A stretch of DNA of 64,000 nt from Dudresnaya verticillata (GCA_977862235.1 OZ374557.1:3286001-3350000); one strand, 5' to 3'. Positions 1 to 64,000 are shown, numbered from the stretch's first letter. Notes: generated from the letters alone by a model not told the origin. Translations and numbers: made by a program.

Positions 1-1807
1 GAGAAATGTGTCGAACACGTCGGTAATATAATACAGTCACAAGCGGAGCACACTTTGCCAAGTAGCTCCCACGCTTGGAGTAATGAAACTCTCAGGTGAT
101 GATGGGATCACCTGGACTGAAGAAGAAAAGTTGAAACTTGAAGTTGAAAAGTTGATTCTTGATAGTTGAACGTCTTTTTGACGCGGGATGTTCTGGCACC
201 AGGTTCTACCTAGTCACCCCTAGGAGTCGGACTCCTGGCCCCCGGATATGATTCTCCGGGTGAAATGCGTCTTTCAGCAGCCCTTTCGTGTCGTGCGCAC
301 ACAGACACGAAGTATGCAATCCTTACGAGACGTCCACCTTATGGGTACTAATTCAAAACGAGTGTTCACCACACGAACAGGTCCAGTCTCTTGCAGGAAT
401 GGAACTAGGCCCAACCGTGTCAAGGTTCTGGATCTTACTGGAGGCTGCTCCCCTAGGCCAACGAGGTCCTGACTTAACGAGAGTCACCACGCACAACACT
501 CAACCTCTCAGCAAGCTCACGGACCAAGACAACAGCGGACGAGAGCCTCGAGAACTCTCTCACAAAATCAGAGACACAAGCCGACACAGTGGGATAGGGA
601 CCACTTTCAACAGACAACAAGCAGACAGGACAGGACACAAGCCGACAGGACAGGACACAAGCAGACAGGACAGGGCAGGACGGGACAGGACAGTATCAAG
701 AATGAAAAGAAAAAGGAAGAAGGTTGCAGCGAAGCGATGAAGTCTGCGTAGGTCGACCTTCTGGGCCCATAACCTGAAAAGGAATATGGAGAGGTTGAAG
801 TTGAACAAGATGAGAAATGGAAGTCGCTTGACTTCGTTTACTGCAGTCGACCATCCGACATGGCTTATATCAGCTTTTCGGATGAGTTGCTGCGTGAACA
901 CAAACAAAACAAATCATTAAAGAAACGCCCAAAATCCCTATCATCAAATGGGCGGGAAAAAGTAAAGCAATTAAATCTACCAAATCATGCTCTCAGCACA
1001 CTCACATCCGCCACCAAAATGGGCGGGAACTTGCACACCAGTGTTGCTAACTGCTGACATCAGCAATCCCTCTTGCGACTGCATTTCCTGCCATCCATAT
1101 GTACTCCAACTTTGGGCGGGAACGTGAAAGTATCGAGTGTCCCCGCATGGCTGCTGTCGGACAACACTGCACACCACGTGGCCGCACTTACCAGCTCAAG
1201 TCCGTCCATGAATATCCAACTTGGATCATTGACCACGTAATCACCCAGATTTGCCTACGTGGCAGCTGTAAACCAACATATCGGCCGCACGACAGCTACG
1301 TGATAACTGTGAACCAACGTGTCGGCCGCACGACAGCTACGTGCCAACTGTAAACCAACGTGTCGGCCGCACAACAACTGCATCTGCTGATATCACAAGT
1401 CAGGCTCCACGTAGCGCAAGTCCCTGCAGTACCAACTCGGACGCCATCAGCACATTGCATGGCAGGTTCATGTGTACTTGTGGAGTACAGTGCGAGTCAT
1501 ACCAACACCATTCCATGCCATACCACGTGCATCCATGTGGTCCAATCAGATCGTTCCACTTGGCCGTTCCTGTTATAACCGCCAATTCCAGCACAACACT
1601 TGTAAGCCATATAGACCATGGAGGCGGTTTGTAACAACCAATCAGAAGCCCGTTTCACGTTGCTTTTGCAAAAGGCCTAAATGCGCCGTGATTTTGGAAG
1701 CCCGGAAAAAGGGCTGTCGTCTCCGGAAGGTTTGGTGACAGCGTGCCAGGGTGCCATCTGGGGTGCCTGACCCGTGACGTGAGGCGCCAGCGACCATGTC
1801 CTCAACA
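1..1807 (-). mobile_element. Copia copy A (5' leader + PBS + 5' LTR 775-1807; remainder off the left edge), inserted in RT of copy H
   Basis: Reverse-complement LTR (TGAAAAGG at 775 to CCTCAACA at 1807, 1033 bp); PBS at 761-774; right flank AGCCC resumes minus-strand RT sequence. Confidence 0.92.
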
Positions 1808-2299
1808 AGCCCCAAGTACAGAAGTGACCCGATCATCTGCTGGTACGTCTCAACCGACACGACGGCCTTGTCCTCTTCGGCGGCAAGTCCAGTGAAGAAA
1901 GACTCAACCATCGGCGTACAAGCCGGCTTAGAGTTCTGAAGTCCAAATCGACGAAGAACACTTTCCGTGTAGACCTGTTGAGTCATCTTGAGGGACACAA
2001 ATCTGCCATCAGAGTCTAGCTTCCATCCAAGCTCGACTCCGAGGAAGAGGTCAACCCCTTCAGACAGCCGTAGATCGTAGAGGCCCTGCAGTTCCTTAAC
2101 AATGGCGTCTCTCTCCGCCTTTGTGGGTGCGAGGATGAGCAAGTCATCAACGTACACCAAGATGTATGCGTATCCAGAAGACTTGGATTTGCGACGAAAC
2201 ACGCAAGGTGCACTTGGCAATTCCTCAAACATCATCCTAGCAAGGTCACCACACAGCTTGGTGTGCCAAGCTCGGTGAGCCTGTTTTAGCCCATACATA

Positions 2300-3373
2300 T
2301 GTTGAGGACATGGTCGCTGGCGCCTCACGTCACGGGTCAGGCACCCCAGATGGCACCCTGGCACGCTGTCACCAAACCTTCCGGAGACGACAGCCCTTTT
2401 TCCGGGCTTCCAAAATCACGGCGCATTTAGGCCTTTTGCAAAAGCAACGTGAAACGGGCTTCTGATTGGTTGTTACAAACCGCCTCCATGGTCTATATGG
2501 CTTACAAGTGTTGTGCTGGAATTGGCGGTTATAACAGGAACGGCCAAGTGGAACGATCTGATTGGACCACATGGATGCACGTGGTATGGCATGGAATGGT
2601 GTTGGTATGACTCGCACTGTACTCCACAAGTACACATGAACGTGCCATGCAGTGTGCTGATGGCGTCCGAGTTGGTACTGCAGGGACTTGCGCTACGTGG
2701 AGCCTGACTTGTGATATCAGCAGATGCAGTTGTTGTGCGGCCGACACGTTGGTTTACAGTTGGCACGTAGCTGTTGTGCGGCCGACACGTTGGTTTACAG
2801 TTGGCACGTAGCTGTCGTGCGGCCGACACGTTGGTTTACAGTTATCACGTAGCTGTCGTGCGGCCGATACGTTGGTTTACAGCTGCCACGTAGGCAAATC
2901 TGGGTGATTACGTGGTCAATGATCCAAGTTGGATATTCATGGACGGACTTGAGCTGGTAAGTGCGGCCACGTGGTGTGCAGTGTTGTCCGACAGCAGCCA
3001 TGCGGGGACACTCGATACTTTCACGTTCCCGCCCAAAGTTGGAGTCCATATGGATGGCAGGAAATGCGGTCGCAAGAGGGATTGCTGATGTCAGCAGTTA
3101 GCAACACTGGTGTGCAAGTTACCGCCCATTTTGGTGGCGGATGTGAGTGTGCTGAGAGCATGATTTGGTAGATTTAATTGCTTTACTTTTTCCCGCCCAT
3201 TTGATGATAGGGATTTTGGGCGTTTCTTTAATGATTTGTTTTGTTTGTGTTCACGCAGCAACTCATCCGAAAAGCTGATATAAGCCATGTCGGATGGTCG
3301 ACTGCAGTAAACGAAGTCAAGCGACTTCCATTTCTCATCTTGTTCAACTCCAACCTCTCCATATTCCTTTTCA
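2300..3373 (+). repeat. Representative LTR (1074-bp class). 18 near-complete LTRs: 775-1807, 2300-3373, 7600-8673, 13927-15000, 16028-17060, 18872-19904, 22021-23053, 25527-26518, 28572-29606, 31228-32260, 37678-38710, 39982-41055, 41056-42018, 43208-44281, 44507-45498, 46163-47154, 52408-53399, 57630-58703
   Basis: TG...CA termini (TGTTGAGGACATGG / CCATATTCCTTTTCA); internal sides adjoin a PBS or PPT; near-identical copies on both strands. Confidence 0.96.
2731..2893 (+). repeat. 41-bp tandem repeat within the LTR (2-4 copies depending on LTR)
   Basis: Unit TGTYGTGCGGCCGACACGTTGGTTTACAGTTGGCACGTAGC at 2731, 2772, 2813, 2854; accounts for LTR lengths 992/1033/1074. Confidence 0.93.
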
Positions 3374-3387
3374 GGTTATGGGCCCAG
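3374..3387 (+). promoter_or_regulatory. Primer binding site complementary to the anticodon stem-loop of initiator tRNA-Met (half-tRNA priming); also at 761-774, 13913-13926, 19905-19918, 25513-25526, 32425-32438, 39968-39981, 44282-44295, 52394-52407, 57616-57629
   Basis: GGTTATGGGCCCAG directly after the LTR terminal CA; reverse complement CTGGGCCCATAACC contains the CAT anticodon loop of tRNAiMet. Confidence 0.9.
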
Positions 3388-3473
3388 AAGGTCGACCTAC
3401 GCAGACTTCATCGCTTCGCTGCAACCTTCTTCCTTTTTCTTTTCATTCTTGATACTGTCCGGTCCCGTCCTGG

Positions 3474-3535
3474 CCTGTCCTGTCTGCTTGTGTCCTGTCC
3501 TGTCGGCTTGTGTCCTGTCCTGTCTGCTTGTTGTC
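3474..3535 (+). repeat. Pyrimidine-rich ~20-bp tandem repeat in the 5' leader (present in every leader)
   Basis: CTTGTGTCCTGTCCTGTC(T/G)G repeated about 3 times, built from TCCTG units. Confidence 0.8.
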
Positions 3536-4309
3536 TGTTGAAAGTGGTCCCTATCCCACTGTGTCGGCTTGTGTCTCTGATTTTGTGAGAGAGTTCTCGA
3601 GGCTCTCGTCCGCTGTTGTCTTGGTCCGTGAGCTTGCTGAGAGGTTGAGTGTTGTGCGTGGTGACTCTCGTTAAGTCAGGACCTCGTTGGCCTAGGGGAG
3701 CAGCCTCCAGTAAGATCCAGAACCTTGACACGGTTGGGCCTAGTTCCATTCCTGCAAGAGACTGGACCTGTTCGTGTGGTGAACACTCGTTTTGAGTTAG
3801 TACCCATAAGGTGGACGTCTCGTAAGGATTGCATACTTCGTGTCTGTGTGCGCACGACACGAAAGGGCTGCTGAAAGACGCATTTCACCCGGAGAATCAT
3901 ATCCGGGGGCCAGGAGTCCGACTCCTAGGGGTGACTAGGTAGAACCTGGTGCCAGAACATCCCGCGTCAAAAAGACGTTCAACTATCAAGAATCAACTTT
4001 TCAACTTCAAGTTTCAACTTTTCTTCTTCAGTCCAGGTGATCCCATCATCACCTGAGAGTTTCATTACTCCAAGCGTGGGAGCTACTTGGCAAAGTGTGC
4101 TCCGCTTGTGACTGTATTATATTACCGACGTGTTCGACACATTTCTCAGTTTCGTCGTCACGTCTTCGTTGTGTGAGCTGCACTGCTCTGCTTAACACGA
4201 CTATTACCCTCTGGGCATCGACACTGTTGCACTAACAGCACTGCCCCAAGTTTACCAAGTTTTCTAAAACTATTCAAGTTATCTCTTCTCACCACCAGTC
4301 GCAACAGCG

Positions 4310-7300
4310 ATGACTGATACCGAAGCCGAGATGGATACTTCGAGCGGGGTCAAGATACCCCGTTTCCACGGCAGGAGAGATGACGACTACAGTCTCTGGC
4401 GTCATCGCCTTCGTGCCGCATGCCGCATCAAAGGGGTTTGGAATGTTGTCCACACCTCAAACGACACACCGAGCAGCTCACAGTCAACTGGAGAGGCCTC
4501 AGCGGATACTTCCATTCTTCACGCCAGAACCTTGGCCAAACGTGAGAAGGCTTGCGGGATCATTATCTCCGCACTTGGTGATGCTCCGCTTCGTGTCGTT
4601 ATGGAGGTTGATGATGACCCCAAACGCATGCTGGAGCTATTGGACTCGCGCTATGCGTCCAGTCGAACCGTATCCCGTATCGCCGTACAGACCAAGCTAT
4701 TCCGTATGACGTACACCGGTCAGAATATGTCCAACTATGTCGACCAGTACACGTCACTGTTCGCCCAACTCGACCGCATGGGCAACGACTCGGCGATACC
4801 GGAGACACATAAGGCACCTATGCTGCTTGCTTCCATTGATCCGTCCTGCCACCTGGAGCCAACAGCTGCAGCTCTCCGCACCAAAGATGCTGCTGAGCTG
4901 ACTTGGGACTACGTCGCAACCACGCTGATCGATGAGTACAACGCCAAAGATTCTCATGGATCAAACACAGGTGGGAGATCCAGTAAGTCGAAGAGTCGTC
5001 GGAAGAAGAAAAAGAAGTCCGCGTCATCAGGTTCTCGCCAGCAACACAACCCGCTGGATGACAACGACGACTCCGATGACTCTTCTGATATTGAATCCAC
5101 CGTCCGTGCGTTGGCGGTTGCACTCAAGTCCGCCAAGCAGGCTCACTCCACCCCGAACCGGCACCTTCACTGTGATGTTTGCGACAAGGATGGACACACC
5201 GCGGATCGATGCTATCTCAATCCGGAAAATCCTAACAACAAGCTTCCTCCAAAGGTGCGACAGATGTTCACCAACCAGGGCAAAAAGGGCAACGCCAACT
5301 CGGCGGTAGCTGCATCTGGTAAGAATAATGGTAAATCTGCAAAGGTAGAAATCGCCGGTGCATCGGTTGAGATGACTACTGTTGTTCCTCCGAACGACCA
5401 AGGAACGTATGCCGACAGTGGAGCAACTGTGCATTGCTTCCACTCAATGACTTCTTTTGTACCGAGCTCAGTATCGCGCTGCGAAAAGCGTACTGTAGTG
5501 CTTGCGGACAAGTCGTCTGTCACCTCGGACCTATGTGGAGATGTGATTCTGCCGTTTGAGCATGCCAATATTCGGCTCAAGAAGGCCCTCTTCATCCCGC
5601 AGATGGGATACAATCTTGTCTCTACTGGGCGTTTGGCAGATAAAGGAATTGAATCCCACTTTCGCCGCTTGGACGTGCGCTTGGTACTCGACTCTGATGG
5701 GTACTATATTGGATCCGGTGTTCGCGATGCGAGTTCTGGAATGTACATGCTACCAGAACCCGAGCCGCACACTTCGGAGGAGCAAGTACTGGCTGTCCCC
5801 AGCACGCAGCAAACTACTGAGCTCTGGCATCGACGTCTTGCCCACATTAATTTTCGGGACTTGGCCAAAGTGCACGAGCATGTTGAGGGTGTTCCGGAGT
5901 TGGGCTCGACTCATGAAGTGTGTCGGGCTTGTAGACTTGGGAAAGCACACAAACAATCATTCCCAGGGCACTTCCGCCCGGCCAAAGCTGTCGGTGATCT
6001 CGTGCATTCCGACATTGTTGGTCCAATCCAGATCTCCTTTCCCGATCGTTTCCGGTATGCCACGACGTTTCTGGATGATAAATCCCGTTTCTTGGTCGTC
6101 GCATGTATGAGAAGTCGCCGTATGTTGAGTGCAGCATTTGATCAAGCTTCAGCAAAGTTTATCGAGCTTGGAGGAGCGGAAATAACAAAACTCCACTCAG
6201 ACGGGGCTCAGGAGTATTTGGCTTTGCAGAAAGATTTGGGAGGAGTTGGAGACAGTGGCAAATCCTTCTCCCCACCTTATACTCCGGAGCTCAATGGAAT
6301 CGCGGAAAGGGTGAACCGAACCATGGTGGAAGCTGCCCTGACTTTGCTGATCCAGGCTGATCTACCGGGATGTTTGTGGCCGTTTGCACTGAAGCATGTC
6401 AACTACGTGCGCAATCGGGTACCACACTCAACCGTTGGGGCTACGCCATACTCGGTCATGACAGGTGATGTTCCTGATTTAAAACATTTAAGAGTGTTTG
6501 GATGTGCTGCATATGTCCTAAGGCTCCCACGCGGATCCAAGTTCGAGTCTCGTGCACTTGAGGGGGTGCACTTGGAGACTCTAGAGCATGGGATCTACAG
6601 GGTATTGGTCACTGGCGGTGACGGTATACCTCGTGTGGTTGAGTCGCGGCATGTCACATTCGACGAGTCCAAATTCCCGGGTGCTCCAAGCCTGTTGGAA
6701 TATGGGCAGGACGAGGCAGATTCGGATGAAGATTACGAGTCTAACTCAGAGGCCTCTATTTGCAACTCGGACTCTGATGACGATGTATCGCTGGGTAACT
6801 TTGAGGATGAAGAGGATGCAATTGAAGTTGACACACCTTCTTCACCTCCACTACCTCCATCAGAACCCAGCTCATTCGAATCTGATGACACGGCTGAGGA
6901 AGAAAACGTCTCTGACAATCCTCCGGCTGGTGTGAGTTCAGACCCAGAACGCCACCAACAGAGTCGATATCCTCGTCGCCAACGTCGCCAGACGTCGAAA
7001 TGGTTTATGGCAAGCTCTGCACAAGCTGAACAACAGGTTGCCCTCACAACTGGAGATGAGCCCACTCTTCGAGAGGCCATGTCTGCCACTCCGGAGGAGC
7101 GCGGGTTGTGGCAATCTGCCATTGATGATGAGTTCGCATCCTTGGAATCCAAAGGCACTTGGGTCCGTGATGACAGTCCCGGTGCACAGCCGCTTCCAAC
7201 GCACGCCGTGCTGAAAGTTAAACGCAAGTCCGACGGGACCGTCGAGCGCTTCAAAGCGCGGGTCGTCGCTGGTGGAAACTTCCAGACGTATGGTGAAGAC

Positions 7301-7599
7301 TACATGGAAACATACGCCCCAGTTGTGTCGTTCTCGCTGGTGCGCATGTTCCTATACTTGGTACTGTGTTTGAACCTGTTTGTTGCACAGCTAGACGTGA
7401 AGACGGCTTTCCTGAATGGTGATCTGGCAGAACACGTGTGGGTAATGTCACCGCGTGGGATTCCTGGAAGGGAATCTCTCTGTTACAAACTTCTGAAAGC
7501 TATGTATGGGCTAAAACAGGCTCACCTAGCTTGGCACACCAAGCTGTGTGGTGACCTTGCTAGGATGATGTTTGAGGAATTGCCAAGTGCACCTTGCGT
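4310..7599 (+). pseudogene. Gag-Pol of copy B, 5' part (Gag, PR, IN, N-terminal RT), interrupted by C
   Basis: Matches the 1440-aa protein up to ...PSAPC, then reads into an inverted LTR. Confidence 0.92.
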
Positions 7600-10500
7600 T
7601 GAAAAGGAATATGGAGAGGTTGGAGTTGAACAAGATGAGAAATGGAAGTCGCTTGACTTCGTTTACTGCAGTCGACCATCCGACATGGCTTATATCAGCT
7701 TTTCGGATGAGTTGCTGCGTGAACACAAACAAAACAAATCATTAAAGAAACGCCCAAAATCCCTATCATCAAATGGGCGGGAAAAAGTAAAGCAATTAAA
7801 TCTACCAAATCATGCTCTCAGCACACTCACATCCGCCACCAAAATGGGCGGGAACTTGCACACCAGTGTTGCTAACTGCTGACATCAGCAATCCCTCTTG
7901 CGACCGCATTTCCTGCCATCCATATGGACTCCAACTTTGGGCGGGAACGTGAAAGTATCGAGTGTCCCCGCATGGCTGCTGTCGGACAACACTGCACACC
8001 ACGTGGCCGCACTTACCAGCTCAAGTCCGTCCATGAATATCCAACTTGGATCATTGACCACGTAATCACCCAGATTTGCCTACGTGGCAGCTGTAAACCA
8101 ACGTATCGGCCGCACGACAGCTACGTGATAACTGTAAACCAACGTGTCGGCCGCACGACAGCTACGTGCCAACTGTAAACCAACGTGTCGGCCGCACAAC
8201 AGCTACGTGCCAACTGTAAACCAACGTGTCGGCCGCACAACAACTGCATCTGCTGATATCACAAGTCAGGCTCCACGTAGCGCAAGTCCCTGCAGTACCA
8301 ACTCGGACGCCATCAGCACACTGCATGGCACGTTCATGTGTACTTGTGGAGTACAGTGCGAGTCATACCAACACCATTCCATGCCATACCACGTGCATCC
8401 ATGTGGTCCAATCAGATCGTTCCACTTGGCCGTTCCTGTTATAACCGCCAATTCCAGCACAACACTTGTAAGCCATATAGACCATGGAGGCGGTTTGTAA
8501 CAACCAATCAGAAGCCCGTTTCACGTTGCTTTTGCAAAAGGCCTAAATGCGCCGTGATTTTGGAAGCCCGGAAAAAGGGCTGTCGTCTCCGGAAGGTTTG
8601 GTGACAGCGTGCCAGGGTGCCATCTGGGGTGCCTGACCCGTGACGTGAGGCGCCAGCGACCATGTCCTCAACACTCCTCCTCGATGGCTCCTCCAAGTCC
8701 AACCCTTGGTAGAATCCTATTGAGCAAAGTGGGCCCGAGTGGCTTTGTCAGCAAGTCCGCGTCGTTGTCTTCTGACGGCACATACACCACTTCCAGAACA
8801 GAGTCGGCGACAAGTTCGCGAATGAAGTGAACACGAACGTCGATATGCTTGGCACGACCAGACGGACAGCGTTCTCCAGTAGCCCAATTGATGGCAGACT
8901 GGTTGTCTGATCTCAATGGAACGGGGCCTTCGACGTTCAAGTCGGCCTCCTTCAGCACTCGCGTGACCCAAACCGTCTCTTTCGCAGCCAGAGTCATTGC
9001 ATAGTACTCCGACTCGCAAGTTGAGAGAGCAACAGTTGACTGCTTCTTGGATCCCCAAATACACACTGCATCTCCCAGTTTCACCATGTAACCAGACATA
9101 GATTTTCGGTCTGTGGTGTCACCGGCATAGTCAGCGTCCACATAAGCTTGGATACGAGTGGTTCCGGACTGGTACGTAACTCCATGCTTGTGAGTGCCTC
9201 GGAGATATCGCAGAACCCTCTTTGCACCGCGGTGACAGTACGCAGTTGGAGCCTTCTGGAACCGTGCGAGAATAAGCACAGAGGCCAAAATGTCCAGCCT
9301 TGTGCGAAGCCCCAAGTACAGAAGTGACCCGATCATCTGCTGGTACGTCTCAACCGACACGACGGCCTTGTCCTCTTCGGCGGCAAGTCCAGTGAAGAAA
9401 GACTCAACCATCGGCGTACAAGCCGGCTTAGAGTTCTGAAGTCCAAATCGACGAAGAACACTTTCCGTGTAGACCTGTTGAGTCATCTTGAGGGACACAA
9501 ATCTGCCATCACAGTCTAGCTTCCATCCAAGCTCGACTCCGAGGAAGAGGTCAACCCCTTCAGACAGCCGTAGATCGTAGAGGCCCTGCAGTTCCTTAAC
9601 AATGGCGTCTCTCTCCGCCTTTGTGGGCGCGAGGATGAGCAAGTCATCAACGTACACCAAGATGTATGCGTATCCAGAAGACTTGGATTTGCGACGAAAC
9701 ACGCAAGGTGCACTTGGCAATTCCTCAAACATCATCCTAGCAAGGTCACCACACAGCTTGGTGTGCCAAGCTAGGTGAGCCTGTTTTAGCCCATACATAG
9801 CCTTCAGAAGTTTGTAACAGAGAGATTCCCTTCCAGGAATCCCACGCGGTGACATTACCCACACGTGTTCTGCCAGATCACCATTCAGGAAAGCCGTCTT
9901 CACGTCTAGCTGTGCAACAAACAGGTTCAAACACAGTACCAAGTATAGGAACATGCGCACCAGCGAGAACGACACAACTGGGGCGTATGTTTCCATGTAG
10001 TCTTCACCATACGTCTGGAAGTTTCCACCAGCGACGACCCGCGCTTTGAAGCGCTCGACGGTCCCGTCGGACTTGCGTTTAACTTTCAGCACGGCGTGCG
10101 TTGGAAGCGGCTGTGCACCGGGACTGTCATCACGGACCCAAGTGCCTTTGGATTCCAAGGATGCGAACTCATCATCAATGGCAGATTGCCACAACCCGCG
10201 CTCCTCCGGAGTGGCAGACATGGCCTCTCGAAGAGTGGGCTCATCTCCAGTTGTGAGGGCAACCTGTTGTTCAGCTTGTGCAGAGCTTGCCATAAACCAT
10301 TTCGACGTCTGGCGACGTTGGCGACGAGGATATCGACTCTGTTGGTGGCGTTCTGGGTCTGAACTCACACCAGCCGGAGGATTGTCAGAGACGTTTTCTT
10401 CCTCAGCCGTGTCATCAGATTCGAATGAGCTGGGTTCTGATGGAGGTAGTGGAGGTGAAGAAGGTGTGTCAACTTCAATTGCATCCTCTTCATCCTCAAA

Positions 10501-13500
10501 GTTACCCAGCGATACATCGTCATCAGAGTCCGAGTTGCAAATAGAGGCCTCTGAGTTAGACTCGTAATCTTCATCCGAATCTGCCTCGTCCTGCCCATAT
10601 TCCAACAGGCTTGGAGCACCCGGGAATTTGGACTCGTCGAATGTGACATGCCGCGACTCAACCACACGAGGTATACCGTCACCGCCAGTGACCAATATCC
10701 TGTAGATCCCATGCTCTAGAGTCTCCAAGTGCACCCCCTCAAGTGCACGAGACTCGAACTTGGATCCGCGTGGGAGCCTTAGGACATATGCAGCACATCC
10801 AAACACTCTTAAATGTTTTAAATCAGGAACATCACCTGTCATGACCGAGTATGGCGTAGCCCCAACGGTTGAGTGTGGTACCCGATTGCGCACGTAGTTG
10901 ACATGCTTCAGTGCAAACGGCCACAAACATCCCGGTAGATCAGCCTGGATCAGCAAAGTCAGGGCAGCTTCCACCATGGTTCGGTTCACCCTTTCCGCGA
11001 TTCCATTGAGCTCCGGAGTATAAGGTGGGGAGAAGGATTTGCCACTGTCTCCAACTCCTCCCAAATCTTTCTGCAAAGCCAAATACTCCTGAGCCCCGTC
11101 TGAGTGGAGTTTTGTTATTTCCGCTCCTCCAAGCTCGATAAACTTTGCTGAAGCTTGATCAAATGCTGCACTCAACATACGGCGACTTCTCATACATGCG
11201 ACGACCAAGAAACGGGATTTATCATCCAGAAACGTCGTGGCATGCCGGAAACGATCGGGAAAGGAGATCTGGATTGGACCAACAATGTCGGAATGCACGA
11301 GATCACCGACAGCTTTGGCCGGGCGGAAGTGCCCTGGGAATGATTGTTTGTGTGCTTTCCCAAGTCTACAAGCCCGACACACTTCATGAGTGGAGCCCAA
11401 CTCCGGAACACCCTCAACATGCTCGTGCACTTTGGCCAAGTCCCGAAAATTAATGTGGGCAAGACGTCGATGCCAGAGCTCAGTAGTTTGCTGCGTGCTG
11501 GGGACAGCCAGTACTTGCTCCTCCGAAGTGTGCGGCTCGGGTTCTGGTAGCATGTACATTCCAGAACTCGCATCGCGAACACCGGATCCAATATAGTACC
11601 CATCAGAGTCGAGTACCAAGCGCACGTCCAAGCGGCGAAAGTGGGATTCAATTCCTTTATCTGCCAAACGCCCAGTAGAGACAAGATTGTATCCCATCTG
11701 CGGGATGAAGAGGGCCTTCTTGAGCCGAATATTGGCATGCTCAAACGGCAGAATCACATCTCCACATAGGTCCGAGGTGACAGACGACTTGTCCGCAAGC
11801 ACTACAGTACGCTTTTCGCAGCGCGATACTGAGCTCGGTACAAAAGAAGTCATTGAGTGGAAGCAATGCACAGTTGCTCCACTGTCGGCATACGTTCCTT
11901 GGTCGTTCGGAGGAACAACAGTAGTCATCTCAACCGATGCACCGGCGATTTCTACCTTTGCAGATTTACCATTATTCTTACCAGATGCAGCTACCGCCGA
12001 GTTGGCGTTGCCCTTTTTGCCCTGGTTGGTGAACATCTGTCGCACCTTTGGAGGAAGCTTGTTGTTAGGATTTTCCGGATTGAGATAGCATCGATCCGCG
12101 GTGTGTCCATCCTTGTCGCAAACATCACAGTGAAGGTGCCGGTTCGGGGTGGAGTGAGCCTGCTTGGCGGACTTGAGTGCAACCGCCAACGCACGGACGG
12201 TGGATTCAATATCAGAAGAGTCATCGGAGTCGTCGTTGTCATCCAGCGGGTTGTGTTGCTGGCGAGAACCTGACGACGCGGACTTCTTTTTCTTCTTCCG
12301 ACGACTCTTCGACTTACTGGATCTCCCACCTGTGTTTGATCCATGAGAATCTTTGGCGTTGTACTCATCGATCAGCGTGGTTGCGACGTAGTCCCAAGTC
12401 AGCTCAGCAGCATCTTTGGTGCGAAGAGCTGCAGCTGTTGACTCCAGGTGGCAGGACGGATCAATGGAAGCAAGCAGCATAGGTGCCTTATGTGTCTCCG
12501 GTATCGCCGAGTCGTTGCCCATGCGGTCGAGTTGGGCGAACAGTGACGTGTACTGGTCGACATAGTTGGACATATTCTGACCGGTGTACGTCATACGGAA
12601 TAGCTTGGTCTGTACGGCGATACGGGATACGGTTCGACTGGACGCATAGCGCGAGTCCAATAGCTCCAGCATGCGTTTGGGGTCATCATCAACCTCCATA
12701 ACGACACGAAGCGGAGCATCACCAAGTGCGGAGATAATGATCCCGCAAGCCTTCTCACGTTTGGCCAAGGTTCTGGCGTGAAGAATGGAAGTATCCGCTG
12801 AGGCCTCTCCAGTTGACTGTGAGCTGCTCGGTGTGTCGTTTGAGGTGTGGACAACATTCCAAACCCCTTTGATGCGGCATGCGGCACGAAGGCGATGACG
12901 CCAGAGACTGTAGTCGTCATCTCTCCTGCCGTGGAAACGGGGTATCTTGACCCCGCTCGAAGTATCCATCTCGGCTTCGGTATCAGTCATCGCTGTTGCG
13001 ACTGGTGGTGAGAAGAGATAACTTGAATAGTTTTAGAAAACTTGGTAAACTTGGGGCAGTGCTGTTAGTGCAACAGTGTCGATGCCCAGAGGGTAATAGT
13101 CGTGTTAAGCAGAGCAGTGCAGCTCACACAACGAAGACGTGACGACGAAACTGAGAAATGTGTCGAACACGTCGGTAATATAATACAGTCACAAGCGGAG
13201 CACACTTTGCCAAGTAGCTCCCACGCTTGGAGTAATGAAACTCTCAGGTGATGATGGGATCACCTGGACTGAAGAAGAAAAGTTGAAACTTGAAGTTGAA
13301 AAGTTGATTCTTGATAGTTGAACGTCTTTTTGACGCGGGATGTTCTGGCACCAGGTTCTACCTAGTCACCCCTAGGAGTCGGACTCCTGGCCCCCGGATA
13401 TGATTCTCCGGGTGAAATGCGTCTTTCAGCAGCCCTTTCGTGTCGTGCGCACACAGACACGAAGTATGCAATCCTTACGAGACGTCCACCTTATGGGTAC

Positions 13501-15000
13501 TAACTCAAAACGAGTGTTCACCACACGAACAGGTCCAGTCTCTTGCAGGAATGGAACTAGGCCCAACCGTGTCAAGGTTCTGGATCTTACTGGAGGCTGC
13601 TCCCCTAGGCCAACGAGGTCCTGACTTAACGAGAGTCACCACGCACAACACTCAACCTCTCAGCAAGCTCACGGACCAAGACAACAGCGGACGAGAGCCT
13701 CGAGAACTCTCTCACAAAATCAGAGACACAAGCCGACACAGTGGGATAGGGACCACTTTCAACAGACAACAAGCAGACAGGACAGGACACAAGCCGACAG
13801 GACAGGACACAAGCAGACAGGACAGGCCAGGACGGGACCGGACAGTATCAAGAATGAAAAGAAAAAGGAAGAAGGTTGCAGCGAAGCGATGAAGTCTGCG
13901 TAGGTCGACCTTCTGGGCCCATAACCTGAAAAGGAATATGGAGAGGTTGGAGTTGAACAAGATGAGAAATGGAAGTCGCTTGACTTCGTTTACTGCAGTC
14001 GACCATCCGACATGGCTTATATCAGCTTTTCGGATGAGTTGCTGCGTGAACACAAACAAAACAAATCATTAAAGAAACGCCCAAAATCCCTATCATCAAA
14101 TGGGCGGGAAAAAGTAAAGCAATTAAATCTACCAAATCATGCTCTCAGCACACTCACATCCGCCACCAAAATGGGCGGGAACTTGCACACCAGTGTTGCT
14201 AACTGCTGACATCAGCAATCCCTCTTGCGACCGCATTTCCTGCCATCCATATGGACTCCAACTTTGGGCGGGAACGTGAAAGTATCGAGTGTCCCCGCAT
14301 GGCTGCTGTCGGACAACACTGCACACCACGTGGCCGCACTTACCAGCTCAAGTCCGTCCATGAATATCCAACTTGGATCATTGACCACGTAATCACCCAG
14401 ATTTGCCTACGTGGCAGCTGTAAACCAACGTATCGGCCGCACGACAGCTACGTGATAACTGTAAACCAACGTGTCGGCCGCACGACAGCTACGTGCCAAC
14501 TGTAAACCAACGTGTCGGCCGCACAACAGCTACGTGCCAACTGTAAACCAACGTGTCGGCCGCACAACAACTGCATCTGCTGATATCACAAGTCAGGCTC
14601 CACGTAGCGCAAGTCCCTGCAGTACCAACTCGGACGCCATCAGCACACTGCATGGCACGTTCATGTGTACTTGTGGAGTACAGTGCGAGTCATACCAACA
14701 CCATTCCATGCCATACCACGTGCATCCATGTGGTCCAATCAGATCGTTCCACTTGGCCGTTCCTGTTATAACCGCCAATTCCAGCACAACACTTGTAAGC
14801 CATATAGACCATGGAGGCGGTTTGTAACAACCAATCAGAAGCCCGTTTCACGTTGCTTTTGCAAAAGGCCTAAATGCGCCGTGATTTTGGAAGCCCGGAA
14901 AAAGGGCTGTCGTCTCCGGAAGGTTTGGTGACAGCGTGCCAGGGTGCCATCTGGGGTGCCTGACCCGTGACGTGAGGCGCCAGCGACCATGTCCTCAACA
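7600..15000 (-). mobile_element. Full-length copia copy C (7401 bp; LTRs 7600-8673 and 13927-15000)
   Basis: Two 1074-bp LTRs, PBS, PPT and intact ORF; no TSD at the flanks. Confidence 0.96.
8668..12990 (-). CDS. Ty1/copia Gag-Pol polyprotein, 1440 aa (copy C)
   Basis: CCHC knuckle CDVCDKDGHTADRC; protease ADSGA; LWHRRLAH...CRAC zinc domain; integrase DDE (HSDIVG, HSDGAQEY, NGIAER); RT LDVKTAFLNG, YGLKQA, YVDD; RNase H DADYAG, SDNQSA, KHIDVR; IN precedes RT, the copia order. Confidence 0.97.
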   Translation of the reverse strand: MTDTEAEMDTSSGVKIPRFHGRRDDDYSLWRHRLRAACRIKGVWNVVHTSNDTPSSSQSTGEASADTSILHARTLAKREKACGIIISALGDAPLRVVMEVDDDPKRMLELLDSRYASSRTVSRIAVQTKLFRMTYTGQNMSNYVDQYTSLFAQLDRMGNDSAIPETHKAPMLLASIDPSCHLESTAAALRTKDAAELTWDYVATTLIDEYNAKDSHGSNTGGRSSKSKSRRKKKKKSASSGSRQQHNPLDDNDDSDDSSDIESTVRALAVALKSAKQAHSTPNRHLHCDVCDKDGHTADRCYLNPENPNNKLPPKVRQMFTNQGKKGNANSAVAASGKNNGKSAKVEIAGASVEMTTVVPPNDQGTYADSGATVHCFHSMTSFVPSSVSRCEKRTVVLADKSSVTSDLCGDVILPFEHANIRLKKALFIPQMGYNLVSTGRLADKGIESHFRRLDVRLVLDSDGYYIGSGVRDASSGMYMLPEPEPHTSEEQVLAVPSTQQTTELWHRRLAHINFRDLAKVHEHVEGVPELGSTHEVCRACRLGKAHKQSFPGHFRPAKAVGDLVHSDIVGPIQISFPDRFRHATTFLDDKSRFLVVACMRSRRMLSAAFDQASAKFIELGGAEITKLHSDGAQEYLALQKDLGGVGDSGKSFSPPYTPELNGIAERVNRTMVEAALTLLIQADLPGCLWPFALKHVNYVRNRVPHSTVGATPYSVMTGDVPDLKHLRVFGCAAYVLRLPRGSKFESRALEGVHLETLEHGIYRILVTGGDGIPRVVESRHVTFDESKFPGAPSLLEYGQDEADSDEDYESNSEASICNSDSDDDVSLGNFEDEEDAIEVDTPSSPPLPPSEPSSFESDDTAEEENVSDNPPAGVSSDPERHQQSRYPRRQRRQTSKWFMASSAQAEQQVALTTGDEPTLREAMSATPEERGLWQSAIDDEFASLESKGTWVRDDSPGAQPLPTHAVLKVKRKSDGTVERFKARVVAGGNFQTYGEDYMETYAPVVSFSLVRMFLYLVLCLNLFVAQLDVKTAFLNGDLAEHVWVMSPRGIPGRESLCYKLLKAMYGLKQAHLAWHTKLCGDLARMMFEELPSAPCVFRRKSKSSGYAYILVYVDDLLILAPTKAERDAIVKELQGLYDLRLSEGVDLFLGVELGWKLDCDGRFVSLKMTQQVYTESVLRRFGLQNSKPACTPMVESFFTGLAAEEDKAVVSVETYQQMIGSLLYLGLRTRLDILASVLILARFQKAPTAYCHRGAKRVLRYLRGTHKHGVTYQSGTTRIQAYVDADYAGDTTDRKSMSGYMVKLGDAVCIWGSKKQSTVALSTCESEYYAMTLAAKETVWVTRVLKEADLNVEGPVPLRSDNQSAINWATGERCPSGRAKHIDVRVHFIRELVADSVLEVVYVPSEDNDADLLTKPLGPTLLNRILPRVGLGGAIEEEC

Positions 15001-16033
15001 GTTTCGTCGCAAATCCAAGTCTTCTGGATACGCATACATCTTGGTGTACGTTGATGACTTGCTCATCCTCGCACCCACAAAGGCGGAGAGAGACGCCATT
15101 GTTAAGGAACTGCAGGGCCTCTACGATCTACGGCTGTCTGAAGGGGTTGACCTCTTCCTCGGAGTCGAGCTTGGATGGAAGCTAGACTCTGATGGCAGAT
15201 TTGTGTCCCTCAAGATGACTCAACAGGTCTACACGGAAAGTGTTCTTCGTCGATTTGGACTTCAGAACTCTAAGCCGGCTTGTACGCCGATGGTTGAGTC
15301 TTTCTTCACTGGACTTGCCGCCGAAGAGGACAAGGCCGTCGTGTCGGTTGAGACGTACCAGCAGATGATCGGGTCACTTCTGTACTTGGGGCTTCGCACA
15401 AGGCTGGATATTTTGGCCTCTGTGCTTATCCTCGCACGGTTCCAGAAGGCTCCAACTGCGTACTGTCACCGTGGTGTAAAGAGGGTTCTGCGATATCTTC
15501 GAGGCACTCACAAGCATGGAGTTACGTACCAGTCCGGAAGCACTCGTATCCAAGCTTATGTGGACGCTGACTATGCCGGTGACACCACAGACCGAAAATC
15601 TATGTCTGGTTACATGGTGAAACTGGGAGATGCAGTGTGTATTTGGGGATCCAAGAAGCAGTCAACTGTTGCTCTCTCAACTTGCGAGTCGGAGTACTAT
15701 GCAATGACTCTGGCTGCGAAAGAGACGGTTTGGGTCACGCGAGTGCTGAAGGAGGCCGACTTGAACGTCGAAGGCCCGGTTCCATTGAGATCAGACAACC
15801 AGTCTGCCATCAATTGGGCTACTGGAGAACGCTGCCCGTCTGGTCGTGCCAAGCACATCGACGTTCGTGTACACTTCATTCGCGAACTTGTCGCCGACTC
15901 TGTTCTGGAAGTGGTGTATGTGCCGTCAGAAGAAAACGACGCGGACTTGCTGACAAAGCCACTCGGGCCCACTTTGCTCAATAGGATTCTACCAAGGGTT
16001 GGACTTGGAGGAGCCATCGAGGAGGAGTGTTGA
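15001..16033 (+). pseudogene. Gag-Pol 3' part (RT C-terminus + RNase H) of copy B/X
   Basis: Resumes exactly where 7599 stopped (FRRKSKSS...YVDD...GAIEEEC*). Confidence 0.92.
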
Positions 16034-17207
16034 GGACATGGTCGCTGGCGCCTCACGTCACGGGTCAGGTACCCCAGATGGCACCCTGGCACGCTGTCAC
16101 CAAACCTTCCGGAGACGACAGCCCTTTTTCCGGGCTTCCAAAATCACGGCGCATTTAGGCCTTTTGCAAAAGCAACGTGAAACGGGCTTCTGATTGGTTG
16201 TTACAAACCGCCTCCATGGTCTATATGGCTTACAAGTGTTGTGCTGGAATTGGCGGTTATAACAGGAACGGCCAAGTGGAACGATCTGATTGGACCACAT
16301 GGATGCACGTGGTATGGCATGGAATGGTACTGGTATGACGCGCACTGTACTCCACAAGTACATATGAACGTGCCATGCAATGTGCTGATGGCGTCTGAGT
16401 TGGTACTGCAGGGACTTGCGCTACGTGGAGCCTGGCTTGTGATATCAGCAGATGCAGTTGTCGTGCGGCCAACACGTCGGTTTACAGTTGCCACGTAGCT
16501 GTCGTGCGGCCGACACGTTGGTTTACAGTTGCCACGTAGGTGTCGTGCGGCCGACACGTTGGTTTACAGCTGCCACGTAGGCAAATCTGGGTGATTACGT
16601 GGTCAATGATCCAAGTTGGATATTCATGGACGGACTTGAGCTGGTAAGTGCGGCCACGTGGTGTGCAGCGTTGTCCGACAGCAGCCATGCGGGGACACTC
16701 GATACTTTCGAGTTCCCGCCCAAAGTTGGAGTACATATGGATGGCAGGAAATGCGGTCGCAAGAGGGATTGCTGATGTCAGCAGTTAGCAACACTGGTGT
16801 GCAAGTTCCCGCCCATTTTGGTGGCGGATGTGAGTGTGCTGAGAGTATGATTTGGTAGATTTAATTGTTTTACTTTTTCCCGCCCATTTGATGATAGGGA
16901 TTTTGGGCGTTTCTTTAATGATTTGTTTTGTTTGTGTTCACGCAGCAACTCATCCGAAAAGCTGATATAAGCCTTGTCGGATGGTCGACTGCAGTAAACG
17001 AAGTCAAGCGACTTCCATTTCTCATCTTGTTCAACTTCAACCTCTCCATATTCCTTTTCATTTAATGATTTGTTTTGTTTGTGTTCACGCAGCAACTCAT
17101 CCGAAAAGCTGATATAAGCCATGTCGGATGGTCGACTGCAGTAAACGAAGTCAAGCGACTTCCATTTCTCATCTTGTTCAACTCCAACCTCTCCATATTC
17201 CTTTTCA
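16028..17207 (+). repeat. 3' LTR of copy X (16028-17060) followed by a 147-bp LTR 3' tail (17061-17207) belonging to B
   Basis: ...CCTTTTCA|TTTAATGATTTG... junction; tail alleles (GCCATGTCGG, AACTCCAACC) match the B 5' LTR, not the adjacent LTR (GCCTTGTCGG, AACTTCAACC). Confidence 0.85.
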
Positions 17208-18871
17208 ACATAGCCTTCAGAAGTTTGTAACAGAGAGATTCCCTTCCAGGAATCCCACGCGGTGACATTACCCACACGTGTTCTGCCAGATCACCATTCA
17301 GGAAAGCCGTCTTCACGTCTAGCTGTGCAACAAACAGGTTCAAACACAGTACCAAGTATAGGAACATGCGCACCAGCGAGAACGACACAACTGGGGCGTA
17401 TGTTTCCATGTAGGTTTCACCATACGTCTGGAAGTTTCCACCAGCGACGACCCGCGCTTTGAAGCGCTCGACCGTCCCGTCGGACTTGCGTTTAACTTTC
17501 AGCACGGCGTGCGTTGGAAGCGGCTGTGCACCGGGACTGTCATCACGGACCCAAGTGCCTTTGGATTCCAAGGATGCGAACTCATCATCAATGGCAGATT
17601 GCCACAACCCGCGCTCCTCCGGAGTGGCAGACATGGCCTCTCGAAGAGTGGGCTCATCTCCCGTTGTGAGGGCAACCTGTTGTTCAGCTTGTGCAGAGCT
17701 CGCCATAAACCATTTCGACGTCTGGCGACGTTGGCGACGAGGATATCGACTCTGTTGCTGGCGTTCTGGATCTGAACTCACACCAGCCGGAGGACTGTCA
17801 GAGACATTTTCTTCCTCAGCCGTGTCATCAGATTCGAATGAGCTGGGTTCTGATGGAGGTAGTGGAGGTGAAGAAGGTGTGTCAACTTCAATCGCATCCT
17901 CTTCATCCTCAAAGTTACCCAGCGACACATCGTCATCAGAGTCCGAGTTGAAAATAGAGGCCTCTGAGTTAGACTCGTAATCTTCATCCGAATCTGCCTC
18001 GTCCTGCCCATATTCCAACAGGCTTGGAGCACCCGGGAATTTGGACTCGTCGAATGTGACATGCCGCGACTCAACCACACGAGGTATACCGTCACCGCCA
18101 GTGACCAATATCCTGTAGATCCCATGCTCTAGAGTCTCCAAGTGCACCCCCTCAAGTGCACGAGACTCGAACTTGGATCCGCGTGGGAGCCTTAGGACAT
18201 ATGCAGCACATCCAAACACTCTTAAATGTTTTAAATCAGGAACATCACCTGTCATGACCGAGTATGGCGTAGCCCCAACGGTTGAGTGTGGTACCCGATT
18301 GCGCACGTAGTTGACATGCTTCAGTGCAAACGGCCACAAACATCCCGGTAGATCAGCCTGGATCAGCAAAGTCAGGGCAGCTTCCACCATGGTTCGGTTC
18401 ACCCTTTCCGCGATTCCATTGAGCTCCGGAGTATAAGGTGGGGAGAAGGATTTGCCACTGTCTCCAACTCCTCCCAAATCTTTCTGCAAAGCCAAATACT
18501 CCTGAGCCCCGTCTGAGTGGAGTTTTGTTATTTCCGCTCCTCCAAGCTCGATAAACTTTGCTGAAGCTTGATCAAATGCTGCACTCAACATACGGCGACT
18601 TCTCATACATGCGACGACCAAGAAACGGGATTTGTCATCCAGAAACGTCGTGGCATACCGGAAACGATCGGGAAAGGAGATCTGGATTGGACCCACAATG
18701 TCGGAATGCACGAGATCACCGACAGCTTTGGCCAGGCGGAAGTGCCCTGGGAATGATTGTTTGTGTGCTTTCCCAAGTCTACAAGCCCGACACACTTCAT
18801 GAGTGGAGCCCAACTCCGGAACACCCTCAACATGCTCGTGCACTTTGGCCAAGTCCCGAAAATTAATGTGG

Positions 18872-21800
18872 TGTTGAGGACATGGTCGCTGGCGCCTCAC
18901 GTCACGGGTCAGGCACCCCAGATGGCACCCTGGCACGCTGTCACCAAACCTTCCGGAGACGACAGCCCTTTTTCCGGGCTTCCAAAATCACGGCGCATTT
19001 AGGCCTTTTGCAAAAGCAACGTGAAACGGGCTTCTGATTGGTTGTTACAAACCGCCTCCATGGTCTATATGGATTACAAGTGTTGTGCTGGAATTGGCGG
19101 TTATAACAGGAACGGCCAAGTGGAACGATCTGATTGGACCACATGGATGCACGTGGTATGGCATGGAATGGTGTTGGTATGACTCGCACTGTACTCCACA
19201 AGTACACATGAACGTGCCATGCAATGTGCTGATGGCGTCCGAGTTGGTACTGCAGGGACTTGCGCTACGTGGAGCCTGACTTGTGATATCAGCAGATGCA
19301 GTTGTTGTGCGGCCGACACGTTGGTTTACAGTTGGCACGTAGCTGTTGTTCGGCCGACACGTTGGTTTACAGTTATCACGTAGCTGTCGTGCGGCCGATA
19401 CGTTGGTTTACAGCTGCCACGTAGGCAAATCTGGGTGATTACGTGGTCAATGATCCAAGTTGGATATTCATGGACGGACTTCAGCTCGTAAGTGCGGCCA
19501 CGTGGTGTGCAGTGTTGTCCGACAGCAGCCATGCGGGGACACTCGATACTTTCACGTTCCCGCCCAAAGTTGGAGTACATATGGATGGCAGGAAATGCGG
19601 TCGCAAGAGGGATTGCTGATGTCAGCAGTTAGCAACACTGGTGTGCAAGTTCCCGCCCATTTTGGTGGCGGATGTGAGTGTGCTGAGAGCATGATTTGGT
19701 AGATTTAATTGCTTTACTTTTTCCCGCCCATTTGATGATAGGGATTTTGGGCGTTTCTTTAATGATTTGTTTTGTTTGTGTTCACGCAGCAACTCATCCG
19801 AAAAGCTGATATAAGCCATGTCGGATGGTCGACTGCAGTAAACGAAGTCAAGCGACTTCCATTTCTCATCTTGTTCAACTCCAACCTCTCCATATTCCTT
19901 TTCAGGTTATGGGCCCAGAAGGTCGACCTACGCAGACTTCATCGCTTCGCTGCAACCTTCTTCCTTTTTCTTTTCATTCTTGATACTGTCCGGTCCCGTC
20001 CTGGCCTGTCCTGTCTGCTTGTGTCCTGTCCTGTCGGCTTGTGTCCTGTCCTGTCTGCTTGTTGTCTGTTGAAAGTGGTCCCTATCCCACTGTGTCGGCT
20101 TGTGTCTCTGATTTTGTGAGAGAGTTCTCGAGGCTCTCGTCCGCTGTTGTCTTGGTCCGTGAGCTTGCTGAGAGGTTGAGTGTTGTGCGTGGTGACTCTC
20201 GTTAAGTCAGGACCTCGTTGGCCTAGGGGAGCAGCCTCCAGTAAGATCCAGAACCTTGACACGGTTGGGCCTAGTTCCATTCCTGCAAGAGACTGGACCT
20301 GTTCGTGTGGTGAACACTCGTTTTGAGTTAGTACCCATAAGGTGGACGTCTCGTAAGGATTGCATACTTCGTGTCTGTGTGCGCACGACACGAAAGGGCT
20401 GCTGAAAGACGCATTTCACCCGGAGAATCATATCCGGGGGCCAGGAGTCCGACTCCTAGGGGTGACTAGGTAGAACCTGGTGCCAGAACATCCCGCGTCA
20501 AAAAGACGTTCAACTATCAAGAATCAACTTTTCAACTTCAAGTTTCAACTTTTCTTCTTCAGTCCAGGTGATCCCATCATCACCTGAGAGTTTCATTACT
20601 CCAAGCGTGGGAGCTACTTGGCAAAGTGTGCTCCGCTTGTGACTGTATTATATTACCGACGTGTTCGACACATTTCTCAGTTTCGTCGTCACGTCTTCGT
20701 TGTGTGAGCTGCACTGCTCTGCTTAACACGACTATTACCCTCTGGGCATCGACACTGTTGCACTAACAGCACTGCCCCAAGTTTACCAAGTTTTCTAAAA
20801 CTATTCAAGTTATCTCTTCTCACCACCAGTCGCAACAGCGATGACTGATACCGAAGCCGAGATGGATACTTCGAGCGGGGTCAAGATACCCCGTTTCCAC
20901 GGCAGGAGAGATGACGACTACAGTCTCTGGCGTCATCGCCTTCGTGCCGCATGCCGCATCAAAGGGGTTTGGAATGTTGTCCACACCTCAAACGACACAC
21001 CGAGCAGCTCACAGTCAACTGGAGAGGCCTCAGCGGATACTTCCATTCTTCACGCCAGAACCTTGGCCAAACGTGAGAAGGCTTGCGGGATCATTATCTC
21101 CGCACTTGGTGATGCTCCGCTTCGTGTCGTTATGGAGGTTGATGATGACCCCAAACGCATGCTGGAGCTATTGGACTCGCGCTATGCGTCCAGTCGAACC
21201 GTATCCCGTATCGCCGTACAGACCAAGCTATTCCGTATGACGTACACCGGTCAGAATATGTCCAACTATGTCGACCAGTACACGTCACTGTTCGCCCAAC
21301 TCGACCGCATGGGCAACGACTCGGCGATACCGGAGACACATAAGGCACCTATGCTGCTTGCTTCCATTGATCCGTCCTGCCACCTGGAGTCAACAGCTGC
21401 AGCTCTTCGCACCAAAGATGCTGCTGAGCTGACTTGGGACTACGTCGCAACCACGCTGATCGATGAGTACAACGCCAAAGATTCTCATGGATCAAACACA
21501 GGTGGGAGATCCAGTAAGTCGAAGAGTCGTCGGAAGAAGAAAAAGAAGTCCGCGTCGTCAGGTTCTCGCCAGCAACACAACACGCTGGATGACAACGACG
21601 ACTCCGATGACTCTTCTGATATTGAATCCACCGTCCGTGCGTTGGCGGTTGCACTCAAGTCCGCCAAGCAGGCTCACTCCACCCCGAACCGGCACCTTCA
21701 CTGTGATGTTTGCGACAAGGATGGACACACCGCGGATCGATGCTATCTCAATCCGGAAAATCCTAACAACAAGCTTCCTCCAAAGGTGCGACAGATGTTC

Positions 21801-23053
21801 ACCAACCAGGGCAACTGGAGAACGCTGTCCGTCTGGTCGTGCCAAGCATATCGACGTTCGTGTTCACTTCATTCGCGAGCTTGTCGCCGACTCTGTTCTG
21901 GAAGTGGTGTATGTGCCGTCAGAAGACAACGACGCGGACTTGTTGACAAAGCCACTCGGGCCCACTTTGCTCAATAGGATTCTACCAAGGGTTGGACTTG
22001 GAGGAGCCATCGAGGAGGAGTGTTGAGGACATGGTCGCTGGCGCCTCACGTCACGGGTCAGGCACCCCAGATGGCACCCTGGCACGCTGTCACCAAACCT
22101 TCCGGAGACGACAGCCCTTTTTCCGGGCTTCCAAAATCACGGCGCATTTAGGCCTTTTGCAAAAGCAACGTGAAACGGGCTTCTGATTGGTTGTTACAAA
22201 CCGCCTCCATGGTCTATATGGCTTACAAGTGTTGTGCTGGAATTGGCGGTTATAACAGGAACGGCCAAGTGGAACGATCTGATTGGACCACATGGATGCA
22301 CGTGGTATGGCATGGAATGGTGTTGGTATGACTCGCACTGTACTCCACAAGTACACATGAACGTGCCATGCAATGTGCTGATGGCGTCCGAGTTGGTACT
22401 GCAGGGACTTGCGCTACGTGGAGCCTGACTTGTGATATCAGCAGATGCAGTTGTTGTGCGGCCGACACGTTGGTTTACAGTTGGCACGTAGCTGTTGTTC
22501 GGCCGACACGTTGGTTTACAGTTATCACGTAGCTGTCGTGCGGCCGATACGTTGGTTTACAGCTGCCACGTAGGCAAATCTGGGTGATTACGTGGTCAAT
22601 GATCCAAGTTGGATATTCATGGACGGACTTCAGCTCGTAAGTGCGGCCACGTGGTGTGCAGTGTTGTCCGACAGCAGCCATGCGGGGACACTCGATACTT
22701 TCACGTTCCCGCCCAAAGTTGGAGTACATATGGATGGCAGGAAATGCGGTCGCAAGAGGGATTGCTGATGTCAGCAGTTAGCAACACTGGTGTGCAAGTT
22801 CCCGCCCATTTTGGTGGCGGATGTGAGTGTGCTGAGAGCATGATTTGGTAGATTTAATTGCTTTACTTTTTCCCGCCCATTTGATGATAGGGATTTTGGG
22901 CGTTTCTTTAATGATTTGTTTTGTTTGTGTTCACGCAGCAACTCATCCGAAAAGCTGATATAAGCCATGTCGGATGGTCGACTGCAGTAAACGAAGTCAA
23001 GCGACTTCCATTTCTCATCTTGTTCAACTCCAACCTCTCCATATTCCTTTTCA
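18872..23053 (+). mobile_element. Copia copy D, internally deleted (4182 bp), non-autonomous; LTRs 18872-19904 and 22021-23053
   Basis: TSD TGTGG at 18867-18871 and 23054-23058; 3137-bp deletion joins the end of gag to RNase H at about 21814. Confidence 0.94.
20841..21977 (+). CDS. Gag-only ORF of copy D (378 aa; Gag including the zinc knuckle plus a frameshifted tail)
   Basis: Matches Gag to ...MFTNQG, then out-of-frame RNase H sequence. Confidence 0.7.
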   Translation: MTDTEAEMDTSSGVKIPRFHGRRDDDYSLWRHRLRAACRIKGVWNVVHTSNDTPSSSQSTGEASADTSILHARTLAKREKACGIIISALGDAPLRVVMEVDDDPKRMLELLDSRYASSRTVSRIAVQTKLFRMTYTGQNMSNYVDQYTSLFAQLDRMGNDSAIPETHKAPMLLASIDPSCHLESTAAALRTKDAAELTWDYVATTLIDEYNAKDSHGSNTGGRSSKSKSRRKKKKKSASSGSRQQHNTLDDNDDSDDSSDIESTVRALAVALKSAKQAHSTPNRHLHCDVCDKDGHTADRCYLNPENPNNKLPPKVRQMFTNQGNWRTLSVWSCQAYRRSCSLHSRACRRLCSGSGVCAVRRQRRGLVDKATRAHFAQ

Positions 23054-26000
23054 TGTGGGCAAGACGTCGATGCCAGAGCTCAGTAGTTTGCTGCGTGCTG
23101 GGGACAGCCAGTACTTGCTCCTCCGAAGTGTGCGGCTCGGGTTCTGGTAGCATGTACATTCCAGAACTCGCATCGCGAACACCGGATCCAATATAGTACC
23201 CATCAGAGTCGAGTACCAAGCGCACGTCCAAGCGGCGAAAGTGGGATTCAATTCCTTTATCTGCCAAACGCCCAGTAGAGACAAGATTGTATCCCATCTG
23301 CGGGATGAAGAGGGCCTTCTTGAGCCGAATATTGGCATGCTCAAACGGCAGAATCACATCTCCACATAGGTCCGAGGTGACAGACGACTTGTCCGCAAGC
23401 ACTACAGTACGCTTTTCGCAGCGCGATACTGAGCTCGGTACAAAAGAAGTCATTGAGTGGAAGCAATGCACCGTTGCTCCACTGTCGGCATACGTTCCTT
23501 GGTCGTTCGGAGGAACAACAGTAGTCATCTCAACCGATGCACCGGCGATTTCTACCTTTGCAGATTTACCATTATTCTTACCAGATGCAGCTACCGCCGA
23601 GTTGGCGTTGCCCTTTTTGCCCTGGTTGGTGAACATCTGTCGCACCTTTGGAGGAAGCTTGTTGTTAGGATTTTCCGGATTTAGATAGCATCGATCCGCG
23701 GTGTGTCCATCCTTGTCGCAAACATCACAGTGAAGGTGCCGGTTCGGGGTGGAGTGAGCCTGCTTGGCGGACTTGAGTGCAACCGCCAACGCACGGACGG
23801 TGGATTCAATATCAGAAGAGTCATCGGAGTCGTCGTTGTCATCCAGCGGGTTGTGTTGCTGGCGAGAACCTGACGACGCGGACTTCTTTTTCTTCTTCCG
23901 ACGACTCTTCGACTTACTGGATCTCCCACCTGCGTTTGATCCATGAGAATCTTTGGCGTTGTACTCATCGATCAGCGTGGTTGCGACGTAGTCCCAAGTC
24001 AGCTCAGCAGCATCTTTGGTGCGGAGAGCTGCAGCTGTTGGCTCCAGGTGGCAGGACGGATCAATGGAAGCAAGCAGCATAGGTGCCTTATGTGTCTCCG
24101 GTATCGCCGAGTCGTTGCCCATGCGGTCGAGTTGGGCGAACAGTGACGTGTACTGGTCGACATAGTTGGACATATTCTGACCGGTGTACGTCATACGGAA
24201 TAGCTTGGTCTGTACGGCGATACGGGATACGGTTCGACTGGACGCATAGCGCGAGTCCAATAGCTCCAGCATGCGTTTGGGGTCATCATCAACCTCCATA
24301 ACGACACGAAGCGGAGCATCACCAAGTGCGGAAATGATGATCCCGCAAGCCTTCTCACGTTTGGCCAAGGTTCTGGCGTGAAGAATGGAAGTATCCGCTG
24401 AGGCCTCTCCAGTTGACTGTGAGCTGCTCGGTGTGTCGTTTGAGGTGTGGACAACATTCCAAACCCCTTTGATGCGGCATGCGGCACGAAGGCGATGACG
24501 CCAGAGACTGTAGTCGTCACCTCTCCTGCCGTGGAAACGGGGTATCTTGACCCCGCTCGAAGTATCCATCTCGGCTTCGGTATCAGTCATCGCTGTTGGG
24601 ACTGATGGTGAGAAGAGATAACTTGAATAGTTTTAGAAAACTTGGTAAACTTGGGGCAGTGCTGTTAGTGCAACAGTGTCGATGCCCAGAGGGTAATAGT
24701 CGTGTTAAGCAGAGCAGTGCAGCTCACACAACGAAGACGTGACGACGAAACTGAGAAATGTGTCGAACACGTCGGTAATATAATACAGTCACAAGCGGAG
24801 CACACTTTGCCAAGTAGCTCCCACGCTTGGAGTAATGAAACTCTCAGGTGATGATGGGATCACCTGGACTGAAGAAGAAAAGTTGAAACTTGAAGTTGAA
24901 AAGTTGATTCTTGATAGTTGAACGTCTTTTTGACGCGGGATGTTCTGGCACCAGGTTCTACCTAGTCACCCCTAGGAGTCGGACTCCTGGCCCCCGGATA
25001 TGATTCTCCGGGTGAAATGCGTCTTTCAGCAGCCCTTTCGTGTCGTGCGCACACAGACACGAAGTATGCAATCCTTACGAGACGTCCACCTTATGGGTAC
25101 TAACTCAAAACGAGTGTTCACCACACGAACAGGTCCAGTCTCTTGCAGGAATGGAACTAGGCCCAACCGTGTCAAGGTTCTGGATCTTACTGGAGGCTGC
25201 TCCCCTAGGCCAACGAGGTCCTGACTTAACGAGAGTCACCACGCACAACACTCAACCTCTCAGCAAGCTCACGGACCAAGACAACAGCGGACGAGAGCCT
25301 CGAGAACTCTCTCACAAAATCAGAGACACAAGCCGACACAGTGGGATAGGGACCACTTTCAACAGACAACAAGCAGACAGGACAGGACACAAGCCGACAG
25401 GACAGGATACAAGCAGACAGGACAGGCCAGGACGGGACAGGACAGTATCAAGAATGAAAAGAAAAAGGAAGAAGGTTGCAGCGAAGCGATGAAGTCTGCG
25501 TAGGTCGACCTTCTGGGCCCATAACCTGAAAAGGAATATGGAGAGGTTGAAGTTGAACAAGATGAGAAATGGAAGTCGCTTGACTTCGTTTACTGCAGTC
25601 GACCATCCGACATGGCTTATATCAGCTTTTCGGATGAGTTGCTGCGTGAACACAAACAAAACAAATCATTAAAGAAACGCCCAAAATCCCTATCATCAAA
25701 TGGGCGGGAAAAAGTAAAACAATTAAATCTACCAAATCATACTCTCAGCACACTCACATCCGCCACCAAAATGGGCGGGAACTTGCACACCAGTGTTGCT
25801 AACTGCTGACATCAGCAATCCCTCTTGCGACCGCATTTCCTGCCATCCATATGTACTCCAACTTTGGGCGGGAACTCGAAAGTATCGAGTGTCCCCGCAT
25901 GACTGCTGTCGGACAACACTGCATACCACGTGGCCGCACTTACGAGCTGAAGTCCGTCCATGAATATCCAACTTGGATCATTGACCACGTAATCACCCAG

Positions 26001-26557
26001 ATTTGCCTACGTGGCAGCTGTAAACCAACGTGTCGGCCGCACGACACCTACGTGGCAACTGTAAACCAACGTGTCGGCCGCACGACAACTGCATCTGCTG
26101 ATATCACAAGCCAGGCTCCACGTAGCGCAAGTCCCTGCAGTACCAACTCAGACGCCATCAGCACATTGCATGGCACGTTCATATGTACTTGTGGAGTACA
26201 GTGCGCGTCATACCAGTACCATTCCATGCCATACCACGTGCATCCATGTGGTCCAATCAGATCGTTCCACTTGGCCGTTCCTGTTATAACCGCCAATTCC
26301 AGCACAACACTTGTAAGCCATATAGACCATGGAGGCGGTTTGTAACAACCAATCAGAAGCCCGTTTCACGTTGCTTTTGCAAAAGGCCTAAATGCGCCGT
26401 GATTTTGGAAGCCCGGAAAAAGGGCTGTCGTCTCCGGAAGGTTTGGTGAAAGCGTGCCAGGGTACCATCTGGGGTACCTGACCCGTGACGTGAGGCGCCA
26501 GCGACCATGTCCTCAACACCATTGAGCTCCGGAGTATAAGGTGGGGAGAAGGATTTG

Positions 26558-29500
26558 TGGCGGTGACGGTATACCTCGTGTGGTTGAGTCGCGGCATGTC
26601 ACATTCGACGAGTCCAAATTCCCGGGTGCTCCAAGCCTGTTGGAATATGGGCAGGATGAGGCAGATTCGGATGAAGATTACGAGTCTAACTCAGAGGCCT
26701 CTATTTTCAACTCGGACTCTGATGACGATGTGTCGCTGGGTAACTTTGAGGATGAAGAGGATGCGATTGAAGTTGACACACCTTCTTCACCTCCACTACC
26801 TCCATCAGAACCCAGCTCATTCGAATCTGATGACACGGCTGAGGAAGAAAACGTCTCTGACTATCCTCCGGCTGGTGTGAGTTCAGACCCAGAACGCCAG
26901 CAACAGAGTCGATATCCTCGTCGCCAACGTCGCCAGACGTCGAAATGGTTTATGGCAAGCTCTGCACAAGCTGAACAACAGGTTGCCCTCACAACGGGAG
27001 ATGAGCCCACTCTTCGAGAGGCCATGTCTGCCACTCCGGAGGAGCGCGGGTTGTGGCAATCTGCCATTGATGATGAGTTCGCATCCTTGGAATCCAAAGG
27101 CACTTGGGTCCGTGATGACAGTCCCGATGCACAGCCGCTTCCAACGCACGCCGTGCTGAAAGTTAAACGCAAGTCCGACGGGACCGTCGAGCGCTTCAAA
27201 GCGCGGGTCGTCGCTGGTGGAAACTTCCAGACGTATGGTGAAGACTACATGGAAACATACGCCCCAGTTGTGTCGTTCTCGCTGGTGCGCATGTTCCTAT
27301 ACTTGGTACTGTGTTTGAACCTGTTTGTTGCACAGCTAGACGTGAAGACGGCTTTCCTGAATGGTGATCTGGCAGAACACGTGTGGGTAATGTCACCGCG
27401 TGGGATTCCTGGAAGGGAATCTCTCTGTTACAAACTTCTGAAAGCTATGTATGGGCTAAAACAGGCTCACCTAGCTTGGCACACCAAGCTGTGTGGTGAC
27501 CTTGCTAGGATGATGTTTGAGGAATTGCCAAGTGCACCTTGCGTGTTTCGTCGCAAATCCAAGTCTTCCGGATACGCATACATCTTGGTGTACGTTGATG
27601 ACTTGCTCATCCTCGCACCCACAAAGGCGGAGAGAGACGCCATTGTTAAGGAACTGCAGGGCCTCTACGATCTAAGGCTGTCTGAAGGGGTTGACCTCTT
27701 CCTCGGAGTCGAGCTTGGATGGAAGCTAGACTCTGATGGCAGATTTGTGTCCCTCAAGATGACTCAACAGGTCTACACGGAAAGTGTTCTTCGTCGATTT
27801 GGACTTCAGAACTCTAAGCCGGCTTGTACGCCGATGGTTGAGTCTTTCTTCACTGGACTTGCCGCCGAAGAGGACAAGGCCGTCGTGTCGGTTGAGACGT
27901 ACCAGCAGATGATCGGGTCACTTCTGTACTTGGGGCTTCGCACAAGGCTGGACATTTTGGCCTCTGTGCTTATCCTCGCACGGTTCCAGAAGGCTCCAAC
28001 TGCGTACTGTCACCGTGGTGTAAAGAGGGTTCTGCGATATCTTCGAGGCACTCACAAGCATGGAGTTACGTACCAGTCCGGAACCACTCGTATCCAAGCT
28101 TATGTGGACGCTGACTATGCCGGTGACACCACAGACCGAAAATCTATGTCTGGTTACATGGTGAAACTGGGAGATGCAGTGTGTATTTGGGGATCCAAGA
28201 AGCAGTCAACTGTTGCTCTCTCAACTTGCGAGTCGGAGTACTATGCAATGACTCTGGCTGCGAAAGAGACGGTTTGGGTCACGCGAGTGCTGAAGGAGGC
28301 CGACTTGAACGTCGAAGGCCCGGTTCCATTGAGATCAGACAACCAGTCTGCCATCAATTGGGCTACTGGAGAACGCTGTCCGTCTGGTCGTGCCAAGCAC
28401 ATCGACGTTCGTGTACACTTCATTCGCGAACTTGTCGCCGACTCTGTTCTGGAAGTGGTGTATGTGCCGTCAGAAGACAACGACGCGGACTTGCTGACAA
28501 AGCCACTCGGGCCCACTTTGCTCAATAGGATTCTACCAAGGGTTGGACTTGGAGGAGCCATCGAGGAGGAGTGTTGAGGACATGGTCGCTGGCGCCTCAC
28601 GTCACGGGTCAGGTACCCCAGATGGTACCCTGGCACGCTTTCACCAAACCTTCCGGAGACGACAGCCCTTTTTCCGGGCTTCCAAAATCACGGCGCATTT
28701 AGGCCTTTTGCAAAAGCAACGTGAAACAGGCTTCTGATTGGTTGTTACAAACCGCCTCCATGGTCTATATGGCTTACAAGTGTTGTGCTGGAATTGGCGG
28801 TTATAACAGGAACGGCCAAGTGGAACGATCTGATTGGACCACATGGATGCACGTGGTATGGCATGGAATGGTGTTGGTATGACTCGCACTGTACTCCACA
28901 AGTACACATGAACCTGCCATGCAATGTGCTGATGGCGTCCGAGTTGGTACTGCAGGGACTTGCGCTACGTGGAGCCTGACTTGTGATATCAGCAGATGCA
29001 GTTGTCGTGCGGCCGACACGTTGGTTTACAGTTGCCACGTAGCTGTCGTGCGCCCGACACGTTGGTTTACAGTTATCACGTAGCTGTCGTGCGGCCGACA
29101 CGTTGGTTTACAGCTGCCACGTAGGCAAATCTGGGTGATTACGTGGTCAATGATCCAAGTTGGATATTCATGGACGGACTTGAGCTGGTAAGTGCGGCCA
29201 CGTGGTGTGCAGTGTTGTCCGACAGCAGCCATGCGGGGACACTCGATACTTTCACGTTCCCGCCCAAAGTTGGAGTACAACAATATGGATGGCAGGAAAT
29301 GCGGTCGCAAGAGGGATTGCTGATGTCAGCAGTTAGCAACACTGGTGTACAAGTTCCCGCCCATTCTGGTGGCGGATGTGAGTGTGCTGAGAGCATGATT
29401 TGGTAGATTTAATTGCTTTACTTTTTCCCGCCCATTTGATGATAGGGATTTTGGGCGTTTCTTTAATGATTTGTTTTGTTTGTGTTCACGCAGCAACTCA

Positions 29501-29606
29501 TCCGAAAAGCTGATATAAGCCATGTCGGATGATCGACTGCAGTAAACGAAGTCAAGCGACTTCCATTTCTCATCTTGTTCAACTTCAACCTCTCCATATT
29601 CCTTTT
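26558..29606 (+). mobile_element. 5'-truncated copy E (IN C-terminus, RT, RNase H, 3' LTR lacking its terminal CA)
   Basis: Starts abruptly at TGGCGGTGAC; LTR 28572-29606 ends CCTTTT and is fused to host GCCACTG; no 5-bp TSD. Confidence 0.87.
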
Positions 29607-32600
29607 GCCACTGTCTCCAACTCCTCCCAAATCTTTCTGCAAAGCCAAATACTCCTGAGCCCCGTCTGAGTGGAGTTTTGTTATTTCCGCTCCTCCAAGC
29701 TCGATAAACTTTGCTGAAGCTTGATCAAATGCTGCACTCAACATACGGCGACTTCTCATACATGCGACGACCAAGAAACGGGATTTATCATCCAGAAACG
29801 TCGTGGCATACCGGAAACGATCGGGAAAGGAGATCTGGATTGGACCAACAATGTCGGAATGCACGAGATCACCGACAGCTTTGGCCGGGCGGAAGTGCCC
29901 TGGGAATGATTGTTTGTGTGCTTTCCCAAGTCTACAAGCCCGACACACTTCATGAGTCGAGCCCAACTCCGGAACACCCTCAACATGCTCGTGCACTTTG
30001 GCCAAGTCCCGGAAATTGATGTGGGCAAGACGTCGATGCCAGAGCTCAGTAGTTTGCTGCGTGCTGGGGACAGCCAGTACTTGCTCCTCCGAAGTGTGCG
30101 GCTCGGGTTCTGGTAGCATGTACATTCCAGAACTCGCATCGCGAACACCGGATCCAATATAGTACCCATCAGAGTCGAGTACCAAGCGCACGTCCAAGCG
30201 GCGAAAGTGGGATTCAATTCCTTTATCTGCCAAACGCCCAGTAGAGACAAGATTGTATCCCATCTGCGGGATGAAGCGGGCCTTCTTGAGCCGAATATTG
30301 GCATGCTCAAACGGCAGAATCACATCTCCACATAGGTCTGAGGTGACAGACGACTTGTCCGCAAGCACTACAGTACGCTTTTCGCAACGCGATACTGAGC
30401 TCGGTACAAAAGAAGTCATTGAGTGGAAGCAATGCACAGTTGCTCCACTGTCGGCATACGTTCCTTGGTCGTTCGGAGGAACAACAGTAGTCATCTCAAC
30501 CGATGCACCGGCGATTTCTACCTTTGCAGATTTACCATTATTCTTACCAGATGCAGCTACCGCCGAGTTGGCGTTGCCCTTTTTGCCCTGGTTGGTGAAC
30601 ATCTGTCGCACCTTTGGAGGAAGCTTGTTGTTAGGATTTTCCGGATTTAGATAGCATCGATCCGCGGTGTGTCCATCCTTGTCGCAAACATCACAGTGAA
30701 GGTGCCGGTTCGGGGTGGAGTGAGCCTGCTTGGCGGACTTGAGTGCAACCGCCAACGCACGGACGGTGGATTCAATATCAGAAGAGTCATCGGAGTCGTC
30801 GTTGTCATCCAGCGGGTTGTGTTGCTGGCGAGAACCTGACGACGCGGACTTCTTTTTCTTCTTCCGACGACTCTTCGACTTACTGGATCTCCCACCTGCG
30901 TTTGATCCATGAGAATCTTTGGCGTTGTACTCATCGATCAGCGTGGTTGCGACGTAGTCCCAAGTCAGCTCAGCAGCATCTTTGGTGCGGAGAGCTGCAG
31001 CTGTTGGCTCCAGGTGGCAGGACGGATCAATGGAAGCAAGCAGCATAGGTGCCTTATGTGTCTCCGGTATCGCCGAGTCGTTGCCCATGCGGTCGAGTTG
31101 GGCGAACAGTGACGTGTACTGGTCGACATAGTTGGACATATTCTGACCGGTGTACGTCATACGGAATAGCTTGGTCTGTACGGCGATACGGGATACGGTT
31201 CGACTGGACGCATAGCGCGAGTCCAATTGTTGAGGACATGGTCGCTGGCGCCTCACGTCACGGGTCAGGTACCCCAGATGGTACCCTGGCACGCTTTCAC
31301 CAAACCTTCCGGAGACGACAGCCCTTTTTCCGGGCTTCCAAAATCACGGCGCATTTAGGCCTTTTGCAAAAGCAACGTGAAACGGGCTTCTGATTGGTTG
31401 TTACAAACCGCCTCCATGGTCTATATGGCTTACAAGTGTTGTGCTGGAATTGGCGGTTATAACAGGAACGGCCAAGTGGAACGATCTGATTGGACCACAT
31501 GGATGCACGTGGTATGGCATGGAATGGTGTTGGTATGACTCGCACTGTACTCCACAAGTACACATGAACCTGCCATGCAATGTGCTGATGGCGTCCGAGT
31601 TGGTACTGCAGGGACTTGCGCTACGTGGAGCCTGACTTGTGATATCAGCAGATGCAGTTGTCGTGCGGCCGACACGTTGGTTTACAGTTGCCACGTAGCT
31701 GTCGTGCGCCCGACACGTTGGTTTACAGTTATCACGTAGCTGTCGTGCGGCCGACACGTTGGTTTACAGCTGCCACGTAGGCAAATCTGGGTGATTACGT
31801 GGTCAATGATCCAAGTTGGATATTCATGGACGGACTTGAGCTGGTAAGTGCGGCCACGTGGTGTGCAGTGTTGTCCGACAGCAGCCATGCGGGGACACTC
31901 GATACTTTCACGTTCCCGCCCAAAGTTGGAGTACATATGGATGGCAGGAAATGCGGTCGCAAGAGGGATTGCTGATGTCAGCAGTTAGCAACACTGGTGT
32001 ACAAGTTCCCGCCCATTCTGGTGGCGGATGTGAGTGTGCTGAGAGCATGATTTGGTAGATTTAATTGCTTTACTTTTTCCCGCCCATTTGATGATAGGGA
32101 TTTTGGGCGTTTCTTTAATGATTTGTTTTGTTTGTGTTCACGCAGCAACTCATCCGAAAAGCTGATATAAGCCATGTCGGATGATCGACTGCAGTAAACG
32201 AAGTCAAGCGACTTCCATTTCTCATCTTGTTCAACTTCAACCTCTCCATATTCCTTTTCAGGGATTTTGGGCGTTTCTTTAATGATTTGTTTTGTTTGTG
32301 TTCACGCAGCAACTCATCCGAAAAGCTGATATAAGCCATGTCGGATGATCGACTGCAGTAAACGAAGTCAAGCGACTTCCATTTCTCATCTTGTTCAACT
32401 TCAACCTCTCCATATTCCTTTTCAGGTTATGGGCCCAGAAGGTCGACCTACGCAGACTTCATCGCTTCGCTGCAACCTTCTTCCTTTTTCTTTTCATTCT
32501 TGATACTGTCCGGTCCCGTCCTGGCCTGTCCTGTCTGCTTGTGTCCTGTCCTGTCGGCTTGTGTCCTGTCCTGTCTGCTTGTTGTCTGTTGAAAGTGGTC

Positions 32601-33360
32601 CCTATCCCACTGTGTTGGCTTGTGTCTCTGATTTTGTGAGAGAGTTCTCGAGGCTCTCGTCCGCTGTTGTCTTGGTCCGTGAGCTTGCTGAGAGGTTGAG
32701 TGTTGTGCGTGGTGACTCTCGTTAAGTCAGGACCTCGTTGGCCTAGGGGAGCAGCCTCCAGTAAGATCCAGAACCTTGACACGGTTGGGCCTAGTTCCAT
32801 TCCTGCAAGAGACTGGACCTGTTCGTGTGGTGAACACTCGTTTTGAGTTAGTACCCATAAGGTGGACGTCTCGTAAGGATTGCATACTTCGTGTCTGTGT
32901 GCGCACGACACGAAAGGGCTGCTGAAAGACGCATTTCACCCGGAGAATCATATCCGGGGGCCAGGAGTCCGACTCCTAGGGGTGACTAGGTAGAACCTGG
33001 TGCCAGAACATCCCGCGTCAAAAAGACGTTCAACTATCAAGAATCAACTTTTCAACTTCAAGTTTCAACTTTTCTTCTTCAGTCCAGGTGATCCCATCAT
33101 CACCTGAGAGTTTCATTACTCCAAGCGTGGGAGCTACTTGGCAAAGTGTGCTCCGCTTGTGACTGTATTATATTACCGACGTGTTCGACACATTTCTCAG
33201 TTTCGTCGTCACGTCTTCGTTGTGTGAGCTGCACTGCTCTGCTTAACACGACTATTACCCTCTGGGCATCGACACTGTTGCACTAACAGCACTGCCCCAA
33301 GTTTACCAAGTTTTCTAAAACTATTCAAGTTATCTCTTCTCACCATCAGTCCCAACAGCG

Positions 33361-36300
33361 ATGACTGATACCGAAGCCGAGATGGATACTTCGAGCGGGG
33401 TCAAGATACCCCGTTTCCACGGCAGGAGAGGTGACGACTACAGTCTCTGGCGTCATCGCCTTCGTGCCGCATGCCGCATCAAAGGGGTTTGGAATGTTGT
33501 CCACACCTCAAACGACACACCGAGCAGCTCACAGTCAACTGGAGAGGCCTCAGCGGATACTTCCATTCTTCACGCCAGAACCTTGGCCAAACGTGAGAAG
33601 GCTTGCGGGATCATCATTTCCGCACTTGGTGATGCTCCGCTTCGTGTCGTTATGGAGGTTGATGATGACCCCAAACGCATGCTGGAGCTATTGGACTCGC
33701 GCTATGCGTCCAGTCGAACCGTATCCCGTATCGCCGTACAGACCAAGCTATTCCGTATGACGTACACCGGTCAGAATATGTCCAACTATGTCGACCAGTA
33801 CACGTCACTGTTCGCCCAACTCGACCGCATGGGCAACGACTCGGCGATACCGGAGACACATAAGGCACCTATGCTGCTTGCTTCCATTGATCCGTCCTGC
33901 CACCTGGAGTCAACAGCTGCAGCTCTTCGCACCAAAGATGCTGCTGAGCTGACTTGGGACTACGTCGCAACCACGCTGATCGATGAGTACAACGCCAAAG
34001 ATTCTCATGGATCAAACGCAGGTGGGAGATCCAGTAAGTCGAAGAGTCGTCGCAAGAAGAAAAAGAAGTCCGCGTCGTCAGGTTCTCGCCAGCAACACAA
34101 CACGCTGGATGACAACGACGACTCCGATGACTCTTCTGATATTGAATCCACCGTCCGTGCGTTGGCGGTTGCACTCAAGTCCGCCAAGCAGGCTCACTCC
34201 ACCCCGAACCGGCACCTTCACTGTGATGTTTGCGACAAGGATGGACACACCGCGGATCGATGCTATCTAAATCCGGAAAATCCTAACAACAAGCTTCCTC
34301 CAAAGGTGCGACAGATGTTCACCAACCAGGGCAAAAAGGGCAACGCCAACTCGGCGGTAGCTGCATCTGGTAAGAATAATGGTAAATCTGCAAAGGTAGA
34401 AATCGCCGGTGCATCGGTTGAGATGACTACCGTTGTTCCTCCGAACGACCAAGGAACGTATGCCGACAGTGGAGCAACTGTGCATTGCTTCCACTCAATG
34501 ACTTCTTTTGTACCGAGCTCAGTATCACGCTGCGAAAAGCGTACTGTAGTGCTTGCGGACAAGTCGTCTGTCACCTCAGACCTATGTGGAGATGTGATTC
34601 TGCCGTTTGAGCATGCCAATATTCGGCTCAAGAAGGCCCTCTTCATCCCGCAGATGGGATACAATCTTGTCTCTACTGGGCGTTTGGCAGATAAAGGAAT
34701 TGAATCCCACTTTCGCCGCTTGGACGTGCGCTTGGTACTCGACTCTGATGGGTACTATATTGGATCCGGTGTTCGCGATGCGAGTTCTGGAATGTACATG
34801 CTACCAGAACCCGAGCCGCACACTTCGGAGGAGCAAGTACTGGCTGTCCCCAGCACGCAGCAAACTACTGAGCTCTGGCATCGACGTCTTGCCCACATTA
34901 ATTTTCGGGACTTGGCCAAAGTGCACGAGCATGTTGAGGGTGTTCCGGAGTTGGGCTCCACTCATGAAGTGTGTCGGGCTTGTAGACTTGGGAAAGCACA
35001 CAAACAATCATTCCCAGGGCACTTCCGCCTGGCCAAAGCTGTCGGTGATCTCGTGCATTCCGACATTGTTGGTCCAATCCAGATCTCCTTTCCCGATCGT
35101 TTCCGGTATGCCACGACGTTTCTGGATGACAAATCCCGTTTCTTGGTCGTCGCATGTATGAGAAGTCGCCGTATGTTGAGTGCAGCATTTGATCAAGCTT
35201 CAGCAAAGTTTATCGAGCTTGGAGGAGCGGAAATAACAAAACTCCACTCAGACGGGGCTCAGGAGTATTTGGCTTTGCAGAAAGATTTGGGAGGAGTTGG
35301 AGACAGTGGCAAATCCTTCTCCCCACCTTATACTCCGGAGCTCAATGGAATCGCGGAAAGGGTGAACCGAACCATGGTGGAAGCTGCCCTGACTTTGCTG
35401 ATCCAGGCTGATCTACCGGGATGTTTGTGGCCGTTTGCACTGAAGCATGTCAACTACGTGCGCAATCGGGTACCACACTCAACCGTTGGGGCTACGCCAT
35501 ACTCGGTCATGACAGGTGATGTTCCTGATTTAAAACATTTAAGAGTGTTTGGATGTGCTGCATATGTCCTAAGGCTCCCACGCGGATCCAAGTTCGAGTC
35601 TCGTGCACTTGAGGGGGTGCACTTGGAGACTCTAGAGCATGGGATCTACAGGATATTGGTCACTGGCGGTGACGGTATACCTCGTGTGGTTGAGTCGCGG
35701 CATGTCACATTCGACGAGTCCAAATTCCCGGGTGCTCCAAGCCTGTTGGAATATGGGCAGGATGAGGCAGATTCGGATGAAGATTACGAGTCTAACTCAG
35801 AGGCCTCTATTTTCAACTCGGACTCTGATGACGATGTGTCGCTGGGTAACTTTGAGGATGAAGAGGATGCGATTGAAGTTGACACACCTTCTTCACCTCC
35901 ACTACCTCCATCAGAACCCAGCTCATTCGAATCTGATGACACGGCTGAGGAAGAAAACGTCTCTGACTATCCTCCGGCTGGTGTGAGTTCAGACCCAGAA
36001 CGCCAGCAACAGAGTCGATATCCTCGTCGCCAACGTCGCCAGACGTCGAAATGGTTTATGGCAAGCTCTGCACAAGCTGAACAACAGGTTGCCCTCACAA
36101 CGGGAGATGAGCCCACTCTTCGAGAGGCCATGTCTGCCACTCCGGAGGAGCGCGGGTTGTGGCAATCTGCCATTGATGATGAGTTCGCATCCTTGGAATC
36201 CAAAGGCACTTGGGTCCGTGATGACAGTCCCGATGCACAGCCGCTTCCAACGCACGCCGTGCTGAAAGTTAAACGCAAGTCCGACGGGACCGTCGAGCGC

Positions 36301-37683
36301 TTCAAAGCGCGGGTCGTCGCTGGTGGAAACTTCCAGACGTATGGTGAAGACTACATGGAAACATACGCCCCAGTTGTGTCGTTCTCGCTGGTGCGCATGT
36401 TCCTATACTTGGTACTGTGTTTGAACCTGTTTGTTGCACAGCTAGACGTGAAGACGGCTTTCCTGAATGGTGATCTGGCAGAACACGTGTGGGTAATGTC
36501 ACCGCGTGGGATTCCTGGAAGGGAATCTCTCTGTTACAAACTTCTGAAAGCTATGTATGGGCTAAAACAGGCTCACCTAGCTTGGCACACCAAGCTGTGT
36601 GGTGACCTTGCTAGGATGATGTTTGAGGAATTGCCAAGTGCACCTTGCGTGTTTCGTCGCAAATCCAAGTCTTCCGGATACGCATACATCTTGGTGTACG
36701 TTGATGACTTGCTCATCCTCGCACCCACAAAGGCGGAGAGAGACGCCATTGTTAAGGAACTGCAGGGCCTCTACGATCTAAGGCTGTCTGAAGGGGTTGA
36801 CCTCTTCCTCGGAGTCGAGCTTGGATGGAAGCTAGACTCTGATGGCAGATTTGTGTCCCTCAAGATGACTCAACAGGTCTACACGGAAAGTGTTCTTCGT
36901 CGATTTGGACTTCAGAACTCTAAGCCGGCTTGTACGCCGATGGTTGAGTCTTTCTTCACTGGACTTGCCGCCGAAGAGGACAAGGCCGTCGTGTCGGTTG
37001 AGACGTACCAGCAGATGATCGGGTCACTTCTGTACTTGGGGCTTCGCACAAGGCTGGACATTTTGGCCTCTGTGCTTATCCTCGCACGGTTCCAGAAGGC
37101 TCCAACTGCGTACTGTCACCGTGGTGTAAAGAGGGTTCTGCGATATCTTCGAGGCACTCACAAGCATGGAGTTACGTACCAGTCCGGAAGCACTCGTATC
37201 CAAGCTTATGTGGACGCTGACTATGCCGGTGACACCACAGACCGAAAATCTATGTCTGGTTACATGGTGAAACTGGGAGATGCAGTGTGTATTTGGGGAT
37301 CCAAGAAGCAGTCAACTGTTGCTCTCTCAACTTGCGAGTCGGAGTACTATGCAATGACTCTGGCTGCGAAAGAGACGGTTTGGGTCACGCGAGTGCTGAA
37401 GGAGGCCGACTTGAACGTCGAAGGCCCGGTTCCATTGAGATCAGACAACCAGTCTGCCATCAATTGGGCTACTGGAGAACGCTGTCCGTCTGGTCGTGCC
37501 AAGCACATCGACGTTCGTGTACACTTCATTCGCGAACTTGTCGCCGACTCTGTTCTGGAAGTGGTGTATGTGCCGTCAGAAGACAACGACGCGGACTTGC
37601 TGACAAAGCCACTCGGGCCCACTTTGCTCAATAGGATTCTACCAAGGGTTGGACTTGGAGGAGCCATCGAGGAGGAGTGTTGA
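33361..37683 (+). CDS. Ty1/copia Gag-Pol polyprotein, 1440 aa (copy F)
   Basis: Uninterrupted ORF with all Gag, PR, IN, RT and RNase H motifs. Confidence 0.97.
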   Translation: MTDTEAEMDTSSGVKIPRFHGRRGDDYSLWRHRLRAACRIKGVWNVVHTSNDTPSSSQSTGEASADTSILHARTLAKREKACGIIISALGDAPLRVVMEVDDDPKRMLELLDSRYASSRTVSRIAVQTKLFRMTYTGQNMSNYVDQYTSLFAQLDRMGNDSAIPETHKAPMLLASIDPSCHLESTAAALRTKDAAELTWDYVATTLIDEYNAKDSHGSNAGGRSSKSKSRRKKKKKSASSGSRQQHNTLDDNDDSDDSSDIESTVRALAVALKSAKQAHSTPNRHLHCDVCDKDGHTADRCYLNPENPNNKLPPKVRQMFTNQGKKGNANSAVAASGKNNGKSAKVEIAGASVEMTTVVPPNDQGTYADSGATVHCFHSMTSFVPSSVSRCEKRTVVLADKSSVTSDLCGDVILPFEHANIRLKKALFIPQMGYNLVSTGRLADKGIESHFRRLDVRLVLDSDGYYIGSGVRDASSGMYMLPEPEPHTSEEQVLAVPSTQQTTELWHRRLAHINFRDLAKVHEHVEGVPELGSTHEVCRACRLGKAHKQSFPGHFRLAKAVGDLVHSDIVGPIQISFPDRFRYATTFLDDKSRFLVVACMRSRRMLSAAFDQASAKFIELGGAEITKLHSDGAQEYLALQKDLGGVGDSGKSFSPPYTPELNGIAERVNRTMVEAALTLLIQADLPGCLWPFALKHVNYVRNRVPHSTVGATPYSVMTGDVPDLKHLRVFGCAAYVLRLPRGSKFESRALEGVHLETLEHGIYRILVTGGDGIPRVVESRHVTFDESKFPGAPSLLEYGQDEADSDEDYESNSEASIFNSDSDDDVSLGNFEDEEDAIEVDTPSSPPLPPSEPSSFESDDTAEEENVSDYPPAGVSSDPERQQQSRYPRRQRRQTSKWFMASSAQAEQQVALTTGDEPTLREAMSATPEERGLWQSAIDDEFASLESKGTWVRDDSPDAQPLPTHAVLKVKRKSDGTVERFKARVVAGGNFQTYGEDYMETYAPVVSFSLVRMFLYLVLCLNLFVAQLDVKTAFLNGDLAEHVWVMSPRGIPGRESLCYKLLKAMYGLKQAHLAWHTKLCGDLARMMFEELPSAPCVFRRKSKSSGYAYILVYVDDLLILAPTKAERDAIVKELQGLYDLRLSEGVDLFLGVELGWKLDSDGRFVSLKMTQQVYTESVLRRFGLQNSKPACTPMVESFFTGLAAEEDKAVVSVETYQQMIGSLLYLGLRTRLDILASVLILARFQKAPTAYCHRGVKRVLRYLRGTHKHGVTYQSGSTRIQAYVDADYAGDTTDRKSMSGYMVKLGDAVCIWGSKKQSTVALSTCESEYYAMTLAAKETVWVTRVLKEADLNVEGPVPLRSDNQSAINWATGERCPSGRAKHIDVRVHFIRELVADSVLEVVYVPSEDNDADLLTKPLGPTLLNRILPRVGLGGAIEEEC
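37669..37677 (+). promoter_or_regulatory. Polypurine tract (GAGGAGGAG) abutting the 3' LTR; present before every 3' LTR whose upstream junction is retained
   Basis: Purine run immediately before TGTTG; lies within the ORF and encodes EEE. Confidence 0.8.
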
Positions 37684-40600
37684 GGACATGGTCGCTGGCG
37701 CCTCACGTCACGGGTCAGGTACCCCAGATGGTACCCTGGCACGCTTTCACCAAACCTTCCGGAGACGACAGCCCTTTTTCCGGGCTTCCAAAATCACGGC
37801 GCATTTAGGCCTTTTGCAAAAGCAACGTGAAACAGGCTTCTGATTGGTTGTTACAAACCGCCTCCATGGTCTATATGGCTTACAAGTGTTGTGCTGGAAT
37901 TGGCGGTTATAACAGGAACGGCCAAGTGGAACGATCTGATTGGACCACATGGATGCACGTGGTATGGCATGGAATGGTGTTGGTATGACTCGCACTGTAC
38001 TCCACAAGTACACATGAACCTGCCATGCAATGTGCTGATGGCGTCCGAGTTGGTACTGCAGGGACTTGCGCTACGTGGAGCCTGACTTGTGATATCAGCA
38101 GATGCAGTTGTCGTGCGGCCGACACGTTGGTTTACAGTTGCCACGTAGCTGTCGTGCGCCCGACACGTTGGTTTACAGTTATCACGTAGCTGTCGTGCGG
38201 CCGACACGTTGGTTTACAGCTGCCACGTAGGCAAATCTGGGTGATTACGTGGTCAATGATCCAAGTTGGATATTCATGGACGGACTTGAGCTGGTAAGTG
38301 CGGCCACGTGGTGTGCAGTGTTGTCCGACAGCAGCCATGCGGGGACACTCGATACTTTCACGTTCCCGCCCAAAGTTGGAGTACATATGGATGGCAGGAA
38401 ATGCGGTCGCAAGAGGGATTGCTGATGTCAGCAGTTAGCAACACTGGTGTACAAGTTCCCGCCCATTCTGGTGGCGGATGTGAGTGTGCTGAGAGCATGA
38501 TTTGGTAGATTTAATTGCTTTACTTTTTCCCGCCCATTTGATGATAGGGATTTTGGGCGTTTCTTTAATGATTTGTTTTGTTTGTGTTCACGCAGCAACT
38601 CATCCGAAAAGCTGATATAAGCCATGTCGGATGATCGACTGCAGTAAACGAAGTCAAGCGACTTCCATTTCTCATCTTGTTCAACTTCAACCTCTCCATA
38701 TTCCTTTTCACCAATAGCTCCAGCATGCGTTTGGGGTCATCATCAACCTCCATAACGACACGAAGCGGAGCATCACCAAGTGCGGAGATAATGATCCCGC
38801 AAGCCTTCTCACGTTTGGCCAAGGTTCTGGCGTGAAGAATGGAAGTATCCGCTGAGGCCTCTCCAGTTGACTGTGAGCTGCTCGGTGTGTCGTTTGAGGT
38901 GTGGACAACATTCCAAACCCCTTTGATGCGGCATGCGGCACGAAGGCGATGACGCCAGAGACTGTAGTCGTCACCTCTCCTGCCGTGGAAACGGGGTATC
39001 TTGACCCCGCTCGAAGTATCCATCTCGGTTTCGGTATCAGTCATCGCTGTTGGGACTGATGGTGAGAAGAGGTAACTTGAATAGTTTTAGAAAACTTGGT
39101 GAACTTGGGGCAGTGCTGTTAGTGCAACAGTGTAGATGCCCAGAGGGTAATAGTCGTGTTAAGCAGAGCAGTGCAGCTCACACAACGAAGACGTGACGAC
39201 GAAACTGAGAAATGTGTCGAACACGTCGGTAATATAATACAGTCACAAGCGGAGCACACTTTGCCAAGTAGCTCCCACGCTTGGAGTAATGAAACTCTCA
39301 GGTGATGATGGGATAACCTGGACTGAAGAAGAAAAAGTTGAAACTTGAAGTTGAAAAGTTGATTCTTGATAGTTGAACGTCTTTTTGACGCGGGATGTTC
39401 TGGCACCAGGTTCTACCTAGTCACCCCTAGGAGTCGGACTCCTGGCCCCCGGATATGATTCTCCGGGTGAAATGCGTCTTTCAGCAGCCCTTTCGTGTCG
39501 TGCGCACACAGACACGAAGTATGCAATCCTTACGAGACGTCCACCTTATGGGTACTAACTCAAAACGAGTGTTCACCACACGAACAGGTCCAGTCTCTTG
39601 CAGGAATGGAACTAGGCCCAACCGTGTCAAGGTTCTGGATCTTACTGGAGGCTGCTCCCCTAGGCCAACGAGGTCCTGACTTAACGAGAGTCACCACGCA
39701 CAACACTCAACCTCTCAGCAAGCTCACGGACCAAGACAACAGCGGACGAGAGCCTCGAGAACTCTCTCACAAAATCAGAGACACAAGCCGACACAGTGGG
39801 ATAGGGACCACTTTCAACAGACAACAAGCAGACAGGACAGGACACAAGCCGACAGGACAGGACACAAGCAGACAGGACAGGCCAGGACGGGACCGGACAG
39901 TATCAAGAATGAAAAGAAAAAGGAAGAAGGTTGCAGCGAAGCGATGAAGTCTGCGTAGGTCGACCTTCTGGGCCCATAACCTGAAAAGGAATATGGAGAG
40001 GTTGGAGTTGAACAAGATGAGAAATGGAAGTCGCTTGACTTCGTTTACTGCAGTCGACCATCCGACATGGCTTATATCAGCTTTTCGGATGAGTTGCTGC
40101 GTGAACACAAACAAAACAAATCATTAAAGAAACGCCCAAAATCCCTATCATCAAATGGGCGGGAAAAAGTAAAGCAATTAAATCTACCAAATCATACTCT
40201 CAGCACACTCACATCCGCCACCAAAATGGGCGGGAACTTGCACACCAGTGTTGCTAACTGCTAACATCAGCAATCCCTCTTGCGACCGCATTTCCTGCCA
40301 TCCATATGTACTCCAACTTTGGGCGGGAACGTGAAAGTATCGAGTGTCCCCGCATGGCTGCTGTTGGACAACACTGCACACCACGTGGCCGCACTTACCA
40401 GCTCAAGTCCGTCCATGAATATCCAACTTGGATCATTGACCACGTAATCACCCAGATTTGCCTACGTGGCAGCTGTAAACCAACGTATCGGCCGCACGAC
40501 AGCTACGTGATAACTGTAAACCAACGTGTCGGCCGCACGACAGCTACGTGCCAACTGTAAACCAACGTGTCGGCCGCACGACAGCTACGTGCCAACTGTA

Positions 40601-43600
40601 AACCAACGTGTCGGCCGCACGACAACTGCATCTGCTGATATCACAAGCCAGGCTCCACGTAGCGCAAGTCCCTGCAGTACCAACTCGGACGCCATCAGCA
40701 CATTGCATGGCACGTTCATGTGTACTTGTGGAGTACAGTGCGAGTCATACCAACACCATTCCATGCCATACCACGTGCATCCATGTGGTCCAATCAGATC
40801 GTTCCACTTGGCCGTTCCTGTTATAACCGCCAATTCCAGCACAACACTTGTAAGCCATATAGACCATGGAGGCGGTTTGGAACAACCAATCAGAAGCCCG
40901 TTTCACGTTGCTTTTGCAAAAGGCCTAAATGCGCCGTGATTTTGGAAGCCCGGAAAAAGGGCTGTCGTCTCCGGAAGGTTTGGTGAAAGCGTGCCAGGGT
41001 ACCATCTGGGGTACCTGACCCGTGACGTGAGGCGCCAGCGACCATGTCCTCAACAAACAAGATGAGAAATGGAAGTCGCTTGACTTCGTTTACTGCAGTC
41101 GACCATCCGACATGGCTTATATCAGCTTTTCGGATGAGTTGCTGCGTGAACACAAACAAAACAAATCATTAAAGAAACGCCCAAAATCCCTATCATCAAA
41201 TGGGCGGGAAAAAGTAAAGCAATTAAATCTACCAAATCATACTCTCAGCACACTCACATCCGCCACCAAAATGGGCGGGAACTTGCACACCAGTGCTGCT
41301 AACTGCTGACATCAGCAATCCCTCTTGCGACCGCATTTCCTGCCATCCATATGTACTCCAACTTTGGGCGGGAACTCGAAAGTATCGAGTGTCCCCGCAT
41401 GACTGCTGTCGGACAACACTGCATACCACGTGGCCGCACTTACGAGCTGAAGTCCGTCCATGAATATCCAACTTGGATCATTGACCACGTAATCACCCAG
41501 ATTTGCCTACGTGGCAGCTGTAAACCAACGTGTCGGCCGCACGACACCTACGTGGCAACTGTAAACCAACGTGTCGGCCGCACGACAACTGCATCTGCTG
41601 ATATCACAAGCCAGGCTCCACGTAGCGCAAGTCCCTGCAGTACCAACTCAGACGCCATCAGCACATTGCATGGCACGTTCATATGTACTTGTGGAGTACA
41701 GTGCGCGTCATACCAGTACCATTCCATGCCATACCACGTGCATCCATGTGGTCCAATCAGATCGTTCCACTTGGCCGTTCCTGTTATAACCGCCAATTCC
41801 AGCACAACACTTGTAAGCCATATAGACCATGGAGGCGGTTTGTAACAACCAATCAGAAGCCCGTTTCACGTTGCTTTTGCAAAAGGCCTAAATGCGCCGT
41901 GATTTTGGAAGCCCGGAAAAAGGGCTGTCGTCTCCGGAAGGTTTGGTGACAGCGTGCCAGGGTGCCATCTGGGGTGCCTGACCCGTGACGTGAGGCGCCA
42001 GCGACCATGTCCTCAACACTCCTCCTCGATGGCTCCTCCAAGTCCAACCCTTGGTAGAATCCTATTGAGCAAAGTGGGCCCGAGTGGCTTTGTCAGCAAG
42101 TCCGCGTCGTTGTCTTCTGACGGCACATACACCACTTCCAGAACAGAGTCGGCGACAAGTTCGCGAATGAAGTGTACACGAACGTCGATGTGCTTGGCAC
42201 GACCAGACGGACAGCGTTCTCCAGTAGCCCAATTGATGGCAGACTGGTTGTCTGATCTCAATGGAACCGGGCCTTCGACGTTCAAGTCGGCCTCCTTCAG
42301 CACTCGCGTGACCCAAACCGTCTCTTTCGCAGCCAGAGTCATTGCATAGTACTCCGACTCGCAAGTTGAGAGAGCAACAGTTGACTGCTTCTTGGATCCC
42401 CAAATACACACTGCATCTCCCAGTTTCACCATGTAACCAGACATAGATTTTCGGTCTGTGGTGTCACCGGCATAGTCAGCGTCCACATAAGCTTGGATAC
42501 GAGTGCTTCCGGACTGGTACGTAACTCCATGCTTGTGAGTGCCTCGAAGATATCGCAGAACCCTCTTTGCACCACGGTGACAGTACGCAGTTGGAGCCTT
42601 CTGGAACCGTGCGAGGATAAGCACAGAGGCCAAAATGTCCAGCCTTGTGCGAAGCCCCAAGTACAGAAGTGAGCCGATCATCTGCTGGTACGTCTCAACC
42701 GACACGACGGCCTTGTCCTCTTCGGCGGCAAGTCCAGTGAAGAAAGACTCAACCATCGGCGTACAAGCCGGCTTAGAGTTCTGAAGTCCAAATCGACGAA
42801 GAACACTTTCCGTGTAGACCTGTTGAGTCATCTTGAGGGACACAAATCTGCCATCAGAGTCTAGCTTCCATCCAAGCTCGACTCCGAGGAAGAGGTCAAC
42901 CCCTTCAGACAGCCGTAGATCGTAGAGGCCCTGCAGTTCCTTAACAATGGCGTCTCTCTCCGCCTTTGTGGGCGCGAGGATGAGCAAGTCATCAACGTAC
43001 ACCAAGATGTATGCGTATCCAGAAGACTTGGATTTGCGACGAAACACGCAAGGTGCACTTGGCAATTCCTCAAACATCATCCTAGCAAGGTCACCACACA
43101 GCTTGGTGTGCCAAGCTAGGTGAGCCTGTTTTAGCCCATACATAGCTTTCAGAAGTTTGTAACAGAGAGATTCCCTTCCAGGAATCCCACGCGGTGACAT
43201 TACCCACTGTTGAGGACATGGTCGCTGGCGCCTCACGTCACGGGTCAGGCACCCCAGATGGCACCCTGGCACGCTGTCACCAAACCTTCCGGAGACGACA
43301 GCCCTTTTTCCGGGCTTCCAAAATCACGGCGCATTTAGGCCTTTTGCAAAAGCAACGTGAAACGGGCTTCTGATTGGTTGTTACAAACCGCCTCCATGGT
43401 CTATATGGCTTACAAGTGTTGTGCTGGAATTGGCGGTTATAACAGGAACGGCCAAGTGGAACGATCTGATTGGACCACATGGATGCACGTGGTATGGCAT
43501 GGAATGGTGTTGGTATGACTCGCACTGTACTCCACAAGTACACATGAACGTGCCATGCAATGTGCTGATGGCGTCCGAGTTGGTACTGCAGGGACTTGCG

Positions 43601-44506
43601 CTACGTGGAGCCTGACTTGTGATATCAGCAGATGCAGTTGTTGTGCGGCCGACACGTTGGTTTACAGTTGGCACGTAGCTGTTGTGCGGCCGACACGTTG
43701 GTTTACAGTTGGCACGTAGCTGTCGTGCGGCCGACACGTTGGTTTACAGTTATCACGTAGCTGTCGTGCGGCCGATACGTTGGTTTACAGCTGCCACGTA
43801 GGCAAATCTGGGTGATTACGTGGTCAATGATCCAAGTTGGATATTCATGGACGGACTTCAGCTCGTAAGTGCGGCCACGTGGTGTGCAGTGTTGTCCGAC
43901 AGCAGCCATGCGGGGACACTCGATACTTTCACGTTCCCGCCCAAAGTTGGAGTACATATGGATGGCAGGAAATGCGGTCGCAAGAGGGATTGCTGATGTC
44001 AGCAGTTAGCAACACTGGTGTGCAAGTTCCCGCCCATTTTGGTGGCGGATGTGAGTGTGCTGAGAGCATGATTTGGTAGATTTAATTGCTTTACTTTTTC
44101 CCGCCCATTTGATGATAGGGATTTTGGGCGTTTCTTTAATGATTTGTTTTGTTTGTGTTCACGCAGCAACTCATCCGAAAAGCTGATATAAGCCATGTCG
44201 GATGGTCGACTGCAGTAAACGAAGTCAAGCGACTTCCATTTCTCATCTTGTTCAACTCCAACCTCTCCATATTCCTTTTCAGGTTATGGGCCCAGAAGGT
44301 CGACCTACGCAGACTTCATCGCTTCGCTGCAACCTTCTTCCTTTTTCTTTTCATTCTTGATACTGTCCGGTCCCGTCCTGGCCTGTCCTGTCTGCTTGTG
44401 TCCTGTCCTGTCGGCTTGTGTCCTGTCCTGTCTGCTTGTTGTCTGTTGAAAGTGGTCCCTATCCCACTGTGTCGGCTTGTGTCTCTGATTTTGTGAGAGA
44501 GTTCTC

Positions 44507-45498
44507 TGTTGAGGACATGGTCGCTGGCGCCTCACGTCACGGGTCAGGTACCCCAGATGGTACCCTGGCACGCTTTCACCAAACCTTCCGGAGACGACAG
44601 CCCTTTTTCCGGGCTTCCAAAATCACGGCGCATTTAGGCCTTTTGCAAAAGCAACGTGAAACGGGCTTCTGATTGGTTGTTACAAACCGCCTCCATGGTC
44701 TATATGGCTTACAAGTGTTGTGCTGGAATTGGCGGTTATAACAGGAACGGCCAAGTGGAACGATCTGATTGGACCACATGGATGCACGTGGTATGGCATG
44801 GAATGGTACTGGTATGACGCGCACTGTACTCCACAAGTACATATGAACGTGCCATGCAATGTGCTGATGGCGTCTGAGTTGGTACTGCAGGGACTTGCGC
44901 TACGTGGAGCCTGGCTTGTGATATCAGCAGATGCAGTTGTCGTGCGGCCGACACGTTGGTTTACAGTTGCCACGTAGCTGTCGTGCGGCCGACACGTTGG
45001 TTTACAGCTGCCACGTAGGCAAATCTGGGTGATTACGTGGTCAATGATCCAAGTTGGATATTCATGGACGGACTTCAGCTCGTAAGTGCGGCCACTTGGT
45101 ATGCAGTGTTGTCCGACAGCAGTCATGCGGGGACACTCGATACTTTCGAGTTCCCGCCCAAAGTTGGAGTACATATGGATGGCAGGAAATGCGGTCGCAA
45201 GAGGGATTGCTGATGTCAGCAGTTAGCAACACTGGTGTGCAAGTTCCCGCCCATTTTGGTGGCGGATGTGAGTGTGCTGAGAGTATGATTTGGTAGATTT
45301 AATTGCTTTACTTTTTCCCGCCCATTTGATGATAGGGATTTTGGGCGTTTCTTTAATGATTTGTTTTGTTTGTGTTCACGCAGCAACTCATCCGAAAAGC
45401 TGATATAAGCCATGTCGGATGGTCGACTGCAGTAAACGAAGTCAAGCGACTTCCATTTCTCATCTTGTTCAACTCCAACCTCTCCATATTCCTTTTCA
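44507..45498 (+). mobile_element. Solo LTR K (992 bp) in the leader of J
   Basis: TSD TTCTC at 44502-44506 and 45499-45503; no PBS or PPT adjacent. Confidence 0.95.
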
Positions 45499-46162
45499 TT
45501 CTCGAGGCTCTCGTCCGCTGTTGTCTTGGTCCGTGAGCTTGCTGAGAGGTTGAGTGTTGTGCGTGGTGACTCTCGTTAAGTCAGGACCTCGTTGGCCTAG
45601 GGGAGCAGCCTCCAGTAAGATCCAGAACCTTGACACGGTTGGGCCTAGTTCCATTCCTGCAAGAGACTGGACCTGTTCGTGTGGTGAACACTCGTTTTGA
45701 GTTAGTACCCATAAGGTGGACGTCTCGTAAGGATTGCATACTTCGTGTCTGTGTGCGCACGACACGAAAGGGCTGCTGAAAGACGCATTTCACCCGGAGA
45801 ATCATATCCGGGGGCCAGGAGTCCGACTCCTAGGGGTGACTAGGTAGAACCTGGTGCCAGAACATCCCGCGTCAAAAAGACGTTCAACTATCAAGAATCA
45901 ACTTTTCAACTTCAAGTTTCAACTTTTCTTCTTCAGTCCAGGTGATCCCATCATCACCTGAGAGTTTCATTACTCCAAGCGTGGGAGCTACTTGGCAAAG
46001 TGTGCTCCCCTTGTGACTGTATTATATTACCGACGTGTTCGACACATTTCTCAGTTTCGTCGTCACGTCTTCGTTGTGTGAGCTGCACTGCTCTGCTTAA
46101 CACGACTATTACCCTCTGGGCATCGGCACTGTAGCACTAACAGCACTGCCCCAAGTTCACCA

Positions 46163-49100
46163 TGAAAAGGAATATGGAGAGGTTGGAGTTGAACAAGATG
46201 AGAAATGGAAGTCGCTTGACTTCGTTTACTGCAGTCGACCATCCGACAAGGCTTATATCAGCTTTTCGGATGAGTTGCTGCGTGAACACAAACAAAACAA
46301 ATCATTAAAGAAACGCCCAAAATCCCTATCATCAAATGGGCGGGAAAAAGTAAAACAATTAAATCTACCAAATCATACTCTCAGCACACTCACATCCGCC
46401 ACCAAAATGGGCGGGAACTTGCACACCAGTGTTGCTAACTGCTGACATCAGCAATCCCTCTTGCGACCGCATTTCCTGCCATCCATATGTACTCCAACTT
46501 TGGGCGGGAACTCGAAAGTATCGAGTGTCCCCGCATGGCTGCTGTCGGACAACGCTGCACACCACGTGGCCGCACTTACCAGCTCAAGTCCGTCCATGAA
46601 TATCCAACTTGGATCATTGACCACGTAATCACCCAGATTTGCCTACGTGGCAGCTGTAAACCAACGTGTCGGCCGCACGACAGCTACGTGGCAACTGTAA
46701 ACCGACGTGTCGGCCGCACGACAACTGCATCTGCTGATATCACAAGCCAGGCTCCACGTAGCGCAAGTCCCTGCAGTACCAACTCGGACGCCATCAGCAC
46801 ATTGCATGGCACGTTCATATGTACTTGTGGAGTACAGTGCGCGTCATACCAACACCATTCCATGCCATACCACGTGCATCCATGTGGTCCAATCAGATCG
46901 TTCCACTTGGCCGTTCCTGTTATAACCGCCAATTCCAGCACAACACTTGTAAGCCATATAGACCATGGAGGCGGTTTGTAACAACCAATCAGAAGCCCGT
47001 TTCACGTTGCTTTTGCAAAAGGCCTAAATGCGCCGTGATTTTGGAAGCCCGGAAAAAGGGCTGTCGTCTCCGGAAGGTTTGGTGAAAGCGTGCCAGGGTA
47101 CCATCTGGGGTACCTGACCCGTGACGTGAGGCGCCAGCGACCATGTCCTCAACACTCCTCCTCGATGGCTCCTCCAAGTCCAACCCTTGGTAGAATCCTA
47201 TTGAGCAAAGTGGGCCCGAGTGGCTTTGTCAGCAAGTCCGCGTCGTTGTCTTCTGACGGCACATACACCACTTCCAGAACAGAGTCGGCGACAAGTTCGC
47301 GAATGAAGTGTACACGAACGTCGATGTGCTTGGCACGACCAGACGGACAGCGTTCTCCAGTAGCCCAATTGATGGCAGACTGGTTGTCTGATCTCAATGG
47401 AACCGGGCCTTCGACGTTCAAGTCGGCCTCCTTCAGCACTCGCGTGACCCAAACCGTCTCTTTCGCAGCCAGAGTCATTGCATAGTACTCCGACTCGCAA
47501 GTTGAGAGAGCAACAGTTGACTGCTTCTTGGATCCCCAAATACACACTGCATCTCCCAGTTTCACCATGTAACCAGACATAGATTTTCGGTCTGTGGTGT
47601 CACCGGCATAGTCAGCGTCCACATAAGCTTGGATACGAGTGCTTCCGGACTGGTACGTAACTCCATGCTTGTGAGTGCCTCGGAGATATCGCAGAACCCT
47701 CTTTGCACCGCGGTGACAGTACGCAGTTGGAGCCTTCTGGAACCGTGCGAGGATAAGCACAGAGGCCAAAATGTCCAGCCTTGTGCGAAGCCCCAAGTAC
47801 AGAAGTGACCCGATCATCTGCTGGTACGTCTCAACCGACACGACGGCCTTGTCCTCTTCGGCGGCAAGTCCAGTGAAGAAAGACTCAACCATCGGCGTAC
47901 AAGCCGGCTTAGAGTTCTGAAGTCCAAATCGACGAAGAACACTTTCCGTGTAGACCTGTTGAGTCATCTTGAGGGACACAAATCTGCCATCAGAGTCTAG
48001 CTTCCATCCAAGCTCGACTCCGAGGAAGAGGTCAACCCCTTCAGACAGCCGTAGATCGTAGAGGCCCTGCAGCTCCTTAACAATGGCGTCTCTCTCCGCC
48101 TTTGTGGGCGCGAGGATGAGCAAGTCATCAACGTACACCAAGATGTATGCGTATCCAGAAGACTTGGATTTGCGACGAAACACGCAAGGTGCACTTGGCA
48201 ATTCCTCAAACATCATCCTAGCAAGGTCACCACACAGCTTGGTGTGCCAAGCTAGGTGAGCCTGTTTTAGCCCATACATAGCCTTCAGAAGTTTGTAACA
48301 GAGAGATTCCCTTCCAGGAATCCCACGCGGTGACATTACCCACACGTGTTCTGCCAGATCACCATTCAGGAAAGCCGTCTTCACGTCTAGCTGTGCAACA
48401 AACAGGTTCAAACACAGTACCAAGTATAGGAACATGCGCACCAGCGAGAACGACACAACTGGGGCGTATGTTTCCATGTAGTCTTCACCATACGTCTGGA
48501 AGTTTCCACCAGCGACGACCCGCGCTTTGAAGCGCTCGACCGTCCCGTCGGACTTGCGTTTAACTTTCAGCACGGCGTGCGTTGGAAGCGGCTGTGCACC
48601 GGGACTGTCATCACGGACCCAAGTGCCTTTGGATTCCAAGGATGCGAACTCATCATCAATGGCAGATTGCCACAACCCGCGCTCCTCCGGAGTGGCAGAC
48701 ATGGCCTCTCGAAGAGTGGGCTCATCTCCCGTTGTGAGGGCAACCTGTTGTTCAGCTTGTGCAGAGCTCGCCATAAACCATTTCGACGTCTGGCGACGTT
48801 GGCGACGAGGATATCGACTCTGTTGCTGGCGTTCTGGATCTGAACTCACACCAGCCGGAGGACTGTCAGAGACGTTTTCTTCCTCAGCCGTGTCATCAGA
48901 TTCGAATGAGCTGGGTTCTGATGGAGGTAGTGGAGGTGAAGAAGGTGTGTCAACTTCAATCGCATCCTCTTCATCCTCAAAGTTACCCAGCGACACATCG
49001 TCATCAGAGTCCGAGTTGCAAATAGAGGCCTCTGAGTTAGACTCGTAATCTTCATCCGAATCTGCCTCGTCCTGCCCATATTCCAACAGGCTTGGAGCAC

Positions 49101-52100
49101 CCGGGAATTTGGACTCGTCGAATGTGACATGCCGCGACTCAACCACACGAGGTATACCGTCACCGCCAGTGACCAATATCCTGTAGATCCCATGCTCTAG
49201 AGTCTCCAAGTGCACCCCCTCAAGTGCACGAGACTCGAACTTGGATCCGCGTGGGAGCCTTAGGACATATGCAGCACATCCAAACACTCTTAAATGTTTT
49301 AAATCAGGAACATCACCTGTCATGACCGAGTATGGCGTAGCCCCAACGGTTGAGTGTGGTACCCTATTGCGCACGTAGTTGACATGCTTCAGTGCAAACG
49401 GCCACAAACATCCCGGTAGATCAGCCTGGATCAGCAAAGTCAGGGCAGCTTCCACCATGGTTCGGTTCACCCTTTCCGCGATTCCATTGAGCTCCGGAGT
49501 ATAAGGTGGGGAGAAGGATTTGCCACTGTCTCCAACTCCTCCCAAATCTTTCTGCAAAGCCAAATACTCCTGAGCCCCGTCTGAGTGGAGTTTTGTTATT
49601 TCCGCTCCTCCAAGCTCGATAAACTTTGCTGAAGCTTGATCAAATGCTGCACTCAACATACGGCGACTTCTCATACATGCGACGACCAAGAAACGGGATT
49701 TGTCATCCAGAAACGTCGTGGCATACCGGAAACGATCGGGAAAGGAGATCTGGATTGGACCCACAATGTCGGAATGCACGAGATCACCGACAGCTTTGGC
49801 CAGGCGGAAGTGCCCTGGGAATGATTGTTTGTGTGCTTTCCCAAGTCTACAAGCCCGACACACTTCATGAGTGGAGCCCAACTCCGGAACACCCTCAACA
49901 TGCTCGTGCACTTTGGCCAAGTCCCGAAAATTAATGTGGGCAAGACGTCGATGCCACAGCTCAGTAGTTTGCTGCGTGCTGGGGACAGCCAGTACTTGCT
50001 CCTCCGAAGTGTGCGGCTCGGGTTCTGGTAGCATGTACATTCCAGAACTCGCATCGCGAACACCGGATCCAATATAGTACCCATCAGAGTCGAGTACCAA
50101 GCGCACGTCCAAGCGGCGAAAGTGGGATTCAATTCCTTTATCTGCCAAACGCCCAGTAGAGACAAGATTGTATCCCATCTGCGGGATGAAGAGGGCCTTC
50201 TTGAGCCGAATATTGGCATGCTCAAACGGCAGAATCACATCTCCACATAGGTCTGAGGTGACAGACGACTTGTCCGCAAGCACTACAGTACGCTTTTCGC
50301 AGCGTGATACTGAGCTCGGTACAAAAGAAGTCATTGAGTGGAAGCAATGCACAGTTGCTCCACTGTCGGCATACGTTCCTTGGTCGTTCGGAGGAACAAC
50401 AGTAGTCATCTCAACCGATGCACCGGCGATTTCTACCTTTGCAGATTTACCATTATTCTTACCAGATGCAGCTACCGCCGAGTTGGCGTTGCCCTTTTTG
50501 CCCTGGTTGGTGAACATCTGTCGCACCTTTGGAGGAAGCTTGTTGTTAGGATTTTCCGGATTTAGATAGCATCGATCCGCGGTGTGTCCATCCTTGTCGC
50601 AAACATCACAGTGAAGGTGCCGGTTCGGGGTGGAGTGAGCCTGCTTGGCGGACTTGAGTGCAACCGCCAACGCACGGACGGTGGATTCAATATCAGAAGA
50701 GTCATCGGAGTCGTCGTTGTCATCCAGCGTGTTGTGTTGCTGGCGAGAACCTGACGACGCGGACTTCTTTTTCTTCTTGCGACGACTCTTCGACTTACTG
50801 GATCTCCCACCTGCGTTTGATCCATGAGAATCTTTGGCGTTGTACTCATCGATCAGCGTGGTTGCGACGTAGTCCCAAGTCAGCTCAGCAGCATCTTTGG
50901 TGCGAAGAGCTGCAGCTGTTGACTCCAGGTGGCAGGACGGATCAATGGAAGCAAGCAGCATAGGTGCCTTATGTGTCTCCGGTATCGCCGAGTCGTTGCC
51001 CATGCGGTCGAGTTGGGCGAACAGTGACGTGTACTGGTCGACATAGTTGGACATATTCTGACCGGTGTACGTCATACGGAATAGCTTGGTCTGTACGGCG
51101 ATACGGGATACGGTTCGACTGGACGCATAGCGCGAGTCCAATAGCTCCAGCATGCGTTTGGGGTCATCATCAACCTCCATAACGACACGAAGCGGAGCAT
51201 CACCAAGTGCGGAGATAATGATCCCGCAAGCCTTCTCACGTTTGGCCAAGGTTCTGGCGTGAAGAATGGAAGTATCCGCTGAGGCCTCTCCAGTTGACTG
51301 TGAGCTGCTCGGTGTGTCGTTTGAGGTGTGGACAACATTCCAAACCCCTTTGATGCGGCATGCGGCACGAAGGCGATGACGCCAGAGACTGTAGTCGTCA
51401 CCTCTCCTGCCGTGGAAACGGGGTATCTTGACCCCGCTCGAAGTATCCATCTCGGCTTCGGTATCAGTCATCGCTGTTGCGACTGGTGGTGAGAAGAGAT
51501 AACTTGAATAGTTTTAGAAAACTTGGTAAACTTGGGGCAGTGCTGTTAGTGCAACAGTGTCGATGCCCAGAGGGTAATAGTCGTGTTAAGCAGAGCAGTG
51601 CAGCTCACACAACGAAGACGTGACGACGAAACTGAGAAATGTGTCGAACACGTCGGTAATATAATACAGTCACAAGCGGAGCACACTTTGCCAAGTAGCT
51701 CCCACGCTTGGAGTAATGAAACTCTCAGGTGATGATGGGATCACCTGGACTGAAGAAGAAAAGTTGAAACTTGAAGTTGAAAAGTTGATTCTTGATAGTT
51801 GAACGTCTTTTTGACGCGGGATGTTCTGGCACCAGGTTCTACCTCGTCACCCCTAGGAGTCGGACTCCTGGCCCCCGGATATGATTCTCCGGGTGAAATG
51901 CGTCTTTCAGCAGCCCTTTCGTGTCGTGCGCACACAGACACGAAGTATGCAATCCTTACGAGACGTCCACCTTATGGGTACTAACTCAAAACGAGTGTTC
52001 ACCACACGAACAGGTCCAGTCTCTTGCAGGAATGGAACTAGGCCCAACCGTGTCAAGGTTCTGGATCTTACTGGAGGCTGCTCCCCTAGGCCAACGAGGT

Positions 52101-53399
52101 CCTGACTTAACGAGAGTCACCACGCACAACACTCAACCTCTCAGCAAGCTCACGGACCAAGACAACAGCGGACGAGAGCCTCGAGAACTCTCTCACAAAA
52201 TCAGAGACACAAGCCGACACAGTGGGATAGGGACCACTTTCAACAGACAACAAGCAGACAGGACAGGACACAAGCCGACAGGACAGGACACAAGCAGACA
52301 GGACAGGCCAGGACGGGACCGGACAGTATCAAGAATGAAAAGAAAAAGGAAGAAGGTTGCAGCGAAGCGATGAAGTCTGCGTAGGTCGACCTTCTGGGCC
52401 CATAACCTGAAAAGGAATATGGAGAGGTTGGAGTTGAACAAGATGAGAAATGGAAGTCGCTTGACTTCGTTTACTGCAGTCGACCATCCGACAAGGCTTA
52501 TATCAGCTTTTCGGATGAGTTGCTGCGTGAACACAAACAAAACAAAACATTAAAGAAACGCCCAAAATCCCTATCATCAAATGGGCGGGAAAAAGTAAAA
52601 CAATTAAATCTACCAAATCATACTCTCAGCACACTCACATCCGCCACCAAAATGGGCGGGAACTTGCACACCAGTGTTGCTAACTGCTGACATCAGCAAT
52701 CCCTCTTGCGACCGCATTTCCTGCCATCCATATGTACTCCAACTTTGGGCGGGAACTCGAAAGTATCGAGTGTCCCCGCATGGCTGCTGTCGGACAACGC
52801 TGCACACCACGTGGCCGCACTTACCAGCTCAAGTCCGTCCATGAATATCCAACTTGGATCATTGACCACGTAATCACCCAGATTTGCCTACGTGGCAGCT
52901 GTAAACCAACGTGTCGGCCGCACGACAGCTACGTGGCAACTGTAAACCGACGTGTCGGCCGCACGACAACTGCATCTGCTGATATCACAAGCCAGGCTCC
53001 ACGTAGCGCAAGTCCCTGCAGTACCAACTCAGACGCCATCAGCACATTGCATGGCACGTTCATATGTACTTGTGGAGTACAGTGCGCGTCATACCAACAC
53101 CATTCCATGCCATACCACGTGCATCCATGTGGTCCAATCAGATCGTTCCACTTGGCCGTTCCTGTTATAACCGCCAATTCCAGCACAACACTTGTAAGCC
53201 ATATAGACCATGGAGGCGGTTTGTAACAACCAATCAGAAGCCCGTTTCACGTTGCTTTTGCAAAAGGCCTAAATGCGCCGTGATTTTGGAAGCCCGGAAA
53301 AAGGGCTCTCGTCTCCGGAAGGTTTGGTGAAAGCGTGCCAGGGTACCATCTGGGGTACCTGACCCGTGACGTGAGGCGCCAGCGACCATGTCCTCAACA
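46163..53399 (-). mobile_element. Full-length copia copy L (7237 bp; LTRs 46163-47154 and 52408-53399)
   Basis: Two 992-bp LTRs and an intact ORF; flanks CACCA and ATTTT do not match. Confidence 0.95.
47149..51471 (-). CDS. Ty1/copia Gag-Pol polyprotein, 1440 aa (copy L)
   Basis: Uninterrupted ORF with all catalytic motifs. Confidence 0.97.
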   Translation of the reverse strand: MTDTEAEMDTSSGVKIPRFHGRRGDDYSLWRHRLRAACRIKGVWNVVHTSNDTPSSSQSTGEASADTSILHARTLAKREKACGIIISALGDAPLRVVMEVDDDPKRMLELLDSRYASSRTVSRIAVQTKLFRMTYTGQNMSNYVDQYTSLFAQLDRMGNDSAIPETHKAPMLLASIDPSCHLESTAAALRTKDAAELTWDYVATTLIDEYNAKDSHGSNAGGRSSKSKSRRKKKKKSASSGSRQQHNTLDDNDDSDDSSDIESTVRALAVALKSAKQAHSTPNRHLHCDVCDKDGHTADRCYLNPENPNNKLPPKVRQMFTNQGKKGNANSAVAASGKNNGKSAKVEIAGASVEMTTVVPPNDQGTYADSGATVHCFHSMTSFVPSSVSRCEKRTVVLADKSSVTSDLCGDVILPFEHANIRLKKALFIPQMGYNLVSTGRLADKGIESHFRRLDVRLVLDSDGYYIGSGVRDASSGMYMLPEPEPHTSEEQVLAVPSTQQTTELWHRRLAHINFRDLAKVHEHVEGVPELGSTHEVCRACRLGKAHKQSFPGHFRLAKAVGDLVHSDIVGPIQISFPDRFRYATTFLDDKSRFLVVACMRSRRMLSAAFDQASAKFIELGGAEITKLHSDGAQEYLALQKDLGGVGDSGKSFSPPYTPELNGIAERVNRTMVEAALTLLIQADLPGCLWPFALKHVNYVRNRVPHSTVGATPYSVMTGDVPDLKHLRVFGCAAYVLRLPRGSKFESRALEGVHLETLEHGIYRILVTGGDGIPRVVESRHVTFDESKFPGAPSLLEYGQDEADSDEDYESNSEASICNSDSDDDVSLGNFEDEEDAIEVDTPSSPPLPPSEPSSFESDDTAEEENVSDSPPAGVSSDPERQQQSRYPRRQRRQTSKWFMASSAQAEQQVALTTGDEPTLREAMSATPEERGLWQSAIDDEFASLESKGTWVRDDSPGAQPLPTHAVLKVKRKSDGTVERFKARVVAGGNFQTYGEDYMETYAPVVSFSLVRMFLYLVLCLNLFVAQLDVKTAFLNGDLAEHVWVMSPRGIPGRESLCYKLLKAMYGLKQAHLAWHTKLCGDLARMMFEELPSAPCVFRRKSKSSGYAYILVYVDDLLILAPTKAERDAIVKELQGLYDLRLSEGVDLFLGVELGWKLDSDGRFVSLKMTQQVYTESVLRRFGLQNSKPACTPMVESFFTGLAAEEDKAVVSVETYQQMIGSLLYLGLRTRLDILASVLILARFQKAPTAYCHRGAKRVLRYLRGTHKHGVTYQSGSTRIQAYVDADYAGDTTDRKSMSGYMVKLGDAVCIWGSKKQSTVALSTCESEYYAMTLAAKETVWVTRVLKEADLNVEGPVPLRSDNQSAINWATGERCPSGRAKHIDVRVHFIRELVADSVLEVVYVPSEDNDADLLTKPLGPTLLNRILPRVGLGGAIEEEC

Positions 53400-56300
53400 A
53401 TTTTGGGCGTTTCTTTAATGATTTGTTTTGTTTGTGTTCACGCAGCAACTCATCCGAAAAGCTGATATAAGCCATGTCGGATGGTCGACTGCAGTAAACG
53501 AAGTCAAGCGACTTCCATTTCTCATCTTGTTCAACTCCAACCTCTCCATATTCCTTTTCACCCACACGTGTTCTGCCAGATCACCATTCAGGAAAGCCGT
53601 CTTCACGTCTAGCTGTGCAACAAACAGGTTCAAACACAGTACCAAGTATAGGAACATGCGCACCAGCGAGAACGACACAACTGGGGCGTATGTTTCCATG
53701 TAGTCTTCACCATACGTCTGGAAGTTTCCACCAGCGACGACCCGCGCTTTGAAGCGCTCGACCGTCCCGTCGGACTTGCGTTTAACTTTCAGCACGGCGT
53801 GCGTTGGAAGCGGCTGTGCACCGGGACTGTCATCACGGACCCAAGTGCCTTTGGATTCCAAGGATGCGAACTCATCATCAATGGCAGATTGCCACAACCC
53901 GCGCTCCTCCGGAGTGGCAGACATGGCCTCTCGAAGAGTGGGCTCATCTCCCGTTGTGAGGGCAACCTGTTGTTCAGCTTGTGCAGAGCTCGCCATAAAC
54001 CATTTCGACGTCTGGCGACGTTGGCGACGAGGATATCGACTCTGTTGCTGGCGTTCTGGATCTGAACTCACACCAGCCGGAGGACTGTCAGAGACGTTTT
54101 CTTCCTCAGCCGTGTCATCAGATTCGAATGAGCTGGGTTCTGATGGAGGTAGTGGAGGTGAAGAAGGTGTGTCAACTTCAATCGCATCCTCTTCATCCTC
54201 AAAGTTACCCAGCGACACATCGTCATCAGAGTCCGAGTTGCAAATAGAGGCCTCTGAGTTAGACTCGTAATCTTCATCCGAATCTGCCTCGTCCTGCCCA
54301 TATTCCAACAGGCTTGGAGCACCCGGGAATTTGGACTCGTCGAATGTGACATGCCGCGACTCAACCACACGAGGTATACCGTCACCGCCAGTGACCAATA
54401 TCCTGTAGATCCCATGCTCTAGAGTCTCCAAGTGCACCCCCTCAAGTGCACGAGACTCGAACTTGGATCCGCGTGGGAGCCTTAGGACATATGCAGCACA
54501 TCCAAACACTCTTAAATGTTTTAAATCAGGAACATCACCTGTCATGACCGAGTATGGCGTAGCCCCAACGGTTGAGTGTGGTACCCTATTGCGCACGTAG
54601 TTGACATGCTTCAGTGCAAACGGCCACAAACATCCCGGTAGATCAGCCTGGATCAGCAAAGTCAGGGCAGCTTCCACCATGGTTCGGTTCACCCTTTCCG
54701 CGATTCCATTGAGCTCCGGAGTATAAGGTGGGGAGAAGGATTTGCCACTGTCTCCAACTCCTCCCAAATCTTTCTGCAAAGCCAAATACTCCTGAGCCCC
54801 GTCTGAGTGGAGTTTTGTTATTTCCGCTCCTCCAAGCTCGATAAACTTTGCTGAAGCTTGATCAAATGCTGCACTCAACATACGGCGACTTCTCATACAT
54901 GCGACGACCAAGAAACGGGATTTGTCATCCAGAAACGTCGTGGCATACCGGAAACGATCGGGAAAGGAGATCTGGATTGGACCCACAATGTCGGAATGCA
55001 CGAGATCACCGACAGCTTTGGCCGGGCGGAAGTGCCCTGGGAATGATTGTTTGTGTGCTTTCCCAAGCCTACAAGCCCGACACACTTCATGAGTGGAGCC
55101 CAACTCCGGAACACCCTCAACATGCTCGTGCACTTTGGCCAAGTCCCGAAAATTAATGTGGGCAAGACGTCGATGCCACAGCTCAGTAGTTTGCTGCGTG
55201 CTGGGGACAGCCAGTACTTGCTCCTCCGAAGTGTGCGGCTCGGGTTCTGGTAGCATGTACATTCCAGAACTCGCATCGCGAACACCGGATCCAATATAGT
55301 ACCCATCAGAGTCGAGTACCAAGCGCACGTCCAAGCGGCGAAAGTGGGATTCAATTCCTTTATCTGCCAAACGCCCAGTAGAGACAAGATTGTATCCCAT
55401 CTGCGGGATGAAGAGGGCCTTCTTGAGCCGAATATTGGCATGCTCAAACGGCAGAATCACATCTCCACATAGGTCTGAGGTGACAGACGACTTGTCCGCA
55501 AGCACTACAGTACGCTTTTCGCAGCGCGATACTGAGCTCGGTACAAAAGAAGTCATTGAGTGGAAGCAATGCACAGTTGCTCCACTGTCGGCATACGTTC
55601 CTTGGTCGTTCGGAGGAACAACAGTAGTCATCTCAACCGATGCACCGGCGATTTCTACCTTTGCAGATTTACCATTATTCTTACCAGATGCAGCTACCGC
55701 CGAGTTGGCGTTGCCCTTTTTGCCCTGGTTGGTGAACATCTGTCGCACCTTTGGAGGAAGCTTGTTGTTAGGATTTTCCGGATTTAGATAGCATCGATCC
55801 GCGGTGTGTCCATCCTTGTCGCAAACATCACAGTGAAGGTGCCGGTTCGGGGTGGAGTGAGCCTGCTTGGCGGACTTGAGTGCAACCGCCAACGCACGGA
55901 CGGTGGATTCAATATCAGAAGAGTCATCGGAGTCGTCGTTGTCATCCAGCGGGTTGTGTTGCTGGCGAGAACCTGACGACGCGGACTTCTTTTTCTTCTT
56001 CCGACGACTCTTCGACTTACTGGATCTCCCACCTGCGTTTGATCCATGAGAATCTTTGGCGTTGTACTCATCGATCAGCGTGGTTGCGACGTAGTCCCAA
56101 GTCAGCTCAGCAGCATCTTTGGTGCGAAGAGCTGCAGCTGTTGACTCCAGGTGGCAGGACGGATCAATGGAAGCAAGCAGCATAGGTGCCTTATGTGTCT
56201 CCGGTATCGCCGAGTCGTTGCCCATGCGGTCGAGTTGGGCGAACAGTGACGTGTACTGGTCGACATAGTTGGACATATTCTGACCGGTGTACGTCATACG

Positions 56301-58703
56301 GAATAGCTTGGTCTGTACGGCGATACGGGATACGGTTCGACTGGACGCATAGCGCGAGTCCAATAGCTCCAGCATGCGTTTGGGGTCATCATCAACCTCC
56401 ATAACGACACGAAGCGGAGCATCACCAAGTGCGGAGATAATGATCCCGCAAGCCTTCTCACGTTTGGCCAAGGTTCTGGCGTGAAGAATGGAAGTATCCG
56501 CTGAGGCCTCTCCAGTTGACTGTGAGCTGCTCGGTGTGTCGTTTGAGGTGTGGACAACATTCCAAACCCCTTTGATGCGGCATGCGGCACGAAGGCGATG
56601 ACGCCAGAGACTGTAGTCGTCACCTCTCCTGCCGTGGAAACGGGGTATCTTGACCCCGCTCGAAGTATCCATCTCGGCTTCGGTATCAGTCATCGCTGTT
56701 GGGACTGATGGTGAGAAGAGATAACTTGAATAGTTTTAGAAAACTTGGTAAACTTGGGGCAGTGCTGTTAGTGCAACAGTGTCGATGCCCAGAGGGTAAT
56801 AGTCGTGTTAAGCAGAGCAGTGCAGCTCACACAACGAAGACGTGACGACGAAACTGAGAAATGTGTCGAACACGTCGGTAATATAATACAGTCACAAGCG
56901 GAGCACACTTTGCCAAGTAGCTCCCACGCTTGGAGTAATGAAACTCTCAGGTGATGATGGGATCACCTGGACTGAAGAAGAAAAGTTGAAACTTGAAGTT
57001 GAAAAGTTGATTCTTGATAGTTGAACGTCTTTTTGACGCGGGATGTTCTGGCACCAGGTTCTACCTAGTCACCCCTAGGAGTCGGACTCCTGGCCCCCGG
57101 ATATGATTCTCCGGGTGAAATGCGTCTTTCAGCAGCCCTTTCGTGTCGTGCGCACACAGACACGAAGTATGCAATCCTTACGAGACGTCCACCTTATGGG
57201 TACTAACTCAAAACGAGTGTTCACCACACGAACAGGTCCAGTCTCTTGCAGGAATGGAACTAGGCCCAACCGTGTCAAGGTTCTGGATCTTACTGGAGGC
57301 TGCTCCCCTAGGCCAACGAGGTCCTGACTTAACGAGAGTCACCACGCACAAAATTCAACCTCTCAGCAAGCTCACGGACCAAGACAACAGCGGACGAGAG
57401 CCTCGAGAACTCTCTCACAAAATCAGAGACACAAGCCAACACAGTGGGATAGGGACCACTTTCAACAGACAACAAGCAGACAGGACAGGACACAAGCCGA
57501 CAGGACAGGACACAAGCAGACAGGACAGGCCAGGACGGGACCGGACAGTATCAAGAATGAAAAGAAAAAGGAAGAAGGTTGCAGCGAAGCGATGAAGTCT
57601 GCGTAGGTCGACCTTCTGGGCCCATAACCTGAAAAGGAATATGGAGAGGTTGAAGTTGAACAAGATGAGAAATGGAAGTCGCTTGACTTCGTTTACTGCA
57701 GTCGACCATCCGACATGGCTTATATCAGCTTTTCGGATGAGTTGCTGCGTGAACACAAACAAAACAAATCATTAAAGATACGCCCAAAGTCCCTATCATC
57801 AAATGGGCGGGAAAAAGTAAAGCAATTAAATCTACCAAATCATGCTCTCAGCACACTCACATCCGCCACCAAAATGGGCGGGAACTTGCACACCAGTGTT
57901 GCTAACTGCTGACATCAGCAATCCCTCTTGCGACCGCATTTCCTGCCATCCATATGTACTCCAACTTTGGGCGGGAACGTGAAAGTATCGAGTGTCCCCG
58001 CATGGCTGCTGTCGGACAACACTGCACACCACGTGGCCGCACTTACCAGCTCAAGTCCGTCCATGAATATCCAACTTGGATCATTGACCACGTAATCACC
58101 CAGATTTGCCTACGTGGCAGCTGTAAACCAACGTATCGGCCGCACGACAGCTACGTGATAACTGTAAACCAACGTGTCGGCCGCACGACAGCTACGTGCC
58201 AACTGTAAACCAACGTGTCGGCCGCACAACAGCTACGTGCCAACTGTAAACCAACGTGTCGGCCGCACAACAACTGCATCTGCTGATATCACAAGTCAGG
58301 CTCCACGTAGCGCAAGTCCCTGCAGTACCAACTCGGACGCCATCAGCACATTGCATGGCACGTTCATGTGTACTTGTGGAGTACAGTGCGAGTCATACCA
58401 ACACCATTCCATGCCATACCACGTGCATCCATGTGGTCCAATCAGATCGTTCCACTTGGCCGTTCCTGTTATAACCGCCAATTCCAGCACAACACTTGTA
58501 AGCCATATAGACCATGGAGGCGGTTTGTAACAACCAATCAGAAGCCCGTTTCACGTTGCTTTTGCAAAAGGCCTAAATGCGCCGTGATTTTGGAAGCCCG
58601 GAAAAAGGGCTGTCGTCTCCGGAAGGTTTGGTGACAGCGTGCCAGGGTGCCATCTGGGGTGCCTGACCCGTGACGTGAGGCGCCAGCGACCATGTCCTCA
58701 ACA

Positions 58704-59900
58704 AAAACATATTACTGGCCTTACATGGCTGCCGATATTGCATCTACGGTCCGACGTTGCAAGCACTGCGCGCGAGATCCGATTCGCTTACGAAGGAACC
58801 TTCATCGCTTGAAGCTCTTCCCAGCTACGCGCCCACTCGAATCGGTCGCGATTGACATCTGAGGCCCGTTGCCACGAACGAAATCCGGACGCAAGTTCAT
58901 CCTCGTGATTACGGATCAATTTACGAAGTTGGCCCAGGTGGCAACACTACGCGTCATAACCGCGTATCACGTCGCAGTCGCGTTTTGCGAATTTTGGATC
59001 TTCAAGTATGGACCGCCGGCCTCGGTGCTCTCGGATAACGGAAAACAATTTACTTCGAAGTTCTTTCAGGGCGTCTGCCGCCTACTCGGGTTATCGAACG
59101 TGTTCACCTCCGTATATCATCCGCAAACGAATGGACAAACTGAACGATATAACCGGACTATCCTCGCGATGCTTCGTAACTACGTGAAAGACCACCAAAG
59201 CGATTGGGACCGCTATGTCTCCGCGTTATCGTATTCGTACAATTGCCACGTTCATCGGTCTACGAAGAAAACTCCGTTCAATCTCGTTTTATCGCGACCG
59301 CCGCCCGAATTCACCGTCAAACATCGCTCCGTAAGCAACGACCGAAACCCACGGAGGACATTCGAAACGATTTCATTAAGCGACTCGATGTCGCAATCAC
59401 CTCCGCAAGAACTTCGTTATAACGCGTGCAAAACCAATACAAGCGCGACTTCGACAAACGCATCCGACGCACGAAGAGTCGCGTCCAACCCGAAGACTAC
59501 GCGTTCCTCGATACCCACGATGGGAAAGTGAAACTTCCGAAGTTGAAATCCCCCGCGGAGGGGTCGTACAAAGTGCTCTTCAACGATACGCGTACACTCG
59601 TAATCGATCGCACAAGGGCCTCGTTGAAGGCGTCTCCGCGGACCGCTGTATCTACGCGCCACCACCTACGAATTCGCGACCGTCAACTATGCGACCCAAA
59701 GACATTGTGGAAAAGGTCAACGAAGGCCCCGAGTACGTTGTAGATCGTATCCTCGATCACTCAACAGACGAGGACGGAAAATTCGTGTTTCGTATCAAGT
59801 GGGACGGCTACGCGACGCCTAAGTGGGAACCTCGTACGCATGTGCCCGAAGAACGCGTTTTCGCTACTTCGCAAGGCTTCGAAGCCAAGCGGACCCGCGT
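58704..59900 (+). pseudogene. Degenerate Ty3/gypsy integrase with C-terminal chromodomain
   Basis: KTYYWPYMAADIASTVRRCKHC (zinc-domain end); VAID, stop at 58860; SDNGKQF, HPQTNGQTER; frameshifts; GPY/F-like EGSYKVL; chromodomain-like EYVVDRILDH...FRIKWDGY...WEP at about 59731-59853. Confidence 0.9.
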
Positions 59901-61380
59901 GATCCCGTGTTACTCGCCCACGAATGGCTCTCCGACTGGGACTCCGAGTGGTCCCGTGGCCCCGACTTCGTGATCCGCAACCCGCAGCCCGAATAACGCC
60001 TACGCCCACTCGAGTTGCGCGGCACCCGCAGCTCATTACCCGAATGGCCCGGCGCCCCACTACGTTCTTGCATCACGTGCTGATTGCGCAAGTGCTCATT
60101 TCGATTAACCCGGAGCATACGTTTGCATGATACCGCTACATGCCTCTCGTGGCCCAACTTCGTGATACTCGTCTCCGTATTTCGCGACGCGCCTTCGTCG
60201 CGCACAACCACAGCCCCGACACACACGGATGCCTCGGAGCAGATGGCCGCCACCCCCCACATGACGCTACCGTAGCTGCACACTTTCGATGGCACGCGAC
60301 GTACGCCAACGCAGCCCTCGGCGGCATCATGAAGCCCTCTCCGCATCACCGTATCCGCGAGCGCTCACCGATTCGTTCGTCACGATGCCCACACGAAGTC
60401 GCTTCTCACGCCGTCGGAAGCGTTCCGCGGTATAGCGATGGGCGCGCCCACCGCTGCGGCGGTGGACACAAACTGTGCCCCCCGAGCTTCGTGATATTCG
60501 ACACTAGCTCACCCGCGCACACGGTTGCACCGCGGCACTCGCATTACAGGAGCTGAAACCGTGACGAACGGACACGGTGAACTATACGTTACTTGTCATA
60601 CGCGCATGACGTCATACTTCGAGGCCGATGCCACCCGCAACACGGACTTTGCCTTCGCAACCCGCGCATCACGCCAACGCCGCTCGATCGCTTGCCTCGG
60701 AGCAGCGCGGATGCCAACTCAACCCCTCGCTTGAGCCACGGAGCTCTCTCCTTTTTACGACGCACCTTCGACACGACCACGGAGTTCTCGACGTGCGCTC
60801 TACAACCGCTTGCCTCGGAGCTCTCTGACGTGTGCGCCTGCGCCCCGATGCGCACCCGAAGCAGCTCGCCCACGACAGCCCGGAGCTCACGCGAATTGCT
60901 CAGCGCGATCCTCGCCCCACCCGCACATCTCTCTGAGGAGCGCGTATCCGCAAACCACCACCCCCAAGAACGTCGACGCGGATGCCTTCGTCTTGAGGAG
61001 GGGGCCGTGCACGCAGATCTCACGAAGTCTCGATGACTCAACTCCTCGAAGGAAACACGCGTAATTTTATTCGTAATCAACGTCACACGCATCACGAAAA
61101 ACGAAGCCGCATCACGAACAAGTCCCAGATTAGCACACTTGAGCACGAAGCTCGTTTACGAGAAGCTACGAAGCTAAAGCTACGATTCTAACAGCTACAT
61201 GACCATCACTACGAGGCAAAAGAAGAGTCGAGAAAGAGAAAAACGTTTACTCGAGACGATACCACGAGACCGAGACCCCACCACCGTGAGCTCCGAGAAC
61301 AAGGAGTTCGATCCCGAAGACGAGAAACCACGCAGCTACGAAGCTAAAAGAATAAGCCTCGGTGCTACCACTACGTACAA

Positions 61381-62274
61381 CTACGAGCGACCATACGGGT
61401 TCGCGGAGTCGTAAGGTGGGTTATCACGAGGATCGTTTCCGTTTCCATCTCGAGTTACGCGAAGAAAGTTGGGCGCATACGGGTCCGATGTCTGCGATTG
61501 TCCGCGGTGACCATCGTAACCGTCGCCACCGCTGGATCCGAAGCCCGAAGAGCCTCCGGAGCCAGACCCGTAACGCGAAGCATCGTAACTCGGGTAACCA
61601 TAATCTTCGCGCCGACGCTTGCCGCCCAACGCGAGGTCTCGCACACGATGACGAGGGTCCGCTATCTCCGCATCCCGATCACGAAGCTGCCTACGAAGGC
61701 GACTCATCTCCGTGACCGCGCGAAGGAAGCTTCCACCGAGGTCGTCCAACAGCTGCCGAAGAGTCCCATCGGGGGAGATGCACGCTTCGCGACACGCATC
61801 GGTCACGGAGTCGAGAGTGCGAACATCGGTAGGACAGCGCATCTCCAGACTCGCGACCGAAGAACCCGAGGCGCTCGGCATCAACGAAAAGGCCCCAGTG
61901 CCGAGAGTTGACCCCGGAGTCAGCAAAGGCGAAACTGACGGTGCTACGGAACGAGGCACACGCGGCAACGGACCAACCTCGCCTCCGATGGCACGAACCG
62001 CGGCACTCGGATACGAAAACGGATCAATCGCGGACCACGCCCCCCTCGAGAAGGACGGTTGTGACGCCAATCGAACCAGGCACCGGAGACCACGTCGTGA
62101 CCGACCACTTGGGACTACTGTCCCGTCGGAAAATCGCGACGAGTCGACTGGAGCTCCCTCCGATCCGCAGCCTCGTTGGCAATCGCGAGTATCTTCGTGA
62201 ACGGCATCGTGCGATCCGAGCCTCGGAGGGAAAGATCCGGATACCCGCCATCCTCGGAGAACGACTTCGACCAA
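61381..62274 (-). CDS. Hypothetical protein fragment, probable C-terminal half of the antisense ORF (coiled-coil, KRRR, Gly/Ser/Tyr-rich tail)
   Basis: 297-codon frame overlapping the previous ORF; segment LRQLLDDL...SRLRRQLRDRDAEIAD. Confidence 0.4.
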   Translation of the reverse strand: MVEVVLRGWRVSGSFPPRLGSHDAVHEDTRDCQRGCGSEGAPVDSSRFSDGTVVPSGRSRRGLRCLVRLASQPSFSRGAWSAIDPFSYPSAAVRAIGGEVGPLPRVPRSVAPSVSPLLTPGSTLGTGAFSLMPSASGSSVASLEMRCPTDVRTLDSVTDACREACISPDGTLRQLLDDLGGSFLRAVTEMSRLRRQLRDRDAEIADPRHRVRDLALGGKRRREDYGYPSYDASRYGSGSGGSSGFGSSGGDGYDGHRGQSQTSDPYAPNFLRVTRDGNGNDPRDNPPYDSANPYGRS

Positions 62275-63422
62275 CGACCCCGAACGAAACTACGCAACGA
62301 AGCATCGAGCGCCCATACGTATTGACGCTGCGTGACATCAGAAATAAACGCGCGACCAAGGTCGAAGCGATATTCGGAATCCCGAAAACGCACGAAGCAC
62401 TTCTTCTTATGTTCCTCAAACAGGTCGACAACGAGACCGAAGTAACGAATCACCCTCGGAGGTGGCACAACTAAGCCCGCGGGGGCCCGAATACACGAGG
62501 TATCGAGCCAGAACGAACTCGGAAACATGCTCAGAGACACGCGATCATCGAGACGTGAATTAATATCCACGCGATCGGGCATCGAGCCCGCGCCACGAAA
62601 CAGAGCCCAGTCTCCGGCACCGATGTGCACTCCGAGGATGCGAGAAATCGAGTCTACGTGACGCCATGCGTTTTCCGCTGCGGACTCGAACTCCGGGTAA
62701 TCACGAAAGCGAGCAACCGCAACCACCGGAGAATCCACGGAGATACCCGCACCCGGTGCCAGGAGCACACGGGCACACGCATCTACGTAAGCAACCTCGT
62801 CGACCGTGGTCACGTAGGAGACGTCACACGGAAGGCCCATCGGAGTCGGATACACGGGGCCACGGGGCCAGAATACGTGAAAGACACCGGCTCCGTTATC
62901 ATCCCGACCCTCGCAAAGCGCACGAAAGCGAGCAATATCCGGACGAACACGGCCATCGCAGGCAGCAACCACTTCGTGAGTAGCTCCGGAGATCGCGAAC
63001 TCATCCCACGCGAAGTACAACTGCGCAGACGGAAGCCTCGGAGCACTCTCATTCTTTGACCCGAATTTCGGCGGACCCAACGAAGCACTTGGCTGCCAAC
63101 CCCCATTCGCGAATTGCGGATTCGAACCGCCCGAACTTACGTACGGAATACCGAGGTCCGCCGCACACGAAGGCCCCGAAGCGCCGATGTCCACCACGTG
63201 CGCAATCGCGAAAGTCCGTGGCACGTATTCATCGGAGTCAGCCGCAGGGCCAGCGATATTCGATGAAGGACCCGAAGCCCTCGGAGGCACCGCAATATCC
63301 CGCGTAGGCTCCGAGGCATCACGTTCCGCGGCAGCAGCGAGCTCACCCTCGAGGCGACGACGAGTCGCATCGACGCGCTCTTCATGGGACTCGGTTCCCT
63401 TCTCGAACCCCTTGTCTACCAT
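62115..63422 (-). CDS. Hypothetical protein antisense to the gypsy pol (likely ATG at 63422, MVDKGFEKG...), probably frameshifted into 61381-62274
   Basis: Open frame of more than 1.3 kb with globular-looking composition; no recognised family. Confidence 0.5.
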   Translation of the reverse strand: MVDKGFEKGTESHEERVDATRRRLEGELAAAAERDASEPTRDIAVPPRASGPSSNIAGPAADSDEYVPRTFAIAHVVDIGASGPSCAADLGIPYVSSGGSNPQFANGGWQPSASLGPPKFGSKNESAPRLPSAQLYFAWDEFAISGATHEVVAACDGRVRPDIARFRALCEGRDDNGAGVFHVFWPRGPVYPTPMGLPCDVSYVTTVDEVAYVDACARVLLAPGAGISVDSPVVAVARFRDYPEFESAAENAWRHVDSISRILGVHIGAGDWALFRGAGSMPDRVDINSRLDDRVSLSMFPSSFWLDTSCIRAPAGLVVPPPRVIRYFGLVVDLFEEHKKKCFVRFRDSEYRFDLGRAFISDVTQRQYVWALDASLRSFVRGRWSKSFSEDGGYPDLSLRGSDRTMPFTKILAIANEAADRRELQSTRRDFPTGQ

Positions 63423-64000
63423 CGCGCGCAGAATACGTGACACGAAGTTGACCGTAACGCAACCCACGGAGGAAGCGCAACACTTGCCCCAACACCGAGA
63501 CTCCCAACCCAAAACCGACCACCGCAAACCACCGAGGCCAACGAAGCAACAATACGAACGCCACGGAGCGGAGCGAACGATGCGAGAAGAGACGCGCACG
63601 GACGCAACAGCGCAACACGCAAAAGCCAACGGAAGACGCAAGAAACCGAAATCCAAGGAGCTGAAACGAGTTATATGTGTGCGATGACCGGAGAAGCAAG
63701 AGGCTCGGACCCAGCGCAACACGAAGTTGAAATAACCCACGCGGCTCGCGCCCCGTCTCCGTAATCCGCGCGCGCACGCGTCGACGGACGACGCCGAAGC
63801 TTTAACCCGTTCTACGTACCCGAAATATCTTCGTGATTAGCCAATACGAAGCCGCCATCGCACACGTGATCCGAATTCAAATTCGTAAGCCCCAAGGCAC
63901 CGCTGCGCGATGACGTGAGCTCGATGTGGTGAAGTGAGCCGTGGCGCGCATGCGGCACGCCGACGGCGAGCCAACCGTAACGGGTGATGTGGCAATACGC

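Follow-up and report, generated by a model that had tools for sequence, protein, structure and literature searches.

A self-nested, single-family copia array in Dudresnaya verticillata as a candidate centromere-type insertion domain

In a stretch of 64,000 nucleotides of Dudresnaya verticillata DNA (GCA_977862235.1, OZ374557.1:3286001-3350000; hereafter the window) positions 1-58703 are made up of one copia retrotransposon family that has repeatedly inserted into itself. By analogy with published transposon-cluster centromeres, we favour with moderate confidence a reading in which the integrase was steered to one small chromatin domain of centromere type, most likely a CENH3 centromere.

Self-comparison of the window showed that a single repeat family occupies 1-58703. 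Copy C, the sole complete copy with identical LTRs (7401 bp), was used as reference element, and 40 segments placed on it cover the region with zero bases uncovered or doubly covered, at a divergence of 0.81% (413 substitutions in 51,302 bases). Because this tiling leaves no base over, no other family lies inside the nest, and the initial annotation was right both in seeing one copia family only and in seeing no foreign insertion. Copies lie on both strands (25.3 kb plus, 33.4 kb minus; Table 1), and the frames in the window are either TE-derived or unassigned.

Table 1. Copies, remnants and flanking element in the window (positions counted from its first letter; positions named as host, LTR or element positions refer to the element).
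Feature	Coordinates	Strand	Description
Copy A	1-1807	-	5' LTR 775-1807 (3-unit variant) and 5' internal part; leaves the window; LTR end adjoins H at element position 5693
Copy H	1808-26518	-	pieces 1808-2299, 17208-18871, 23054-25526 and 5' LTR 25527-26518; hosts X/B, D, A; LTR end adjoins G at 3998
X/B chimera	2300-17207	+	TSD ACATA; 5' LTR with 5' part from one haplotype, 3' part with its LTR (16028-17060) from a second
X 3'-LTR remnant	17061-17207	+	LTR positions 928-1074, at the end of X/B
Copy C	7600-15000	-	complete; within B, between host positions 5300 and 5301; no net duplication
Copy D	18872-23053	+	TSD TGTGG; one difference between its LTRs; ~3.1 kb internal deletion
Copy G	26519-41055	-	pieces 26519-26557, 29607-31227, 38711-39981 and 5' LTR 39982-41055; hosts H, E, F; LTR end adjoins the 3' LTR of I at 1045
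E	26558-29606	+	3.05 kb, 5'-truncated near-copy of the 3' end of F; no terminal CA, no 5-bp TSD
Copy F	31228-38710	+	TSD CCAAT; intact ORF 33319-37683
Copy I, outermost visible	41056-58703	-	3' LTR piece 41056-42018; internal 42019-43207 and 53561-57629; 5' LTR 57630-58703; unlike LTRs
Copy J	43208-53560	+	TSD CCCAC; hosts K and L; positions 1959 to 3'-LTR 913 missing
K	44507-45498	+	solo LTR; TSD TTCTC; same orientation as its host J
Copy L	46163-53399	-	complete, with intact ORF (47149-51513); three differences between its LTRs; TSD absent
Gypsy chromovirus	58704-59900	+	frameshifted integrase and chromodomain, broken by copy I

Copy C has identical 1074-bp LTRs with TG...CA ends, a polypurine tract and a primer binding site (PBS), GGTTATGGGCCCAG, which we take to be of the tRNA-iMet anticodon-stem type. 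Its gag-pol is one frame of 1454 aa (8668-13032) that encodes Gag, protease, integrase, an SH3-like domain and RT in this order. Domain order, LTR ends, PBS, polypurine tract and 5-bp target site duplications (TSDs) place the element in Ty1/copia, outside the CRM type with its Gypsy order and integrase chromodomain, as the element has copia order and no chromodomain; within the window a chromodomain is present only in the flanking Gypsy. The open reading frame is uninterrupted in three copies (C, F and L), and LTR lengths of 1074, 1033 and 992 bp correspond to a 41-bp repeat in 4, 3 and 2 units. The linker that forms the integrase tail is acidic and shows poor conservation across 25 relatives, and neither a conserved motif nor a chromodomain was found in it when these relatives were compared. 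It contains a TPSSPP stretch that presumably resembles the Ty5 integrase targeting motif; the stretch is not conserved among the 25 relatives, and a conserved Ty5-like targeting motif appears unlikely. The PBS type is widespread, occurring in 9 of 80 copia loci, unrelated ones, and is therefore not diagnostic. A search of the ESM Atlas with the Gag part matched only generic copia Gag clusters, and no relatives of the element were found among viral contigs in 84 pattern matches.

The RT-RNase H tree was built from those proteins that were long enough (118 of 124), none of them from Ty5. In this tree the element falls in a 38-protein clade (support 0.996), separate from the plant, fungal and Chromochloris matches, and the only labelled members of the clade are EukProt 'IDg' proteins, with up to 73% identity; we assume that this label denotes a red-algal gene set. 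Three loci from among the best-matching of the 80 were checked as members of the same clade. In two of them (L001 and L002) copia coding sequence is adjoined, in opposite orientation, by a short copia LTR that carries this type of PBS; the third (L037) is coding throughout and has no such junction. This hints that nesting may be a habit of the clade, though L001 and L002 are short, older contigs in which insert and host may belong to different families.

The LTR termini define 14 target sites, 13 of which are in the family itself and the outermost in a Gypsy element. The initial annotation had described about 13 copies, all but the outermost inserted into another copy; the pattern of self-insertion is borne out, and the nest comprises at least 12 near-identical copies. 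Eight inserts have both ends in the window, and at five of them (X/B, D, F, J and K) the 5-bp TSDs match, as reported before. The remaining three (C, L and E) have no TSD, which corrects the initial annotation; its view of repeated, integrase-made insertion into the family itself is supported. The chain in which I hosts G, G hosts H, H hosts B and B hosts C is likewise supported at its full five levels, with the limit that G-in-I and H-in-G, as also A-in-H, are each seen at one LTR-terminus junction, because the nest extends past the left edge of the window and the other ends lie beyond it. No head-to-tail arrangement in which identical junctions recur or TSDs are shared was found in 1-58703. 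Tandem amplification, or a TE-derived satellite, was rejected as it had been before, since every target site differs and both strands are used, and autointegration as the main source was rejected since the haplotypes of insert and host differ for D, F, K and L.

Several features of single copies had no place in the initial annotation: the unlike LTRs of B and I, the recombinant signs of L, E as a copy of F and the absence of a duplication at C. The two LTRs show 25 differences in B and 22 in I, with one indel counted in each. As the 5' LTR of B and the remnant at 17061-17207 are of one haplotype, and as this remnant is where the outer TSD closes, X is better read as the host, whose 3' LTR would have been entered at position 928 by a same-orientation copy (the 3' half of B). 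We infer that the DNA between X and this entrant was lost through recombination, and the earlier placement of X inside B is thus better reversed. L is likely a recombinant of two insertions, because its LTRs are not identical and because it is flanked by the deletion in J and stands in place of 5.3 kb of that copy. E matches the 3' end of F with one mismatch and a 4-bp insertion; since it carries a variant private to the 3' LTR of F and lacks both CA and TSD, it is likely a repair-templated copy of F and not an integrase product. For C the lack of any net duplication suggests capture at a break, or aberrant integration. In F, LTR positions 911-1074 occur once more (32261-32424) directly after the 5' LTR. 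Same-orientation events seen on both sides were shortened in three of three cases (K; Y, in the 3' LTR of X; and the doubled end of F), whereas both outer ends are retained in all five LTR-bounded inserts of opposite orientation (X, C, D, F and J), and direct-repeat recombination therefore appears to prune the nest quickly.

Outside the tandem array of the LTR we counted 121 variant alleles, 75 common to at least two copies and 46 private. The coding variants comprise 43 synonymous and 21 non-synonymous changes and no stops. Because so many alleles are shared (75/121), and because of this coding pattern, the variants look like those of selected, active sub-lineages and not like errors. Among unrecombined copies the LTR pairs differ at 0 (C), 1 (D) and 1 (F) sites, and judged by this measure these three insertions are very recent. 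Three sequencing runs were listed for the element, two of them with small shares and all in the form of contigs, and no RNA run was among them. Pieces of the element, about 99% identical, were present in two low-depth environmental runs from one study (depth about 2-6). The runs gave 17 listed differences in the element, of which two in the tandem array were left out; 12 of the 15 alleles checked are alleles of other copies in the window. Among the matches listed for these two runs none showed a joint or a loose end at an LTR terminus.

To place the nest against chance we used a birth-process model with one founder and insertions uniform over the target space. The probability that a founder reaches at least 13 copies was 1.8e-16 at a family share of 5%, 1.4e-5 at 50% and 4e-3 at 100%. 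As random insertion gives such low values, strong local targeting is needed. We regard targeted nesting as very likely, and the non-random local insertion proposed in the initial annotation is upheld, with the 1.8e-16 per founder at 5% share. In the model, uniform insertion into a local domain makes five levels the commonest depth for 13-15 copies; targeting of a domain alone gives the observed depth, and self-recognition is therefore not required. The more specific proposal of the initial annotation, a family that targets chromatin established on itself, is not distinguished by these data from plain targeting of a CENH3 or heterochromatin domain that existed beforehand. The host of the outermost copy is a Gypsy chromovirus integrase gene that is decayed and frameshifted, with homology beginning at 58704. 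The only organism-named relatives of this Gypsy among the 120 matches listed are from Chondrus crispus (57-66%), and the sole match between the element and the flank DNA is one 22-nt stretch. Together with the 'IDg' proteins in the tree, these relatives make a florideophyte red alga the probable host. It is true, as stated before, that the 5.3-kb flank holds no copy, but this is not significant (about 1.9 expected, P(0) about 0.15), and the empty flank was rejected as evidence for self-targeting.

Three junctions lie at LTR positions 911, 914 and 928, within 18 bp of each other and upstream of a TATA-like box (980). The stretch is T-rich and is located between this box and a TTTCCCGC motif at 890, presumably E2F-like. 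Positions 911-928 were rejected as transcription starts, since the TATA-like box is downstream of them and the boxes of two related LTRs are similarly far from the LTR end.

The statistics require local targeting and are silent on the place, and a targeted domain that is not centromeric (in subtelomeric or otherwise silent chromatin, or in a sex region without recombination) has to be weighed; the founder in an old, decayed Gypsy is a typical repeat-dense setting, and Ty5 targets Sir4 chromatin. The young, deeply nested single-family copia clusters described in the accessible literature are centromeric, and non-recombining regions usually accumulate mixed families, none of which interrupts the nest; we consider a domain of this kind unlikely. 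A further alternative is true self-targeting, in which a factor bound at the LTR promoter of the element, or chromatin that the element builds on itself, recruits the integration complex at any copy. In its favour are the three of 13 sites at 911-928, a cluster with P about 0.008-0.016 under uniform insertion (post hoc test, n=13 sites), and the two related loci that are also copia-in-copia. Besides being post hoc, the hot spot has P = 0.29 without the 911 junction, which may be a microhomology tandem duplication; moreover, the nine internal target sites agree with a uniform distribution (KS P = 0.71), the LTRs, with 4 of 13 target sites, are not hit in excess and the TTCCCGC motif is present in neither of the two related LTRs. 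Self-targeting is accordingly improbable in our view. The same doubt applies to its stronger form, that a red-algal copia clade recognises its own copies through an LTR-promoter factor at 911-928, and so seeds and rebuilds a self-only centromere over an older Gypsy; if it were true, red-seaweed centromeres would be recognisable by clusters of this clade.

Mis-joining of separate loci or small nests through 99%-identical sequence could also have produced the array in the assembly. The environmental runs showed no junction-crossing match among those listed, and the unlike LTRs in B and I and the missing TSDs at C and L are possible signs of mis-joins. On the other hand, TSDs and host coordinates agree over inserts of 1.0 to 14.9 kb, the haplotypes are distinct for each copy and partly confirmed externally, collapse or duplication yields identical copies and not new LTR-terminus junctions, and mis-joins could change depth and length but not abolish the nesting. 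An artefact is for these reasons very unlikely. Least probable of all, we find, is an untargeted burst followed by selection or local re-insertion, an extreme tail tolerated in repeat deserts. LTR elements do make up 55% of one red-algal assembly, and repeat-rich genomes commonly show nesting and insertion within a family, as far as the accessible reports go; yet the family would have to add an amount of DNA roughly equal to the entire target space, at which the model still gives 4e-3, no other family entered the 58.7 kb, and the several distinct haplotypes that contributed argue against one local donor. The centromere reading has counter-observations of its own. Same-family nesting is described for plant elements with no shown centromere targeting (PMC6911290, accessible text), LTR elements can exceed half of red-algal genomes according to the published parts consulted, and the integrase tail is without a chromodomain or conserved motif, the PBS type being non-diagnostic.

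In the reading that we favour, the nest may have formed as follows. Several active sub-lineages would have delivered cDNA to one locus within a short time span, and once the domain was built of the element, every new copy would enter an older one, with no need for sequence recognition. Recombination between same-orientation copies would remove DNA, leaving K as a solo LTR and X/B, I and L as chimeras, and perhaps also doubling the LTR end of F, whereas opposite-orientation inserts would remain whole under this pruning. Some breaks would be patched without integrase, as suggested for E, from the neighbouring F, and for C, captured without TSD. A candidate carrier of the targeting signal is the C-terminal region of the integrase, by analogy with Tal1.

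The value of the nest lies in its probable host lineage, its purity and depth and a testable hot spot. Should it be centromeric, the element would provide a sequence marker for centromeres, probably in florideophyte red algae, and the known centromere-seeking elements would gain a further, independent lineage of copia. In addition, the nest can be resolved in full and documents cluster turnover compactly and at base level, by insertion, direct-repeat deletion and repair without integrase, and it permits a direct test of whether elements follow centromeric chromatin or help to make it.

The closest published likeness is found in an atlas of centromeres from 325 genomes, the accessible text of which describes an Omega state with one centromere-seeking family in young nested clusters, for example Athila in Geum urbanum, CRM in Bromus sterilis and Bryco-Copia in the moss Polytrichastrum (bioRxiv 10.64898/2026.09.17.752431). 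Young nested insertions of a single family, on both strands, with distinct TSDs and near-identical LTRs, are found in these centromeres and in the nest alike, and the atlas proposes the same loop as the initial annotation did, that is, an element that targets centromeric chromatin and carries it along (bioRxiv 10.64898/2026.09.17.752431). The two differ in depth, five levels here and means of up to 2.86 there, with different counting methods, and theirs are centromeres whereas the nest is known from its sequence; the main text, in the part accessible, has no occurrence of 'Rhodophyt' or 'red alga' (bioRxiv 10.64898/2026.09.17.752431). The CoLT element of Phytophthora sojae is, in the published description, also a single-ORF copia with clustered, intact, young copies, about 90% of them centromeric, and has been proposed as a centromere marker (PMC7082073). 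The likeness is one of description, and the P. sojae centromeres span 211-356 kb and contain many other TEs, in contrast to the one family here (PMC7082073). Ty5-like clusters are located at budding-yeast centromeres, one per chromosome in some species according to the text available, and their PBS complements the tRNA-iMet anticodon stem (PMC12711049), the type to which we presume the PBS here belongs. The yeast clusters are however often decayed (PMC12711049), and the PBS type is widespread and not diagnostic of the Ty5 lineage. In green algae the centromeres of Chromochloris zofingiensis and Chlorella sorokiniana are reported as dominated by LTR/Copia, Zepp clusters are likewise algal, and, like the nest, such centromeres are built largely of a single element (PMC11005252, text as accessible). 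The one Chromochloris copia protein that was matched, which may not be the centromeric one, falls outside the clade of our element.

A mechanism has been shown for Tal1/ALE4 of Arabidopsis, like our element a copia without chromodomain, which follows CENH3 chromatin through the C-terminal region of its integrase (PMC11735389, part accessible). By this analogy the element described here could follow CENH3 in the same way, although Tal1 enters satellite arrays (PMC11735389) and no residue or motif equivalent to that described was found in the element's integrase tail. Plant 'autoinsertions' are also same-family nestings of LTR elements, but with a modest bias, more often in Gypsy, with 3' UTRs favoured and LTRs and coding regions avoided, as given in the text available (PMC6911290); in the nest self-nesting is exclusive, and coding regions and LTRs are hit. 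Double insertion is known in Drosophila as well, in the sources as far as accessible. The red-algal genome papers that were searched by term had, in their accessible text, no occurrence of centromeres, and a red-algal precedent for such a centromere architecture was not found in the accessible literature searched. The architecture as such, a centromere formed by a transposon cluster, is already known from CoLT, the Ty5-like elements and the green-algal Copia, and what is new may be its host, probably a red alga.

Copy C, the reference element of the nested copia family (window 7600-15000), is complete, with identical LTRs and intact termini, yet its target duplication is net zero, and it is a candidate for cDNA captured at a break, independently of integrase. 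The truncated copy E, for its part, is likely the product of templated repair.

Features located in the window and in the related loci L001 and L002
Feature	Location	Details
5' untranslated region of copy C	window 13033-13926	long
E, copy of the 3' end of neighbouring copy F	window 26558-29606	3 kb, truncated; inserted without target-site duplication
Gypsy chromovirus	window 58704-59900	decayed; integrase core and chromodomain, two frameshifts
Short copia LTR	L001 237-462	primer-binding site type of the nest family
Short copia LTR	L002 266-604	primer-binding site type of the nest family

The Gypsy chromovirus serves as the nest's outer host and shows, over part of its sequence, 78% identity to a relative. 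Beyond it, window 59900-64000 is 59% GC and CpG-rich (observed/expected about 1.45), with long open frames, two of which were tested against Pfam and gave no match; this flank is possibly the LTR or an untranslated part of another element.

Within the family LTR (e.g. window 13927-15000, minus strand) the motif TTCCCGCC occurs three times, at positions 727, 820 and 891, and the surroundings of one of these, TTTCCCGC, we take to be an E2F-like site. Upstream of the TATA-like box, a 41-bp unit is repeated in tandem 2-4 times. In copy C the first ATG lies about 940 bp from the LTR end, and the 5' untranslated region contains short, pyrimidine-rich tandem repeats. In L001 and L002, which come from other records, each LTR lies inside the coding region of a copia element of the nest family's clade, in the orientation opposite to that host, and the first 8 bases of the L001 LTR are those of the nest family's LTR.
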